A stretch of DNA of 64,000 bases from an uncultured virus (IMG/VR IMGVR_UViG_3300038312_000396) (lineage: Duplodnaviria; Heunggongvirae; Uroviricota; Caudoviricetes), in the IMG/VR virus record IMGVR_UViG_3300038312_000396, one strand, 5' to 3'. How positions within the stretch are numbered: the first letter of the stretch is position 1; each line of letters starts with the position of its first letter. The translations under genes and the position numbers were made by a program. Below are positions 1 through 64,000 of the stretch, piece after piece. The notes under the pieces were generated by a model. It was not told the origin of the DNA. It made no database searches and saw nothing but the letters and a program-made list of their open reading frames with translations.

Positions 1-597
1 ACTTTCATTTTCAAGTAACACCTGATTTATCGGCTTTAACGAGTTACTGAATAAAGTAAATAATGTACTTAAATTAACCAGTTCTTCCTGCGATTTTAAA
101 ACGGTAATACCTTTTGTTGCTGAACGAATTAAACCCATTCGCTTAGATTCACTAATTATTTCCCAGTTAACACCTGCGTATCTAAGTACCTCTAAGAATA
201 CGGAGTGTACTGTACCAAACCTAATAGCGTTATATACTGCTGAATTAATGTTTAGTTTAGAACACAGCTTTGTAAACTCTGATCTTAGTTTCTCTGCATC
301 CGATTTTAAAAAAGAAAAAACCGCTGTCTTAGCAGGATTAATCTCATTATTCCTTAACTTATATGCAAGTCTCAGTAACAAAACAGTTGTTTTACCTGAT
401 CCTGCGCATGAAATAACACACAAAGGTGAATCTTTATACGCTATAATGTCGGATATCACTTCCCAGTTAAAGATTTCATACCCTTGTTTTTTCTCTAAAA
501 TTTCACGGTATTTCTTTAAACTAATTTTTGTATTATTTTCTTTATTTACGTCTGCCATTAAGTCTATGAATTCTTTTTCTTCCAATGTAAAGTTCAC
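1..597 (-). CDS. UvrD/PcrA-like SF1 helicase, N-terminal part (runs off window start; not in ORF track)
   Basis: Manual translation from GTG at 597 (RBS AAGGAG): ...PLCVISCAGSGKTTVLLLRLAY...AVFSF...RFGTVHSVF, i.e. UvrD motif I, Ia and the TxHS motif Ib. Confidence 0.8.
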   Translation of the reverse strand, partial: MNFTLEEKEFIDLMADVNKENNTKISLKKYREILEKKQGYEIFNWEVISDIIAYKDSPLCVISCAGSGKTTVLLLRLAYKLRNNEINPAKTAVFSFLKSDAEKLRSEFTKLCSKLNINSAVYNAIRFGTVHSVFLEVLRYAGVNWEIISESKRMGLIRSATKGITVLKSQEELVNLSTLFTLFSNSLKPINQVLLENES

Positions 598-656
598 GCC
601 GATTCTCCTTTTTCTTTTTGAATCTTTACGGCTTCTGTCGCTATAACTATATGTTG

Positions 657-1991
657 TTATAGCCCCAAGTTAATTTCTTCCTCATTGAGTCCATATCTCT
701 CAATATAGTCTTCTTCACAAAAATGTAGTTTCTGCGCTTTCAAAGCATGGTATATATATACAGGATACCTCACTTTGTAAGTTCTGTATGCTCCCTCTCC
801 GCAATATCTGTCGCTTCTTGAGTAAAGTGTCAAATCTACTTCCTTATTGCTGTCAAGCGGATATACTCTATTTGTGTCCCTTAAAAAGACCGAATCTTTT
901 GCAATCTTGCTACGTTTTCTATTTGTTTTATTTCCCGTTTCATTAAAAAGATCAATAGTATGCTTATCTATGCACAAGTGCAATATCCCTAACCCTTTTA
1001 AAGGTAGGGTATCATTCCTTAGAGTGATTCTTTTTAACATGTACTCTTCCTTTAAAAACTTCGCATATTCCTCTGGTGATGAGTCATACAGTTTTTCAAA
1101 TCCAGCCCTCGTATTTAAAGGTTTAGGAACAATTCTAACAAGTATCGAATCACTATTTTTTAAGTATTCCTTGAATATAATAATTGTTTCATCATCTATT
1201 TTTGGATTTAATACATCACATATAGTAACTTGACTTAGTACAGTACCGTCTTTCATTGACATTAATATTTCTTTTTTCTTTTCTAACAGACACCTTTCAA
1301 CCAGTCTAAATGCTTTCCTGCTGTCATACCCCTTTTTCTTTGCCACTCCCATCAAGCCGCTAATATACTTATAATGCTGTAACTCCATAGTTTTTAAGAA
1401 TACATAACGCCTATATTTTTCTTGTATGTCCTCTCTGTCTGACGGTTTAGGCATTAATATTAAATGTACTTTACTTGATAAATATGTATCATCCCATAGG
1501 GAACAAAGTAAAGTACCGAACATTTCAGGTCTATACTGTAAATCAACCTCGATTTGAATTTTACTACTTTTAAATAAGCTACTGCCTTTTTCTATGTACT
1601 GCTCAAATAACAATCCGGCTATCATTCTTAGTGTCGCTAATTCCTTATCCGTGTCAAGTCCTACTTGCAATATTTTAGAGATATCTAATAACCAAAAGTT
1701 ATCCCGATATACATACGAACCGTTCACCCCTAAAAACACTGTAGACAACTTTAATGAAGTCGGATTTTTTAACTTCTTACATATTATATTACTTTGCCCT
1801 AAGTTAACTGCAAACAAATGATCAAAGTTTATACTTTGCGTAACCTTTTTCGAGTAGGTTAAATCCGTAACATCCAACTTATACCCTTTGTTGCTTAAAT
1901 ACAATGCCATTTGTCCTATTAGCTTAATTTCTGTTATGTCCTCAACTCTATCTGTCCCATATATGCCCGAAAACTTAACCACTTCACTCAT
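657..1991 (-). CDS. hypothetical protein (444 aa)
   Basis: Long ORF, overlaps upstream gene, no recognised motif. Confidence 0.6.
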   Translation of the reverse strand: MSEVVKFSGIYGTDRVEDITEIKLIGQMALYLSNKGYKLDVTDLTYSKKVTQSINFDHLFAVNLGQSNIICKKLKNPTSLKLSTVFLGVNGSYVYRDNFWLLDISKILQVGLDTDKELATLRMIAGLLFEQYIEKGSSLFKSSKIQIEVDLQYRPEMFGTLLCSLWDDTYLSSKVHLILMPKPSDREDIQEKYRRYVFLKTMELQHYKYISGLMGVAKKKGYDSRKAFRLVERCLLEKKKEILMSMKDGTVLSQVTICDVLNPKIDDETIIIFKEYLKNSDSILVRIVPKPLNTRAGFEKLYDSSPEEYAKFLKEEYMLKRITLRNDTLPLKGLGILHLCIDKHTIDLFNETGNKTNRKRSKIAKDSVFLRDTNRVYPLDSNKEVDLTLYSRSDRYCGEGAYRTYKVRYPVYIYHALKAQKLHFCEEDYIERYGLNEEEINLGL

Positions 1992-2571
1992 TGTCTTGCC
2001 CCCTTAATACTGTAATTACTAAACCATAATCAGGATGCCCTGTATTACTTAAAATGTGCTTCATATGCTCTATTTCACTGTTTTTTATCGCCTTTAGCTT
2101 CTTTACTTTATAATGTTTGGTGTATGCTCCTAATATCTTTAAAACTTCAATTAACCTTGCCCTGTCCACGTATTCATTTTCTTCTGAATCCTCAACGTAA
2201 GCCGATAAATCAAAGTCAAAATATTCCATCAATAAATCTCTACCGAAAAATACATTACGTAAATGCCTTAGCTTTTTTGAGTCTGTAGCCTCTAAAATTT
2301 CTTTAACAAGGTTTGCCCCTTTTTCTTCCTTTTCAAACTTCTGTTTGTAATAGCTAACCCTTGCCTTTAAAGCATTATAAGCCTTTTTGTCTGCCCTCTG
2401 AAAACTTGAATATCCAAATAAAAGTATATTGAATATTGCAGGATCAGTAATAGACCGCCAATATTCATATATTAAATCAATAATACTGCGCTGTTCATTG
2501 TTTATTTTACGGTATACTTCGCTATTCTTTAACACTGCAAACTCTTTTAATGTCACGAATAAAAACCTCAC
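1984..2571 (-). CDS. hypothetical protein
   Basis: ORF downstream of a near-consensus promoter. Confidence 0.55.
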   Translation of the reverse strand: MRFLFVTLKEFAVLKNSEVYRKINNEQRSIIDLIYEYWRSITDPAIFNILLFGYSSFQRADKKAYNALKARVSYYKQKFEKEEKGANLVKEILEATDSKKLRHLRNVFFGRDLLMEYFDFDLSAYVEDSEENEYVDRARLIEVLKILGAYTKHYKVKKLKAIKNSEIEHMKHILSNTGHPDYGLVITVLRGQDNE

Positions 2572-2646
2572 TATTTCTTACTCAAACGATTTGCGATCTT
2601 CTTTCCCTCTTTATATTTTATTTTTGCAAACCCCGACTTTTACCCC

Positions 2647-2675
2647 ATTATATCATTTTTAAAAGCACATTTCAA
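2647..2675 (-). promoter_or_regulatory. sigma-A/sigma-70-type promoter with extended -10
   Basis: Minus strand reads TTGAAA-17 bp-TATAAT with TG at the extended -10 position. Confidence 0.75.
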
Positions 2676-2726
2676 GACTTCGCTTAACTTTTCTTATTAT
2701 TTTTATCTAACTTTTTCTTACCTATA

Positions 2727-2766
2727 AAATAAAAGACTTTACTTAAATAAGTAAAGTCTTTTATTT
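2727..2766 (-). terminator. intrinsic terminator-like hairpin
   Basis: Perfect 19-bp inverted repeat AAATAAAAGACTTTACTTA/TAAGTAAAGTCTTTTATTT just past the stop of 2778..3293. Confidence 0.7.
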
Positions 2767-2777
2767 ACGTTAGGCAA

Positions 2778-3293
2778 TTAACCTCTAAGCTTTGACGGAT
2801 CAACTTCAATCTCTCCGCTTACAAGGTTGAACACATCCTCTAACTTCTTTAATATCGCTTTTATGTCCTGCTCTGCAAACAATTCTTTTCCCAGTTTGGT
2901 AGCTTCAAATTCACCTGTCTCATTGATGTGGGCAATAGTCTTGACCTCTTCATATTCGTCAATGTAATCAAGGTATTGCTTTTCGCTCTTTACCCATAAG
3001 TCAATTGCTGTTTCCCACAAGGAAAAATCTGCGTACCCTGTTTCGCTATCTACGCCATCCATATCCTTAACATCAATAACATACGCCGAACAGGAAGTGA
3101 AACCTACTGCTATTGTCTCGCCATCTTTAGTTAAGTACTCATTACCTAAGCCAAATATGTGATCCTTACCACTGTTTTTAACACCTTTTAATTTGTTCTT
3201 TAATTGCACTATCATCATCAACGCCACTCCTTTTATTTCATAAAAATTTAATTTTATTAACCTTATATCTTTATTGTCTTTATTACCTGCCAA
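2778..3293 (-). CDS. hypothetical protein
   Basis: ORF with acidic composition, followed by hairpin. Confidence 0.55.
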   Translation of the reverse strand: MAGNKDNKDIRLIKLNFYEIKGVALMMIVQLKNKLKGVKNSGKDHIFGLGNEYLTKDGETIAVGFTSCSAYVIDVKDMDGVDSETGYADFSLWETAIDLWVKSEKQYLDYIDEYEEVKTIAHINETGEFEATKLGKELFAEQDIKAILKKLEDVFNLVSGEIEVDPSKLRG

Positions 3294-3296
3294 GTA

Positions 3297-3521
3297 TTAA
3301 CGTCGAATTATTTCAAATATATTTTTTCTATTTATAGCAAACTTATTCACCGTTAGGTTAATTAAACGATCATAGGTTTGGCTAATCTTTAAAAACATTT
3401 CAACATCCCCTGTTTCCTTGTTATCGGGATGATACTTCTTTGCAAACTCCTTATAAACTTTCCTTAACTCTTGCTCTTTAAAGTCCACTTTTAACCCAAA
3501 TAATTCTAAATCTTTTAACAT
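3297..3521 (-). CDS. minimal J-domain (DnaJ-like) protein
   Basis: ELRKVYKEFAKKYHPDN...MFLKISQTYDRL: HPD motif with J-domain helices II and III. Confidence 0.85.
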   Translation of the reverse strand: MLKDLELFGLKVDFKEQELRKVYKEFAKKYHPDNKETGDVEMFLKISQTYDRLINLTVNKFAINRKNIFEIIRR

Positions 3522-3522
3522 G

Positions 3523-4056
3523 TTATGCCAACTCCCTAACTATATCAGATAATCTGTTTATGTATTTCCAACTCTTACCCTCTGCCCTACCTTTATTGTA
3601 CGGTTTTTTAACCATATATACGTAATTAAAATCGCAATCTAAAACGCAAGGATTGTCCTCTATAACATACGAATACTTACTGTAATTTTTATTAGTATGG
3701 CAAGTAAAAAACTCAAAATTTTCTATCCCATTTTTTAATAAAATTTGCTTTTTAACTTCTACTGTCGCATCTGACACCCCTACCGATTCTATCTTATAAG
3801 GTATGTGATGATCTTTTAACCAATTTATAAACACCAGCGCATCTCTGTCAATATCAACCCCGTCATATATTTCTGGTATCTTCCATAACTCATTAATACC
3901 TTTAAGCAGTAAAGCCTTTTCAACATTATATTGCTTTACGTCTTCGCTTTTAATGTTTAGTCCTTTCCTTTCATTTAAAACCCTTAAAAATCCGCCCAAT
4001 GTATCTGCTAATACATTATCAAAATCAATTAAAAACGAAACGCTATTCTTCAACAT
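3523..4056 (-). CDS. HAD-family 5'(3')-deoxyribonucleotidase-like protein
   Basis: DFDNVLAD motif I, IEDNP motif IV, PYN near the C-terminus. Confidence 0.8.
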   Translation of the reverse strand: MLKNSVSFLIDFDNVLADTLGGFLRVLNERKGLNIKSEDVKQYNVEKALLLKGINELWKIPEIYDGVDIDRDALVFINWLKDHHIPYKIESVGVSDATVEVKKQILLKNGIENFEFFTCHTNKNYSKYSYVIEDNPCVLDCDFNYVYMVKKPYNKGRAEGKSWKYINRLSDIVRELA

Positions 4057-4334
4057 TGTATGTAGCCCCCCTTACTTAGTATAGTCTTAATTTAAACTTA
4101 TAATAGTGTGATTGTCTTTTTATTTATTTAACTACTTTTTATTTTATTTGTTTTTAACGATTCTACGGTGATTTCCTTTTGGCTCTTAAACTACAATATG
4201 CCTTTATCGCAAACACTGTGATTAAACCATTACATACTATGTCTATTATACTTAGGTACGTAAGCCCTTTACTTAACAACGTTTCACCACATACTTAACT
4301 AAGTCACTAACTAAGTGCAATTTATTATAAAATA

Positions 4335-4372
4335 AAAAAGACTTAAACACTATCAAATGTCTAAGTCTTTTT
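4335..4372 (-). terminator. terminator-like hairpin
   Basis: AAAAAGACTTA...TAAGTCTTTTT inverted repeat after 4386..4940. Confidence 0.6.
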
Positions 4373-4385
4373 ATCCTTTATCCCT

Positions 4386-4940
4386 CTACTTGCGTACTAA
4401 ATGCAATCGACTTCTTACGTATTCAACAAAACCTTTTGGAAATATACTTTTTTGTGATGTTAATATAAATTCTCTACCATCTACCCTCTGTAACCAAAGT
4501 ACATTCGCATTTCCGGCTGTATAACAAGCTATGTCGCTCATATTGTCACACCCAACAAATATTGTGTTTAACAACGATGGTAGGAATTGCTCACTTTGAA
4601 GTCTAAGAAATACTCCCCTTTCCCCTACCCTATCAATTATTCTCAAATACTCCGATTCCCTGTCTACTAGAAAATCCCGAATAAAGACATAAAGTAGCTT
4701 ATAATTAAAGTGAGGCAAGAATAACCTTTGCAGCTTGCCTCTTTTTGTATAACTCTGAAACGGATTCAATGTGACCTCTGTTTCAAAAAGTATATCTCTT
4801 GTTTTTGTAATGTAAGCAGTCCAATTACTTTTTGAGCCTAACTTGATTATTCCTGTACCGAACATCTGCTCTAGTTGATCGTCCGACTTCAGTTCTTTCA
4901 TGTGAAAGTCACTACCTACTTTGTAGTACACAAGCCTCAT
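4386..4940 (-). CDS. hypothetical protein
   Basis: ORF closely following the large ATPase gene. Confidence 0.55.
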   Translation of the reverse strand: MRLVYYKVGSDFHMKELKSDDQLEQMFGTGIIKLGSKSNWTAYITKTRDILFETEVTLNPFQSYTKRGKLQRLFLPHFNYKLLYVFIRDFLVDRESEYLRIIDRVGERGVFLRLQSEQFLPSLLNTIFVGCDNMSDIACYTAGNANVLWLQRVDGREFILTSQKSIFPKGFVEYVRSRLHLVRK

Positions 4941-4944
4941 ATAC

Positions 4945-7900
4945 TCACTTCCCTCTCAAAGCCGATTTTATTGCCATCCCTACAAGCACTAAGGGTAATA
5001 CAAACCCCCCGAATGTTGCTCCTATTGCTGCTGTCGCTGCGAATGTTCCCCCTGTTGCCAATACTTTAACACTTTTCGGTATTTTATTGTTCCTGTAAAA
5101 ATTAGAAATAACTCCTGCTTTTGTGGGAATATACTGCTTATTATTTTTCGCCGCAACTTCTATATAATTATCAGACCTATCCTGTGTTGCTTTGTCTTCC
5201 TTGTATTCGCTAGTTACTTCGGTCTGTTTGCGTTTTATTACATGTTCACCTACTTTAACATACCCTAAACTTGGTAACCGCTTAAACAACTCTGACCATT
5301 TATTAATCCCTAAGTCTACTTGGAGCTTATGCACGTACTCAAAACTACTCAAAACTAAATGATTTAATTTCTTTAACTTTCTTAAACAACCAAAATCGAA
5401 TAACTCCCCCAATGTCCCATTTTCTAAATGTCTTTTTATTAACGGATTACCTACGTTCTCTGCTGTAGCATTAATTTGTAGCATACTGCCATTAACGCAC
5501 AAATGCCCCTCGGCTATTTCGATAGCGTAAACTCTTTCAAGTCCACCAAAATTTAAGCGTATTTGCTCTAATATTCTTTCAGTTATATCTTTAAAAACAT
5601 TCCTGTAATACCTATCGTTATTCATTAAGTATTTAGCCGCTTTACCTAAATTCTTACCAGCTAATGTGTTGTCTATAGATACATTTACAGGTATTACCTC
5701 TGCTTTTTTATACTGATCAGCCCCTGATGTGCCTATCTCCGCCATTATACCACTAGCACTTTGATAAGGCAAATTATTTCCAGAAAATACTTCTTTATTT
5801 AATTCAGCATTAAAACCACAATCTGAAACTTCACCCATTCCCCGTTCTAAAGTGTTGTTTTTATTTATTGTGCTTTGATTTTCACTAAAGTCCTCATCTA
5901 ATCCATTTAACATATCCTCATAAAGTGAATCATCTTCAAAATTGTCAAAGTCATCGTAAAGTTCGGATTCTTCTATGCTTTGAGTGCTACTACCCTTTTT
6001 GTACGGTACATCAAACCCATATGCACCAGATAACGGTTCTATTCCATTATACCTAGTTTTAATTAAATACTCATATAAGTCCTCATATCCGTATTGCTGT
6101 AGATATCCTGATCTAATCATTCCCTCTATTGTTTCGTTTAATATTCTTAGTCCTCTTTCATACCCCTCGGGATAATACCGCATTAAAAAGTCTTTAAACT
6201 CTCTTTCATTCTCCGATTCCTTAAAGTAGATACTTTTTACCAGTACTGGATCAGCTGTTTTGGAAGGGTAAAAAGCGAACAAGCCCTGACTTTGCTTCTT
6301 TTGATTAAGTAATTCAACACCAGTAGTCTCAAAACCAGAATCTATTTGTTGGTATAACTCTGAATCGTACTTTAATTTTAAAGACTGTGTTACGATTGAT
6401 GGTGAAAGTTTAGCGCCCATTACAAAATGGTTCATGTTAGTTGTCAATTGCCCTAATTGCCCTGCTTTTGGAGATTGAGTTGCGTATAATCTCCAACACC
6501 CTGCTGTCCTTGCCATTGAACCTATTGTACAAAGCATATTAAGTAACTTTTTTTCATACCTCTTGTCATTCAACATAGATTCAATTTCGTCTACAAAAAA
6601 AGCAGTGTATGAAATATCTAACACATTTGAATCTTTCCAGTTTTTTAAGTAATCATCTACCCCTTTTATGGTATCGCCTGTTCTTACTCTTTCGCTAAAT
6701 TGTCTTAACGCTATTTCCTTATAGTACTTAAAGTACGCTTCTTGAAAACGTAATCCCATAAAATACTCAGGAACACTCTGTTCAACAAGTTTATTATCTT
6801 TACCGTAAACCTTTAACATTGCTTCGGCATTACCAAAACCCATGTAACCTAAACTTTTAGTCATTTGTGCCGCTTCATTTTTGGCATCTACGGTTATTAA
6901 CGGGCAACCATGCTTTATTAACTGTACAATTGCAGTCCATGTTGCAACTGTTTTACCGCTACCATTACCGCCACCATATGTAAACGACCAACTGCCAGAT
7001 GATCTTGTGTCCGCATATACCGCTCCATTTGGTGCAATACCTACAAATAAACGCTCCAAGTTACCAAAATCAACATCCCGTAAGTACTCCGATGCAAATA
7101 CTCCCGTCTTGTTCAAACAATCCGTAAGTAGGAAGTTTTTCTGCATCACATCCTCTTTTAACGTCATTATTCTAAGACTATTTTTGGGTGCTGACGAAAC
7201 AGTATGTATAGTGTGTATGCTGTTAAACCTTAAATTACACATCATTTCTAACTTTGAAAATGAAGTGTACATGTCATTAGAAAACGTTTGGCTCGTGTCT
7301 CCTACAAGTCCTGCATAGATACTGCCCGATAATGGAAGTAAGAAAAAATACTCTATACTTACATCAGTTTCTTTATAAAGTATCTTCAATGAATACATGT
7401 CGTAACCGTCGGTGTCATTCTCAAAATTCTCATTAACATATAGGCTCTTACCCTCGTTAATGTCAGATTTCAGCTTTTCTCTATACTTAACAGGAACATC
7501 ATATATGTAGTCTAAGTCTGCCTTTTTTAATGGTTTTGAAAATGCTCTTATGAATAATTCTGTTTCGCTAACAGGTAACACCCGATACCCCTCTTTTATT
7601 AAAACATAATAGAAGTGCTGTTGCAACGCTATATTAATATCCCAATTGGAATAATCCTGTAGGAATTGGTTTAATCTTGTCAGGCACTCTGTGTGTTTGT
7701 CTAAATTAGTTAAAAAATTACTTGCTTGAACAAAACCGTCTAAGTTGAATATTCTCAGATAGGTTTTAAACCTGTCTGATACTTCATCGTTCTTTTCAAC
7801 CCCTATTACTTTAAAGTTTCCTCGTGCCTTAGCTACAAGTTCAAACACTTTAATAGGGTCAATCCAATAATCGGGGCTTAACTCGCTAACTTCTTTTATG

Positions 7901-8994
7901 TTCTGCTTAAATAGCTCAACTTTATCTTCCTTTAATCTCATGTCAATTAACTTAGATAAAAGTTCGTCTAATTCAGTAAGATATGTCACAATTGTTTCAT
8001 TAGAAACCCTTGATACGTTCTGTAAAGCATCCTTAATTTTAGCTATGTTAGATACTACGCTTTGTGCTTCTGCCATATTTGTCACATGCGTGACCTCTAC
8101 ACCATCTATCTTTTGCACAATGTCCAAATAAATTTTAAATGTTTGACCTATCTCGTTAAAGTGTAACGACGCTATGGCTTTACTTGCACCGCCTTTTTCA
8201 AACTTATTTATTGCTGCCTTTATTATTGTTAGTACATCCCTTTGCCTGCCAGCATATTCTGTTTTTATTGTGCTCAACAACATCAACACAGTCTGTTCGT
8301 TTTCTTTAAAATATCTTGAAATTTCATCACTTGTGTCGTTAACTTCTATTTCATGTAGAGTTAATTCCCTCTCCCTTTTTTCGATAGCAGTGTGAATCTT
8401 ATCAAAAAGTTTTTCAATCTTTTCATCAAATGTATACATATATTTTCTATAGTATGTTCTATCATACCACTTAGCATTTTTAGTTTCGTGCTTAGTGATT
8501 ACTAAGCTTGAATCTTCTAATACCCCTGTGAATGTCTCAAACTTCCCATCACAACTGCCTAACTGTGAAAAAACAATTTCAAAGATAGAGTCATTTTCTA
8601 TAGATGAGTCAACGACACTTATACACCTTAGTCTCGGAAACCTATTCATTAATTGAACCGAACCGAATCCAGTAATAATATCAATTACAGTATTAGTATT
8701 CTCACACAGATCATCAGTTATCACTATTTCTTCTATAGATGAGCAAACTTTTGGGGATGTCAAGCAATTTAAAATTTTGCGTAAATAACTAAGCCCATCC
8801 AATGAATTATCTATCTCTACCTGTTTAAAATTAAGCTTTTTATTTGTAGAACCTAAAGGTAGATGATATTGAACCCCCACAAGTGTTCCAAATATAAAAA
8901 CACGCTTTATATTGTTAGGTGAATTCAAACCCTTTTCATACCCGTCTTTTATTGCCATAACCACGTTAGATAATTCATTAACATGTGTGCCCAT
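4945..8994 (-). CDS. large FtsK/HerA-like P-loop ATPase with C-terminal hydrophobic segment
   Basis: Walker A GGNGSGKT, TVDAK, Walker B FFVDEIE, MARTAG (arginine finger-like), YATQSP; C-terminal VLATGGTFAATAAIGATFGGFVLPLVLVGMAI. Confidence 0.7.
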   Translation of the reverse strand: MGTHVNELSNVVMAIKDGYEKGLNSPNNIKRVFIFGTLVGVQYHLPLGSTNKKLNFKQVEIDNSLDGLSYLRKILNCLTSPKVCSSIEEIVITDDLCENTNTVIDIITGFGSVQLMNRFPRLRCISVVDSSIENDSIFEIVFSQLGSCDGKFETFTGVLEDSSLVITKHETKNAKWYDRTYYRKYMYTFDEKIEKLFDKIHTAIEKRERELTLHEIEVNDTSDEISRYFKENEQTVLMLLSTIKTEYAGRQRDVLTIIKAAINKFEKGGASKAIASLHFNEIGQTFKIYLDIVQKIDGVEVTHVTNMAEAQSVVSNIAKIKDALQNVSRVSNETIVTYLTELDELLSKLIDMRLKEDKVELFKQNIKEVSELSPDYWIDPIKVFELVAKARGNFKVIGVEKNDEVSDRFKTYLRIFNLDGFVQASNFLTNLDKHTECLTRLNQFLQDYSNWDINIALQQHFYYVLIKEGYRVLPVSETELFIRAFSKPLKKADLDYIYDVPVKYREKLKSDINEGKSLYVNENFENDTDGYDMYSLKILYKETDVSIEYFFLLPLSGSIYAGLVGDTSQTFSNDMYTSFSKLEMMCNLRFNSIHTIHTVSSAPKNSLRIMTLKEDVMQKNFLLTDCLNKTGVFASEYLRDVDFGNLERLFVGIAPNGAVYADTRSSGSWSFTYGGGNGSGKTVATWTAIVQLIKHGCPLITVDAKNEAAQMTKSLGYMGFGNAEAMLKVYGKDNKLVEQSVPEYFMGLRFQEAYFKYYKEIALRQFSERVRTGDTIKGVDDYLKNWKDSNVLDISYTAFFVDEIESMLNDKRYEKKLLNMLCTIGSMARTAGCWRLYATQSPKAGQLGQLTTNMNHFVMGAKLSPSIVTQSLKLKYDSELYQQIDSGFETTGVELLNQKKQSQGLFAFYPSKTADPVLVKSIYFKESENEREFKDFLMRYYPEGYERGLRILNETIEGMIRSGYLQQYGYEDLYEYLIKTRYNGIEPLSGAYGFDVPYKKGSSTQSIEESELYDDFDNFEDDSLYEDMLNGLDEDFSENQSTINKNNTLERGMGEVSDCGFNAELNKEVFSGNNLPYQSASGIMAEIGTSGADQYKKAEVIPVNVSIDNTLAGKNLGKAAKYLMNNDRYYRNVFKDITERILEQIRLNFGGLERVYAIEIAEGHLCVNGSMLQINATAENVGNPLIKRHLENGTLGELFDFGCLRKLKKLNHLVLSSFEYVHKLQVDLGINKWSELFKRLPSLGYVKVGEHVIKRKQTEVTSEYKEDKATQDRSDNYIEVAAKNNKQYIPTKAGVISNFYRNNKIPKSVKVLATGGTFAATAAIGATFGGFVLPLVLVGMAIKSALRGK

Positions 8995-9058
8995 ATTCCT
9001 CTGCCACCTTTCAAAACATTAAATTAACTATAGTAATTTTAACTTATTGTTTATAACA

Positions 9059-9104
9059 ATAAAGAGCAGGTATCCAATCCTTTGTTTGGATACCTGCTCT
9101 TTAT
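9059..9104 (-). terminator. terminator-like hairpin
   Basis: Perfect 19-bp stem ATAAAGAGCAGGTATCCAA/TTGGATACCTGCTCTTTAT. Confidence 0.75.
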
Positions 9105-9123
9105 AGTGACAATCTTTACACGA

Positions 9124-9813
9124 TCATTCATTGTCTTCTACAATAATTTCTTCTCCATCAACCATGTCAACGATTTTACTAACGTATGTGACTTCATGAT
9201 TGTCTTTTGCTAGATAGTACATTCTACCATTTTTAGGAATGTAATTGTGCTGTGTTATTATGAATTGAAAACCTAGCTTATCCTCAAATAGTTTAAGAAT
9301 ATCATCTACCATTTCCCAAGCATCAGTATGTAACCCATTCAACACTTCATCTAAATGTACAAATCGCCTATACCCTGTTATGTAAATTAAACAAATAATG
9401 TAGAATATTGAAATTATTTGTGATACCCCTGTGCCCTCTTGTGTTTTTAACGACCTAACTTTACCTTTACTGTTTATAAGTTTTAGCCTCATTTGGGGAT
9501 ATGTCTCATGATAAGCATCCATTTCAACCTCTATTTTTTTAAAGTCATCCGGGAACAACTTAGATAGAGTATCGTTTATTATTGTAACAATGAAGTTCAA
9601 AGCCTTTTTCACTCTTGAATCAGCTAACTTAGTTAATAAGTTACACGCCTCAACAGTGGTGATTTGCTTTTTAATCTCGCTTTCAATCAACTTGTTAATC
9701 TCTGCAACATCTTGTAACAGAACAAGTTTGCTTTTCTCTTTCATTTCATTTTCTACAATCAACCGATCTGCTACTGTGTTTAAGCTGCCCATTTTTTCTA
9801 TAAGAGCTGTCAT
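9124..9813 (-). CDS. SbcC/Rad50-like ABC ATPase, C-terminal half
   Basis: Short coiled coil, variant signature EGTGVSQII, Walker B/D-loop VHLDEVLNGLH, H-loop IITQHN; no Walker A. Confidence 0.75.
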   Translation of the reverse strand: MTALIEKMGSLNTVADRLIVENEMKEKSKLVLLQDVAEINKLIESEIKKQITTVEACNLLTKLADSRVKKALNFIVTIINDTLSKLFPDDFKKIEVEMDAYHETYPQMRLKLINSKGKVRSLKTQEGTGVSQIISIFYIICLIYITGYRRFVHLDEVLNGLHTDAWEMVDDILKLFEDKLGFQFIITQHNYIPKNGRMYYLAKDNHEVTYVSKIVDMVDGEEIIVEDNE

Positions 9814-9833
9814 TTTAAACCCTCTCTTTCAGT

Positions 9834-10994
9834 TTATTTACCCACAGGAATATCCGAATACCATGTCTTCGCTTCATCAGTTAGTTTAATTCTTTTAACT
9901 CCGTTAGCCTTGTACCCATACAATAAAGCATATTTTCCCCGATCCTGCAATATAGCCTTTAATAACATTTCTAAATCAACTGAAAAGCCAATATCCTCAC
10001 ACGATTGCTTTAATATAGGTATAGTCGAATTAAACTTTATAGGTGAATTTGTGCTTTCCTTTGTGTTTTTTATAATTAAGTTACCATCACTCATTTCAAA
10101 CCTTAATGTCTTATCAGATATCATACCCCTCCTGATTACATTTGTTAGCATTTCCATAGAAATTATAAACCCGTCTTTTCTTTCTTCTAAGTAATGATCT
10201 ATACTGAATGTTTTCATTTTAGGTAAGTTATACACTACCACATAGGTATCAAACATAACCACCATCTTATTGTCCAAACTAAATAAGAACAAGCTTGACG
10301 TTTCAGTTGCCTCTGTCAGTAACACTTTAAGATAAGACAACACCTTACTATTAAGGTTAATGTCATGCAATTTATCAAATATATTCACATTATATGAAAC
10401 TGTACTGCCGTTAACACAGTAAATATACTCTTTTGAAAAATACAAATATGCACTTGGCTGCCGTATCTCTCCCTTTGTGAGTAATGGTGTAAACACGTCA
10501 AGAATAAACTTCATATTATTAATGTCTAGTTCTTCCACATCATCTGCAACCTTATAGTCAAGTAAGTCAAAATTCAAATACTTTAATACTCTTTGATCTG
10601 GTGTCTTAGGCAATAACCACTGTAACGCATTTTCATAGTTCTCAAAGGGTGTTTCTGGTTTACCCCTTTCATCTGCGGTCACTTTAACAAACTTCTCTTG
10701 TTCTTCAAACTCTATGCATTCAATCGCTGTGTTTTCATTTTTTGTCGCACACACATTTACAATGTCGCTTATTTCCAATCCCAAAGTGAATATACCATCT
10801 GTTTCTATTTCAGCAGGTACTTTTGTGTAGAAGGACATCAAATAACTGTAAGCAGCTACACTTATTTGCTGTTCCGCTTCATCTGCTTTAAACACTATTT
10901 GCTTTAAATTTATATCTATATTTGCGTCAAACGAATTCAACGCCGAATTTACTACCCTTTTTAAATCTTCTACTCCTATTTTAAACTTAACCAT
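9834..10994 (-). CDS. putative beta-type sliding clamp
   Basis: Start revised to ATG at 10994 (RBS AGGAG); about 386 aa, N-terminus VKFKIGVEDLKRVV and alternating alpha/beta pattern resemble DnaN; located in a replication cluster. Confidence 0.5.
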   Translation of the reverse strand: MVKFKIGVEDLKRVVNSALNSFDANIDINLKQIVFKADEAEQQISVAAYSYLMSFYTKVPAEIETDGIFTLGLEISDIVNVCATKNENTAIECIEFEEQEKFVKVTADERGKPETPFENYENALQWLLPKTPDQRVLKYLNFDLLDYKVADDVEELDINNMKFILDVFTPLLTKGEIRQPSAYLYFSKEYIYCVNGSTVSYNVNIFDKLHDINLNSKVLSYLKVLLTEATETSSLFLFSLDNKMVVMFDTYVVVYNLPKMKTFSIDHYLEERKDGFIISMEMLTNVIRRGMISDKTLRFEMSDGNLIIKNTKESTNSPIKFNSTIPILKQSCEDIGFSVDLEMLLKAILQDRGKYALLYGYKANGVKRIKLTDEAKTWYSDIPVGK

Positions 10995-11029
10995 GATAAC
11001 GCTCCTTTGTGCTAAAAGCTTTAAATAGT

Positions 11030-11069
11030 GGGAAAGGTTGTACACAAATACACACATACAACCTTTCCC
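11030..11069. other. intergenic stem-loop upstream of the clamp-like gene
   Basis: 13-bp perfect inverted repeat GGGAAAGGTTGTA/TACAACCTTTCCC with 14-nt loop. Confidence 0.6.
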
Positions 11070-11081
11070 TTTGATCACTTG

Positions 11082-11261
11082 TTATTCGTCTTCGCCGGCT
11101 TCATCATCGTCACTCAAAATGTCATCATCGTCGTCTTCCCCGTCTTCATCATCACTTAAAATGTCATCTTCTTCAAATTCAGCCTCTTCCTCATTTAGGA
11201 AGTCAAATTCAGAGTTTTCGAGATCGATTGGTTCTTGGAATTCGTCGCCCTTTTTAGCCAC
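11082..11261 (-). CDS. 59-aa extremely acidic microprotein (not in ORF track)
   Basis: RBS AAAGGAG, GTG start; MAKKGDEFQEPIDLENSEFDFLNEEEAEFEEDDILSDDEDGEDDDDDILSDDDEAGEDE. Confidence 0.7.
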   Translation of the reverse strand: MAKKGDEFQEPIDLENSEFDFLNEEEAEFEEDDILSDDEDGEDDDDDILSDDDEAGEDE

Positions 11262-11276
11262 TGTTAATCAACTCCT

Positions 11277-11963
11277 TTACTTTTTAAAATTAATTTTTTC
11301 CTTTATATCGTCGAAAAGAAAATCCAGTCCATCATCTTCAAATTCTATGTCTGGATTATCCTCAACTTTGATTTGCTTCTGTATTGAAACAGATGATCCA
11401 AGTTCTATTTCCATTTCAATAACATCATCCTCGTCTTCTTCACTGTCTATTATTTCTAAGTCATCCTCTTCTTCGCCGTCTTCGTCAACATCAATTATTA
11501 TGTCAGAATCATCTTCGTCCGTTTCATCAATTTCAATATCCAATTCGTCTTCTTCTGTAACTTCAACGTCGACAATTTCTGCCTCTATTTCTTCTGTAGT
11601 TTCTTCTTCTTGCTGTACAACTTCTCCACTAGTTTTGACAGCAACCTCTACCGCCTCTATTTCCTCAACCTCTGTGGTTTCTCCTTGTTCCAATTTTTTC
11701 TCATAGTAGTCCCCGTTCTCAATTCTTGTGATTAATTCTTCCATTTTTTCAGCTTCTTTAGAGTACTTTTCGTGTACTTGCTCATACTCCTTTATGATAC
11801 CCTTTTCATTTAAGTTCTTTTTGAAAGAATTGTTATAGTCTTTCAAACCAGCTTCAAGCTGTGAATCTACTGTTTGGATTCTACCCAATAACCTTTCCCT
11901 TTTTTGGTTTATGGCGTTTGCCCGTTGGTTAAGACTTTCAATTTTTGTAATTATATCTGACAT
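11277..11963 (-). CDS. coiled-coil protein with long acidic C-terminal region
   Basis: Heptad-rich N-terminal 90 aa then D/E-rich tail. Confidence 0.65.
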   Translation of the reverse strand: MSDIITKIESLNQRANAINQKRERLLGRIQTVDSQLEAGLKDYNNSFKKNLNEKGIIKEYEQVHEKYSKEAEKMEELITRIENGDYYEKKLEQGETTEVEEIEAVEVAVKTSGEVVQQEEETTEEIEAEIVDVEVTEEDELDIEIDETDEDDSDIIIDVDEDGEEEDDLEIIDSEEDEDDVIEMEIELGSSVSIQKQIKVEDNPDIEFEDDGLDFLFDDIKEKINFKK

Positions 11964-11985
11964 ATTAAATTACCCCTTTTCTGCA

Positions 11986-12014
11986 ATTTTATATTTTCAT
12001 ACTTTATTTGTCTA
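11986..12014 (-). promoter_or_regulatory. possible sigma-A promoter
   Basis: TAGACA-17 bp-TAAAAT upstream of 11277..11963. Confidence 0.5.
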
Positions 12015-12017
12015 TTT

Positions 12018-12998
12018 CTATAGTGCGGTTTCATAATATTTCTTCGCAAGTAGCTTAACATTCTCTGTGTAACCCGGATATAGCATGATTTGATCTAAAA
12101 GTGAACCAAAAAATTTATTAGTATTGTAATCTAACAAATTGTTTATTATCTCTTTCATGCTTTCCTCAATATCTTTTCTATCTGCCACAAGCTTCTTTAA
12201 CTCATTGTCGTCATCTATAGCTGTCAAGTTAAAAATAGACTCTTTCTCCATTAGTTCAAAAGTGAAAGCTGTCACTTCGCCTTTTTGTACTATACCTATG
12301 TTAACACTATCCCACATGTTAGCTTCATTTGCAGGTCTTGTAGGAGAACCTAAGTACATAAGCTTTATAGGCTTACCCTCATATATTTCTTTAACATAGA
12401 ATGAAGTGGGGTTGTGTATATGTCCTGCAAATATAACATCAACCTTATTTAGTGGCTTTATGTCCTCAACATAAATATAATTTCCTTTGTAAAAACCCAT
12501 GTTTATATCGTTGAAAGCAAAGTTGTTATGAGTTAAGGCTATATTGAGATATTCATCGTGTAGCTCAAACTCTCTATCATATGCCCCGTAATCAAACCCT
12601 GTGATTCTTACTTTATCAAAAGGCACGTCAATTTGATCTAGTATTTTAATTAACCCCAAAGTCTCAAAAAATACTAACTCTGTCATGTCTGTTGCGGAAT
12701 AATCGTGATTTCCCCGTATGCTGTACAGATTACCCTCTGTAATATCATTCAATCTAAGTAACCATTTACACACCTCAGACCTAAAAGATAAAGTCATAAA
12801 CCTCTTTGCAGCTAATGCCCCCGATAAGTCACCTGAGAAATATACATAAAAAGGTTCATCTTTAGCACAGCACTTTTCCTTTATCTCTATGCAGCCAGTA
12901 TACATTTCATCCATTATAGTTAAACACTCTTTTTCATAATTAACATGAGAAGCCACTTTACCGTCAAATAAATGTAAATCCCCAAAAAAGACTTGCAT
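12018..12998 (-). CDS. SbcD/Mre11-like metallophosphoesterase nuclease
   Basis: GDLH, SGDL, GNHD, LTH, GHIH and YLGSP motifs; adjacent to SbcC-like gene. Confidence 0.85.
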   Translation of the reverse strand: MQVFFGDLHLFDGKVASHVNYEKECLTIMDEMYTGCIEIKEKCCAKDEPFYVYFSGDLSGALAAKRFMTLSFRSEVCKWLLRLNDITEGNLYSIRGNHDYSATDMTELVFFETLGLIKILDQIDVPFDKVRITGFDYGAYDREFELHDEYLNIALTHNNFAFNDINMGFYKGNYIYVEDIKPLNKVDVIFAGHIHNPTSFYVKEIYEGKPIKLMYLGSPTRPANEANMWDSVNIGIVQKGEVTAFTFELMEKESIFNLTAIDDDNELKKLVADRKDIEESMKEIINNLLDYNTNKFFGSLLDQIMLYPGYTENVKLLAKKYYETAL

Positions 12999-13013
12999 TT
13001 TTATATCACTCCT

Positions 13014-14426
13014 TTACTCCTTAGGTAAGAACACGTTATTACAGTTAGGACATTTAATGTACCCTTTTTCTTTTACTTCTTTTGATAAGTTTTCAATAGC
13101 CTTATTTACAGTACTAAGCTGCGTATCAATGTCTACTAATTCTTTATCAATCATATCCTTGTTTTTCTTTAATGTTACTATGTTTTCGAGTTGCTTTAAT
13201 TCAGCATCACATTTCAATTGTTTTACGTTGGGTAGCTTTTGCAACTCTTTATATAGTTTAACTTTACCCGTATATAAACCACTAATGCCGCTTATTTTTA
13301 CATAAACACTCGAATCAATAGGTTTAACTTCAATTGTCTTACTTAATTCAATATTTAACTCATCTAGATTGAGTTTTAAATCCTTTAACCGCTCAATTGT
13401 CTTTAAGTTATAAGTGTCTTTAATGCCTGTTATTTGAGTCGATTTGTTTAGCTCATTCTGATACCCCTCTTTTTCTTTTGTAAGGGATTTTATCTGCATT
13501 AAACGATTGAATTGGGTAATATCAATTGCCTTAACTTGTTCTGTTCGATTTAATTGATCTTTAACCCCCTCTCTATCTTGATATAAACTTTTTAAATTGC
13601 TTATCCCTTTATACAGCCCAATACCAATAGAACCTACACTAGGTGGAAGATTTTTTTCAAGTTCATTTTTATCCTTACACATGCTAATAAGATCATCTAA
13701 GTGTTTTAAAGCCTGTGTTCCGATATCTAAAATACCCTTTTGCTCTTTTAAGTTGGTATCATCAAACACCCTCATTACCATAGCCCTGTCTCTTAAATCG
13801 TTACGCTTATCTCTTTGGGTGTCTATACCTTTTTCTATTTCAATTCGGTCTGTATTAGCTGTCCGAATTGCCTTTGTTAACTCCGGCAAGTCAGCTGCAT
13901 TATAAAATGTCTTATAATTTGTACTTCCAGGTGTTCTTGAAAATAGTAAGCCATCTTCATCATAGCGTATGTTCAGCTTCTGCTTTGTTTCAGGTTCAAT
14001 TGCAAAATTAATAAGTTTCTGCACTACTAATGGGGGTTTGTTTCCTTCCATTACCATGTAAGCATTATCGTTTATTCGTGTGTCTAAGTCAAATCCCATA
14101 CCTTTTACTGTATAGTACTGACATTTGTCATCGAACGCTCTTGTGATTTCTATGCCATTTTGAAGTCCAACAATTATTTCTGCTTGATCCTTATCATCCT
14201 GTATGTGCGCTTTATACTCTTTTGGGTAAGCATAATAAGAAAGTACCTCTAGCCCTCTTGCCACAGCTGATTTACCCACACTGTTATATGCAGATAAAAT
14301 TATTCTGTTTCTATCTCCAAATTCTAAAGTAACATCACCTAATGATTGATAGTTTTTATAACGGATAAACGCTATTTTAGAATCGCTTTCACTTATAAGT
14401 TTATCCATTTTCTCATTAATGTTCAA
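13014..14426 (-). CDS. SbcC/Rad50-like ATPase, N-terminal half ending in CxxC zinc hook
   Basis: YKNYQS, Walker A AYNSVGKS, long coiled coil, terminal CPNC. Confidence 0.75.
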   Translation of the reverse strand: MNINEKMDKLISESDSKIAFIRYKNYQSLGDVTLEFGDRNRIILSAYNSVGKSAVARGLEVLSYYAYPKEYKAHIQDDKDQAEIIVGLQNGIEITRAFDDKCQYYTVKGMGFDLDTRINDNAYMVMEGNKPPLVVQKLINFAIEPETKQKLNIRYDEDGLLFSRTPGSTNYKTFYNAADLPELTKAIRTANTDRIEIEKGIDTQRDKRNDLRDRAMVMRVFDDTNLKEQKGILDIGTQALKHLDDLISMCKDKNELEKNLPPSVGSIGIGLYKGISNLKSLYQDREGVKDQLNRTEQVKAIDITQFNRLMQIKSLTKEKEGYQNELNKSTQITGIKDTYNLKTIERLKDLKLNLDELNIELSKTIEVKPIDSSVYVKISGISGLYTGKVKLYKELQKLPNVKQLKCDAELKQLENIVTLKKNKDMIDKELVDIDTQLSTVNKAIENLSKEVKEKGYIKCPNCNNVFLPKE

Positions 14427-14490
14427 TCATTTCACCGCCTTTATATCGTATTACATTCAAAATAAACTACCCTTTACTGTATTTGTCACT

Positions 14491-14539
14491 AAATAATGAA
14501 AGACACAGGCAATTTATCTACCTGTGTCTTTCATTATTT
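14491..14539 (-). terminator. terminator-like hairpin
   Basis: 19-bp perfect stem AAATAATGAAAGACACAGG/CCTGTGTCTTTCATTATTT. Confidence 0.75.
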
Positions 14540-14549
14540 TGTTTTACTG

Positions 14550-15587
14550 TTATTCTATATCAATGTCGTCAACATCATCCACATCAACATCATCAAATGC
14601 CTGTAGTGCTTGATCTGGTGTAGCTGTCTTTTTGCGAACAACTGTTGTATTTCCGCCAGCGATAAGTTGTAGGTTTTGCTTATATGACTGTAGTGCCCTG
14701 TCTGCTTTTGAGTCTAATTCTTCTTTAGGATACAAAGCGAAAGATGCCACAGCGTTATTGATCTTAAACTCTGTCAAAAACTCTGCAAGCTTATCCATTT
14801 CAGGTGCATACTTTTCTAATGAAGCAAATGAACTACGTACTGAAAATGACATATTCTGTCCTGCGGCACGTTTTTCCGGTTTCTTTCCTTTTGTGTCATA
14901 CACATATGAAAGTATTCCAAATTGTCCACAAAGGTCTTCAATCTCAGCATTGTCAAACTGCCCTTGAATCTTTGCTGTAAAGCTATAATCTGATGTAAAA
15001 TACACGTAAGGTTTGAATACGTATTTACCATCCACTTTAACAGGTTTCATCTTGTTGTCAGAAATTTCGGATTCAATTACCACTATCGGCATAGCTAAGT
15101 AAAGATTTGGCTCTTGTACCTCACGCTCTTTTGAAACGTTGGAACGGATCTGTTTTCCTTCTTCCGAATCCATGTCAATTCCCGCCGCTTTAACTTTAGC
15201 AGCTACTTTTAATTTAAAGTAATCCCAAGCATCTGTAACCCCTGCACATAATGGGCATTCGCCGTCATATCCGATGTCTTCATTTACAAGTCCTTGTATA
15301 CAGCGTACTTTAGTTTTGCTTCTTCCCAACATAACAGTGTGCAAGTAGCCCTTTACTATGTTGAACTCACCCATTTCATTTCTGTTGTTTGGGAAGTATA
15401 CTAAATACTTCTTCATTTCCTCGTAGTCGAAGATTTCAACGTCGCTGTCAAATGATTTAACAATTTTTGTCTGAACCTGCTGCGTGTGTGTTTGTAGATT
15501 TTTGTACTGTTCTTGTTTTAAAACAATTCTTGCCATTATCTTTTCCTCACTTTCTTCCCTTGTGGTGTTAAAGGCTTTCGCTCTCAC
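14550..15587 (-). CDS. putative single-stranded DNA-binding protein (gp32-like); start may be ATG at 15536
   Basis: H...C...CPLC putative Zn site and acidic tail DDVDVDDVDDIDIE, next to SbcCD genes. Confidence 0.6.
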   Translation of the reverse strand: MRAKAFNTTREESEEKIMARIVLKQEQYKNLQTHTQQVQTKIVKSFDSDVEIFDYEEMKKYLVYFPNNRNEMGEFNIVKGYLHTVMLGRSKTKVRCIQGLVNEDIGYDGECPLCAGVTDAWDYFKLKVAAKVKAAGIDMDSEEGKQIRSNVSKEREVQEPNLYLAMPIVVIESEISDNKMKPVKVDGKYVFKPYVYFTSDYSFTAKIQGQFDNAEIEDLCGQFGILSYVYDTKGKKPEKRAAGQNMSFSVRSSFASLEKYAPEMDKLAEFLTEFKINNAVASFALYPKEELDSKADRALQSYKQNLQLIAGGNTTVVRKKTATPDQALQAFDDVDVDDVDDIDIE

Positions 15588-15645
15588 TCTTGGGAATTTG
15601 AAATTTTATACTCTTATACTTTCTTAGTCTTTCTATTACTGTAGG

Positions 15646-16224
15646 TCAACCTAAAATTATAGATATGTTCTCTACTTTATAGTAGTCCTCATTTACCCTC
15701 ACATAATCCCACGCACATTTTTTACAGGTGTACTGCCCGTTCCTATGTAAAGTGAATAAATAGCTATCCATGTTTAGCCTATTATCACCCTTATAGTCTA
15801 ACACTATACTGTCTATAAACACTGTAAAAAATCCACCATCTGCAACTCTTTTGTCTTCAACACATAAAAATAATTTACTACAATCCCTATTTAGTACTTT
15901 TTCAATTAATTGTAGGTATATAGGATCGCAAATTTCACCCTCTGTAATCCATTTGCCGTCTTGTTTGAATGATTTTAAATACACAGGTGTCATGGCTTGT
16001 TTATATAAGTTGATCAGCTCTTTAAAGAATAATGACTGCTTTATTTTTATTGCAGATGCTTTTTTCTGTTGCTTTATTTTAACAGCGTCACTATCCCTAT
16101 ATTGCGACTGTTTAGTAGAATTATTATCCTTTCCCACCAACTTATCAACAATATTTACTGAATTTAATTCATGTACCTTTATTTTATTTTCGAGTATTGC
16201 TCGTTTTACTTTTGAATTAATCAT
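15646..16224 (-). CDS. hypothetical protein
   Basis: ORF with RBS. Confidence 0.5.
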   Translation of the reverse strand: MINSKVKRAILENKIKVHELNSVNIVDKLVGKDNNSTKQSQYRDSDAVKIKQQKKASAIKIKQSLFFKELINLYKQAMTPVYLKSFKQDGKWITEGEICDPIYLQLIEKVLNRDCSKLFLCVEDKRVADGGFFTVFIDSIVLDYKGDNRLNMDSYLFTLHRNGQYTCKKCAWDYVRVNEDYYKVENISIILG

Positions 16225-16242
16225 GCCACCCTCACCTTAAAC

Positions 16243-16653
16243 CTAACATTTTATTCTCTCTTTCTTGTACTCTACCCATGTCATTAAATACTCTTTTTCC
16301 ATAAACCTGTCAATCTGTTCCCAATTAAACAAATTTCTCATGCACCAAACTTTATCCATTACTTCACAGGTATACTTCTCATTGCATATAAAGTCTTCTT
16401 TCATTCCTTGTGCTGTGCCGAATTTTCCATCAATAAGTAAATCAAGTAATGCCCTGATGTGATTTGCAACATTATACAAACCCTCATGTTCTGGAATTAC
16501 TTTACCTGTCTCGATGCCCCACTCTTTAAATAGGGTCTCCTTAGAATCTTTTAAAGTTACATTCTCCCATTTCAAAGCCGATGTATGCCAATCTCCGCAT
16601 GTCTCAAGTGCACAAGGGAGATTTAAAGCATATATACCCGTAATGTACTTCAT
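16243..16653 (-). CDS. conserved small protein, possibly antitoxin-like partner of AbiEii-type nucleotidyltransferases
   Basis: KYITGIYALNLPC..TCGDWH and ANHIRALLDL motifs; family assignment is from recollection only. Confidence 0.4.
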   Translation of the reverse strand: MKYITGIYALNLPCALETCGDWHTSALKWENVTLKDSKETLFKEWGIETGKVIPEHEGLYNVANHIRALLDLLIDGKFGTAQGMKEDFICNEKYTCEVMDKVWCMRNLFNWEQIDRFMEKEYLMTWVEYKKERIKC

Positions 16654-16664
16654 ATTACCACCTA

Positions 16665-17477
16665 CTACACTGTTTCAAAACTCAATACCTCTCCACTTTT
16701 TAATTGTAAAGCAGTATCTATTATAATCTTTGCCATTTCCCGATTTGTCTCTACTTTAAAGTAATCATCATAATCCTTATATCCACCTTTTAACTCTACC
16801 CTTACAAACTTTTTATCTGTTGCCCACAATCTGTAATCAGAAAACCCACTCTGTTTATTCTTATGTGAGTTCTCCCTACCGCCTTTATCATTGTCTGGAC
16901 AAAATATTGTTACAGGTATTCTATTTAATATCATACGTTTATGAAGTGTCAAGTCGTTTCCCATTGTTCCTAATACGTTGTAATACCCTAAACTGCGCCA
17001 ACGTACAACATCAAACATACCCTCTACTATTATAGCATACCCCTTTTTTAATATCTCGTCAAAATATTCCATACCATAAAAACAAGCTGACTTCTCAAAA
17101 CCAAATGTCTTTGAGGTTAAATACTTATGTTGCTTGTGCTTTTGCCAACTAACCCATGCCATAACATTGTTCATTTGATCCCTTACAGGAAATACTGTCC
17201 TACATTTATGTTGAAACTCTCCTTTAGAATCAATTAACGCTAACTTATCTCTATATTCTGCACCTACAATAGAATTATATATTAAAGTGAAAAGCATATC
17301 ATCAGTAAATAAAAATAAGCCACTGTCCTGTAAATCGCTTAATTCAAATCCCCTCTCCTGTGCTATGAAAAACATATCAGTCTGACCATTCTCAAAACAC
17401 TTATCTGTTAATTTCGTTAAAAGATTACGTACAACTACAGTTTCAGCTATAGAATCCATTAATTTATCCAGCCCCAT
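16665..17477 (-). CDS. DnaG-type primase catalytic core (TOPRIM), lacking zinc-binding domain
   Basis: RTVFPVRD, KYLTS, IIVEGMFDV, GTMG, PDNDKGG, KDYDD. Confidence 0.85.
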   Translation of the reverse strand: MGLDKLMDSIAETVVVRNLLTKLTDKCFENGQTDMFFIAQERGFELSDLQDSGLFLFTDDMLFTLIYNSIVGAEYRDKLALIDSKGEFQHKCRTVFPVRDQMNNVMAWVSWQKHKQHKYLTSKTFGFEKSACFYGMEYFDEILKKGYAIIVEGMFDVVRWRSLGYYNVLGTMGNDLTLHKRMILNRIPVTIFCPDNDKGGRENSHKNKQSGFSDYRLWATDKKFVRVELKGGYKDYDDYFKVETNREMAKIIIDTALQLKSGEVLSFETV

Positions 17478-17478
17478 T

Positions 17479-18069
17479 TTAAATTACCCCTTTGTGCGGT
17501 ATTGCCGCCCTACCGCTCACTCTGTCCGATCTAAATATAAATGGTTTAGCCGACATAACCGCACTTACTAAATTTTTGCCTATCCTGTAATACTCTCTTT
17601 TTTGCATATCCTTTATATACCTATCCAAGCTAAAGTACATTACAGCATGTTGTTTTCCGTCAATATAAGTGTATAAATATACGTAGTTTTCACCATCACA
17701 ATTTGTTTTTTTCTCCACTTGTATTCTCACATGTGAAGCAGCGTCTATCTCTACCGAAAACGTATCATTTCTTTTAAAGTAGGTTAGCATTATTTTTTCT
17801 GCCTCTGCATACATTCCTTTTCCACGTAAACCTTGTTCAACCACATACTTAGGAATTAATTCCTGTATGTTCAGCAATCTTATAATACCCTCTGATGTCA
17901 GTTCAGCAATTACCTTTTTCTTGTCTTTATTCATAAACGCTTTTACCTGAATCCTAATATCTCTGTCATAGCATTCAAATGACAATACCCCTTTTTTGTA
18001 TACTTGTTCGTTTCTGATTTCTTCTGCCATACTGTATCTTTCTCTACATAGCCCATGTCTGTAACCCAT
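17479..18069 (-). CDS. hypothetical protein
   Basis: ORF between RecD2-like and primase genes. Confidence 0.55.
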   Translation of the reverse strand: MGYRHGLCRERYSMAEEIRNEQVYKKGVLSFECYDRDIRIQVKAFMNKDKKKVIAELTSEGIIRLLNIQELIPKYVVEQGLRGKGMYAEAEKIMLTYFKRNDTFSVEIDAASHVRIQVEKKTNCDGENYVYLYTYIDGKQHAVMYFSLDRYIKDMQKREYYRIGKNLVSAVMSAKPFIFRSDRVSGRAAIPHKGVI

Positions 18070-18103
18070 TCTCTCACAACTCCTTTGTAAAATATCTATC
18101 TGT

Positions 18104-21100
18104 TTACTCTACCATCAAATCCTCTAAAACAGTTTTTCTCATGTCAATTGCTTGAATCTTTAACATATCAGTAAATGCTGAAGTATGTGTTATACTTGAG
18201 ATTATGTCTCCCACAAGGTAACTAACATCCTGTGTTCTTGTCACTGCCGTATAAGCCATGTTCCTGTTTTTTAACCCGTAAAACAGCTCAAATATAGGAC
18301 AAATGACTAATTTACTTTGTGAGCCTTGCATCTTATGCACTGTTAAAGCATAAGCATGATCTAACTCATTACAATCTCCTATAACAATTTGATTGTAAAT
18401 GTTTCTAGTATCCATTTTGCCCTTAATGTCTACTAAATAAAGTATGTAAAAATTATATTTATCACCATTCGTGTCGAGTGCTGTGTATGATACCCCTATA
18501 GCTATTTCTTCGGGTCTATCGAACACATCCTCTATCTGCTCTTGTATGTCTGAGTTCAGATTATAATTCTGCTGATATAGATCACGCAAGTCTTCTAACG
18601 GTCTTATAAAAGCTATTTTTCCTATTTCACCATTCATTACTCCTGCATGTTCTCCAAATTCTGTGATTTTACCATCCTCTGTCAGCACAAATCTTGCTTT
18701 GGTGTAATTATTCTTTGTGTGTAACACCCTGTCCCCCACTCTTAACGTTATCATGTTATTTCCTATTTCCTTTAAAACTTGCATTTTTACACTATCCTCA
18801 GGATTGAATATAGGCTGTAATAACGTATTTAATTGTGTTGATCCTAACCTATGTCCGGCTTTCTTTAAAGGCGTAACCACAACAATATCGTCATCTTTAA
18901 ACTGTTCGCTATTTATCTGTACATCACCAATGTAATGATTTCCGTTTTCTTCACGAACAAACCTTGTAGGTCTGCCCAAATGATGATTTACTAAGTCAAT
19001 GACAATATGTTGCTCTTTTAAATATTTATCATTATTGTTCTGTGATGGTTTCATATCTAAAACCACAAACTTTTGATGTTCTTCATCTGTGAAAACTGTC
19101 GTACGCTTTATACTCTCAGGTTGCTTACCAATCATTATAGAAGAATTTAAAGTGACTGCCGAACCCTCAACACAACGTTTTACAACGTCTAATTCAACCA
19201 CAGGAAAATACTTTTTTCTTATTATGTCAGCGAATGGTTTACCTGCTCCTATTGGGGGTAATTGTTCAATGTCTGCTATTAAAATAAGTCTTGTTTTCTT
19301 TAGATTAATTCCCTTTAAAACCCGATTGAGTAATGCGCTATTTACCATTGACATTTCATCTATTACTAACGTGTCTGCTTCTATTGCATTTATCTCTGCA
19401 TCTTCATTATCTGATATTTTAAACAACCTATGTAATGTGTACACAGGTCTGTTTACAGTTTCCCTTAACCTATCTGCGGCTCTGCCTGTTGGTGCTGCAA
19501 AGACAACTGTTCCACCGTATACATTCTCTATTACATAAAGTAATACTTCTGCTGCGGTTGTTTTACCTGAACCTGCCGGTCCTGTTATGCATAATAAGTT
19601 ATTACCTACTGCTCTTGCAGCATCTCTTTGTTTTTCTTCTAATTTGAAACCTTTTATGTCTTCAAACTCAGTGATAAGTGATTCAATCCTATCTTTATCA
19701 AATGATATGTCCCTATTCTTTAGTTCATTTAAACAAGTAAATATACCATATTCGTTCGCAATATCTCTTGTTGTGCCAAAGTACGACTTTCCATTATACT
19801 TTAACCCCAAAACTTGTCCTGTCTTTTCAGCAATGTTTAATACCCCTACTCTTTCTTGTTCTGTGGATTGAATTAAAGATATCTTTACTGATCTTCTACC
19901 CCCGTATTGATACATCCCTCTGTAATTCCATTGTATCTGTGTGGGAGCGTACATGTTACCAAATACTTGATGTAAACATTCTCTCTCCGCTTTCTTGATC
20001 CCGTCTGTTGCAATCCCACCGCTAATAAGCTCTTTAAATTTAAACCCATATGTACCTGCTATAGGCATGTCCCATTTTGCAAAATCCACAAAACCGCTTT
20101 CGACAAGCAAGTGATATGCTCTTTTTCTTGTAACCATTATATCAAATATACTTTTACTCAGTTTTGAATCTTTTGTATTAAATGTACTATCTATCACTTC
20201 AATTGTCGAGCCTACATTTTGCGAGTTATCTTTAAAATAATCTAAACAAGCAATACTTTTTCTAAGGTTTAGCACTATCGTTTCTTTAACGCCTTTTATT
20301 CTACCTATAAGTCCGTTAGATAGCGCAACTGTGTCTAATGCCCCTGTTCTAATCTCATCGTTGAAGTAATGTAATACATAGGGATTTTGTTCAAGTATTG
20401 TTAATAAATCAACACTGTCCTCAATTATGCCCTCTCTCTTTAACGAATAAAGCTTAGATAAGTCTCCACTGTCGAAATCCTCTAAAAAGAAAGATAATAT
20501 TGCTACACAAATAAAGTCAGGGTTAGCCAGCGCGTGTAGTCCCTTACACAGCACATGTCTCCATGACTCATAGTCTTTGTTAAGGTACGTGTTTTCTTCT
20601 CCAAATTTGAAAGTTTCCGATACCTTATTTATTGTGTTAATAAGTTCATCATCAAAATCAATATTTCTTTCACAATCTAGCGTAAACTTTCTAACTAAAT
20701 CACCTAAACTGTTAAAAGAACATATTACACTAAATACCGAATACCCGTATGTCTTTACCAAAAGCTTAGACAGTCTTATTCTAGGTACAATCGGGTTTAA
20801 TGTTTTTGCTGTAATAGGGCTTATTTTCTCAATTAAGTTAGCAATTCTGTTCGAGTCTATTTTTAATTCCGCTATTTTCCTTGAAAAGTTATTTAGAACG
20901 ACACCATAAGCGTCTTTACTACGATTATGCCTGACAACTGACTTTAAATAGTTGTTTAGATACTTTCTAAAGTTTTCTTGTGATGCTATCGCAACGTCAA
21001 TTGCTGTAGATAATGTCTCAATTCCATCCCACAGTATGTCATCTAACTGCACATTCGATTGCTTACAGTCTACTTTTAGCGCATCTTCTATCAACTTACC

Positions 21101-21502
21101 GTATTTAATAGTATCTGTAGCTATATCCTTAATATTGTATTTTGTATTTAAACGTTGAATGTCACTATCTTTTATTCTTTCAACTACAGCATCAAAGTTA
21201 GTAATACCACTATCTTGTAAAACACTACCCCCTATGATAAAATCTGTCATTCCCTTAAATAAATTACCCTTTATTAGCAGAGAGTTTCCAGCTATTCCTG
21301 CTCTTGTAACCACCATTAAAGGGATAGTCTCAGTCAATACTTCTAACTTGTTTTCTGTTACAAAATATATTGCTTTACACACACAAGTCTTTATAGAAAA
21401 GTAATCAATATTCACTCTCGATGAAACATTTGAAATGTCTCCGTATACAATAACGTTTAGTGCACTGTCTCCAACTTTTTGCTTTAAAGTCTCGTAATTC
21501 AT
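18104..21502 (-). CDS. RecD2-like SF1B helicase
   Basis: GPAGSGKTT, APTGRAA, TLHRL, IDEMSMV, QLPPIGAG, NGEIG, YALTVHKMQGSQ, YTAVTR. Confidence 0.9.
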   Translation of the reverse strand: MNYETLKQKVGDSALNVIVYGDISNVSSRVNIDYFSIKTCVCKAIYFVTENKLEVLTETIPLMVVTRAGIAGNSLLIKGNLFKGMTDFIIGGSVLQDSGITNFDAVVERIKDSDIQRLNTKYNIKDIATDTIKYGKLIEDALKVDCKQSNVQLDDILWDGIETLSTAIDVAIASQENFRKYLNNYLKSVVRHNRSKDAYGVVLNNFSRKIAELKIDSNRIANLIEKISPITAKTLNPIVPRIRLSKLLVKTYGYSVFSVICSFNSLGDLVRKFTLDCERNIDFDDELINTINKVSETFKFGEENTYLNKDYESWRHVLCKGLHALANPDFICVAILSFFLEDFDSGDLSKLYSLKREGIIEDSVDLLTILEQNPYVLHYFNDEIRTGALDTVALSNGLIGRIKGVKETIVLNLRKSIACLDYFKDNSQNVGSTIEVIDSTFNTKDSKLSKSIFDIMVTRKRAYHLLVESGFVDFAKWDMPIAGTYGFKFKELISGGIATDGIKKAERECLHQVFGNMYAPTQIQWNYRGMYQYGGRRSVKISLIQSTEQERVGVLNIAEKTGQVLGLKYNGKSYFGTTRDIANEYGIFTCLNELKNRDISFDKDRIESLITEFEDIKGFKLEEKQRDAARAVGNNLLCITGPAGSGKTTAAEVLLYVIENVYGGTVVFAAPTGRAADRLRETVNRPVYTLHRLFKISDNEDAEINAIEADTLVIDEMSMVNSALLNRVLKGINLKKTRLILIADIEQLPPIGAGKPFADIIRKKYFPVVELDVVKRCVEGSAVTLNSSIMIGKQPESIKRTTVFTDEEHQKFVVLDMKPSQNNNDKYLKEQHIVIDLVNHHLGRPTRFVREENGNHYIGDVQINSEQFKDDDIVVVTPLKKAGHRLGSTQLNTLLQPIFNPEDSVKMQVLKEIGNNMITLRVGDRVLHTKNNYTKARFVLTEDGKITEFGEHAGVMNGEIGKIAFIRPLEDLRDLYQQNYNLNSDIQEQIEDVFDRPEEIAIGVSYTALDTNGDKYNFYILYLVDIKGKMDTRNIYNQIVIGDCNELDHAYALTVHKMQGSQSKLVICPIFELFYGLKNRNMAYTAVTRTQDVSYLVGDIISSITHTSAFTDMLKIQAIDMRKTVLEDLMVE

Positions 21503-21540
21503 AATGTACTACTTCCTTTTCGTTGTTCTAATTTATGTAG

Positions 21541-21883
21541 TTAAACACTCATGTCTACTGCTAAACTAGTCTTAACGTCAATTTTTAAATTTTTACGCCC
21601 TTGTCTAACGATAAATATACCATCCGTTGGTAATGTTAGTATTTCCTCAAATTGCAAGTTCAGTAACTCGTTATCCCCCTTTATGAATACCGTTTTACCC
21701 GATCCTCGTATATGTCCCCAAGTGTTCTCTTAATTCTATTATACTGTTGTCCGCTTTACTAATACAAATTGCGCTGCTATCAGTAAAAGTAAACACAACA
21801 TAATCATGCATGTCCGTCTGTTCTCTTACTCTCATTCCATATAGAATCTCAATTGTGGATTGTTCAATATCCCTACAAACTCC
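21541..21883 (-). pseudogene. frameshifted paralog of 21891..22265
   Basis: Frame 1: IEQSTIEILYGMRVREQTDMHDYVVFTFTDSSAICISKADNSIIELREH, stop near 21695; a second frame continues GSGKTVFIKGDNELL...AVDMSV. Confidence 0.65.
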
Positions 21884-21890
21884 CTACTGC

Positions 21891-22265
21891 TTAGTACCAT
21901 GTACCAATGTCTATTAGATTGAATAACCGCCCCTTGTCACCATCAACACAAACCATTTTGCTTTCTTTAGAACCTTTCACAGCAATTATCGCCCATGTGA
22001 ATCCTGCATCTCTCAAGGATTTAGTACGCATGTGCCTTAATTCCACAATGTTATTACTTTCTCTAATGACACAAACAGCGCTGTCGTCCTCAAAACAATA
22101 TACAGTGTAGTCTCTTAAAACAAAGTATTCCGTTACCCTTTTGCCATATATAATTTCAACGGTAGCTCTGTTATTGTCCATACGCAGTGTTATCAACTCT
22201 CCCAAGGGTATACCCCTTTTTTTACCCTCTTTATTTAGTCCCACCCCTAGTTGCTCCATTTTCAC
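21891..22265 (-). CDS. accessory paralog family member (shared N-terminal motif)
   Basis: TVEIIYGKRV..DYTVY. Confidence 0.55.
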   Translation of the reverse strand: MKMEQLGVGLNKEGKKRGIPLGELITLRMDNNRATVEIIYGKRVTEYFVLRDYTVYCFEDDSAVCVIRESNNIVELRHMRTKSLRDAGFTWAIIAVKGSKESKMVCVDGDKGRLFNLIDIGTWY

Positions 22266-22573
22266 GATATCGCTTTCAAAGATTTTTCAAGTTCCCTGTA
22301 TAAGTCCATATACATCTCTGGTAAATTATACACAGTCAATAATTTTGCGTCAAAAAATATAAATATTCTACCTTGATAAATACGCATGTTATTTGCTTTT
22401 TTACTATGAAAGTAAAGCCTAGATAAAAAATGTTTTAGAGAACCAGTTGTTTCACAATGCTTAATGCCCGTGTTGTATGCTTTACGTACCAGTTTATCTA
22501 CAACACTTCTTCTTGAAATTCCCCAACGCTCTCTAATTCTGATTCGGGCATGTTGTGTAACACTTACTTTCAT
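22262..22573 (-). CDS. small basic protein, possible RelE/BrnT-like fold
   Basis: VTQHARIRIRERW and C-terminal IFIF..KLLTVY pattern. Confidence 0.4.
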   Translation of the reverse strand: MKVSVTQHARIRIRERWGISRRSVVDKLVRKAYNTGIKHCETTGSLKHFLSRLYFHSKKANNMRIYQGRIFIFFDAKLLTVYNLPEMYMDLYRELEKSLKAIS

Positions 22574-22635
22574 TCAATCGCCCCCAGTCATTTGTATTTA
22601 TTTAAGTTAAAGACTACATCTAGTTAAACCCAAAA

Positions 22636-24303
22636 CTACAACATTTTTTTCGCTTTTTTATGCCCTCTGATTATGACGTTCTTTTGTTTTGGTGTAAGTC
22701 TTTTAGTAGTAACAACTGTATTAATTACATCCATTACAAAGGTATCTACTTTATTTTGTTTATTCCACAATGTTAATTCCTTTATCTTATGCTCTATATC
22801 AGGGTTTAGACCTAATGAGCCACTTGTATTTATGCTGTTATTTTGTATGATACCTTTTTCTTCGGCTTCTATACTCTCTTTTAACTCTCTATACGCTTCT
22901 TTAAGCCAATAATACTGATTTTCAGACCATTTAACAACATCTAGCTTCCGCTCGATTAGCATATCATAAGCAATGTTACCGCCACGGATAGTTAACCTAT
23001 TTTCATTCGTTAAATTATTCTCTAAATACTCTTTCACTTTTGTCCTTTCAGTAATCCGTGTTTCTCTTGCAATTTCCTCTTGCTTAATCAGGTAGTACAT
23101 TTGTGCTACTGTTTCTTCTAACTCTTTTGAATGTGCTATGATATCCCTCTTTATGTCCGGTCTGTTTGCTAAATTGTAATAGTAATCCAGTTCATAAGCA
23201 TACGCCAAATTCATCCTATAATTTACACAGCATAACAAGTTTAAGTCTCTAGCCCGTAATTTGAAATTGACTATGTCATCATCCCTACACGTGTATGTGG
23301 AAAGGAAATATAGACAATCCTCAACCTCTTTTCTTATCGGATTCTTTAACTTTTTCCTAAATTCATACATGTCAATAAAGTTTACAGACAAACCCTCGGT
23401 CGCCCATAGGTTTGTGAGATTTCCCAATTTAAACAATAAATCTTTACGTTTACTTATGTTCTCTTGTAATATTTTATAGTTACCGATACCCTCTTTTTCT
23501 TTATCGTAATCAAAATAGTCGTATTCATCCTCACTCGATAGTCTTCTTAAAAGATACCTATGTATATCGCTGTATAGGTTGTGTAGGAATATAGAGGTGT
23601 TATTGTCGCTGTTAAAGTAGTCTCTTTCAAATTTACCAAAACCAACGTATTCCAAGCAATCCTCTGGCAGTGTGTATTGTTCAGCTAATGTAATAGGTAT
23701 AGGTAAACCTAAACGTAAAAAACTTAAAACAGTTGCCTTTATGTTTGAATCAGGTAATTCTACAATAGCATCTGCTCCAAATACACTTATAAACCTACCT
23801 AAATTCCCACACTCATATGTGTAATACTCCTGATATCTTTTAGTTTCCATAATTGTAACCATCAATTTTAACTCTTTTTGCATTGTATCTTGAAGTTTTG
23901 TTAACGCCTTTATGGCTTCCACATCCAAGTCAAAAAAGTCGCCCACACATGTAGAACCAAATATAAGCGAATTACCACTACTCCTGTTAATCGCCTTAAA
24001 CGCATACCGCAATGAATGCCCTAACTCACAACTAACTCTCTCGTTACCGTGATCCCGCATCCCAGCAAACATCCAGTCACCCTCGCCTTTTAACTTATTA
24101 AGCACAGCTATTTTATGTTTTGATACCCCTAATCTTAGAGAACCTGTGAGTTTATTAAATAAATATATAGTATACTTTTCATAGTATTCCATGAGGAAAT
24201 TTGATTGCTGTTGGGTGAAGAATGTGAATAGGTTTAGATTTCCTTTCAATCTTTCCTCAATATACTTCCTTTTAAATTTCTTATAATCTTTTTTGTTAAA
24301 CAA
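22636..24303 (-). CDS. hypothetical protein with putative Zn-binding motif
   Basis: CELGHSLRY...LIFGSTC. Confidence 0.55.
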   Translation of the reverse strand: MFNKKDYKKFKRKYIEERLKGNLNLFTFFTQQQSNFLMEYYEKYTIYLFNKLTGSLRLGVSKHKIAVLNKLKGEGDWMFAGMRDHGNERVSCELGHSLRYAFKAINRSSGNSLIFGSTCVGDFFDLDVEAIKALTKLQDTMQKELKLMVTIMETKRYQEYYTYECGNLGRFISVFGADAIVELPDSNIKATVLSFLRLGLPIPITLAEQYTLPEDCLEYVGFGKFERDYFNSDNNTSIFLHNLYSDIHRYLLRRLSSEDEYDYFDYDKEKEGIGNYKILQENISKRKDLLFKLGNLTNLWATEGLSVNFIDMYEFRKKLKNPIRKEVEDCLYFLSTYTCRDDDIVNFKLRARDLNLLCCVNYRMNLAYAYELDYYYNLANRPDIKRDIIAHSKELEETVAQMYYLIKQEEIARETRITERTKVKEYLENNLTNENRLTIRGGNIAYDMLIERKLDVVKWSENQYYWLKEAYRELKESIEAEEKGIIQNNSINTSGSLGLNPDIEHKIKELTLWNKQNKVDTFVMDVINTVVTTKRLTPKQKNVIIRGHKKAKKML

Positions 24304-24404
24304 CCAAATTTCCCCCTCTCTTTTTAACTACCCTTTTTAGCCCCTATTGTTAATGTATTGCTACTCCCAGTAGTAACCGTTACTAATCCTGTTAACTTTG
24401 CTTT

Positions 24405-24515
24405 TCAAGTCTGCAAGATACTCCCTGCTGCTCTTGCCACGTTTACATAGTTCACTGAAATTTCGTATACAGTATTCTTCGTTATGTCAAGCTCTAAGTA
24501 GTTTATGTCTCTCAC
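24405..24515 (-). pseudogene. truncated paralog of 25192..25662 / 27566..28072
   Basis: RBS plus GTG; MRDINYLELDITKNTVYEISVNYV resembles EYLERGLLPNVSYEITKDKV. Confidence 0.45.
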
Positions 24516-24538
24516 ATTAACTTACCTCTTTTTCAACA

Positions 24539-25195
24539 TTAATAAGGGATATCATGTCTCACAAATACATCCTGTATTTCACCGCTTATTTTCCCTCGTT
24601 CTTCCCCTGTGATAGCGTCAACTTCATACCAAGTGTTATTTAAGGCATCTAAACAATAAAGAGTAAAGTGTTTTATTGAAAGTTTCATTGCCGCATACCC
24701 CTTTGATACTCTATTTAGATTTTCATCATAAACCCATTTTAAATTTTCCTTTTTACATGTGCAGCTAAAACTAACTTTGTCATCTTTATGAAGTAGCCTA
24801 GTAATGTCTTGAAACCCCTCTAAGGTAATTTTGTCGCTACCCCTCTTTTTCAAATGCCAACCATCTTCCTCTAGTAGTGCTATGTGTTTTCTTCCGTGCG
24901 ATTCAAAATCCTTAACAGACCTATTTAGGTAATCAAGCCCTATGTTAAGTAGTCGGACACCATCAAATTCATCTGTGAAAAGTAGGCTGTAATGCGGCTC
25001 TTCTCTCATTATTTCACGCCTGACTTCGCCAGTTATTGAAGAAAGGATCTCTCCATTTAAGTCAGTTATAAAAAACCTTTGTTTAATATCATAAAATATA
25101 CTGTAGTCCTTTGTATCTGGCTCTATGTGTACTAGCTCTTCACCTGTAATAACCTCTAGTTTGGATTTTATAGTGTCTATTGTATTCATGATCAA
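24539..25195 (-). CDS. accessory paralog family A member
   Basis: KLEVITGEEL, ITDLNGEI, LNIGLDY shared with 26245 and 26955 ORFs. Confidence 0.7.
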   Translation of the reverse strand: MIMNTIDTIKSKLEVITGEELVHIEPDTKDYSIFYDIKQRFFITDLNGEILSSITGEVRREIMREEPHYSLLFTDEFDGVRLLNIGLDYLNRSVKDFESHGRKHIALLEEDGWHLKKRGSDKITLEGFQDITRLLHKDDKVSFSCTCKKENLKWVYDENLNRVSKGYAAMKLSIKHFTLYCLDALNNTWYEVDAITGEERGKISGEIQDVFVRHDIPY

Positions 25196-25662
25196 ACCCT
25201 TATTCCTTTCTCCTCATGTCCGAGGCAAACCATACCTCGATATGCTGTTACACTACCTATTGATGTTCCATATCCCGTTAGGTTGCGATGTTTATGTACT
25301 AAGCTCTCTCCAAGTAAAAGCACCTTGTCATCCAAACTCCCTTGTCTGATCCCTCTTTTTTCTATTTCCCTGTATACAACTACTATGTTTTCAAATACAA
25401 GGTTGACAAGTTCTATTTCCTTTAAATAAGCCGACCAATGCCTACCTATAAAGTCAGTAACTTCGGGTAAGCGCTTAAAAAACTTAGGTACACTTAGTTT
25501 TTTAAGCTTAGTATAGTTATCAGTTAATTCTTTTATACTGATAGGTGTAACCCTATATATTTTTACGAACGCAGTGTTTGGACTATATACTTCAACCTTA
25601 TCTTTAGTTATCTCATAAGAAACATTAGGTAATAAACCCCTTTCTAAGTACTCGTCACTCAT
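25192..25662 (-). CDS. accessory paralog family B member
   Basis: YL...LL.NVSY.I and EKRGI..G..DD.V..LG shared with 27566..28072. Confidence 0.7.
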   Translation of the reverse strand: MSDEYLERGLLPNVSYEITKDKVEVYSPNTAFVKIYRVTPISIKELTDNYTKLKKLSVPKFFKRLPEVTDFIGRHWSAYLKEIELVNLVFENIVVVYREIEKRGIRQGSLDDKVLLLGESLVHKHRNLTGYGTSIGSVTAYRGMVCLGHEEKGIRV

Positions 25663-25850
25663 AGTTATTTACTCCCCTCGTTAATTATTTCTTAAAACCG
25701 CTCTAGCAGCCTTTCTGTAACACCTTTTTCACTGTTAAACCGACTTTCAAACTCCACCGTCAACCTTATACGGTCTACAGACCATTTTATTTTATAAATG
25801 CTTTATTAAATATAGCTTTTTGTGATACACCAGATAAAAGTCAAAATAAA

Positions 25851-25878
25851 AAGATAAGGCTTAATTAAGTCTTATCTT
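25851..25878 (-). terminator. terminator-like hairpin
   Basis: AAGATAAGGCTTA/TAAGTCTTATCTT followed by T-run on the minus strand. Confidence 0.55.
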
Positions 25879-26138
25879 CAACTAATCTTGTACCCGAACC
25901 ACTTAAAAAACTATCCATAAATTTAAAAGTGCGGGCTTAAATTTATTAAGTACCTAGAATGAAAACGTACGCACAAATTTTGTCGTTCGAATCAAAAAAT
26001 ATAACCTATGCGTCTTTTGAAAATAGTATTGTAGGAAGTTAATATGTTTCGATATACTAAAAGAAAACTCAATATCTTGTCAGCTTTTCCTTAACATGCC
26101 TATAATACACCCAAGTAAATATAAAGGTGTTAACCAGT

Positions 26139-26279
26139 TTACAACTGCCAATAATACTCTAAATTAGAATACTTAAAAATTACGCCATGCTTATCCGCCC
26201 AAAGTAAAACGCCTTTGCATAACTCAATAATTTCACCAGATAAGTCAGTCAATACCGCAATCTTTACATCCTCGGCTAC
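26139..26279 (-). pseudogene. remnant of another family A paralog
   Basis: Alternate frame reads VKIAVLTDLSGEIIEL, similar to AFVTNLDGEII and FITDLNGEIL. Confidence 0.4.
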
Positions 26280-26931
26280 CTACACCTTTGATAATCTGTG
26301 TCGTATCTAAACACATCGATATTTCCTTTATTTCTTCTCCAGTAAACCCATTTACCTCAAACCATTTTTCATTACCGTCAACTAGCCTTGAACAGTTGTA
26401 AGTATATCCCCATATTGTTTGTACTACGGTATTATAGTCTCTTGTAAGGTAAGTATATTCTTCGTCCAATAACCTATATGATTCTTTAAACTTTATTTTG
26501 ACCGCAAATCTAAAACTATTATTGGAATGAATAAAGTATGTGATACTCTGATACTCTTCTTCTGTTTCAAGCCTTATATCCCGTCTTTTTAGATACCAAC
26601 CAGTTTCACCACTTAACATCAGATGTTTTTCATTAATAGTTTTAAAACCAAGTAATACTTTACCGATATAATCAAGTCCAATATCTAATACTTTACATGT
26701 GTCCGAATTAATAATCAAGTAAATTAAGCTTGTTCTGTGACTATATTTAAGTGTCTCACACTGAACATTATTATGTACGACTATAATTTCCCCATCTAAA
26801 TTTGTTACGAAAGCCTTTTCACTATCTTTACTAAAAAATACTAAATAGTCCCTTGTGTCAACTCTTACACTTTCTAGTTTCACTCCTGCTACTATTTCAA
26901 GTCTATCCTTTATACTGTTTTGTAATCGCAT
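26245..26931 (-). CDS. accessory paralog family A member
   Basis: RLEIVAGVKL, VTNLDGEI, LDIGLDY, GWYLKRR, WFEVNGFTGEE. Confidence 0.7.
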   Translation of the reverse strand: MRLQNSIKDRLEIVAGVKLESVRVDTRDYLVFFSKDSEKAFVTNLDGEIIVVHNNVQCETLKYSHRTSLIYLIINSDTCKVLDIGLDYIGKVLLGFKTINEKHLMLSGETGWYLKRRDIRLETEEEYQSITYFIHSNNSFRFAVKIKFKESYRLLDEEYTYLTRDYNTVVQTIWGYTYNCSRLVDGNEKWFEVNGFTGEEIKEISMCLDTTQIIKGVGSRGCKDCGID

Positions 26932-26942
26932 AATTATATGTT

Positions 26943-26955
26943 CCCCCCCCCCCCC
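26943..26955 (-). repeat. G13 homopolymer (C13 on + strand) in the RBS region of 26245..26931
   Basis: Read directly; begins in the TAG stop of the upstream gene and ends 11 nt before the ATG. Confidence 0.8.
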
Positions 26956-27554
26956 TAGTTCTTATCTTGCCAGTTTATATGTCTACAATGTGTTATGCCA
27001 TCAATAACTTCAAAACATTTAACTACATCCCCTCTTGTTGTCTCCTCTATTTTAGTAAATTCTCTAGTTCTAAATTTAAAGTCCAAGTCTAATACCCGGT
27101 ATAGCATTTTGTCTTTTATTCTTACTATAAAAAACTTTACTATGTCCGCTTCACAAACAGTTGTCACTTCCTCGAATACTTCCGAAGTAGCACAATCCCC
27201 CGTGCATTTTTTAAGAAAACATCCCAAATCATCTTGTAAGTATAAACAAGAGTTATCTAACATGGAATATGTCACAATATTCCTATCTGTGTATTCCATG
27301 CCTATATTTAGTATATTAAGATACTTTCCTTTTTCAATATAAACAATATACCTGTTGATTCCATAAGGTTTAATTTTCACACCGCCATTATAAAAATTAA
27401 TAACATTTCCCGCTCTATCTGTTGTTACTGCCTGTCCCGTTTCAGTATGAAAAATTCTATACATACCATCATCAGATCTAATGTATTTCAATTTATTACC
27501 TGTCAATAACTCAAGCCTAACTCTTATGTCTTTTATTACCTCTGCTTCTGTCAT
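26955..27554 (-). CDS. accessory paralog family A member
   Basis: RLELLTGNKL, TTDRAGNV, LNIGMEY. Confidence 0.7.
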   Translation of the reverse strand: MTEAEVIKDIRVRLELLTGNKLKYIRSDDGMYRIFHTETGQAVTTDRAGNVINFYNGGVKIKPYGINRYIVYIEKGKYLNILNIGMEYTDRNIVTYSMLDNSCLYLQDDLGCFLKKCTGDCATSEVFEEVTTVCEADIVKFFIVRIKDKMLYRVLDLDFKFRTREFTKIEETTRGDVVKCFEVIDGITHCRHINWQDKN

Positions 27555-27565
27555 CTTTCTTCCCC

Positions 27566-28072
27566 TTAACTTAGTCTGATTATCTTCGTATAAACAGGCG
27601 AGTAATCGTTATTTAATGTAAAAAGATTATTCCTCACAGCACCATAAAAATTAATAACTTTACTAATTACACCGTCAAACTGTAAACTTTGATATCTATT
27701 TGTAAGCTTCATTCCTAATCTAAAAACTTCATCATCTGAATACCCCGAATGTATACCCCTTTTCTCTACAAGGCTAAACACATTTACCATGTTATCGAAT
27801 AGGGCATCTGCAATTCTAAAGTTTTCTAAGTATGTTTCCCAGTAAAGCTTAATAAGTTGTTTAGCTGTATACCTAGTGATAAGCTTTATTTTGCGCTTTC
27901 TTGTCGGCTTAACTAAATCAGTATAACTCTGTAGTAGAGAGTCTAAGTCAATTAACTTTAATCGCTTAACACTAATAAACTCAGTATGTGGGGCTGTTAT
28001 AATTATATAATCATTTGAAATACAATAAGACACATTATTTAATAACTTTCTAGTTAAGTAATTATCTACCAT
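27566..28072 (-). CDS. accessory paralog family B member
   Basis: YLTRKLLNNVSYCI, EKRGIHSGYSDDEVFRLG. Confidence 0.7.
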   Translation of the reverse strand: MVDNYLTRKLLNNVSYCISNDYIIITAPHTEFISVKRLKLIDLDSLLQSYTDLVKPTRKRKIKLITRYTAKQLIKLYWETYLENFRIADALFDNMVNVFSLVEKRGIHSGYSDDEVFRLGMKLTNRYQSLQFDGVISKVINFYGAVRNNLFTLNNDYSPVYTKIIRLS

Positions 28073-28138
28073 AAACTACACACCTTTAAACAGTATTCTT
28101 TCTTTATTAAAAATTTGTCTTAATCCACAACATATAAA

Positions 28139-28170
28139 AAAAAGACAAGAGTATATTGTCTTGTCTTTTT
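28139..28170 (-). terminator. terminator-like hairpin
   Basis: AAAAAGACAAGA/TCTTGTCTTTTT. Confidence 0.6.
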
Positions 28171-28343
28171 AAGTGTTATATTTTTACCGCTATGCAAAAT
28201 AATCTAAAAGTATTTTAGTTACTTACTGCTCTATGTTCCACACTTCCATTAAACGTAGTGAATTCAGTTTATCTACTATGTCTTTAGGTAGCATAACCTC
28301 AATCTTCTCCGTAAATTCAATAGTATGAGTGTCAGCAACCTAC

Positions 28344-29282
28344 CTATTCTCTTGTTACAGGTTCAATAACAATTAACTTGTCTTTAAACCATACAGCAGT
28401 CTCCTTTGTTAACACTTTATTTTGACTTTCAGTGAATTCAAGTAAACTTGTTATCTGTGCCTCTGTATTGTCTGCATAGTGCACAAGATATGCCTCTAAG
28501 GTAGCAGGTCTTGCTCCGTAGTCGTAACCTCTATGATTCTCTACAACTCCTATTAAATTATCAATCTCTGCCGATGTTAAATACTTTCTTAACACTCTCA
28601 TTTTAGTTGCCATATACAGTATTCCTAAACCCTCATGAGTAATTTTTCCGCCCTTTAGTGTGTACTCCATATCTCTATAGTCTATCGCAGCTATCTTTCC
28701 AATGTCGTGCAATAACCCACAAAGCAAAATAAACTCCTTTTTCTCCTGTAAGCCGTATATATCAATCAGTGTTCTCAATATACGCATAACTTTGAACGTA
28801 TGATGTGGCAATCCCCCACAAAAGTTATCGTGGTGCGATGTTGCTGCCGGTGTTAAATAAAACAGTCGCATTATTTCCTCTGGTATTATTTCTTTAATAA
28901 GCTCCAAGTACTTGTCCGAAAAATTCTCATGCATAAACTCATTAAAACTTTTTTCCAATGCCGATATGTCTATTGTTCTATAAAATTCAGCCACAGCATC
29001 AGTCCCTAAATCCTCAAATACTTCTTTAACAGTGTATTGCATTTCATCTTTATATTTGTCACTCACCAACAATACATTAAACACTTTTGATCCAGAAGTA
29101 AACACATCAACTAACGGTTCTTCCCAACAAATAACAGGGTACTCACCACCATCATATACCCCTTTTCCTCTTATGTATTGCTTGTTTGATTTTGTGTTAA
29201 ATACTGAAACCTCTTTTAAGCATATTTCTCCTGTTGCTGTCTCCCCAGCACACATGTCAAAAGGATTAATTTTCATACACAC
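28344..29282 (-). CDS. YhaM/Cbf1-like OB-fold + HD-domain 3'-5' exonuclease
   Basis: N-terminal TKSNKQY OB-like region; PAATSHHD..GGLPHHT, LLHDIGK, NHRG, VHYAD. Confidence 0.85.
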   Translation of the reverse strand: MCMKINPFDMCAGETATGEICLKEVSVFNTKSNKQYIRGKGVYDGGEYPVICWEEPLVDVFTSGSKVFNVLLVSDKYKDEMQYTVKEVFEDLGTDAVAEFYRTIDISALEKSFNEFMHENFSDKYLELIKEIIPEEIMRLFYLTPAATSHHDNFCGGLPHHTFKVMRILRTLIDIYGLQEKKEFILLCGLLHDIGKIAAIDYRDMEYTLKGGKITHEGLGILYMATKMRVLRKYLTSAEIDNLIGVVENHRGYDYGARPATLEAYLVHYADNTEAQITSLLEFTESQNKVLTKETAVWFKDKLIVIEPVTRE

Positions 29283-29455
29283 ACACTCCTTAAACGATTT
29301 TTTCCTTCAATAAAATCTAAAATCTGAACCTTTTATCACATTTATACGAATAGTATTTATTTTATTAATTGTTATGGAATTCTATAATCTTAAAGCCCAA
29401 TTTGTAGCACATATAAATATAGAGTAAAACCTTAAAAAAGTCTATTTTTTTAAAA

Positions 29456-29815
29456 TTAAAAGTCCATCACCTTAGTCTCAAAACTAGAATTCATATTTAA
29501 CTCAATGCCTTTTTCCAAGTATTCCTCGATTTTTTTTGCTTGCATATCTTCTGTTAGGTAGAATAACTCCATATGACTGGGGTACACTGTCCCAATTAAC
29601 TGGGCAAGTGATTCAGGATCAGCTTTACCTATTAACTGCCATCTACCCTTGAATTGCGTATACACCCTCTTGTTCCCAGATTGTCGCAGAAGTGCTTTTT
29701 TAAAATTTTGGAACATAAACATTGTTGTGTTACTGTCTACTTTTACTGCTAAAGAATCCCCTTTAAGTTCAACAGATTCGACTAAATAAGATGCCAATTT
29801 ATCGTATGTGTCCAT
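29456..29815 (-). CDS. hypothetical protein
   Basis: ORF with RBS AAGGAG. Confidence 0.55.
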   Translation of the reverse strand: MDTYDKLASYLVESVELKGDSLAVKVDSNTTMFMFQNFKKALLRQSGNKRVYTQFKGRWQLIGKADPESLAQLIGTVYPSHMELFYLTEDMQAKKIEEYLEKGIELNMNSSFETKVMDF

Positions 29816-29899
29816 TTTCGCAACTCCTTGAATGAAAAATTTTAATATAATTGTGCGGTTTACCTCTTATTGAATATGTTTATTAAATTAAACAAGTGA

Positions 29900-31708
29900 T
29901 TAACTTTTAAACTCATCTGGATCTTTATAATTCCCTGTTATAAACCAATGTTTAACTTCTTTACCTTTTGTAGTTCTTGCTCTCACTTCTTTTTTATTCT
30001 CATCTATACTTAAAATACGAGAATAACTAACATTAGTAATTAGTCTGCCTTTACTGTTTATTACACCGTTTAATTTGTTCCTCTCCACTATAAAATAGTT
30101 CGTCCCGTAGTGTTGAGTAATAGCGTCAAATCCCGCAGATATTTTGTTTCCACGAAAGTCGCATAAATATGTCTTGCCCTTTAAAGTTAATATAAAGAAT
30201 ATATTCACATTATTAATAGTATCTCTTACCAAAACACAATTGTCATATTTACACTCAAGCACAGTTTCATACCCGTTGTTAGTTGTCTTCACTACCCCTT
30301 TTTTACCGTTTTGCACCACACTCCAGTATGTTATATTGTCTTTGCCTGAATTCGAAATACCCACAAGATGTTTAAAACCCTCTATGTCTTCATACTGACA
30401 TTTAAAACCATCTGAGTCTTCATTGTGATCTTTACAAACTTCGTAGTTCATAGGTACAACTAAGGTACGATTGTTTAAATTATATAATCCCACTTTATTG
30501 TCCTTTTCAACACTTATATACCCCTGTTTCCCTGTTGTCCAACACTTATAGTCATCCCATACTAAGTTTAGGTTTTCATCATATAAATGAGTATGAACAC
30601 GATATCTATCTGTTATTCCATAATAATAATTATTAGTATCACAAGTAAAAAGGCATATGTATCTACCGTTTAACTGAACAGATGTACCATCATATCTAAA
30701 CCCAGTATAACCCTCACTTGAACGCTTAGATAATATTATGTTAGAAGTTCTGTCATCACAAACAACTCCCGAAAACCCCTCATTTCCCGTAACTTCATGA
30801 ATAATATCACCATCATCTCTAATGATAATACTTTTTTCACCATCTCGAATAAATGTCAATTTACCTATTGAGTTACTTGTCATACTTTTAGCATTTTCCC
30901 ACAAAACGTATACCCCTGTTTCATCTACCCTAACTAAATCCATCAATCGGTTCTTTGTCGCTATAACTGTTTTACGCTGTTCATCAAAATGAAACTCTAT
31001 ACCGTCATAATCAAAACCTGTTAATGCCTTGATTTCTGCATTATAAAAACCCCATTTGTTTCTTACTTTTATAGCTAAAGAAGTACTGTTAATTGGTTGT
31101 ACCTCTTCAATTGGAAAAGGTATAGCACGTATATTTCCAGCTCTAAGTATACTTTGTATGCTCACTGCATCAATGTTTGTAGTACACAAAAATAAATCTT
31201 TTATTAGATGACGTATATCAGTATAGTTAGCACTGATTACTTCAATTCCTTTTAGGTCAACACAACCTACTTTATATAAGTATATACCGTTGACAATACT
31301 TCTCTCAACAACCTTGAAGTAATTTTCACCAATAGGATCTATTGAGTAATACCTTTTCTTTATAATCCAGTTAGCATTACTGTCAATTAAAGAATAACCA
31401 ACATTGTCTTTTACTGTATAATACCTTCTTTTTTGAGTTTTTCTGAACACTTCATATTTGCCTACATATATGAAATCAGGTAATAAGTAAACATACACTT
31501 CAGAACGTCCACCTCTTACCACGAAGTAATCCTCTGTTACTAACTGTACTTTTACAGGCTTACCCAGTATAAGAGAAAGCTTATTCAATACTTCCTCATG
31601 TGTCCCCACAACATTCTCCGCTTTGACCTCTACTGTTTTCTTGCCATGAAGCAAGTTATTATTTTTATTCATTGTTAACAACTCCTTATACAAATTTATG
31701 CTTTTCAT
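29900..31708 (-). CDS. WG-repeat-like beta-propeller protein, shared N-terminal motif family
   Basis: KLSLILGKPV; repeats GCVDLKGIEVISANY, KWGFYN, KVGLYNL, GVINSKGRLI; colinear with 31686..33269. Confidence 0.7.
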   Translation of the reverse strand: MKSINLYKELLTMNKNNNLLHGKKTVEVKAENVVGTHEEVLNKLSLILGKPVKVQLVTEDYFVVRGGRSEVYVYLLPDFIYVGKYEVFRKTQKRRYYTVKDNVGYSLIDSNANWIIKKRYYSIDPIGENYFKVVERSIVNGIYLYKVGCVDLKGIEVISANYTDIRHLIKDLFLCTTNIDAVSIQSILRAGNIRAIPFPIEEVQPINSTSLAIKVRNKWGFYNAEIKALTGFDYDGIEFHFDEQRKTVIATKNRLMDLVRVDETGVYVLWENAKSMTSNSIGKLTFIRDGEKSIIIRDDGDIIHEVTGNEGFSGVVCDDRTSNIILSKRSSEGYTGFRYDGTSVQLNGRYICLFTCDTNNYYYGITDRYRVHTHLYDENLNLVWDDYKCWTTGKQGYISVEKDNKVGLYNLNNRTLVVPMNYEVCKDHNEDSDGFKCQYEDIEGFKHLVGISNSGKDNITYWSVVQNGKKGVVKTTNNGYETVLECKYDNCVLVRDTINNVNIFFILTLKGKTYLCDFRGNKISAGFDAITQHYGTNYFIVERNKLNGVINSKGRLITNVSYSRILSIDENKKEVRARTTKGKEVKHWFITGNYKDPDEFKS

Positions 31709-33269
31709 GTAAATCTTCTATATTCTCATACTCGACATCAGACACGACATTGCCTTTCAAGTCAATTACTTTATACACACCAGCACTTCTAACCCTTAAG
31801 CAATCCCCCCTCCCCTCCGAACGTATAAAATCATACCCCTTTGTCAATATCTCCCCTTTGTCGTCCGCTAAGTATACCTTACCTTTTTGTTTAAGCATAA
31901 AAACAATATCCGAATCAAGATAATTGTGAAGATTGCATTCGTCATATTCAGGTTTTATAGATACTTCGTAAGTACCAAATTCTTCATCAACACATATTAC
32001 TCCTGTCTTCCCATTTCTAATAACTTGATAGTATGTCTTATATCCGTGGTTGTTCTCTTTGACACGTGATCCTAGACAAAATATCCCTCGGTTTGCACTC
32101 TTTTGCGCATACATGTCGTATATTTTAGGAACAACCAATTGTTTTCTCCCCAAGTCATATAACCCTACTTTACCGTCATTTTCAAAATTAAAATACTCCC
32201 CACTTCTTACAGTACAAAGTGTACCGTCATTTTTTATTAAGTTCAAATCTTCATCATACAACTTATCATATGTATCTATATTTTCTCCTGTAGCAAAATA
32301 ACTACCGCTTGGTGTTTTTATATGAAATAGATAGGAAGAATCAAAATCAAATAATGTTCCATCAGATTTAATACCAATACTCTTACCGTCAGTAGTTGTA
32401 CACACCAAACAAGATGTATTACTAGATTTAATATCTTTAACAGATATTTCATTTAGTTCACATACTATATCCCCTGTACAACTCATAATAAAGCTATTTT
32501 TATCAGATTCAATATAAGTTAATGCCCTCGTTAGATTACTCTTCATGTATTTTGCACCTCGATATAGAATGTACACACCAGTTTCGTCACAAGCTATAAG
32601 GTCATACCTTTCCCCTCTTCTAGTAATTATTGCTTTTGAATCAGGTATCACGTTAACGCTGTCCCACTCAAAACTAGATAGCTCCCTGTCCTCAACACTA
32701 TAAAATCCCCACAAGCCTTTTTTCCTTTTTATTGCTAGTGTGTGCTCACATATACAAATAACACTGTCAATTTCATAAGGTATTGCTTTCTTGTTGCCTG
32801 CTCTAACTATAATTTTTATTTCTACCCCTTTGACTGTAGTCGAACACAAGAATAAATCTCGAATTAAAGACTGTATATTAGAGTACACAGGTGAAATTAC
32901 CTCATTTCCTAACATGTCGATACAGCCCGTATATGTGTCAGGTACTCCCTGCGGATTCAGTACATTTTCCTTAACACCATAAAAACCATTGGTCATAGGA
33001 TATATAGTTATGTACTCTTTCTTCGTTAGAATATCTCCACGTTCACCTATTAACCACCAGCCTTTTCCTGTGAAAGAACCAAAATATTGCCCATACCCCG
33101 TTTTAGCAAACGCTGTATACTTATTCAAAAAGTTAAAGTCAGGTAATGCAAACACATAAGATTCTTTTGTTTCGGCTTGCACGACAAATAAATACTCAGT
33201 TACATACTTCAATGTGACCTGTTTTCCTAATATTATACTTATCTTTTTTAATTCATTTGAATAACTCAA
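31686..33269 (-). CDS. WG-repeat-like beta-propeller protein, tandem paralog of 29900..31708
   Basis: KISIILGKQV; GCIDMLGNEVISPVY, LIRDLFLC, LWGFYS, KVGLYDL. Confidence 0.7.
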   Translation of the reverse strand: MSYSNELKKISIILGKQVTLKYVTEYLFVVQAETKESYVFALPDFNFLNKYTAFAKTGYGQYFGSFTGKGWWLIGERGDILTKKEYITIYPMTNGFYGVKENVLNPQGVPDTYTGCIDMLGNEVISPVYSNIQSLIRDLFLCSTTVKGVEIKIIVRAGNKKAIPYEIDSVICICEHTLAIKRKKGLWGFYSVEDRELSSFEWDSVNVIPDSKAIITRRGERYDLIACDETGVYILYRGAKYMKSNLTRALTYIESDKNSFIMSCTGDIVCELNEISVKDIKSSNTSCLVCTTTDGKSIGIKSDGTLFDFDSSYLFHIKTPSGSYFATGENIDTYDKLYDEDLNLIKNDGTLCTVRSGEYFNFENDGKVGLYDLGRKQLVVPKIYDMYAQKSANRGIFCLGSRVKENNHGYKTYYQVIRNGKTGVICVDEEFGTYEVSIKPEYDECNLHNYLDSDIVFMLKQKGKVYLADDKGEILTKGYDFIRSEGRGDCLRVRSAGVYKVIDLKGNVVSDVEYENIEDLHEKHKFV

Positions 33270-33349
33270 AATGTAACCTACCTTTTAAACTTGTTTAGAT
33301 CCTCGCACTAACCAGATAGTCCCTAATCTTTACACTTTTTAAGTATAAC

Positions 33350-34138
33350 TCAAATAATATTAACTACCCTACCGTTTAATGTCTTAGCTTTTACCACACC
33401 ATTGTGTGTAATCACAAAGTCCGTGTACATTCTTTTCGTAGTCTCATATGTGTTTATGTTCATAGTAGCCCACAATTTAGCCTGTTTCTCCACCACACTT
33501 GACAACATGAATTTAGAATATGAATCACTTATTTTAACTACAATAAAGTTATGGTTAAGCCCCTCAGCAACAACAACATTCTCTAGCACTATGTCTTTTT
33601 CCCACATTGCTAATTTCCATACACATTTTGGCGGGTCTCCTGCCACTACCATAAACGCCAAATGAGTATTTTCATTTATTTTCTCATATCCCATGAGGTC
33701 TTCAAGTATAACTATCTCGTTATTAGTAATTTTACACCTTACTATGTCATACCCCTCTCCTTTGTTCCTGCAAGCCCACATATCACCATCAGCATTTTTT
33801 CGTATATATGTACGATTATCTAAAGGCACTATTAACTCGCCTTGACTTCCCATCAGCCCTCTTTTATCTTTATCGTTGTAGACTTCAAATAAAGTAGGGT
33901 AACTTTCACAAACATTATTTTTTTCATAAAAACTTACTACAAGATGACGACAACTCTTATAAATGTCAATTAAGCCCCCGTCATGCTTGTTAAACACATA
34001 ATATTGCTGATTTATTAAGATAAATATATCGGGAGTTACTGCAAACACAAAACTGTCATTACCCGATAATACCTGTAACTCTTTCCTTTTACCCTCTATC
34101 ACTTTGTTACCCGCCATGTGAACACTCCTTAAACCCAA
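33350..34138 (-). CDS. WG-repeat-like protein, shared N-terminal motif family
   Basis: ELQVLSG; KRGLMGSQGELIVP; WATMNINT. Confidence 0.6.
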   Translation of the reverse strand: MGLRSVHMAGNKVIEGKRKELQVLSGNDSFVFAVTPDIFILINQQYYVFNKHDGGLIDIYKSCRHLVVSFYEKNNVCESYPTLFEVYNDKDKRGLMGSQGELIVPLDNRTYIRKNADGDMWACRNKGEGYDIVRCKITNNEIVILEDLMGYEKINENTHLAFMVVAGDPPKCVWKLAMWEKDIVLENVVVAEGLNHNFIVVKISDSYSKFMLSSVVEKQAKLWATMNINTYETTKRMYTDFVITHNGVVKAKTLNGRVVNII

Positions 34139-34944
34139 TAATCGGCAACAGCAATGCCATCTTTGTTTAACTCAACATATTCCTCTTGATCATCTACAGT
34201 AACAAGTCTCCAAACAGTGTCTTTTACTTCCTCAGTTATAAAATACTTATACTTAAACTCTGTACGTTCTAACGTATGTGCGTTCATTACTGCCCACGAT
34301 CTATCAAACCAATAGGATGTATCTCTTGTAATTTTCACGTAGTCTTCAGTTATCCAGTCCGCTCCTGTTATATCCTTATAAGAAATAACGCCGCCTGGAC
34401 ACACTAAATACTCTGGTTCGTTATCCCTATTATATGCAATGAGTGAGGTCTCTAATAACGATCGAAACCGTAGGAATTCCTGTTTCAGTATTAAGTTATT
34501 ATTAATGTCTACACACCCTACAAGTTTATCTCTCTCACTATTCTTATAGCTCCAAAAATGGAATGTGTCTGATAGGGGTTCTAAAAAATAATATTCAGGT
34601 GCTATTCTCAATTTACCTTTTGAATCAAGTATTGCTTTTTTACCGTCATGTGCGGTTGCTACATAATACTTTTTATTATTATGTCCACAGTACACACTAA
34701 CCCTAAGATAAACGGAATTAGGGTAATACTCGTTGTTGTAGTAATACTTCATGTCTATTACATCTAAATACACCCCTTGATACTCGTAGTTTTCAGAATC
34801 AAAAACATAATATTCCCGTCCACCTCTAGTTCCTGCAATGTGTAACTCTTCTAAACCATAGTGATTAGCTTTATGTAATTCAGCACCTATTATTATCTCT
34901 AAGCATTCCATTTCTTGTTTTAATTTAGCGTTCGTTTCCAACAC
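34129..34944 (-). CDS. WG-repeat-like protein, shared N-terminal motif family
   Basis: CLEIIIGAEL; AILDSKGKLRIAPEY; WAVMNAHTLERTEFKY. Confidence 0.6.
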   Translation of the reverse strand: MLETNAKLKQEMECLEIIIGAELHKANHYGLEELHIAGTRGGREYYVFDSENYEYQGVYLDVIDMKYYYNNEYYPNSVYLRVSVYCGHNNKKYYVATAHDGKKAILDSKGKLRIAPEYYFLEPLSDTFHFWSYKNSERDKLVGCVDINNNLILKQEFLRFRSLLETSLIAYNRDNEPEYLVCPGGVISYKDITGADWITEDYVKITRDTSYWFDRSWAVMNAHTLERTEFKYKYFITEEVKDTVWRLVTVDDQEEYVELNKDGIAVADYWV

Positions 34945-35181
34945 CCCTTTTTTTAAATGTACAAAGTTCTACAATTATCTCATTCTCTTTAAAAACAAGT
35001 TTTTCAATATCCCCGTTATGTAACATACCGTATACAGTGTCTGGTCGCTTAGTGTCAAGTTTATACCTTACGTATGTAGACGTTTTTTGCCCTGAATTAG
35101 CGTTCATAACTACGGTAGCACCTTGTCTTTTTGTTCACCTACAAGTACTTCCAACATATTAAGTTTTACTTTATCTATCAT
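34925..35181 (-). pseudogene. internally deleted, frameshifted family member
   Basis: ATG at 35181 overlapping the upstream TGA gives MIDKVKLNMLEVLVGEQ..stop; another frame gives TVVMNANSGQKT, like the C-terminal WAVMNAHT segment of neighbours. Confidence 0.55.
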
Positions 35182-35627
35182 GTGTCGTTCCCCTTATACT
35201 CCCCGTACTCTATATGATCTCCATTGATAGTAAATTTGTTAGTTTCTTGTAAGGTTATTTCATTCTGTTCCGATATTCCGTATCTAACAAAAATCTGTTT
35301 TTTAAGATCATAACAGTCTAAGTATACACTATCAGTCATGTAAAGCATGTCATACACAACAGGTATTACATATTCGCCTCGATTGTTTATAATCCCCTCT
35401 TTGTCATGCTTAACTACCCTATAAAGTCCTGTTTTTAACTTGCAAAATTCTGGGTATTCTTCGATAAGTTCATACGTCTTACTGTCAAATATAAACGCTT
35501 TATTTATTACTGCCTCATATGTTGATAGTGCGACAATACTATCTGTAGTAAATGCAACATAAACAGTTGTACCCAGTAATGCTGATAGTTCAGCTCGCTT
35601 TTGTTCTAATTCTATTAGTTTGGGCAT
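35178..35627 (-). CDS. short WG-repeat-like protein, shared N-terminal motif family
   Basis: ELSALLGTTV; KEGIINNRGEYVIPVVYD. Confidence 0.65.
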   Translation of the reverse strand: MPKLIELEQKRAELSALLGTTVYVAFTTDSIVALSTYEAVINKAFIFDSKTYELIEEYPEFCKLKTGLYRVVKHDKEGIINNRGEYVIPVVYDMLYMTDSVYLDCYDLKKQIFVRYGISEQNEITLQETNKFTINGDHIEYGEYKGNDT

Positions 35628-35644
35628 ATGTGTACTCCTTTATT

Positions 35645-35854
35645 CTATAACTTTGTAACGCTTGATTCTCCTAATAAAACTCTGTCCCTTTTATCTTTTG
35701 TGGTGAATACTCCTATACTACCATCCATCCCTAACTGACACCATAAATACTTAAACTCAGTTATATGTAAAGTGTTAACATTCATAATCGCACATAACAT
35801 GTCCTTTCTTCTTAATAAAATATTATGCTTGTTTAATCTATCTACGCTCGACAC
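35645..35854 (-). pseudogene. C-terminal fragment of the same family
   Basis: CAIMNVNTLHITEFKY matches WAVMNAHTLERTEFKY of 34129..34944. Confidence 0.5.
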
Positions 35855-36019
35855 TTCTTTACCTAAAAGTATAACCTTTCCGTCTTTAATTAGTTTTAGC
35901 TCTCTGTCGTCATGAATACGTATCTCATAGTATGCAAACCTACCTTTTGTACGTGTTCGTGAATTTATGTTTATACATCATACGACCAATCTTTTTGAAG
36001 TAATACTATGTTATAATCA

Positions 36020-36535
36020 TCATCCCTCTATTATATTGTAGTTTATGTCAAATACAACTTTTTTACCCATTCCGAATAAAGGTGTTGCCTCAGCAATATT
36101 GTTTTTAAACAATGTAATATTACCGTATATAAAAGGCACTACTGTCTCGCCGTGTTCATTTATAACTCCCGTAACTGTCTTTTCCTTGTTCTGTACCACC
36201 GCCCTATTGCAACTAAACGCATATGCTTTACCGTATTCACAAGGTATAACAAGTTCACCCTCAGTATTAATATACCCGAATAACCTTGTTTCTTTGCTTA
36301 ATACAGGTGCAAATCCACCACTAAACGCCATCACTGCATTGTATATGCCCATTACCCCTATTTCAGTATTGTAAACAAGCTTTTCTCCGTTTTTTACTCT
36401 GAATATTATTAATTTTCCTACAACCCTAACAACTTGCACAGATGTACTGTAAATTACCGATAGTTGATTTATAAGTGTTTTAAATTCTTCTGAGTCAATG
36501 CTTACTAATTTTCCATCTTTCAATATAACATCCAC
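36020..36535 (-). CDS. WG (KWG-type) repeat protein
   Basis: Canonical repeats FSGGFAPV..FGYINTEGELVIPCEY..FSCNRAVV..GVINEHGETVVPFIY. Confidence 0.8.
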   Translation of the reverse strand: MDVILKDGKLVSIDSEEFKTLINQLSVIYSTSVQVVRVVGKLIIFRVKNGEKLVYNTEIGVMGIYNAVMAFSGGFAPVLSKETRLFGYINTEGELVIPCEYGKAYAFSCNRAVVQNKEKTVTGVINEHGETVVPFIYGNITLFKNNIAEATPLFGMGKKVVFDINYNIIEG

Positions 36536-36566
36536 ATCATCACCTACTTTAAATTTTTAAAAAAAA

Positions 36567-36596
36567 AGCGGCTTATGTACTGCACATTAAGCCGCT
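36567..36596 (-). terminator. intrinsic terminator
   Basis: AGCGGCTTA/TAAGCCGCT stem followed by long T-run on the minus strand. Confidence 0.7.
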
Positions 36597-36623
36597 ATGT
36601 ATTGATTAGAAAGTGATTTTTTC

Positions 36624-37571
36624 CTACATTTGTATAATGTTCACTTTACGCATTAAACCGCCCGATTCCCCTATTTCTTTGTCCCACATTTCACTCTCTA
36701 ACCTTATTCTGTATGTCTCCATAGTCTTTGCTGGAATGTCAGCGTTTGCATAGACCGAGTAGTTTACCCCTGCTTCATACCCTAGTTTTATTTGTAACAT
36801 TTGAGCTTTGTTGTATGCTGGATTAGCGTAGGGTCTAACATTAAACTTATTTTCACTCTCTAACCTTATCATTTCCATACATTCAACTTTAAAGTCAGGG
36901 TGTAGATAGTACCGTACATTTATACCAGATTTAAGTCCTAAATAAATCTGCTCCATTTGCTCTGCTGAAAATGCTGTGTAGGTATAGCACGTATAGTTTA
37001 AATTCTCTGCCTTACCCCTGTTAATCCAATAAAGCTGCCCTTTTGTGAATTTACTCTCTTTATCCTCTTTTTTGTATTCTTTGTTCAGCTTTACTTGTAC
37101 AGGTTTCTGTGTTCTCACCTTTATTTTATCGTATGTGCCGTTTATTGCACTTATAAAATATTTACCCTCTATCGTATTCTGATTTGAACCAGCGGTGTTT
37201 GTAACTACCTTTCCATTTTGTAATCCGCAACTTATAGCTGCTTTTAAGGCAACATTTTTATTAAAGCTCTTTGTTACCCCTTGATTGTTTACCATCTTAA
37301 AGCCGACAGTGTTGTCACTTTCATCAACGTATTCAGCAAGAATTACAAAAGGAGTAGTTCCTTTAGTTTTGCGGAAGTAATCGAACCTGTCTAAACTTCC
37401 ATTACTTCCTTTAAGTTGCCCGTTCTCAACTACTGCATTTTTAACTAAATTACCCTCTTGTATTGCTTTTATCAACGCTTGTTCTTCTAATGTTGATACG
37501 CCTTTACCATATTGACTTAACCTATAATAATATTTTCCATCATATAACTGTCTATCAATTATAACTGCCAT
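36624..37571 (-). CDS. hypothetical protein with duplicated N-terminal domain and C-terminal helical repeats
   Basis: Repeats FSAEQMEQIYLGLKSGINV and YNKAQMLQIKLGYEAGVNY. Confidence 0.65.
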   Translation of the reverse strand: MAVIIDRQLYDGKYYYRLSQYGKGVSTLEEQALIKAIQEGNLVKNAVVENGQLKGSNGSLDRFDYFRKTKGTTPFVILAEYVDESDNTVGFKMVNNQGVTKSFNKNVALKAAISCGLQNGKVVTNTAGSNQNTIEGKYFISAINGTYDKIKVRTQKPVQVKLNKEYKKEDKESKFTKGQLYWINRGKAENLNYTCYTYTAFSAEQMEQIYLGLKSGINVRYYLHPDFKVECMEMIRLESENKFNVRPYANPAYNKAQMLQIKLGYEAGVNYSVYANADIPAKTMETYRIRLESEMWDKEIGESGGLMRKVNIIQM

Positions 37572-37602
37572 GTTAATCCCTCCCTAAAAATGTTTAATCA
37601 AT

Positions 37603-38136
37603 TTAATAATTTTCTGCGAAATCATTTAACTCTGAAAGTGATGAAAACACACCTATTTGATCTCCTGTATCATCCAATAGTACATACCCGTTTTTTATTG
37701 TGACACAAGCATATACTACTTTACCTGTTTGTTGCCTATAAGGTACTATGCTGTTATACATAAAAGGCGATAATTCACAATGTCTAGTAATTACCTTGAA
37801 ACGTGCTACTATACCTTGAAAGTACTTTCCATGTTCAGTTATATGTTTCTCAACTACATAAGAATTGCACCCTGTGGGAACAATATCAACATAGTCTTCT
37901 GAAACTTTTCCCTCAGTAATATTCCAAAGATAGCATTTGTCCTTATACTGTTCTGCATACTCTTTGATGATAAATAAGTCATCTGAATGATCATATTCTA
38001 TTTGTTTATAGCCTATAGGTAAAATCTCAGCACCTGTGGTATCAAATACCCCATAGTAATTACCATATCTTACTATGAAGCACTTATCCGCAATTTGCGT
38101 TACTTCGTCGAACAGGATTTTTAACCTGTTTAACAT
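37603..38136 (-). CDS. WG-repeat-like protein (start revised to ATG at 38136 after G8 RBS)
   Basis: RLKILF..V; YGVFDTTGAEILPIGY. Confidence 0.6.
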   Translation of the reverse strand: MLNRLKILFDEVTQIADKCFIVRYGNYYGVFDTTGAEILPIGYKQIEYDHSDDLFIIKEYAEQYKDKCYLWNITEGKVSEDYVDIVPTGCNSYVVEKHITEHGKYFQGIVARFKVITRHCELSPFMYNSIVPYRQQTGKVVYACVTIKNGYVLLDDTGDQIGVFSSLSELNDFAENY

Positions 38137-38152
38137 TTCAGCACCCCCCCCA

Positions 38153-39289
38153 TTACACAAAAAGGCTTACATTGTCTTGTGCAAATTTAGCCCATGTAGG
38201 ACAAAGTGCGTTAAACTTAACATTCATCATTATCGAGGTAATAACACTTATTTTCATACAGCTTTTCAGGTCATTGATACCCATTGATTTTGTTTCTAAC
38301 TCTCTGATGTTCAATAACCAATTACAGAAATGAGCAAACTTTGTAATCAATGGCTCAGATGGTCTAAGCATATCACCGACAAATTCTTTTTCAGCATCAG
38401 ACACAAGTCTATTAATTCCCGATTGTATAGTTAAGTGCATTATCTCTGATTGTTTTATCTCAGGGTTTATCTTACCTGCCAGCAAATCATCTATGTCAGG
38501 GATAGAATCTTTAAAGTTGCAAAACGCAAAAAATCTATTCGTTTCTTCAACCCCAATTGCTCCTGCAATTCTATTGTACATCAAATCTTTAGATACTGTT
38601 CCGTTTTCACTTAGAAGTAGTGTATCCGATATTGTTTCCCAAGCTCTAGGCGATCTTGCAACGTCTTCTGCATCCTCTGGAATGTCATGTAAACTATCTG
38701 GTGACCATGATACGTAAGCCAATACCATTGGATGCACACCATTTAGTCTTCCCCAATTTTTAAAGCTGTTTACGTCAGATACAAGGTTATAACAAAATCC
38801 TCTATTTTTCAAAGGCATACTCAATGCGTTATATACCTCAACCATGTCTTCTTCATGATTACCACAAGCAACTATATACCAGCCCTCAGGTAATGTGTAG
38901 TTCTCTAACTGCCCTTTTTCAATTAACTGATAAACAGCAAGTCTTGTTGCTCTTGATGCGCCTGTAATTTCATCTAATAACAAGATGCCCTCTTTACCGT
39001 GTTTTTGTTCATTCGGCAGTGTTCCAGTTGTTAGCCAATTTGCAGTAACTCCGTCTTTATCTGGTGTAGGTATACCTTTAAGATCTGTTTCAGTATAGTT
39101 AGATAAACGTAAGTCTATAAACCCAATACCCAGCTCTTTTGCTAAATTTGCTAATGCTACAGTCTTACCTATACCAAATTGACCTATACCAAATATTGTA
39201 CGTCTTTTCTTCATAGGTAATTTTAACTCTAACCCGACCATATCCACAAATTGTGAAATTGTTAACCCTAATACATTTGCATGTGCCAT
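38153..39289 (-). CDS. MoxR-type AAA+ ATPase
   Basis: GQFGIGKT, IDLRLS, DLKGIP, LLLDEI, IVACGN, LKNR, SPRAWE. Confidence 0.85.
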   Translation of the reverse strand: MAHANVLGLTISQFVDMVGLELKLPMKKRRTIFGIGQFGIGKTVALANLAKELGIGFIDLRLSNYTETDLKGIPTPDKDGVTANWLTTGTLPNEQKHGKEGILLLDEITGASRATRLAVYQLIEKGQLENYTLPEGWYIVACGNHEEDMVEVYNALSMPLKNRGFCYNLVSDVNSFKNWGRLNGVHPMVLAYVSWSPDSLHDIPEDAEDVARSPRAWETISDTLLLSENGTVSKDLMYNRIAGAIGVEETNRFFAFCNFKDSIPDIDDLLAGKINPEIKQSEIMHLTIQSGINRLVSDAEKEFVGDMLRPSEPLITKFAHFCNWLLNIRELETKSMGINDLKSCMKISVITSIMMNVKFNALCPTWAKFAQDNVSLFV

Positions 39290-39361
39290 AACAATCTTCC
39301 TTTCTCGTTTAAAAATTTAAACTCATGTCTATTAACATTTTTGTTAAACGTTTATCCTCTG

Positions 39362-41386
39362 TTACTGCCTAATAAATTTTGCTACCTTACCAAAAGGGGG
39401 TTTAAACGCTCTCTCATTTCCTTGAATTACCCAAATTACATTCTTACTGTAACGCCATTTCTTTATGTCCGTGTAAAAGTACCCATCTGTGAATATAATT
39501 ATTACATAAGGTTTGATTTTACATTCTTTACTGTCAAAATACTCGAATACACAATTTACATCAGTGCCCCCACCCCCAGCGGCTTTGATCTTAGCAAACT
39601 CCTTGATGTCGCTAAACATTCCTGTCTGTGCAACTTTTGTATCCCAATAAATAACTTCCGCATCCATCTTGTATAATTTCAATAACTGGTTTAGTTGCTT
39701 GTAAAATACCCCTAAATCAGTATCTGCTATCGAACCAGACGTGTCAATACAGATTTTAACTCTTTCTAGCATAGTAGGTTCAATCTTTGCCTCTCCAGGT
39801 AACATTAACCCACTGTGTAAATATCTTTTATCAGGACTTGTAAGACTTAAATATCTTTCTGCCGTAGCTGTTAGATACCTTTTAACAAGCTTCTTCCAGT
39901 CAACGACAGGTGCTATTGAATCTTCTATTAGTCGCTCAATATTTCCAGCTTGACTTCCAGCTAATTTAGCATTTGTTAAGCAACCTCTTATCTTGTCTTT
40001 TATTTTTTTAACACGTTCCTTATCTTTTAATTTAGTCTTAGGATCAAATTTTGAACCCTTATTTGATTTTGAGGATTTGTTAGTGTTTTGATCCTTATCG
40101 TGTTTATCTTCTCCACTTTGGTTACAATCATTTTCATTATTCCCAATACCGTTTTCATCCCTGTTAGTGTTTTGATTCTTATCGTGTTTATCTTCTCCAC
40201 TTTGGTTACAATCATTTTCATTATCCTCAGTATCGTTTCCGTCACCATCTTCTGAATCTGCCCCACCATTTCCATCCCTGTTACTGTTTTCGTCATCTGT
40301 TCCATCTTGTCCTTCGCTCTGTCCACTTCCATTATCCTCTTCGTTCTCTTGCATATCCGGTTGTAAGTCATTCCCTAAACCACCTTGTTGGTCATTAATG
40401 TCAACGCTTTCTCCGTTAGGTAATTTTACTGAATTCCCACCACCATTTTGTTGTTGCTTTTTAAGCTCTTTCATTAACTTTTCATACAATGTTTCTGCAT
40501 TTTCAACAGAAGTGTCTATTGATTCCTCTAGTAATAAACCTTTTGGTATTTGTACATCTACTGTCCTGCCCCCTAATCCTGTTACTCTTGTTACCTTTCT
40601 TCGGTCTAAATTAAACTCCTCAACAAGCATTTTGTTAATTATTAAATCACAAGCAAGATTATATACTCTAAGATTTTTACCTTTTACTCTTTCATTGTGC
40701 ATCAGCGATATGTGAAGTAATTCATGCATATTAACAAACAGCAATTCTGAAAAAGTCAACTCTGCAACAAATTCAGGATTTATAAATAAAGTATCAATAC
40801 TAACCGCCATTGTAGGCACGTCTTTTTCAACACGTTTTAGCCCTTGATATAATATACCGTAAAAAGGTCTTAGTTTACGCAACGTGATCATTGACTTCAC
40901 AAGCTTCTGTTCAACTGTTAAGTCGCTGTGCTTATCTTTTATTTTGCTTGAACGCTCAAAAGAGGTGTTATTAATACTTCCACCAACCTTTTCAGTATAT
41001 ATTTCCTCAAAGTTAATTACCTGTGTTTGATTAAATTCTTCCTTAACTTCTTCTGTAGTCTGTTCAATAGGTTTATCATGTGTAGGCTCTATAACAAGAT
41101 TAGCTTCTTTTGGTTTATTCTGTTTATTTGCATAGGATACTGTCTTAGCTTTTACTTTTACAATGCCCTCTGGAAATGTACCAAGTTTAGCCCTTAAATG
41201 CTCTTTTCCATTTTCCTGTACAACAACTATCGCATTAAGTATAGTCTTGTTTTTTGTCAATTCTATGCACTTTTTAACAGGTAAATACATTACCTTATAC
41301 TCTCTTGCCGTTTTATTAACACGTACTTGATACCCTAAAACTGCTCCTGATTCTGTACGAACCCTCTTTAAAATGTTTGCCCACAT
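39362..41386 (-). CDS. HExxH metallopeptidase-like + vWA (DUF2201-type) protein
   Basis: PFYG, TMAV, MHELLHI, NLACDLIIN; low-complexity linker; MIDAS IDTSGSI, GGGGTD, IFTDGY. Confidence 0.85.
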   Translation of the reverse strand: MWANILKRVRTESGAVLGYQVRVNKTAREYKVMYLPVKKCIELTKNKTILNAIVVVQENGKEHLRAKLGTFPEGIVKVKAKTVSYANKQNKPKEANLVIEPTHDKPIEQTTEEVKEEFNQTQVINFEEIYTEKVGGSINNTSFERSSKIKDKHSDLTVEQKLVKSMITLRKLRPFYGILYQGLKRVEKDVPTMAVSIDTLFINPEFVAELTFSELLFVNMHELLHISLMHNERVKGKNLRVYNLACDLIINKMLVEEFNLDRRKVTRVTGLGGRTVDVQIPKGLLLEESIDTSVENAETLYEKLMKELKKQQQNGGGNSVKLPNGESVDINDQQGGLGNDLQPDMQENEEDNGSGQSEGQDGTDDENSNRDGNGGADSEDGDGNDTEDNENDCNQSGEDKHDKNQNTNRDENGIGNNENDCNQSGEDKHDKDQNTNKSSKSNKGSKFDPKTKLKDKERVKKIKDKIRGCLTNAKLAGSQAGNIERLIEDSIAPVVDWKKLVKRYLTATAERYLSLTSPDKRYLHSGLMLPGEAKIEPTMLERVKICIDTSGSIADTDLGVFYKQLNQLLKLYKMDAEVIYWDTKVAQTGMFSDIKEFAKIKAAGGGGTDVNCVFEYFDSKECKIKPYVIIIFTDGYFYTDIKKWRYSKNVIWVIQGNERAFKPPFGKVAKFIRQ
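40078..40224. repeat. in-frame direct repeat (two ~63-bp copies, 84-bp period) in the vWA linker
   Basis: NENDCNQSGEDKHDK[N/D]QNTN encoded twice, one mismatch. Confidence 0.9.
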
Positions 41387-41436
41387 GAATTTTCAACTCC
41401 TTTATCTACTTTAAAATAGAGTCCTAAAATATGTAA

Positions 41437-41472
41437 TAGGCTCACACCACTAACCCTTTATGTGTGAGCCTA
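41437..41472 (-). terminator. hairpin after the polymerase gene
   Basis: TAGGCTCACAC/GTGTGAGCCTA. Confidence 0.55.
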
Positions 41473-41487
41473 CACTTAAATATTTTG

Positions 41488-44400
41488 TCAAGCCATAATA
41501 CTCTCTAATGTCCTGTTCTTTAATACATAATCCATTAATTTTCGACTGTACTGATACCCAATCGCAAATTCTTTTATTTCACTATAACTGTCCTGTGTCA
41601 TGTAAACTAATTTAACAAGGTAATCCTCGTCCTCGTCTCTATGTTTTATGATGAATCGCTTGATTGCTTCAATCTTTCCTATGTCTAATCCTGCCAAATT
41701 TAGTATAAGCTGTTCACTATCTGCATAATACCCTATTGTCAATAAATAATCATCACCCGTGATTCCACCAATGTGTATATCCTCTAAAAGCATAATTTCT
41801 TTATCCTTAATCGCTTCTTCCTTAACTTCCTCTTTAATTGATTCTGGATCAATGATTTTTATTGATGTAGGCTCAATGTCAGGCATATATACTGTTATAA
41901 AACTCTCCAGTAAACCCTCTAAGCCCTCTTTTGTAGGTTTGTTTAATGTAAGTGCAGACTTCAATTGTAACGATGATTTGTCAACATTTGCGCCATCTAT
42001 GAGTAGATCACCGACATAATACCCTTTGTTTGTATCTTGTAACATTGCATAAGCATAAGGTCTGATTACCTTATCCATATTATCTGGATTCATCATGTAA
42101 TCTGTTAAGTACCTTATCTTATATGCTTTTATTTCCCTACCCATTAGTTCAACTACATCCCCTGAGGTATAATGCTCACTTTCAGACCAATATATAGAGT
42201 CCGCTTTACCGTACAATTGATGTCCTGCCTGTGTGTTAAGCTCAGATAAATCACTCTTAGCTTCATACCATGAATGTCCAAACCCAACACCGCAAAATAC
42301 AGGACAAAATCCCTTATAGTCGTATTCCATACATTCTCTTACTAACCATTGAATAAAGTAAGGATTTATGTCGTTTCTTACTTCTAAGAGTATCTCGTCA
42401 TGTACGAACGCTAGCATTTTTACTTTATCCCACAGGTCATACTTTTTAATATGGTACATCATTCTGATACAATTAAGCTTGAATATGTCTGCTGCCGTTC
42501 CCTGTATAACTGCATTTCCCGCCTGTTTTCTAATCGAATTAACTGAGTACTTTATAAAGTCATAATACCGTCTCCGCTTAAATGCTGTTGTCGTGTATCC
42601 GTTTTGAACAGCCCTGTCTCTTGTATCCTCAAAAAAGTGCAATACTTTTTCTTGTCCTTCAAAATATACCTTACGAAGTCCAGCTGCTTTCATTTTGGTC
42701 TCATTATTACGTTTACCAAATATGTTATACCCAAGCGTACTGTCGCCCATTCCGAAAGGTAAACCAAAATTGATCGCTTTTGCCTGTTTACGTAATGATT
42801 TTTGTACTAATTCATAAGGTATTTTAAACATTCTTGATGTTTGATAAGTATGATAGTCTTTTTCAAAGTCTTTAAACATTTCTAACAATGCTTCTTGTTT
42901 TGATAATGTTGCCGTTACCCTGTACTCTATCTGCGATAAGTCTGAGTCTACTAAATAATACCCCTCTCTGGCTTTTATATATTTGCGTACCCAGTCATTA
43001 GCTTGCTGATAATTAGGTTTAGATGCTGATGTTCTTCCTGTCCTCGCTCCCATACTCATTGTAGACGGGTATATATTCCCGTATTTATCCATTTGTTCAG
43101 GTAGAGGCTTAATAAATAACTTTATCATTTGTGATATTGTCCTGTATTCTTTAATTGCAAGTATGAAATCATCTTCATATAGTTGCTTTAAAACCTCTTT
43201 CTTTGTGCTTGTAATTTCATGTCCTTTTGACTGCAATACTTCAAGTAATTGAGCAGGAGAATCCATGTTAAACGTCTTTCCCGCACCCCAGTATATTATA
43301 TCTAACAGCCTGTCCTTTTCTTCTAAAAGCTCTGCATTAAGCTTGTCTACTTCATTTGGTGGCATGTGATACCCCCAAAACTCTTGATACCCTATACACT
43401 TTGCGAAGCCAACCTCTATAGCGTAAGGTATTGTTTGATTTGTCTCTTCTAGTTCTTTATTAAGTACATCTAATATTTCATCTAAGTTATCAACGTCAGC
43501 AGGAGCATATGCCAACACATAGTCCTCAGGTAAATCTCTAAATGTAAAAGGCATTTTACTCCAATCTCCAACAGGTGAAAAATCACTTAAATCAAGTACT
43601 TTTCTTCCTGTTATCTTATACGTCAGTTCTTTTAAACCATAATCAGAGTATTTATGAATTAATAGCTGTGCCGCTAACTGTGAATCTTCACAAAAATTAC
43701 TGTCTATCCCGTAAATATATCCTACTTTCCAGTCAAAGCTTATGTTAGCGTTTGCAAGTTCCTTTTCTTCCAGTATAGGCTTTAAATACCCCATCATTAT
43801 CCAATCATTTACTTCTGTTAAATCATCATCCTCTATTGCCTGCTTAAGTTCATCTTTCTTGCCAGTGTCATAATGAAAACCGTCTATGTCTGAAAGTATT
43901 TTTTCCTTTTCTGAATCTGTAAGTTCTGTAAATATGTTTTCCATATCAGTGTGATAAACAGGAATATAATAGTTTACATCCTTATACTTTGAATCTAAAG
44001 GATGATCTGTTTTCATTAATTTGTTAACCGATATTGCTAAACCCACCATCCTATCAGCTTCACGTGTCCTCGACTTAGAGTTTATTTTCAAGCCTGTTGT
44101 TTCATAGTCAGCCTTTATCACTCTCTTTGTCTCTTTTAAATATTGCAGGTATTCAAAAAAATCAGAAACCTTGTTAAGTTTCCAATACTTCTTGTCTTTT
44201 ATATACCCCATATCCTTTTTTTCTAATAAATACTGTAGGTCAACTAATAACGATCTTACAGAGTCATACCCTATTTCTACTCTCTCTTTAAAGTTTGCCG
44301 CTGTAATATTCGTGCTAAACGGATTTGCTATTTGAAGTGTTTTATACTTTATTGATGTTAAGTATTCAGTATACTCAGGTATGTTGTAAAACTCTATCTC

Positions 44401-44898
44401 AACCTTTATTTTCCCACTTGAAAAGCTTAAATTCCCACTTATAATATCTTGTTTTATAGAGGTAAATTTACCCTGTATATCTGTGTAAGTAAAATCCTTT
44501 TCGCTTATGATACCCTTTAAATTAAACTCATAAGTATCCTCTGTCTTTGTCTTGTAAACTATATACTCTGTCTGGTATTGAGCATAGCAAGCCGTTTTTA
44601 TCGCAAGCCCAATAAAATGGAATATTCCTTTTTTGTTACCAACATACTGTAAGGTTCTGGCTTTCTTTCTAATCAAAAATCCACAAGGTTGGTTTTCGTG
44701 CATGAAAAGCTCATTAAATAAAAAGTCAATTCCCTCTTTACATGCTTTATTAAATACTTTTTCATTATTAAGTATCCACAGTAATGAATAGTCAGTATTA
44801 CCTGTGGGTTCACCATCTAATCTTAATGTGCCCGCTTGATCGCAACCTTTTAATTTAAGCTTATATTTATCATTAAGTGTAAGAACCCCTGTTAACAA
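41488..44898 (-). CDS. polA: family A DNA polymerase with 3'-5' exonuclease
   Basis: Exo I ADYETTGL; RTGRTSASKPNYQQ; motif A DLSQIEYR; motif B RKQAKAINFGLPFG; NAVIQGTAAD; motif C VHDEIL. Confidence 0.92.
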   Translation of the reverse strand: MLTGVLTLNDKYKLKLKGCDQAGTLRLDGEPTGNTDYSLLWILNNEKVFNKACKEGIDFLFNELFMHENQPCGFLIRKKARTLQYVGNKKGIFHFIGLAIKTACYAQYQTEYIVYKTKTEDTYEFNLKGIISEKDFTYTDIQGKFTSIKQDIISGNLSFSSGKIKVEIEFYNIPEYTEYLTSIKYKTLQIANPFSTNITAANFKERVEIGYDSVRSLLVDLQYLLEKKDMGYIKDKKYWKLNKVSDFFEYLQYLKETKRVIKADYETTGLKINSKSRTREADRMVGLAISVNKLMKTDHPLDSKYKDVNYYIPVYHTDMENIFTELTDSEKEKILSDIDGFHYDTGKKDELKQAIEDDDLTEVNDWIMMGYLKPILEEKELANANISFDWKVGYIYGIDSNFCEDSQLAAQLLIHKYSDYGLKELTYKITGRKVLDLSDFSPVGDWSKMPFTFRDLPEDYVLAYAPADVDNLDEILDVLNKELEETNQTIPYAIEVGFAKCIGYQEFWGYHMPPNEVDKLNAELLEEKDRLLDIIYWGAGKTFNMDSPAQLLEVLQSKGHEITSTKKEVLKQLYEDDFILAIKEYRTISQMIKLFIKPLPEQMDKYGNIYPSTMSMGARTGRTSASKPNYQQANDWVRKYIKAREGYYLVDSDLSQIEYRVTATLSKQEALLEMFKDFEKDYHTYQTSRMFKIPYELVQKSLRKQAKAINFGLPFGMGDSTLGYNIFGKRNNETKMKAAGLRKVYFEGQEKVLHFFEDTRDRAVQNGYTTTAFKRRRYYDFIKYSVNSIRKQAGNAVIQGTAADIFKLNCIRMMYHIKKYDLWDKVKMLAFVHDEILLEVRNDINPYFIQWLVRECMEYDYKGFCPVFCGVGFGHSWYEAKSDLSELNTQAGHQLYGKADSIYWSESEHYTSGDVVELMGREIKAYKIRYLTDYMMNPDNMDKVIRPYAYAMLQDTNKGYYVGDLLIDGANVDKSSLQLKSALTLNKPTKEGLEGLLESFITVYMPDIEPTSIKIIDPESIKEEVKEEAIKDKEIMLLEDIHIGGITGDDYLLTIGYYADSEQLILNLAGLDIGKIEAIKRFIIKHRDEDEDYLVKLVYMTQDSYSEIKEFAIGYQYSRKLMDYVLKNRTLESIMA

Positions 44899-45405
44899 CT
44901 ATTCATCCCCCTTAAATATATCAATAACGTTCACGTATTCCTCTTCATTGATTTCTTCTAAGAAGTTATCGGTAACATAACAGTCGTTAGCATATTTTTG
45001 TGCGAAACATGAGGTATCGGAAGTAATTCCAAGTGAGCCTACTTCTAAGTCTTTCATTTGACTTATAATACGCTTGAATTGATCGTTGTACCTTAGAGGA
45101 CAACCAGACTTTTTAAACCATGAAACAAAAGCGTCATTATTGCTTACAAAGACAAGTTTGTAACACTCTTTAAAGTCCTGCGGATTTCTCTTTATCATGC
45201 TAAGTGCATATTCCAAGTTATCCAATAAAAGATCATATTGATTTTTTGCCTTTTTAATTCTGTTCTTTGACACAAATACATATTCTGGCGGTGTGCCTAT
45301 TTCGGTGTACACTACAACAGGATAGTAAGTAATATTCTTATTTTTATTATTTTTTGGATTAATGTGAACCCAGTATGTATTACTCATTATGTTTACCCCT
45401 TTCAA
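44899..45405 (-). CDS. hypothetical protein (weak RNase H-like pattern)
   Basis: ORF adjacent to polymerase; only secondary-structure-like resemblance. Confidence 0.45.
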   Translation of the reverse strand: MKGVNIMSNTYWVHINPKNNKNKNITYYPVVVYTEIGTPPEYVFVSKNRIKKAKNQYDLLLDNLEYALSMIKRNPQDFKECYKLVFVSNNDAFVSWFKKSGCPLRYNDQFKRIISQMKDLEVGSLGITSDTSCFAQKYANDCYVTDNFLEEINEEEYVNVIDIFKGDE

Positions 45406-45420
45406 ATTGCGGATAATTAA

Positions 45421-45451
45421 AAAAGTTAGACTAAGTAATAATCTAACTTTT
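45421..45451 (-). terminator. terminator-like hairpin
   Basis: AAAAGTTAGA/TCTAACTTTT. Confidence 0.5.
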
Positions 45452-45483
45452 ATTATTGCTATAACCCTATATACAATTTGTAC

Positions 45484-46002
45484 TTAACCAACTTTTTGTC
45501 TGGATTTGTCTACGACGTTTTGCATAATTGCGACTACCTCTTTTATGCTTTTACCCGATTCTTTTATAAAATAATACAAATCTTTCCCTTGCCTGTCTAC
45601 GATTTTACGCCTTTTTGTAACCTTTATATCCCCTTTTAATGCCCCTAATATATAATCAAAAACAGGTCGATCTTCTACTAAAAGTCTCTCACACTCCGAT
45701 TTTAAAGATAATTCAGAATCCTTAATGTCAAACTCCGGCTCAATGTAAGAGTCTGAGTACTCTTCGACGAATTCTTCCTTATCTCTCATGCCATCATAAA
45801 TGTTATAGCAAGCATGTTTTACACAAACATTTATATAGTGTTTGAAACTGCTCTTATCAGGATCAAAAGGAGAAGATATAAGTAGCTCAATTGTTCTACC
45901 TAATACATCTTCTTGATTAACTCCATACTGCCGATGTACTATGCTTACAACTTTTTGTATTTGCGGCATATGTTTGCTTACTAACGCCATTGTCTTATAC
46001 AA
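45484..46002 (-). CDS. putative phage sigma-70-family factor
   Basis: Region 2-like LVSKHMPQIQKVV...QEDVL...FDPDKSSFKHYI. Confidence 0.5.
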   Translation of the reverse strand: MYKTMALVSKHMPQIQKVVSIVHRQYGVNQEDVLGRTIELLISSPFDPDKSSFKHYINVCVKHACYNIYDGMRDKEEFVEEYSDSYIEPEFDIKDSELSLKSECERLLVEDRPVFDYILGALKGDIKVTKRRKIVDRQGKDLYYFIKESGKSIKEVVAIMQNVVDKSRQKVG

Positions 46003-46032
46003 CTTATATCACTCCCCTCTATTCTTTAATTG

Positions 46033-46620
46033 TTACGCTCTTGCCTTTACGTAAGAAAAAGCGTTTTCATATCCCAAAAATTCTTTTAATAATTCACTAA
46101 AGTCAGGTAACGTGCATAGAGTTCTAATCTTAATCATAGTCCCCTCTACAGGTGCGCCTTTAACATTTGTTTCACAAGCCAACAATGCGTCAACCAATTC
46201 ACTTTCGGCATAACCGTATTCATCTAACTTATTTATCATTTTTTCATAAGTCTGCTGTACAGATATTTTGTCCTCAATCACAGCGTAACCCTTTTCTTCT
46301 ACGCTGATTGCTAAATCACTTATTGTTCCAAATGAAGTTTCTTCTGAATCTTCCCCTGACTTGTCTACGATATTAACTTCTTTTTTGATTGACTTACCTT
46401 TTCCGATTTGTTTTTGTTGCCTGTAAGAATTTTCGATTTTTCTGTTAAGATGTAAAAATGCTGTTACTGAAAAATTTTCGTCTGTTCCCTCAAATATGCG
46501 GTCGATTGTTTTGTTTGATGCGTTAGCAATTACCTCTGCTTGCCCTTGAGTGGTAACCCTAATGCTTTTTAGTTCCTGTGCAAGTTCTGCCATTTGTAAT
46601 AATTGTCTGTCTGTACTCAT
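46033..46620 (-). CDS. hypothetical protein (start revised to ATG at 46620, RBS GAGG)
   Basis: The upstream in-frame extension is AT-run-rich and contains a promoter-like site. Confidence 0.55.
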   Translation of the reverse strand: MSTDRQLLQMAELAQELKSIRVTTQGQAEVIANASNKTIDRIFEGTDENFSVTAFLHLNRKIENSYRQQKQIGKGKSIKKEVNIVDKSGEDSEETSFGTISDLAISVEEKGYAVIEDKISVQQTYEKMINKLDEYGYAESELVDALLACETNVKGAPVEGTMIKIRTLCTLPDFSELLKEFLGYENAFSYVKARA

Positions 46621-46684
46621 GTTTACCTCGCTTTCCGAGCCGGATTTTTTTTTAAAAAAATCTGACAAATTTTTCATTACCAAT

Positions 46685-46713
46685 AGCTTATCATATTTTT
46701 TTAAAAAATGCAA
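46685..46713 (-). promoter_or_regulatory. possible extended -10 promoter
   Basis: TTGCAT-17 bp-TAAGCT with TG at the extended position. Confidence 0.4.
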
Positions 46714-46788
46714 TAGATTTTTTAAAACTTTTTAAAATCCCAATTAATTCCTTTTTAAGCTTACATTTTTTCCAAATTATATAATTTT

Positions 46789-47103
46789 TCATAGCTCAAT
46801 ATCCTCTAAAGTTACATCAAGTTTGTTCAAGTAATAATTATTCCCCCTTTTTTGAACCTTATATTCCTTTACTTCTGTTTGAGAATCAAAGTCTAACTTT
46901 TTCCTTATAGGCTTACTTGACTTGACTAAATTATTTATCCCCTTTAAAGTCGGAATCCCCCAAGTATCCCCTATATATAACCCCTTTTTACTATAAGCTA
47001 ACGCCCTCGCTAAAGGATGTGCCTCATTATCCAAAACATCTGAATATTCGACACAACCCCCCACATCACCATCTTTTAATTCTGTTTCAAGTATTCTTTT
47101 CAT
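46789..47103 (-). CDS. hypothetical protein
   Basis: Overlaps upstream stop codon. Confidence 0.5.
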   Translation of the reverse strand: MKRILETELKDGDVGGCVEYSDVLDNEAHPLARALAYSKKGLYIGDTWGIPTLKGINNLVKSSKPIRKKLDFDSQTEVKEYKVQKRGNNYYLNKLDVTLEDIEL

Positions 47104-48086
47104 ATGTGACCCCTCCTAGACATTGTGTAAAGCGAATGCAGTAATGCTGTCTCTGACTTACTATTATTTAATGTGACATAAAAACTTATTATCTCTATAT
47201 AAGATAACCCTTTTAATACCCTCATGTATTTTGATATTTTATGTATTGATAGGTACTTTAATTCTATAGGAAACTGTTCTCTTAGGTTATCATAATCTAT
47301 TGGTGCTACGCTACAAATATACCCCTCTTGGTATAGCTTTTTTACAAACAACAAGTCTTTAAACATGTTCGTTAATATAGTGTGCGCTCTGTTAAACCCC
47401 TCTTGCACTATAAAAAACTTATACTGTCTAATAAATTTTTTATCTTTACGCTCTGTTCCAGTACGACCGTCTATTACACTTCTAAAAAGTATCCAAGAGT
47501 TTGTGTTTATACTCCTAAATTTCTTTACTACACTATACTCAACATGATCATATTTCCGACACTCAAACAGAAAGTCATAAAAAATCTCTGTGTCATACTT
47601 TAAATTATTTAAAACATGATACTCTGCTTTTGGATCTATACTTTTTATGAACATCTGTAACAAATACTTTATACTGTCCTTATTAACCCAATTTAATGAG
47701 AGTTTTAAACAAGTTGATTTTTTAGGCAGCACATCTCGTAATTCTTTTTCTAGCTGTAAGAATTTCGCATATTTAGCCGTGGAAAAAAGATAAATAGCAT
47801 TTTCAGAATAAGTTAATTTCGCCAACACCTTTTTAATATCACTACACCTGTCCACATGAATATATACTAACCACATATCCTCTATTAAATGCTTAGATTC
47901 TACAATGTTAGTTTCCCCTGCGGTAGTAATACTCTCTACTTCTATTAAGTTATATGAAGAAGTAGACGCATTATATCTTTGTTTGTAGTAATCAAATATC
48001 ATCAATGACATTTTTGAGTAAGAACAATTCAACAAAACAAATTGATTGTCTTCTTGTATACTCATTATACCCTCTCTAATTAGCAT
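47100..48086 (-). CDS. hypothetical protein (possibly clamp-loader delta-like)
   Basis: Size and context only; no diagnostic motif. Confidence 0.45.
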   Translation of the reverse strand: MLIREGIMSIQEDNQFVLLNCSYSKMSLMIFDYYKQRYNASTSSYNLIEVESITTAGETNIVESKHLIEDMWLVYIHVDRCSDIKKVLAKLTYSENAIYLFSTAKYAKFLQLEKELRDVLPKKSTCLKLSLNWVNKDSIKYLLQMFIKSIDPKAEYHVLNNLKYDTEIFYDFLFECRKYDHVEYSVVKKFRSINTNSWILFRSVIDGRTGTERKDKKFIRQYKFFIVQEGFNRAHTILTNMFKDLLFVKKLYQEGYICSVAPIDYDNLREQFPIELKYLSIHKISKYMRVLKGLSYIEIISFYVTLNNSKSETALLHSLYTMSRRGHI

Positions 48087-49920
48087 GACTATACACTCCT
48101 AAGTTAATAACATCATTTGCAAGTTTCTTTTTAAACTCTATCAATCTCTCAAAATACCCACGCTCTATTTCTTCGAGTTTTAACTCTTTTAGCATATATC
48201 GGATTTGAACCCAGCCTGCATCCCAACAGTTCATATGGTAGTTTTCAGGCATCTTTGTCCGATACTTTAGAGTGTCTATGTTCGCTTTACAACAGTAATC
48301 GTACAACTCCTGAGCTTCGGGGGATACTCCCTTTAGTATAGCGTTTTTCACATACTTATCATAAAATACATTCTTATGTCCATACTTCCCATAATCAGTA
48401 GTTAACAAGTCTAAACCCTGATCTTCTGCGGCTTTTAAAATCCTATTCGTGTCCATATAAAACATGGTATTTCTTACATTTTCCACATTCCCAGTGTCTA
48501 CCCTTGCTGAAAACTGATAACTCTTTAAATCAAACAAACTAAATATCAAAAAATCACGTAACAATTCTTCTTCAACTTCTCTTTCAGGCTCTATTGGGGT
48601 AGACATATTTAATCCAAAGTCACCCCTGTCGGTAATTGACCTATGCGCCGCAAACATGGTGATTGCTCTTTCCAAATTCTCCTTTGTTATATCTATGTAT
48701 CCCTCAAAAGTTATTGGTCTGGTAGAAATAATTGCTTTTCCATTCTTTGCAAGAGTGTCTACAAAAGATGTGTACGCAAAACTATTTACACTTGCTTTAA
48801 GAATTTTAACTGGTTTGCTGTTAAAGAATTTATAAGCTGGCATTTGCACATAATAGTCAGCTTCTTTCGACTTCGCCCACTCACTAATCCGTCTTTCTTT
48901 TGTCTTGAATAAACCCAACTCCATTTTCGACACTTCTCTAACATTGCCTTTACTGTCAAGTCCAATACGTTTTATGCAACCATCGCCTATCTTGTTTACC
49001 TCAAGTTGTTTATGAGTGTAGGCAACAAATACTATACCCCAAAACTCACTGGATGTGGTGTCCGCAAACTCATTACTGTTGAAAACGATACCCTCTTGAA
49101 AATCCATATACTTCTGGATGTATGACAGCAATCCCGTGTTGTCTTTTAAATAAGTTGCCGGGGAGTATACCCCCATAACTGAATTCGTTAAATTATGAAC
49201 CCTTATAAAGTCTACCACTTTAAATATAAATTGGGTGTACAGATCTCCTGTTGCCTTTCCTAATCCTAATTCTTTCATCCATAGACTTGTTGTTGTTTCT
49301 GGTGCAAAGCTCTTAAACGGTGGATTGAAGAAAAACAGTATCTTTTCATTATTTTTTACTGCCTTTTGTAACTTATCCGGTAAAGTGTCTAAAAACCCTG
49401 TGTTAACACTATCATAATCAATAGAACACAAAAAGTCACAATTAAACATTGTGACTTCGTCAGAATAAAACTCAGTGTTTCTAATTAAGTCGATGTCAGA
49501 TTTATTTAATGTGCTAAGATAAACCTTACTTGGATTAAGGTCTTTAGCACTTCTTAACAAATTCCCTGTTCCGCACGAAACGTCCCAAACATGGCAATCT
49601 TTTAAATCTATATACTGTCCCACAATCTCTCTACCATATTGAGCTAATGTTTCAGGGGTAAAATACTCCCCCCCTGCTTTTCTAACTTCTGACGGAACAT
49701 ATCTGTCTTTATTCTGTAATAAATCTAACTGCTCCTTTTCGGAAATGTCAAAAGTATCATTTATTAACTTAAAATATAGTTTCTCAATAGACGATAATTC
49801 CCTAAAGTCTGGTCTTATAATACCTGTAACGAATCTTGAAATTACTTCCTGCACGTTATCAGTTTTTACCGCATTTATCGACTTGTTGAAATAATCAAAA
49901 TATTCCTGTCCAATCAACAT
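48076..49920 (-). CDS. N6-adenine DNA methyltransferase with C-terminal target-recognition region
   Basis: GEYFTP, motif I WDVSCGTGNL, motif IV NPPF, DLYTQF. Confidence 0.85.
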   Translation of the reverse strand: MLIGQEYFDYFNKSINAVKTDNVQEVISRFVTGIIRPDFRELSSIEKLYFKLINDTFDISEKEQLDLLQNKDRYVPSEVRKAGGEYFTPETLAQYGREIVGQYIDLKDCHVWDVSCGTGNLLRSAKDLNPSKVYLSTLNKSDIDLIRNTEFYSDEVTMFNCDFLCSIDYDSVNTGFLDTLPDKLQKAVKNNEKILFFFNPPFKSFAPETTTSLWMKELGLGKATGDLYTQFIFKVVDFIRVHNLTNSVMGVYSPATYLKDNTGLLSYIQKYMDFQEGIVFNSNEFADTTSSEFWGIVFVAYTHKQLEVNKIGDGCIKRIGLDSKGNVREVSKMELGLFKTKERRISEWAKSKEADYYVQMPAYKFFNSKPVKILKASVNSFAYTSFVDTLAKNGKAIISTRPITFEGYIDITKENLERAITMFAAHRSITDRGDFGLNMSTPIEPEREVEEELLRDFLIFSLFDLKSYQFSARVDTGNVENVRNTMFYMDTNRILKAAEDQGLDLLTTDYGKYGHKNVFYDKYVKNAILKGVSPEAQELYDYCCKANIDTLKYRTKMPENYHMNCWDAGWVQIRYMLKELKLEEIERGYFERLIEFKKKLANDVINLGVYSHAN

Positions 49921-49949
49921 TATATTTCCACCCCAATAACAAATATTTT

Positions 49950-50828
49950 CTATTTATTATTAAGATAGTTTAGAAACTCACTGCTAGTCATTATTGGTAT
50001 TCCTAACTTTTGTGCTTTAACGACTTTACTTGTAAGGTCGCCTATTCCTTCCCACAAGAGTATGTCAACGTTTAACGATAAAGTTTTTATTAAGTTAATA
50101 TACACCTTACCCCTGTATAAACCGTTTAATGTCTTTATAAACGCCTCTTTGGATGGATAATTCAAAATACCCCTTGATATTACTATACTAATCTCTTTTG
50201 TTACGCTCACAACATTGAGGTAATTTTCCACATGCTCTAAAACTTCACGCTCTTGTAAAAGTCCCTCAAATACCTTTATGGCAGAAATGTTATAATCTTC
50301 TTTTTCAATAAGCCCTAATTGCTGTTCAATAAAAGAAATTCCATAGGTATCTAACGTTTCAAAAAGTTCAGTGAAAGAGTCTAAACCTTTCATAATTTTC
50401 ATTGCATTATCCCTAATAGCAGGGATGTTTGCCGCCCTCAAATATTCCCATAATTGAAGCTCTTTAGCCTGCACTTGATTGTAGAAATCTATCGACTTTT
50501 CCATAGATATGTCATCTGCTAAAACCCCATCTTCGTCCGGATTATATACAAGTAACTGCAAAGGGGATTGAAGTTCAAAATGGTTTACAATCTTTAACGC
50601 ATTTACGTCACCAATACCTATTATTATCAAATCTTTACACATTTGTACTAACCTTTTTGCCACCTTGTATGCACAAAATTCATTACTACAAACAATACTT
50701 GTTTTTTCTTCAGTTAACGTAAGTTCGCTGCCACAATCGCAGTATTTATTACAGTTAAGTAAGTTAACCATTCGCTTATCCAAGTATTTTTCATACTTAA
50801 TAACGTAATCACTGAAAGTGTAAACCAT
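49950..50828 (-). CDS. NAD-dependent DNA ligase C-terminal half (Zn finger, HhH, BRCT)
   Basis: CDCGSEL...CSNEFC, IIGIG, ANIPAI, BRCT-like TSKVVKAQKLGIPIMTSSEFL. Confidence 0.8.
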   Translation of the reverse strand: MVYTFSDYVIKYEKYLDKRMVNLLNCNKYCDCGSELTLTEEKTSIVCSNEFCAYKVAKRLVQMCKDLIIIGIGDVNALKIVNHFELQSPLQLLVYNPDEDGVLADDISMEKSIDFYNQVQAKELQLWEYLRAANIPAIRDNAMKIMKGLDSFTELFETLDTYGISFIEQQLGLIEKEDYNISAIKVFEGLLQEREVLEHVENYLNVVSVTKEISIVISRGILNYPSKEAFIKTLNGLYRGKVYINLIKTLSLNVDILLWEGIGDLTSKVVKAQKLGIPIMTSSEFLNYLNNK

Positions 50829-50843
50829 TTTAACTCCCCCTTA

Positions 50844-52121
50844 TCAAGCTTTTTCAAGTTGTTGCTTTATGTAACCAGGAAATTTTCTTGCTACAAAGTG
50901 TGGATTTTCCAGTTTTTTAAATTCTTCTTTCGGCATGTGTAACTTCTTCATTGCGTCTATAATAGTATTCCCAAGTGTAAGCACTTTCTTAAACTTCACT
51001 ATCTCATCCCTATCTTCTATTTTGCCTAGAAATAAATCCCCCGAAGCATACAAATGTACTAATTGATGGCAATTTAAACACAGTGTGATTCCGTTTTCCA
51101 TCGAGTCCTCGCCACCCAAACTAACAGGTACAACGTGGTGGAAGTCAAGCACATACATATGCTTTTCACCGCTTATATCAAGGCAACACTGACAAGAGTA
51201 TCCATCTTTTATCATTCTTGCTTTTCTAAGTGCAGGATCAACTGGTTTTCTGTCTCGTGATACTTGTTTCTTATTTTGACGGATTTCCGAAGTCCTGTCC
51301 ATTTCTTCTATTTCTGAAAGATCAAGAGTCTCCATATTACAGTTAGCTAGATTTAATAATGCAGCTATTTCATCATCCTCTAATCTCTCACGTTTCATAG
51401 GTTCAGCAGAATTTTCTACAACCTTAACAGCTTCATCAAATCCGCCTGTTTCACCTACACTGAACATTAACTCTTCTTTCTGATCTAGTAATTCCTGCCT
51501 AGTGACCTTTTTTCTGATCATGTCTAGTTTTTTATAAGCTTGGTTTATGGTGATAGTGCCCTCTAAAAGCTGATCCCGAATGTCAATCATGTCTGATTCT
51601 GATGCCCTCATTACCTCAACCAGTTTTGTGTATTCCCCTGGTCTTAGATTAAGTAAATACTCTATTAACTCAGGTGAAAAATTAACCATTTTTGATTCAA
51701 GAAACAGGGATGTATCCCACACTTCACCTATTGTGTAAGGTTCATATTGGTTAAGTATCAGTTCTAAATATGGAATAGCTTTCTTTGCTTTGGCTGAGTC
51801 ATCAAAATTGTAAACCAATGATTGTAGTTCTGTAAACCCATTCTTTAATGCTGCATGTACACGCCTTATGCCGTTAATTAATATATATTTCTTTTTATTT
51901 TCTGTGCGCATAAGAATAGGTGGTACTAATACCCCTAGTTGGGCTACAGATGCTTTTAAACCTTTTAACCCCTGTTTCCTTGCTCTGTTTGGCGGTACAA
52001 TAATATCCTCTACATTTACTTTTTCAAGTGAGATAAAAGGTTTAACAACCTCAAAATCTGTAAAGGCATTCTCAAATAAATCAACTCGTTCTTTTACACT
52101 TTCTTTCAGTATCTCATTCAT
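50844..52121 (-). CDS. ParB/Srx N-terminal domain fused to C-terminal HNH nuclease
   Basis: LKASVAQLGVLVPPIL..YILINGIRRVHA; CQCC..DFHHVVPVSLGGEDSMENGITLCLNCHQLVH. Confidence 0.8.
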   Translation of the reverse strand: MNEILKESVKERVDLFENAFTDFEVVKPFISLEKVNVEDIIVPPNRARKQGLKGLKASVAQLGVLVPPILMRTENKKKYILINGIRRVHAALKNGFTELQSLVYNFDDSAKAKKAIPYLELILNQYEPYTIGEVWDTSLFLESKMVNFSPELIEYLLNLRPGEYTKLVEVMRASESDMIDIRDQLLEGTITINQAYKKLDMIRKKVTRQELLDQKEELMFSVGETGGFDEAVKVVENSAEPMKRERLEDDEIAALLNLANCNMETLDLSEIEEMDRTSEIRQNKKQVSRDRKPVDPALRKARMIKDGYSCQCCLDISGEKHMYVLDFHHVVPVSLGGEDSMENGITLCLNCHQLVHLYASGDLFLGKIEDRDEIVKFKKVLTLGNTIIDAMKKLHMPKEEFKKLENPHFVARKFPGYIKQQLEKA

Positions 52122-52240
52122 GTAAGCACAACTCCCTACTATTCACATTTTACCAGCCTAAACACATTAGCGGTATTTATTATAATAAATAATTGTACTT
52201 ATCTTTTTTAATACTGTTACACACCCTAAAAACACTACGC

Positions 52241-52735
52241 CTAACTGTTACTTAATTTTATTATTTCAAGTATCTTAACACATTTTGTATCTATTACTGC
52301 GAATTCAGAACAAGCATATCCCCAATACTCCATGCCATGTACTGCCTGTATATTATTGTTTACTAGCCATTTATACGCCTTTGATGAAATTGTTCCAAGA
52401 ATAAGATCAGGTTCACGCAATTGAGGTAAATTTTCTAAACTTAGTTTAAAATTTTTTGTTACAAAAGAACAACTGTGTGCTAATGTGCCGGATTGATCAA
52501 AGAACATTGAATCGTATTCTCCCAAGTTTAATATTACACCACTAAATGTACACCTGTAGCAGTACTTTGCATGACAACCGTACTTCACCATTCCTTTGTC
52601 CCACATCGGTGTAAAATACACCCCATACCCTGATGCTTGTGAATATTCACGTTTAGGTTTCACATGTCTAAATTCAGCTATGTCTTTACTGTTAGTGAAA
52701 TGATATATCTCTTTGTTTTCAACAGTATGTATCAC
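52241..52735 (-). CDS. putative ADP-ribosyltransferase-fold protein
   Basis: IYHFTNS, GYGVYFT, SEFAVID (H-Y-E pattern). Confidence 0.55.
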   Translation of the reverse strand: MIHTVENKEIYHFTNSKDIAEFRHVKPKREYSQASGYGVYFTPMWDKGMVKYGCHAKYCYRCTFSGVILNLGEYDSMFFDQSGTLAHSCSFVTKNFKLSLENLPQLREPDLILGTISSKAYKWLVNNNIQAVHGMEYWGYACSEFAVIDTKCVKILEIIKLSNS

Positions 52736-52736
52736 C

Positions 52737-54017
52737 TTACTCCCCCAATTCCATTAATTTATATAATGTTCCGATAACATTGCCATCTGCGTCACAAGGT
52801 ATTATCCCCGCTTCACCACCATATTTAAAGTGTATTGTTTCACCCTCATACGCTTCAAGTAATTCAAGTGCTGCAAGATTATACAGAGGTACATTCCTGA
52901 CAGTATTTCCGTTTTCCACAACAACAGGTCTAACAACTGCTTTTGGTGTAATCTTCGACTTTCCTTGACAAAACTCTATTTTTTCAATTATTGAAGAATA
53001 CACTTCCTGTTGCCATTTACCCATTTTTAAAGCAACATTGCCTCGATTAATAGTTGTGTCACTTCCAAGTGAGTTAAATATGCCTACATCATTTATTGAA
53101 GTCACAATACCATCTGTATCATATTGATACGTCTCTTTATGCTCTCCTAAAACATCTAGTATTTCTTCTATGTCATCCTCAAAAGAACCAAACGGCGCTA
53201 TTGTAGCCGTGGCGTATAAAGGTACTTCAAAACCTAAAGATTCTAAATACTCAAATTTTTCTTCTAAAGTATTGAATTGATGCACATTGTCCCCATATAT
53301 GTCATATGCAACAAAATTTAATAGCTTCATTTCATCTTCTGTTGCGTAAGGTCTAATTAAAGAAGATACTGCTGAAAATACCGACTTTATATCAGGGTTA
53401 AATTTACGGGCTTTACTTAAAGCATGCTTGTTTAGTACAATTTCCCCCCTTAATTCTACCAATCCTAAACTACTTAATTTTGTTAAATTTTTATCGGAAA
53501 GTATAACACTTAAATGGTTAGTCGTATCTCTGCCCCTTTTATACCTGCCTTTTGTACTTGCAGAAACAACTTTACCGTCATGTATTGCCGCTCTACCAGC
53601 ATGCCCATTTAACTTGAAAGAACTAACACACTCAATTTCCCTGATACCCTTTTGTTTTACTAAATCCTGCAACTCTTTTCTAAACCTATCTAAGTCTCTC
53701 ATTTCTTTTATCGTTTCAATAGACTTCATAGGTATTTTAGTTAAGTACTTATCTTTATCCTTATCAATTTCACCATAATCCATAGCGTAAACTTCATTTA
53801 ATACGTCTGCATCAGGCTTTAATTTTTTTAAAATCCCTCTCAGCCTATCATATAACGTGTTTGATACTTCTTCCTCGCCTTTTTCATATGAAATATTATA
53901 GTCTCTTACTTTATCAGTCAGTGTTTCTACAATCTCGTCTACAGTCCCCTCTAGTTGATCTTGCGAAATTCCTAAATTTGATAGTAATATCCTATCTTGT
54001 ACATTGAATTCTATCAT
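52737..54017 (-). CDS. NAD-dependent DNA ligase N-terminal half (Ia, adenylation, OB)
   Basis: YEKGEEEVSNTLYD, PMKSI, KLNG, STKG, ELRGEI, DTDGIV, VALK, KITPKAVVRPV. Confidence 0.85.
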   Translation of the reverse strand: MIEFNVQDRILLSNLGISQDQLEGTVDEIVETLTDKVRDYNISYEKGEEEVSNTLYDRLRGILKKLKPDADVLNEVYAMDYGEIDKDKDKYLTKIPMKSIETIKEMRDLDRFRKELQDLVKQKGIREIECVSSFKLNGHAGRAAIHDGKVVSASTKGRYKRGRDTTNHLSVILSDKNLTKLSSLGLVELRGEIVLNKHALSKARKFNPDIKSVFSAVSSLIRPYATEDEMKLLNFVAYDIYGDNVHQFNTLEEKFEYLESLGFEVPLYATATIAPFGSFEDDIEEILDVLGEHKETYQYDTDGIVTSINDVGIFNSLGSDTTINRGNVALKMGKWQQEVYSSIIEKIEFCQGKSKITPKAVVRPVVVENGNTVRNVPLYNLAALELLEAYEGETIHFKYGGEAGIIPCDADGNVIGTLYKLMELGE

Positions 54018-54903
54018 GTGTAGTCCTCCAATCTTTGAAGTTCTTAAGACCTGAAATTGAACGCTCTACTTGTTTTGGTAATGCAAGACAATATAAATTT
54101 TCTTCATTTTTTACCCTATCTGTGATTCCGTACCGCACTAAGTCCAACCCTAGTTTTTTAAAATTACCAATGTTTATTAAGCATAGCATTGTTTTTTCAT
54201 GTCCTTTATAAAACCCCTTTACCGTTGATTCTATAGTCCTGTTATACTTGACCTCTAAATGCTCAAAACCATCATCTAAAGTTTCTAACATTTGATCTTT
54301 TAAACTTTCATTCAAAAAATAAAAACTAATAAGACCTAAACGAAAGTTCTTTATGTAATTATTTTTTTCTGCTGTAGATATTACGTTAACACCACTGTTT
54401 ATTTCATAGGCGTGGGTATACGCTATTCCCAATGAGTCATATACATCATCCGGTACACCCATCTCTAAAAACTCTGTTATATTATAAATGTGACCTAACG
54501 CTTCTTGTACTGCTTCTTTATGCCTACCTGTGATGCGAATAGCTTCATTTACTATCGCTAATAACTTAGATTTCCATTCTGTGTTAGGTATTTTATAAAT
54601 ATCGAACACCACATCGGGATACAGCATTTTTATGTCTTCTGCACACTCATTCAGTATTATTAACAACCTACTAGTGTCAAAATTTACCGAACCAAAAACA
54701 TCTTCTATTACAACATCAGTAACGTCATACTTGTCAATTAACTTAGCTAAATACTTTATAAGTCTTTTTCTTACAGATGTTACGTCTCTTTCATCCTTAT
54801 TGATTAAAAAACCAGTGTATAACGGATTATAGTCCAAATCCAATATTGAACACCCTGTACTGCTTTTCGATATATCTGCTCCCAGTATGATTCTTTTATT
54901 CAT
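53992..54903 (-). CDS. RuvC-like Holliday junction resolvase with C-terminal extension
   Basis: LGADISKSSTG, VVIEDVF, EWKS, DDVYDSLGIA. Confidence 0.75.
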   Translation of the reverse strand: MNKRIILGADISKSSTGCSILDLDYNPLYTGFLINKDERDVTSVRKRLIKYLAKLIDKYDVTDVVIEDVFGSVNFDTSRLLIILNECAEDIKMLYPDVVFDIYKIPNTEWKSKLLAIVNEAIRITGRHKEAVQEALGHIYNITEFLEMGVPDDVYDSLGIAYTHAYEINSGVNVISTAEKNNYIKNFRLGLISFYFLNESLKDQMLETLDDGFEHLEVKYNRTIESTVKGFYKGHEKTMLCLINIGNFKKLGLDLVRYGITDRVKNEENLYCLALPKQVERSISGLKNFKDWRTTHDRIQCTR

Positions 54904-54916
54904 TGTCTAATACCCC

Positions 54917-55555
54917 TTATTCTTTTAAATATCTTTTGAATATTTCATTTAATTCTGAATTCTTTAAGTCAATTTCTTTACCATGTATTATTATCATATC
55001 AAAAAGACAATGCACTTTTAAGTTAGCCTGCGATACCCTTTCGTTTAAATTATATAATCTTTTGTTTGTGATTACATTTGTCTTGTCCTGCCTTACCTTT
55101 TCCATTAATTTGCTACGTCTTTCTTTATAGTCCTTTATCTTGCTTTTAATGTCTTCCTCAATAATTTCTAAAGTATCAGATTCATCTACTATAAACTTAG
55201 GAATTTCCACCTTATACATGTTAGCCAAATCTAACAAGGCATCCACATAACTTACTTTGCTCTTTAATTGTATACTCATAAAGGCTCTGTGTATACCTAT
55301 AACATTACCGCCCACCGAACAACCAAAACAATTAGCAAAATTTCTTTTCTTCTCGTATGAAAAGGATGGATCAGTGTCATCATGAAAAGGACAAATTATC
55401 GCACTTACGGATATATCCTTGTTTGCATCGCCCTTATACTTCTTAGGATATGCAGGTATTATAACCTTGTTTATATGCTCAGGTAACGAAACCTTTTCAA
55501 CTATCTCGTTTTCAGCTTTTTTATATAATGTCTTGTTAAAAATATACACCACCAC
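54917..55555 (-). CDS. stand-alone primase-type CHC2 zinc-binding domain protein (start approximate)
   Basis: CPFHDDTDPSFS...CFGCSVGGNVI...SYVDALLDLA. Confidence 0.8.
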   Translation of the reverse strand: MVVYIFNKTLYKKAENEIVEKVSLPEHINKVIIPAYPKKYKGDANKDISVSAIICPFHDDTDPSFSYEKKRNFANCFGCSVGGNVIGIHRAFMSIQLKSKVSYVDALLDLANMYKVEIPKFIVDESDTLEIIEEDIKSKIKDYKERRSKLMEKVRQDKTNVITNKRLYNLNERVSQANLKVHCLFDMIIIHGKEIDLKNSELNEIFKRYLKE

Positions 55556-55601
55556 CTTTATCTCTAACCAACATTGTTTAATTAAATTTAGTTGTGCGAA
55601 C

Positions 55602-55639
55602 AGAAAACCTGTAAACATTTATGTGTTTACAGGTTTTCT
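55602..55639 (-). terminator. terminator-like hairpin
   Basis: 16-bp stem AGAAAACCTGTAAACA/TGTTTACAGGTTTTCT. Confidence 0.7.
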
Positions 55640-55692
55640 TCTCGAAAAGACAAGGTATATTTTTAAAGGGGTGTTAACCTGATTTGCTTAGT

Positions 55693-56277
55693 TTATCTTT
55701 TGATTATGACAGGTGTTATTACCGCTGTCATGCCTGATGAAAGCCTCGCACTTTCAATATCAAAATTTAACTGTATTCCCATTGTCTCTGCAATTTCTTT
55801 TGCATGTTTGTAAGACAATCTAAATGCAGGATACTCCATCATATTGTTTCCGACTAATTCACGTACCACAGGTACTTTATTCACACAATAAAGCCCTATG
55901 ATAGCTTTAGTGCTTTTATTTTGTCTCTTTAAGTACTTCTTAAATTCTTCAATTGCCAGTCTTTGCTGTTTTTTGTAAAGTACTTTGTCTTGTTCAACGT
56001 TCACTGCTGAGATTTTGCTTTCAAGTGAACCCATAACCTTAGCGTATACATCATGGGTAATAAAAACTATTTTCCCGTTTTTAACACTCACAACCTGTAT
56101 GTTTTCTGCCCCTAACTCTTTTTTAATGTCATTCAACATTCCTTTTCTTTTGTACGTCTCGTCTGAGTATATACCCCATGTGCACCCAAATACATAATTT
56201 GGTGCTATATCCCCTAGAACGAATTCATGTGCTATACTAAACCCCATGTCTGCATCCCCCTTATTCCCACACTCCAT
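55693..56277 (-). CDS. hypothetical protein
   Basis: ORF with GGGGG RBS before MGFS. Confidence 0.55.
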   Translation of the reverse strand: MECGNKGDADMGFSIAHEFVLGDIAPNYVFGCTWGIYSDETYKRKGMLNDIKKELGAENIQVVSVKNGKIVFITHDVYAKVMGSLESKISAVNVEQDKVLYKKQQRLAIEEFKKYLKRQNKSTKAIIGLYCVNKVPVVRELVGNNMMEYPAFRLSYKHAKEIAETMGIQLNFDIESARLSSGMTAVITPVIIKR

Positions 56278-56324
56278 AAAATAATTGATCTTCGTTATAA
56301 TTTAACTTTTTGTCTATATATTTT

Positions 56325-57803
56325 TTATTCCTGTACTATTTCACCAAAAAATGAACATACCCCTATGTTCCCTACCATGTAGAAAGGTGAAAAGTACTTT
56401 CCTACCCTTGATGGTATGGGTAATACCTGTACCCTGCCTAACTGTAACTCTTCTTGTGTTGCGTATAGTCCTATATTTTTGTCAGGTGTTTTAATTGTCT
56501 CGTATGTGCCGCCCCCAGAAGTTCTTAAATCAATGTCCTTACCTTGATGTAATGCGTCAACTATATCTGCTTTAAACTGTGCAGGTAAAATAGTAGCAAA
56601 ACCTAATTTCTTCTGTAACCTCAATAACCTAACATAGCCCAGTTCTAATGCCTGTGTCTTAGTGATTTTAGTGTAGTCTATGAGTCCTAAATAATCCACT
56701 ACAAGTAAATCGAAAGGATCAGTCTCATACGCTCTTTCTAACTCATCTAAAAAAGTATCAACATGACAAGGTTTGTCAATAAACTGGATACTCCCATAAT
56801 CAGGATTAGTTATTAAATCATAATAAGAAGCAAATTCAGCTTGCCTATATTCCTCTGATGGGTATAACTGTTTCTTTATTGTTTCCGAATCCAGTTCAAC
56901 ATAAACATTATCCTCTGAATTGTAATAGTAATCAAAATGTCTAGCTCTCAATAAGGGTGTCCAAGTTAAATGATTCCCCTCTAATACCCATATTGCCACT
57001 CTTTGTTTATTGACTACTACCGCTCTATGAGCTAAGTAGGCTGAAAATCTCGTTTTACAAGACTTTGCAGGTGCTAGTAAAGACACCATTTCACCAGAAT
57101 ATATCGCACCATATGCTTTGTCTAGAGGTCCAATTCCAAAGTCAGTAACTTTTCTTAATGTGTTTTTATCTGATTCTGTACTTTCTTTATAGTAGTCTAA
57201 GTCTAGTTTAAATACCCCTCTGTGCTCTGTTTCAGACGATATTATTAAATTGTCTAACTTTGTAAATGCTTTACTTAAATATTGTTTTGTATCGTCATAT
57301 CCTTGTAAGGTTTTCTTACCCTGCTGTACACCATCCAACATTATTGTGGTTGCAGTATCAATTTCTTTAAGCGTGTATTCCGCTTTAAATCCGTCAATAT
57401 ACCCTTTTACAGCGTCTTTGAAAGTCTCAAAAGACACAATTTCGTCAGCTATCTCATTGTATACCTCTAAACAGCTGCTTATAAAGGCTTCAACAGAGGT
57501 CATCCCCTCGCTCTCTCCCCCTATTAATTGCCTGTAATCTTCCATATTTATTAACTTTGATTCCTCAAACTTACCTTTGTTACGCTCCAAAGTGGAAAGT
57601 AACGAATCTTCTGAAATAACATAAATCTCTTTCCGTGCACTTATTAATGAATAAAAAACTGAGTACTCGTTTTTAAATATGTTTTCTCTTACCTTTGTCT
57701 TTAGATAATTGTGACATAACTTTATGTTCTCTAGTAGTTGCTTATCGTCTACCGAAATTTCTCTGTAAATTAACCCCCCAAAAATAGTCTTGTCAAACTC
57801 CAC
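56325..57803 (-). CDS. DnaB-like replicative helicase
   Basis: FGIGPLDKAYGAIYSGEM, variant Walker A APAKSCKT, VLEG, LVVDYLGL, PAQF. Confidence 0.75.
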   Translation of the reverse strand: MEFDKTIFGGLIYREISVDDKQLLENIKLCHNYLKTKVRENIFKNEYSVFYSLISARKEIYVISEDSLLSTLERNKGKFEESKLINMEDYRQLIGGESEGMTSVEAFISSCLEVYNEIADEIVSFETFKDAVKGYIDGFKAEYTLKEIDTATTIMLDGVQQGKKTLQGYDDTKQYLSKAFTKLDNLIISSETEHRGVFKLDLDYYKESTESDKNTLRKVTDFGIGPLDKAYGAIYSGEMVSLLAPAKSCKTRFSAYLAHRAVVVNKQRVAIWVLEGNHLTWTPLLRARHFDYYYNSEDNVYVELDSETIKKQLYPSEEYRQAEFASYYDLITNPDYGSIQFIDKPCHVDTFLDELERAYETDPFDLLVVDYLGLIDYTKITKTQALELGYVRLLRLQKKLGFATILPAQFKADIVDALHQGKDIDLRTSGGGTYETIKTPDKNIGLYATQEELQLGRVQVLPIPSRVGKYFSPFYMVGNIGVCSFFGEIVQE

Positions 57804-57832
57804 CTAGCCCACCTGTCTTTCCCCTTGTCCTA

Positions 57833-58027
57833 CTAACTCTTAGTATAGAATACTGTCCAATCTGAGTAAGCAATTATCCTCAAGATGTTTCTTGCTTCAA
57901 TCAGTGTCAGATTGTCAATAAACTCACCAATCTCAGGCATACTGCCCGATTCAACTTTCTTTATTAAAGCGTCTAATTTTACCCTTGCTGCTGTAATCTC
58001 GTCATGTACTTCCTCACCACTTCCCAT
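57833..58027 (-). CDS. small hypothetical protein
   Basis: RBS AGGGG, ATG. Confidence 0.5.
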   Translation of the reverse strand: MGSGEEVHDEITAARVKLDALIKKVESGSMPEIGEFIDNLTLIEARNILRIIAYSDWTVFYTKS

Positions 58028-58089
58028 TTTTTATACCCCTTTCTTTAAGGATTAAGAGAGCCTTATCTTTTGTGTTGTGACCTTTTATC

Positions 58090-58341
58090 TTATGCTGTAA
58101 CTTTACTGTTAGTCTGATGTGCAAGTATGTTTTTTATCCTGTCATACCAAGAAATTAATCTAGGTTCTGCCTCTACTTTTGTTCTTATACCGCAAACATC
58201 ACACTTAAAATGCAAGTATTTACTGCCTTGTACTGTCTCTACTTCCATGTAATCGACACCATTTAATTGATGCCCACAAAGACAGCGAAACGGTATCTTT
58301 TGTATAGGTATTTCAGTCTTTCTCATAATAGTTGCGTTCAC
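58090..58341 (-). CDS. small zinc-ribbon protein
   Basis: CLCG...CDVC. Confidence 0.5.
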   Translation of the reverse strand: MNATIMRKTEIPIQKIPFRCLCGHQLNGVDYMEVETVQGSKYLHFKCDVCGIRTKVEAEPRLISWYDRIKNILAHQTNSKVTA

Positions 58342-58413
58342 TTATACCACCGTCTTTCGTCTCTTTGTTTCTCTGTTTACTCTCATTAGTTTACTGCTCT
58401 CTCACTTATGTTT

Positions 58414-58665
58414 CTATTTCCAGACAAAGCCCTTTTTCCTACAATATGCTCTGTCAACAACAGACGTATTAACCGCTTCTACAGACATATCTTGTCTTCC
58501 AAGCTTTAAGTTTAACTTATGCGCAGCTCTATTTGCTGCTTCTAGGTCTTTAAAACAAATTGCGGTAGATAGCCCAACACTATCTAAGTCGGAAAAGTAT
58601 GCGAATTTATCGCATATGCCTAAAAATACACCTTTATTTTTATTAACGACTATGTAATTACTCAT
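58414..58665 (-). CDS. small hypothetical protein
   Basis: RBS GAGG, ATG. Confidence 0.5.
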   Translation of the reverse strand: MSNYIVVNKNKGVFLGICDKFAYFSDLDSVGLSTAICFKDLEAANRAAHKLNLKLGRQDMSVEAVNTSVVDRAYCRKKGFVWK

Positions 58666-58774
58666 TTAATTGTACCTCTCACATGTCTACTGATCTTTGT
58701 TTAATTCTAATACTATCGTTTGTATACTCCCACACAAAAATATCTTTCTTCATTGTGAAAGTACTTGTAGACAA

Positions 58775-58815
58775 AAAAGTGAATAGGAATCCACATAGAA
58801 TCCCTATTCACTTTT
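58775..58815 (-). terminator. intrinsic terminator
   Basis: AAAAGTGAATAGG/CCTATTCACTTTT just past the topoisomerase A stop. Confidence 0.7.
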
Positions 58816-58820
58816 AAACC

Positions 58821-60956
58821 TTATACCAACGCTAATGCCACATTAGTTGCCTCTCCTGATTTATAGTTTACAGCACAGTCTAATGTCACAAGTTGCATAT
58901 CTCTAATGTTGTCTATTTTTCCTGCAAATACCGCAGTTTTAGCGGTCTTTGACTTACGAAGTATATCTGTAAACTTAACTGTTGCCTGTTTTCCAAGTAA
59001 TGATGTAACTTTTACGTACACATTATCGCTGTCTGAATCTGCAAACTCTATTGAACCAATATAATTCCCGTCTGCAAATCCTTTTTGTATGTACTTCTGC
59101 TTACGTTTATCAGTAACAAACTCATTACTCGAAACAATACAAATTCTACCGTCATCATCACAAAACACATATGTCATATCAGGTTTCCAGAGTTTAATAT
59201 CAATTATTTCAGCATCCTCTATCCCAAAATCCGATAGAATGAATACCCCTGTTTTCTTACCAGTAGTATACTCTATATTTTCCAAGTATACCTTATAAAT
59301 TTCACCAGTTGAGGCGAACAACATTATAACATCATTTGCCTTGCAGTTTACGTTGTATACACAGTTAGACGGCATTTTTGCGTTCATACTATTCTTGTAT
59401 ATAAACAAATCTTCCGTGATGCCAATTTGAACATTTGACCTGTCAACTGGTTTTTCATAAATAACTGTAACAGGTGTCAAATCTTCGGGATACTCGTCAT
59501 ATATAACTGACTTTTGTCGATACCCTTTTTTCTCAAACTTAACCTGTAGCCCCGATAATTCATCAACAATGAAAGGTACTGGATCAAGTACAATTTCCTC
59601 AGCACGTTGAAGCTCTTTTGTTAGGTTTACTAACTGCTCTTTTTTCTGTTCAAGCGAAAACTTCCTTATGTCTTTTATTTTTAAGTCCAATAAGAATTCA
59701 AATATCTGCTGATTGAATGGTGTAACCCTTGCTTTTAAGTAGTTGTAAAGCACAATATCATTGTCCTCATTCTTAACAAGTTTAACCCATTCATCAATAT
59801 CAACTTTTGCCATAAAGCTCATGTATGCTTGTAAAAACATCAGCTTACTTTCCAAATCTTCAACAAGTAACTTAAAGTGTTTACTTACAACTGCCTTACG
59901 CCATTTACACCACTCTATAAGTAAGTGTCTTACACCTATTTGTTTTAGGGAATTCCCGTCTATTACATTAATGTTTACCGGGTAATTCTTCTGTAGGTCT
60001 GATTTATTCAATATGTAATTAACTACAGCATCAGGTTCTCCGTTGAGTTTTATAACAAGTTTGAAACCTTTAATGCCTGATTCGTCTTTAGCTTCAATAA
60101 ACCGTGTTCTAAAATAATTGTCCCGTTTCGCCAACTTATAAAGCCCATCAATAACATTTTCAATTATAACTCCATAAGGTAACTCGGTAACAACCATTTC
60201 AAAATATCTACCTTTTTGTTCGATCGAATAAGTAGCATATATCGGAATTGATCCTTTACCTCTTGTCCATATTTCTTTCATGCTCTCCCACAGTGCTACA
60301 ATACTCCCGCCAGTCGGAAAGTCAGGTCTCAAATCCATGTAATTAAATTCTTTTCCTTGTATAACCGCCTTTGTAGCCTCAATTAAGTCAATCACATTAA
60401 AGGATGGAATTGATGTTGCAAACCCTACCGCAATACCCTCTGTGGGATTTGCTAAAACCGCAGGAAAATTGACAGGTAACGCCTTTGGTTCTGTGTTTTT
60501 GTTATCGTACGATGGTAACATTTCAACAGAGTCTAAGAACTCAAAATATTCCTTAGCGTGGTCTTCTAACATAGCTTCTGTATAACGTGGTGCGGCACTT
60601 GCAAAATTAGATGTTACTGAACCAAAGTTTCCTTTTCCATAAATCAACGGAAAGTTCCATGCACCATACTTGTCTGTCATTCTAGTCATAGTCTCGTATA
60701 TAGCCATGTCACCATGAGGATGCAACTTCATAACTTCACCAACAACGTTAGCACTCTTTGTCTTGTTATTTAACAACTTCTGCTTGTACATTGTATACAG
60801 AATTCTTCTTTGAGATGGCTTTAACCCGTCCTGTAAGTCCGGTATAGCCCTGTCCAATAATACCTTTACCGCATAAGGCATGTAATTACCGTAAATAACA
60901 TCCCTTATATCTGTGTCTACAACTGTCTGTTTTGCTAAACTCATTACTTCACCCAC
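58821..60956 (-). CDS. type IIA topoisomerase subunit A (GyrA/ParC)
   Basis: RAIPDLQDGLKPSQRRILY, HPHGD, GNFGS, AAPRYTE (catalytic Tyr), GIAVGFAT, PDFPTGG. Confidence 0.95.
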   Translation of the reverse strand: MGEVMSLAKQTVVDTDIRDVIYGNYMPYAVKVLLDRAIPDLQDGLKPSQRRILYTMYKQKLLNNKTKSANVVGEVMKLHPHGDMAIYETMTRMTDKYGAWNFPLIYGKGNFGSVTSNFASAAPRYTEAMLEDHAKEYFEFLDSVEMLPSYDNKNTEPKALPVNFPAVLANPTEGIAVGFATSIPSFNVIDLIEATKAVIQGKEFNYMDLRPDFPTGGSIVALWESMKEIWTRGKGSIPIYATYSIEQKGRYFEMVVTELPYGVIIENVIDGLYKLAKRDNYFRTRFIEAKDESGIKGFKLVIKLNGEPDAVVNYILNKSDLQKNYPVNINVIDGNSLKQIGVRHLLIEWCKWRKAVVSKHFKLLVEDLESKLMFLQAYMSFMAKVDIDEWVKLVKNEDNDIVLYNYLKARVTPFNQQIFEFLLDLKIKDIRKFSLEQKKEQLVNLTKELQRAEEIVLDPVPFIVDELSGLQVKFEKKGYRQKSVIYDEYPEDLTPVTVIYEKPVDRSNVQIGITEDLFIYKNSMNAKMPSNCVYNVNCKANDVIMLFASTGEIYKVYLENIEYTTGKKTGVFILSDFGIEDAEIIDIKLWKPDMTYVFCDDDGRICIVSSNEFVTDKRKQKYIQKGFADGNYIGSIEFADSDSDNVYVKVTSLLGKQATVKFTDILRKSKTAKTAVFAGKIDNIRDMQLVTLDCAVNYKSGEATNVALALV

Positions 60957-61068
60957 CTTAAATAAAAAACTTGATATACCTATATAATTAAAGTATCAAT
61001 TAATTATCATGTATAACCTTTAATATCCTTTACCTTAAAAAACAAATTCTCACAATAAAAACTAGTAA

Positions 61069-62499
61069 TCACTCTTTAATCTTGTAACAATAAGTTTCGT
61101 CACCGTTTTCAGTCTCGTAAATAATTGTGTGGTCTCTAAAATTAACAGAAACAATTTTACTTGCATTTATAGATAGATACATGTTATTATCAACATGATA
61201 TACGTCAAACAAGTGATTTTCTTTATGTAATACTACTATAATAGCATCATCTTGATGTTCTTGGTCTTTACTGTATTGTGAAAAGGTATTAACAACAGTC
61301 TGAAAATATATTGGAGGTACAATCACCTTACAATTTACCATTAAGCCATATCTATTGTTCCTTTTAACTTTGTAAATCTGTAAAGAGCCATATGTTCCCG
61401 ACAATGCCCCATTAAATGCTAAAGTTACGATATTTGAGTAAAGACTCCCAACTAATGGGTCACCTGTGTATTCATTGTTACAAGTATCTGAACCATAAGC
61501 AAATACCTTAAAGCTATTACCTTTATGCACCACAAAATTATCTTTTGTAAACTGACAAAAATCCGAATCCACATAGGTCTTCACAGGTAAATAATGTGAA
61601 ACCGATTTGTTACTGTCTTTCCATAAAACCTCAAAATTAAATCCTGCTATCGCCTTGTCCTTAGGTATTATGTACTCGTTTTCTCTTAAATATTCTAGTA
61701 GGTCAATTAACTTAGTGCTTGTCCAAGTGTTTAAATTTGTTTTTCTTTCCCAGTCTATACTTGCTGTCACTGTCATTTCTTTATCTAAAAAAATAATTAA
61801 TTCAACATCTTTATTGTGAATGCAATTATATTCACTGTCTAATTCATTATATAACCCAGTTACTATATTTTTTACTTTTACATTTATTTCTCTAAGTTCA
61901 TCCCACGGAATATACTCGTCAAAATAGTCTATTCCCTCTTCAATTAAACAATATCCCTCTTTCTTTTTTAAACACACTAATTTCTCGTTATACACTTCTA
62001 GTGTGTTGTGCCTTTGTAAGTACAGCCTACACTTATCATTTTTAATACCCTCTGTTCTCGCTAATACTTTGCATCCCTCGGTATTTACCACGCTTTCAAT
62101 TTCTCCCCTACTGCCTAAATAGTACACGTTGTTATTCCCATCTGTTAAATATAAAAAGTTCCGGTTATCTACAGAATTAACAAGCCCTTTAAACCTTATA
62201 TTTGTATGTAACACCTTGCAGTTAACGGAATCAACCACACGTAGACCGTCAAAGATATCTCCTGTATAAATTACAAGTAGTTCTGAATTGTACAAAGTAT
62301 ATAAAAGATCGTAACTTATTTTAAAACTACCATCTAGGGTAGTAATTAACCGAATTTCAGGAAATACCATCAAGTTATTTTTCACCTTATAGTCTGTAAC
62401 TTTTCTACCATAAAGTACACTTAAGGTGTGACACACATCCATTCGTTGTTGCAAATCTTCCATTGTCTCGTCAATATCTAAAATACCAGTTTCAGTCAT
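61069..62499 (-). CDS. beta-rich accessory protein of the shared N-terminal motif family, between topoisomerase genes
   Basis: TLSVLYGRKV; RYGLMVNCKVIVPPIY WG-like repeat. Confidence 0.6.
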   Translation of the reverse strand: MTETGILDIDETMEDLQQRMDVCHTLSVLYGRKVTDYKVKNNLMVFPEIRLITTLDGSFKISYDLLYTLYNSELLVIYTGDIFDGLRVVDSVNCKVLHTNIRFKGLVNSVDNRNFLYLTDGNNNVYYLGSRGEIESVVNTEGCKVLARTEGIKNDKCRLYLQRHNTLEVYNEKLVCLKKKEGYCLIEEGIDYFDEYIPWDELREINVKVKNIVTGLYNELDSEYNCIHNKDVELIIFLDKEMTVTASIDWERKTNLNTWTSTKLIDLLEYLRENEYIIPKDKAIAGFNFEVLWKDSNKSVSHYLPVKTYVDSDFCQFTKDNFVVHKGNSFKVFAYGSDTCNNEYTGDPLVGSLYSNIVTLAFNGALSGTYGSLQIYKVKRNNRYGLMVNCKVIVPPIYFQTVVNTFSQYSKDQEHQDDAIIVVLHKENHLFDVYHVDNNMYLSINASKIVSVNFRDHTIIYETENGDETYCYKIKE

Positions 62500-62708
62500 T
62501 TTATTTCCTGCTTTCTAATTGGGATAATAATTATATAAGTAAATACGGATTATAAAAAGGTTTTCCAAAGAATATGTGAGTACAAGTTTAACTAGTTGTC
62601 ATACTTTAACTCATTTTTGAGCAAAAGCCTAGATCAACCTCAACACTTTCTGGAAATCCTTATATGTTAATTTAGATAAAATAAAAGGAAATTTTCCTAA
62701 CTGTTAAG

Positions 62709-64000
62709 TTAGGAAAATACCTCTGCCAAATTCATGTTTTTCATATAATCTACTATCAATGTTTTTCTTTCCTCTAAATTGTCTCCAAGTAAAGCATTAA
62801 ATATCCATGATGTCATTTCCTCATGTTGTTCTTCGTCATACTCTACCCGTACAAGTCTTCTGGTATCTGGACACATCGTAGTCTGCCACATCATGTCTGG
62901 ATTATTTTCACCAAGACCTTTAGATCTATTCACAGTGTGACGTACTCCTTTTGCATTTAAACTCTCTACAATGCTGTCCTTTTCTTCATTTGAATAAGCA
63001 AACAGGGATTCTTTACTTGTCTCTATTTCAAATAAAGGTGATTCTGCAATATAAACTCTGCCTTGCTTTAATAGTGCAGGATATAACCTGTAAAAGAACG
63101 CTAGTATTAATGTTCTTATCTGGAAACCATCCTCGTCAGCGTCTGTACATATAACAAACTTTTCCCACTCCCGTATGTCACCAAATGATACCCTGCCTAC
63201 TCCCCTTAATTCCACGTTCTCATTAATGATTTTTATTAAACGCAAGATTATGTCGTTTGAAAGTATTTGTGTAACATCCGACTTCAAACAGTTCTTAATT
63301 TTACCTCTTACGGAAGTGATTGCTTGAAACTCACTGTCTCTTGCTTGTCTACAAGAACCCATAGCAGAATCTCCCTCAACTATGTAAAGCTCTCTATTAT
63401 AATTACTTCTGCAATCAACAAACTTGTCAATAGGAGAATTATCAAATTCCTCAATTTTTTCCTGTGCCTTTTTAATTTGCTTTTTCAATTTTGCAGCTGT
63501 CTCTTGCGCTTTTTCATGTACGTCAATTACTTTTTTAAAGTAGTCTCGAATTTCTTTATTCTTTTGAAATATCTTACCAATCTCAACACTAAGCACTTCT
63601 GTGAGAACCGTTTCTAGCCCTTTGTTTAAAACTGTTCTTTTTGCCTGTCCGTCATAGGATGTTGAAGTTGAGCGAGTGAATATAAATGCACTTAGATTAC
63701 CCTCTAAATTGTAGATGTCTCTAAGATACAATCCTTTGTCCAGTGATTCGCTTAAACCTCTACCTACCCCTTGAAATAAAGACTTTGAATGTATTCCCCC
63801 ACGACTTCCTTTGTCAACTTCAACCATGTTGTGGAAGAACCTAACTTCACCACCATTTTGAACAAACGCAAAAGCTATTTTATACTCGTACCTGTAAGCA
63901 TCACTACCATCTCTTTTATCGGATGTTGTTCCGCTACCCTCTGTGAACAAGTAGTCTGAAATTACTTTTTCTTTGGTCTTGTCCTTTAACACTTCTTTGT
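62709..64000 (-). CDS. type IIA topoisomerase subunit B (GyrB/ParE), C-terminal part (runs off window end)
   Basis: YDGQAK, ELYIVEGDSA, VRGKIKN, TDADEDG, RSKGLGE, TTMCPDTRRL. Confidence 0.95.
   Translation of the reverse strand, partial: KEVLKDKTKEKVISDYLFTEGSGTTSDKRDGSDAYRYEYKIAFAFVQNGGEVRFFHNMVEVDKGSRGGIHSKSLFQGVGRGLSESLDKGLYLRDIYNLEGNLSAFIFTRSTSTSYDGQAKRTVLNKGLETVLTEVLSVEIGKIFQKNKEIRDYFKKVIDVHEKAQETAAKLKKQIKKAQEKIEEFDNSPIDKFVDCRSNYNRELYIVEGDSAMGSCRQARDSEFQAITSVRGKIKNCLKSDVTQILSNDIILRLIKIINENVELRGVGRVSFGDIREWEKFVICTDADEDGFQIRTLILAFFYRLYPALLKQGRVYIAESPLFEIETSKESLFAYSNEEKDSIVESLNAKGVRHTVNRSKGLGENNPDMMWQTTMCPDTRRLVRVEYDEEQHEEMTSWIFNALLGDNLEERKTLIVDYMKNMNLAEVFS

What the first reader, a model, noticed from the sequence alone, without database searches (positions are those of the whole stretch)
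21541..38136. Expanded family of hypervariable beta-rich/WG-repeat proteins sharing one short N-terminal motif
Seen: about 14 otherwise very divergent ORFs and remnants begin with a similar helix-Gly-strand motif. The copies read TVEIIYGKRV (21891), TIEILYGMRV (21541 remnant), KLEVITGEEL (24539), RLEIVAGVKL (26245), RLELLTGNKL (26955), KLSLILGKPV (29900), KISIILGKQV (31686), ELQVLSGNDS (33350), CLEIIIGAEL (34129), MLEVLVGEQ (35181 remnant), ELSALLGTTV (35178), QLSVIYSTSV (36020), RLKILFDEV (37603) and TLSVLYGRKV (61069). Many continue with D-[YF]-x-[VI]-[FV]. Intact bodies range from about 120 to 600 aa, several carry WG/KWG repeats, and none has a signal peptide. Inference: a constant docking tag plus a variable recognition propeller, like F-box/BTB adaptor logic. 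This could be an adaptor repertoire for one shared partner, a capsid-loading signal for injected proteins, or an anti-defence arsenal. I do not recognise it as a described system.
Basis: partly seen in the sequence, partly recalled or inferred. Interest (0 to 1): 0.85.

Follow-up and report, generated by a model that had tools for sequence, protein, structure and literature searches.

The report
Phage gene family with shared N-terminal cap
An uncultured large phage carries about a dozen very divergent beta-repeat proteins that all begin with the same small folded module, which looks more like a shared structural cap than a docking tag; what these proteins bind is unknown.

Summary
Twelve intact minus-strand ORFs and three remnants share a helix-Gly-strand motif 9-43 residues from their N-termini. 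A strict pattern hits 9 times in N-terminal stretches against 0.75 expected. A leave-one-family-out matrix puts the best site of the whole protein at the flagged position in 9 of 12. A matrix from the 12 also finds two unseen members in a 99%-related phage, L004.

The motif is the start of a ~55-residue module: a Gly-capped helix followed by a four-strand meander. Its later strands read as a degenerate WG repeat. Bodies are WG-type, propeller-blade-like repeats in B1, B2 and C2-C5. WG repeats are not detectable in A, D and E.

All 15 strongly conserved module columns are hydrophobic or glycine. That fits a conserved fold core better than a specific docking surface. The family evolves by tandem duplication, decay and strain-level gene gain and loss. 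No relatives were found outside this phage lineage.

Function is inferred only: cytoplasmic accessory binders. This is a new variant of a known kind, of moderate interest.

The parts
21698..21883 (-). Remnant: truncated copy of the 21891 gene (motif TIEILYGMRV), with no start codon before the motif
   Evidence: Translation of the gap. The module HMM A7 gives 21.1 bits against a shuffled maximum of 9.8, and this piece was not in the training set.
21891..22265 (-). Member D, 124 aa, essentially the N-terminal module alone. Its start overlaps the end of the upstream 103-aa gene (22262-22573) by 4 nt.
   Evidence: The leave-family-out matrix scores 10.5, above all 15,295 background positions. No WG repeat is detectable.
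24539..25195 (-). Member A1, 218 aa (motif KLEVITGEEL)
   Evidence: Paralogue of 26245 and 26955, BLASTP E 4e-28 and 6e-11. AF2 gives helix 2-17 and then all-beta, pLDDT 70.8. Matches are propeller blades for residues 94-169.
25192..25662 (-). A' partner gene, 156 aa, without the motif; overlaps A1 by 4 nt; duplicated together with A
   Evidence: BLASTP to 27566, E 3e-24. No family found in any library.
26245..26931 (-). Member A2, 228 aa (RLEIVAGVKL)
   Evidence: Matches the strict pattern, but the leave-family-out matrix does not support it on its own, at -10.0.
26955..27554 (-). Member A3, 199 aa (RLELLTGNKL)
   Evidence: Matrix score 8.7; 1 of 15,295 background positions is as high.
27566..28072 (-). 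Second A' partner gene, 168 aa, without the motif
29900..31708 (-). Member B1, 602 aa as the longest ORF. The orthologue P0011 starts at the ORF's 13th residue, giving 590 aa. WG-repeat protein.
   Evidence: Pfam WG_beta_rep 32.9 bits against a cut-off of 25.6. 34% identical to 31686. 66% identical to P0011, with a conserved N-terminal 240 aa.
31686..33269 (-). Member B2, 527 aa, WG-repeat protein
   Evidence: Pfam 46.4 bits. Its cluster P0002 is 97% identical.
33350..34138 (-). Member C1, 262 aa (ELQVLSGNDS)
   Evidence: BLASTP to 35178, E 0.003. WG repeat only marginal: 4.1 bits and hhalign probability 21%.
34129..34944 (-). Member C2, 271 aa (CLEIIIGAEL)
   Evidence: Own WG HMM 15.3 bits against a shuffled maximum of 9.1. 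hhalign probability 63%.
34925..35193 (-). Probable decayed member: the short frame with MLEVLVGEQ followed by the 60-aa ORF 34925-35107 in another frame
   Evidence: Weak: 4.6 bits with the module HMM. The 60-aa ORF gives BLASTP E 0.006 to 61069.
35178..35627 (-). Member C3, 149 aa (ELSALLGTTV)
   Evidence: Matrix score 18.4, above all background positions. WG HMM 16.6 bits.
35645..35854 (-). C-terminal remnant (69 aa) of a 233-aa member that is intact in L004. The window lacks about 1.4 kb that holds two members there.
   Evidence: 94% identical to residues 165-233 of L004 14377-15078. Both L004 extras carry the motif.
36020..36535 (-). Member C4, 171 aa (QLSVIYSTSV, Ser in place of Gly), with the strongest WG repeats
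   Evidence: Pfam 73 bits. AF2 pLDDT 78.8, helix 16-28, module pLDDT 90-93. Only propellers match, Z up to 7.1.
37603..38160 (-). Member C5, 185 aa as the longest ORF (177 aa in P0051 and L004). Weakest motif (RLKILFDEV, no Gly).
   Evidence: WG HMM 20.8 bits. The matrix does not support the motif, at -8.8. It aligns collinearly in A1 and A7.
61069..62499 (-). Member E, 476 aa (TLSVLYGRKV), lying apart between the two topoisomerase II subunit genes
   Evidence: Strict pattern at residue 26. Matrix score 4.3, with 2 of 50 background proteins as high in their first 60 positions. The top hhalign hit to D is N-terminus to N-terminus. No WG repeat reaches significance.

Best explanation
This is a multigene family specific to one lineage of an uncultured large phage (contig of about 156 kb). 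It sits in the replication-gene block, on the same strand as every other gene of the window.

Build of each member. Each has a conserved N-terminal module of about 55 residues: an amphipathic helix ended by a glycine, then a four-strand beta meander. A variable number of beta-blade repeats follows. These repeats are of the WG type (PF14903) in most members.

What the shared motif is. It is the buried end of the helix, its glycine cap and the first strand. It is kept because it forms the hydrophobic core that caps and nucleates the first blade, and because all members descend from one ancestor. It is not a free docking peptide.

How the family evolves. It grows by tandem duplication and diverges fast, mainly in the repeat bodies. 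It loses copies by decay and differs in gene content between near-identical strains.

Inferred, not shown. The proteins are soluble cytoplasmic binders, made together with the replication genes, that act on host or phage targets (host takeover or counter-defence).
For: Family and motif are real: (see the observation check).

Module anatomy:
- Fourteen sequences align collinearly over about 55 columns with few gaps.
- Two AF2 models from different families give the same order of elements. A1 has helix 2-17 and then strands at 22-24, 32-35, 40-44 and 50-55. C4 has helix 16-28 and then strands at 34-39, 42-46, 52-56 and 60-65. The module carries the highest confidence in both.
- Of 56 occupied columns, 15 are at least 80% one residue class: 14 hydrophobic and 1 glycine, none polar.
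- In the search of 1.84 billion representatives, internal repeats of long bacterial WG proteins match the profile from about position 33 onward, the D-Y-F-V-V strand. Positions 3-29 at a protein's N-terminus are matched only by this lineage's own proteins, 4 of the 150 listed rows: P0002, P0011, P0026 and P0051.

Bodies:
- WG repeats are detected in B1, B2, C2, C3, C4 and C5.
- Both models match only beta-propellers.

Evolution:
- Paralogue groups and a duplicated A'-A cassette.
- Three remnants.
- L004 holds two extra members within an otherwise 96-100% identical stretch.
- dN/dS is 0.12-0.68 in the array against 0-0.36 in neighbouring core genes, on small counts.
- The C-terminal half of B1 has diverged in P0011 and in contigs of runs X2 and X6.

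Lineage restriction:
- The A and B queries find only their own clusters.
- No match in cultured phages for B2 and no relatives in the viral contig collection.
- In 59 loci anchored on distant MoxR relatives (821 kb) no frame reaches significance; the best E is 0.14 for the module and 0.052 for WG.
Against: - Common ancestry of A, D and E with the WG members rests on the module alone. Their bodies show no WG signal: hhalign probabilities are 1.3%, 0.3% and 5.8%.
- Held out, A ranks only 170 of 1,922 with the HMM.
- hhalign between families never exceeds 20% probability.
- Both AF2 models rest on shallow alignments of paralogues (4 and 7 rows). I had no coordinates, so the packing of the helix on the sheet is inferred from the order of elements, the confidence and the small-domain matches (Z 4.3-4.6, not significant).
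- A hydrophobic conserved face could itself be a binding surface, so weakens the docking reading but does not exclude it.
- Higher conservation of the N-terminal third than of the body in orthologues is also what an adaptor would show.
- No evidence bears on expression, localisation or targets.
- Only 64 kb of about 156 kb of the genome could be read.
Confidence: 0.55

Rival explanations
1. Adaptor repertoire. The N-terminal module is a common handle that docks every member onto one shared phage or host machine, while the variable blades recruit different targets, as BTB or F-box proteins do.
For: - The module is the only element shared by families whose bodies are otherwise unrelated in sequence.
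- It is better conserved than the body between B1 and its orthologue.
- Member D is little more than the module.
- The array abuts a MoxR ATPase and a vWA/metallopeptidase gene.
- The conserved hydrophobic face could be an interface.
Against: - No polar or charged column is conserved.
- The module carries the highest AF2 confidence as part of the fold, and its strands are a WG-like repeat.
- No single-copy candidate partner is conserved with the array. The 59 distant MoxR loci have no array.
- No similarity to BTB, F-box or any Pfam domain.
Confidence: 0.2
2. Toxin-neutralising array. The members are immunity-like or antitoxin-like binders. Some are paired with an upstream small protein (A' with A; the 103-aa gene 22262-22573 with D), and the rest are orphan binders against host abortive-infection or toxin effectors.
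For: - A' and A overlap by 4 nt and were duplicated as a unit.
- D overlaps the 103-aa upstream gene by 4 nt.
- Tandem, fast-turnover binder arrays and strain-level gain and loss are typical of conflict genes. That generalisation is from my own knowledge, not from a call.
Against: - No toxin, antitoxin or defence family was detected in A', in the 103-aa protein or in any member.
- Most members have no upstream partner.
- dN/dS stays below 1.
Confidence: 0.12
3. Capsid-loading signal. The motif targets the proteins into the prohead for injection, like the capsid targeting sequences of T4 internal proteins.
For: The motif lies near the N-terminus, and several copies read L-E-[IV].
Against: - The motif starts at residue 9 to 43, not at the extreme N-terminus.
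- The Glu is not conserved; column 12 holds S, E, Q or K.
- The motif is part of a folded module.
- The genes lie among replication genes, not structural genes.
- The properties of the T4 signal are recalled, not tested.
Confidence: 0.04
4. Chance or composition: an amphipathic helix followed by Gly and a strand is common in AT-rich genomes.
For: The motif is short. Two listed copies (26245 taken on its own, and 37603) are not separable from background. The HMM test is weak for A and C5.
Against: - Nine N-terminal hits against 0.75 expected.
- Unseen members and a remnant are recovered above all background.
- No other window protein scores above 5.2 in its first 60 positions.
Confidence: 0.02

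Closest known systems
WG_beta_rep proteins (Pfam PF14903, 'WG containing repeat', also called KWG Leptospira repeat)
   Same: B1, B2 and C4 pass the Pfam threshold. C2, C3 and C5 match a repeat HMM built from 2,237 repeats. 25,187 representative proteins match the N-terminal profile through their repeats.
   Different: - In the six long hits I read, none starts with the helix-Gly-strand element.
- The one phage-collection hit I read (L001) begins with a hydrophobic N-terminus that reads as a lipoprotein-type signal (read by eye; no tool run), which these members lack.
- These members are short (124-602 aa), lie in a phage and carry the N-terminal module.
- A, D and E have no detectable WG repeat.
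- The function of PF14903 is itself unknown. Of the four papers my search listed I read passages in two: one lists it among repeat families without a known structure (PMC8078820) and one lists it as a retron accessory cluster (PMC13712802).
BTB/POZ-WD40, BTB-Kelch and F-box paralogue expansions of giant viruses and eukaryotes
   Same: The logic is the same: many paralogues, a constant N-terminal module and a variable propeller-type body. The C4 model's viral structure hits are mostly mimivirus-type BTB/WD40 proteins.
   Different: TM-scores are only 0.3-0.4 and stem from the blades. There is no BTB or F-box sequence signal. No cullin- or Skp1-like partner exists in bacteria as far as I know (own knowledge). 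The module here is a helix on a beta meander, not a BTB fold.
N-terminal capping units of repeat proteins (for example LRR N-caps or ankyrin caps)
   Same: It is a conserved terminal element whose conserved residues are hydrophobic and which precedes a variable repeat array. That caps are conserved in this way is my own knowledge.
   Different: No homology; this is an analogy only. Here the cap is a helix over the first blade of a beta-repeat array, and one member (D) consists of little else.
Capsid targeting sequences of T4 internal proteins
   Same: A short element near the N-terminus shared by otherwise unrelated phage proteins.
   Different: See the rival above: position, lack of a conserved cleavage Glu, folded context and gene neighbourhood all differ. 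The T4 features are recalled.

Membership tests
WG_beta_rep (PF14903) | Whole-protein score at or above Pfam's gathering cut-off (25.6 bits) | tested here: met
   Met for 29900 (32.9), 31686 (46.4) and 36020 (73.0). Below the cut-off for 35178 (14.4) and 37603 (16.0-18.3). No hit for 21891, 24539, 26245, 26955, 33350, 34129 or 61069.
WG_beta_rep (PF14903) | Repeat unit of about 34 residues (consensus [34 protein letters not shown] from my own HMM) detectable above shuffled controls | tested here: met
   Scores for B1, B2, C2, C3, C4 and C5 are 32.4, 35.3, 15.3, 16.6, 76.4 and 20.8 bits, against a shuffled maximum of 9.1 over 1,860 shuffles. C1 scores 4.1, E 4.5 and A at most 1.0; D has no hit. 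hhalign gives the same split. So the feature is met for six members and not for the other six.
Closed beta-propeller | Ring of 4-10 four-stranded blades, with a global structural match to solved propellers | tested here: inconclusive
   Only propellers match, but with low global scores. Foldseek TM is 0.22-0.41. VIA Z is at most 7.1, and the good local fits cover 2-3 blades, for example C4 residues 102-171 at rmsd 2.3-2.8. Members of 124-271 aa are too short for a ring on their own.
BTB or F-box adaptor | A BTB/POZ or F-box domain at the N-terminus | tested here: not met
   Pfam finds no such domain in whole proteins at E 0.01 or in the N-terminal 72-82 residues at E 10.
BTB or F-box adaptor | Binding of the constant domain to one shared scaffold | not testable with these tools
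   No candidate scaffold was identified. This needs pull-downs.
SUKH / SMI1-KNR4 immunity proteins | Match to the SUKH family models. The N-terminal 'E..LG..LP..Y..F' resemblance is recalled from memory. | tested here: not met
   No SMI1_KNR4 or SUKH model is listed for any of the 12 N-terminal segments at E up to 10. The models show strands after the Gly, not the second helix I recall for SUKH.
T4-type capsid targeting sequence | Extreme N-terminal signal ending in a conserved Glu cleavage site (recalled) | tested here: not met
   The motif begins at residue 9-43. The candidate Glu column holds S, E, Q or K.
Cystatin-like or PepSY-like helix-on-sheet domains | Structural match of the N-terminal module with a clear Z-score | tested here: inconclusive
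   Residues 1-57 of the A1 model align to a designed cystatin-fold protein (4r80_A, Z 4.5, rmsd 2.0, 55 residues) and to the UipA domain, which I take to be PepSY-type from memory (7atk, Z 4.3). These lie within the noise range stated by the tool. The module was not folded alone.

The most novel reading that the evidence does not exclude
The ~55-residue helix-Gly-meander module would be a previously undescribed autonomous domain. It would act as a common handle that plugs a repertoire of divergent blade-repeat binders into one phage or host machine, for example the adjacent MoxR-vWA pair. That would give a bacteriophage an exchangeable substrate-receptor system analogous to BTB or F-box families. 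Strain-level gain and loss of receptors would tune which host factors are captured.
Probability: 0.12. Interest if true: 0.8.

Novelty: new variant of a known kind. Interest (0 to 1): 0.45.

Why it matters
About 10 kb of this phage's replication block is spent on a self-expanding family of repeat proteins that no library annotates. Near-identical strains already differ in how many members they carry.

If the members are binders of host factors, the family would be a compact natural library of intracellular binding scaffolds. It would also mark an arms-race locus in an uncultured phage lineage whose MoxR relatives lie on contigs labelled as Clostridia genomes.

The N-terminal module gives a usable signature (alignment A7). 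It can find further members in the unread 92 kb of the genome and in new metagenomes.

It also offers the first phage context for the WG repeat (PF14903), whose function is not known.

Tried and rejected
- **Homodimer of 36020** (two copies, alignment A4): no verdict (score 0.00 against a mark of 0.42). This is no evidence either way.
- **RNA evidence:** no RNA holder is listed among the 10 runs, so nothing can be said on expression.
- **Whole genome:** none is held for the window, and the record behind L002 is not held for whole-record searches. About 92 kb of the ~156 kb contig went unread.
- **Word-based homologue searches** for A1 and B2 returned only their own clusters at 98% and 97% identity.
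- **Cultured phages:** no DNA match and no match for B2. C4 hit one record, L001, which encodes a 454-aa WG protein whose hydrophobic N-terminus reads as a lipoprotein-type signal (read by eye; no tool run), in unrelated, higher-GC DNA. I rejected it as a relative.
- **Viral contig collection:** no relatives of MoxR or of the B family.
- **Distant MoxR loci (59):** no significant module or WG hit. One borderline WG-like ORF sits at the cut end of L028, E 0.052.
- **Module profile against PDB sequences:** best E 0.11, to a ribosomal protein. Rejected.
- **ESM Atlas:**
  - For A1 only leads below 0.9 (DUF5046, KWG).
  - For D no usable feature hit, and a poor stored model with pLDDT 0.48.
- **Promoter and terminator scan** of 21400-39400: fewer promoter-like sites than in shuffles (65 against 79). 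Not informative.
- **PADLOC and NCBIfam:** nothing for any member.
- **jackhmmer inside the window** from one C4 repeat converged on C3 and C4 only. I replaced it with an HMM trained on the long WG proteins.
- **Representative search:** the list is filled by long multi-repeat proteins, so it cannot show whether short WG proteins elsewhere carry the module.
- **Literature:** two searches, 'WG containing repeat / PF14903 / WG_beta_rep / KWG repeat' and 'KWG / Leptospira repeat / phage', found no paper describing such a phage family. I read only the listings and two passages.

Full report
**Context.** All genes of the window lie on the minus strand, and GC content is 32-36%. PHROGs names a replication block: topoisomerase II subunits, DnaB-like helicase, primase, NAD ligase, DNA polymerase I, an exonuclease V/Dda-like helicase, and a MoxR-like ATPase next to a DUF2201 metallopeptidase/vWA protein. 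No tRNA gene was found. No whole genome is held. There is no DNA match in 50,697 phage records. The polymerase and MoxR are only 25-34% identical to cultured-phage proteins. The same phage occurs as L002 (100% MoxR identity, 156,231-base contig), and a close variant occurs as L004 (99%, 155,736-base contig). More distant MoxR relatives (23-39% identical) lie mostly on contigs labelled Lachnospiraceae, Intestinibacter or Clostridium. That is only a hint at the host.

**The observation.** BLASTP sorts the proteins into groups:
- A: 24539, 26245 and 26955.
- B: 29900 and 31686, 34% identical.
- C1-C5: 33350, 34129, 35178, 36020 and 37603, a loosely linked set.
- D (21891) and E (61069), which stand alone.
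- A', a motif-less family (25192 and 27566), lies just upstream of A-type genes and was duplicated with them.

I ran five tests of the motif.
1. The strict pattern hits 13 times in 19,557 residues. Nine hits are in the first 50 residues, against 0.75 expected. The pattern is post hoc.
2. With a gapless matrix leaving each family out, the flagged site is the best site of the entire protein in 9 of 12. Four exceed all 15,295 background positions. 26245 and 37603 fail, and in 61069 the flagged site is weak and the best position lies elsewhere.
3. Leave-one-group-out HMMs gave mixed ranks: 1 for C1, C2 and C4; 3-10 for D, C3, B and E; 170 for A; C5 was not found.
4. A matrix from the 12 members recovers two members that exist only in L004, at 15.8 and 15.1 against a background maximum of 9.25.
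5. The 14-sequence module HMM, run over 1,090 six-frame pieces of the window, finds one untrained piece, the D remnant at 21698-21883. It scores 21.1 bits against a shuffled maximum of 9.8. Nothing else is found.

Codons at the conserved residues differ, so selection acts on the protein.

**What the motif belongs to.** Fourteen N-termini align collinearly over about 55 columns.

AF2 gives the same order for two different families:
- A1: pLDDT 70.8, pTM 0.67, from 4 alignment rows.
- C4: pLDDT 78.8, pTM 0.70, from 7 rows.

The module is the most confident part of both models.

In the exhaustive search with the N-terminal profile (25,187 hits at E up to 0.001), internal repeats of long bacterial WG proteins match from profile position about 33 onward. 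Positions 3-29 at a protein N-terminus are matched only by P0002, P0011, P0026 and P0051, which are this lineage's own proteins. So the later strands of the module are a degenerate first WG repeat. The helix-Gly-strand in front of it is specific to this family, as far as the 150 listed rows show.

Conserved columns are 14 hydrophobic and 1 glycine out of 56 occupied columns, and none is polar. In the A1 model the first 57 residues align to small helix-on-sheet domains (Z 4.3-4.6), and residues 94-169 align to propeller blades (Z 6.1, rmsd 2.6). In the C4 model the good local fits begin at residue 66 or 102. I had no coordinates, so the packing of the helix on the sheet is inferred.

**The bodies.** Pfam passes WG_beta_rep for B1, B2 and C4. 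A repeat HMM trained on 2,237 repeats of the long hits lifts B1, B2, C2, C3, C4 and C5 above all 1,860 shuffles. C1, E, A and D stay below, and hhalign agrees. Foldseek and VIA return only beta-propellers for both models, with low global scores. The viral library returns mostly giant-virus BTB/WD40 proteins at TM 0.3-0.4. 'Propeller-blade-like repeats' is therefore supported. A closed propeller is not shown.

**Evolution.** The window holds three remnants. L004 carries two additional intact members (271 and 233 aa) between C4 and C3, where the window keeps only the last 69 codons of one. The shared array proteins are 96-99% identical, and nearby core proteins are mostly 99-100% identical.

dN/dS between the two strains is 0.12-0.68 in the array and 0-0.36 in core genes, on few substitutions. 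That points to relaxed constraint rather than demonstrated positive selection.

B1 and its orthologue P0011 are 66% identical overall. Identity is 77-95% in the first 240 residues and 43-60% after that. Contigs of runs X2 and X6 also fail to follow the C-terminal half of B1 while covering its start.

**Function.** Nothing in Pfam, PHROGs, NCBIfam or PADLOC names the module or the A, D and E bodies. I commit to the following reading. These are soluble cytoplasmic binder proteins of an accessory, fast-turnover locus, made with the replication genes. The shared motif is the core of a structural cap that has been inherited from a common ancestor. The steps from 'binder' onward are inference.

The adaptor reading keeps a real share of probability. 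The module is the only common element, it is better conserved than the bodies, and D is little else. The immunity-like reading rests on the two translationally coupled pairs. The capsid-signal reading is unlikely.

**Novelty.** Repeat-protein paralogue expansions and WG repeats are both known. Not described in anything I could search are this N-terminal module, its combination with WG blades inside a phage, and the strain-level turnover (for the literature; family libraries as above).

Noticed in passing
L004 5740-6850 (within the polymerase ORF 3391-7818), against window 41488-44898: The DNA polymerase of the variant phage is 1,475 aa against 1,136 aa in the window. The extra stretch matches an intein splicing domain with a LAGLIDADG endonuclease, so the intein is present in one strain and absent in the other.
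   Followed up: partly
window 49950-54017: NAD-dependent DNA ligase appears as two separate ORFs. 52737-54017 matches PHROG profile positions 9-372 and 49950-50828 matches positions 397-654. A ParB-like/HNH endonuclease gene (50844-52121) and a 164-aa ORF lie between them. This may be a ligase split by a mobile endonuclease.
   Followed up: no
window 58821-63992: Family member E (61069-62499) sits between the two topoisomerase II subunit genes, far from the main array.
   Followed up: no
window 25663-26244: A 582-base stretch without an ORF lies between A2 and the next A' gene. One frame (26142-26279) holds a weak A-like piece, AVLTDLSGEIIELCKG, at 4.5 bits, which is not significant.
   Followed up: partly
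window 24539-25662 and 26245-28072: A' and A form a cassette with a 4-nt start/stop overlap that was duplicated as a unit. The second copy holds two A genes. A' has no match in any library.
   Followed up: partly
window 21891-22573: The 103-aa protein upstream of D (phrog_16724, unknown function) overlaps D's start by 4 nt.
   Followed up: no
window 38153-39289 against L004 10001-11137: MoxR has dS 0.146 between the two strains while neighbouring genes have 0.01-0.06, and the vWA protein is only 93% identical. This suggests mosaic exchange of that segment.
   Followed up: no
window 31703-34043: One contig of run X2 joins 31703 to 34043 and skips 2,339 bases (B2 and most of C1). It has 36 letters on the shorter side and was laid at 80% likeness, so it may be a deletion variant or an assembly artefact between family members.
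   Followed up: no
window 28344-29282: This HD-domain protein resembles the YhaM 3'-5' exoribonuclease (NCBIfam E 4e-13, far below the cut-off) and Cas3-HD models. It lies inside the accessory block.
   Followed up: no
L028 11135-11377: In the closest genome-collection relative of MoxR (37% identical), an ORF cut by the contig end directly follows MoxR and has a borderline WG-like match, E 0.052.
   Followed up: no
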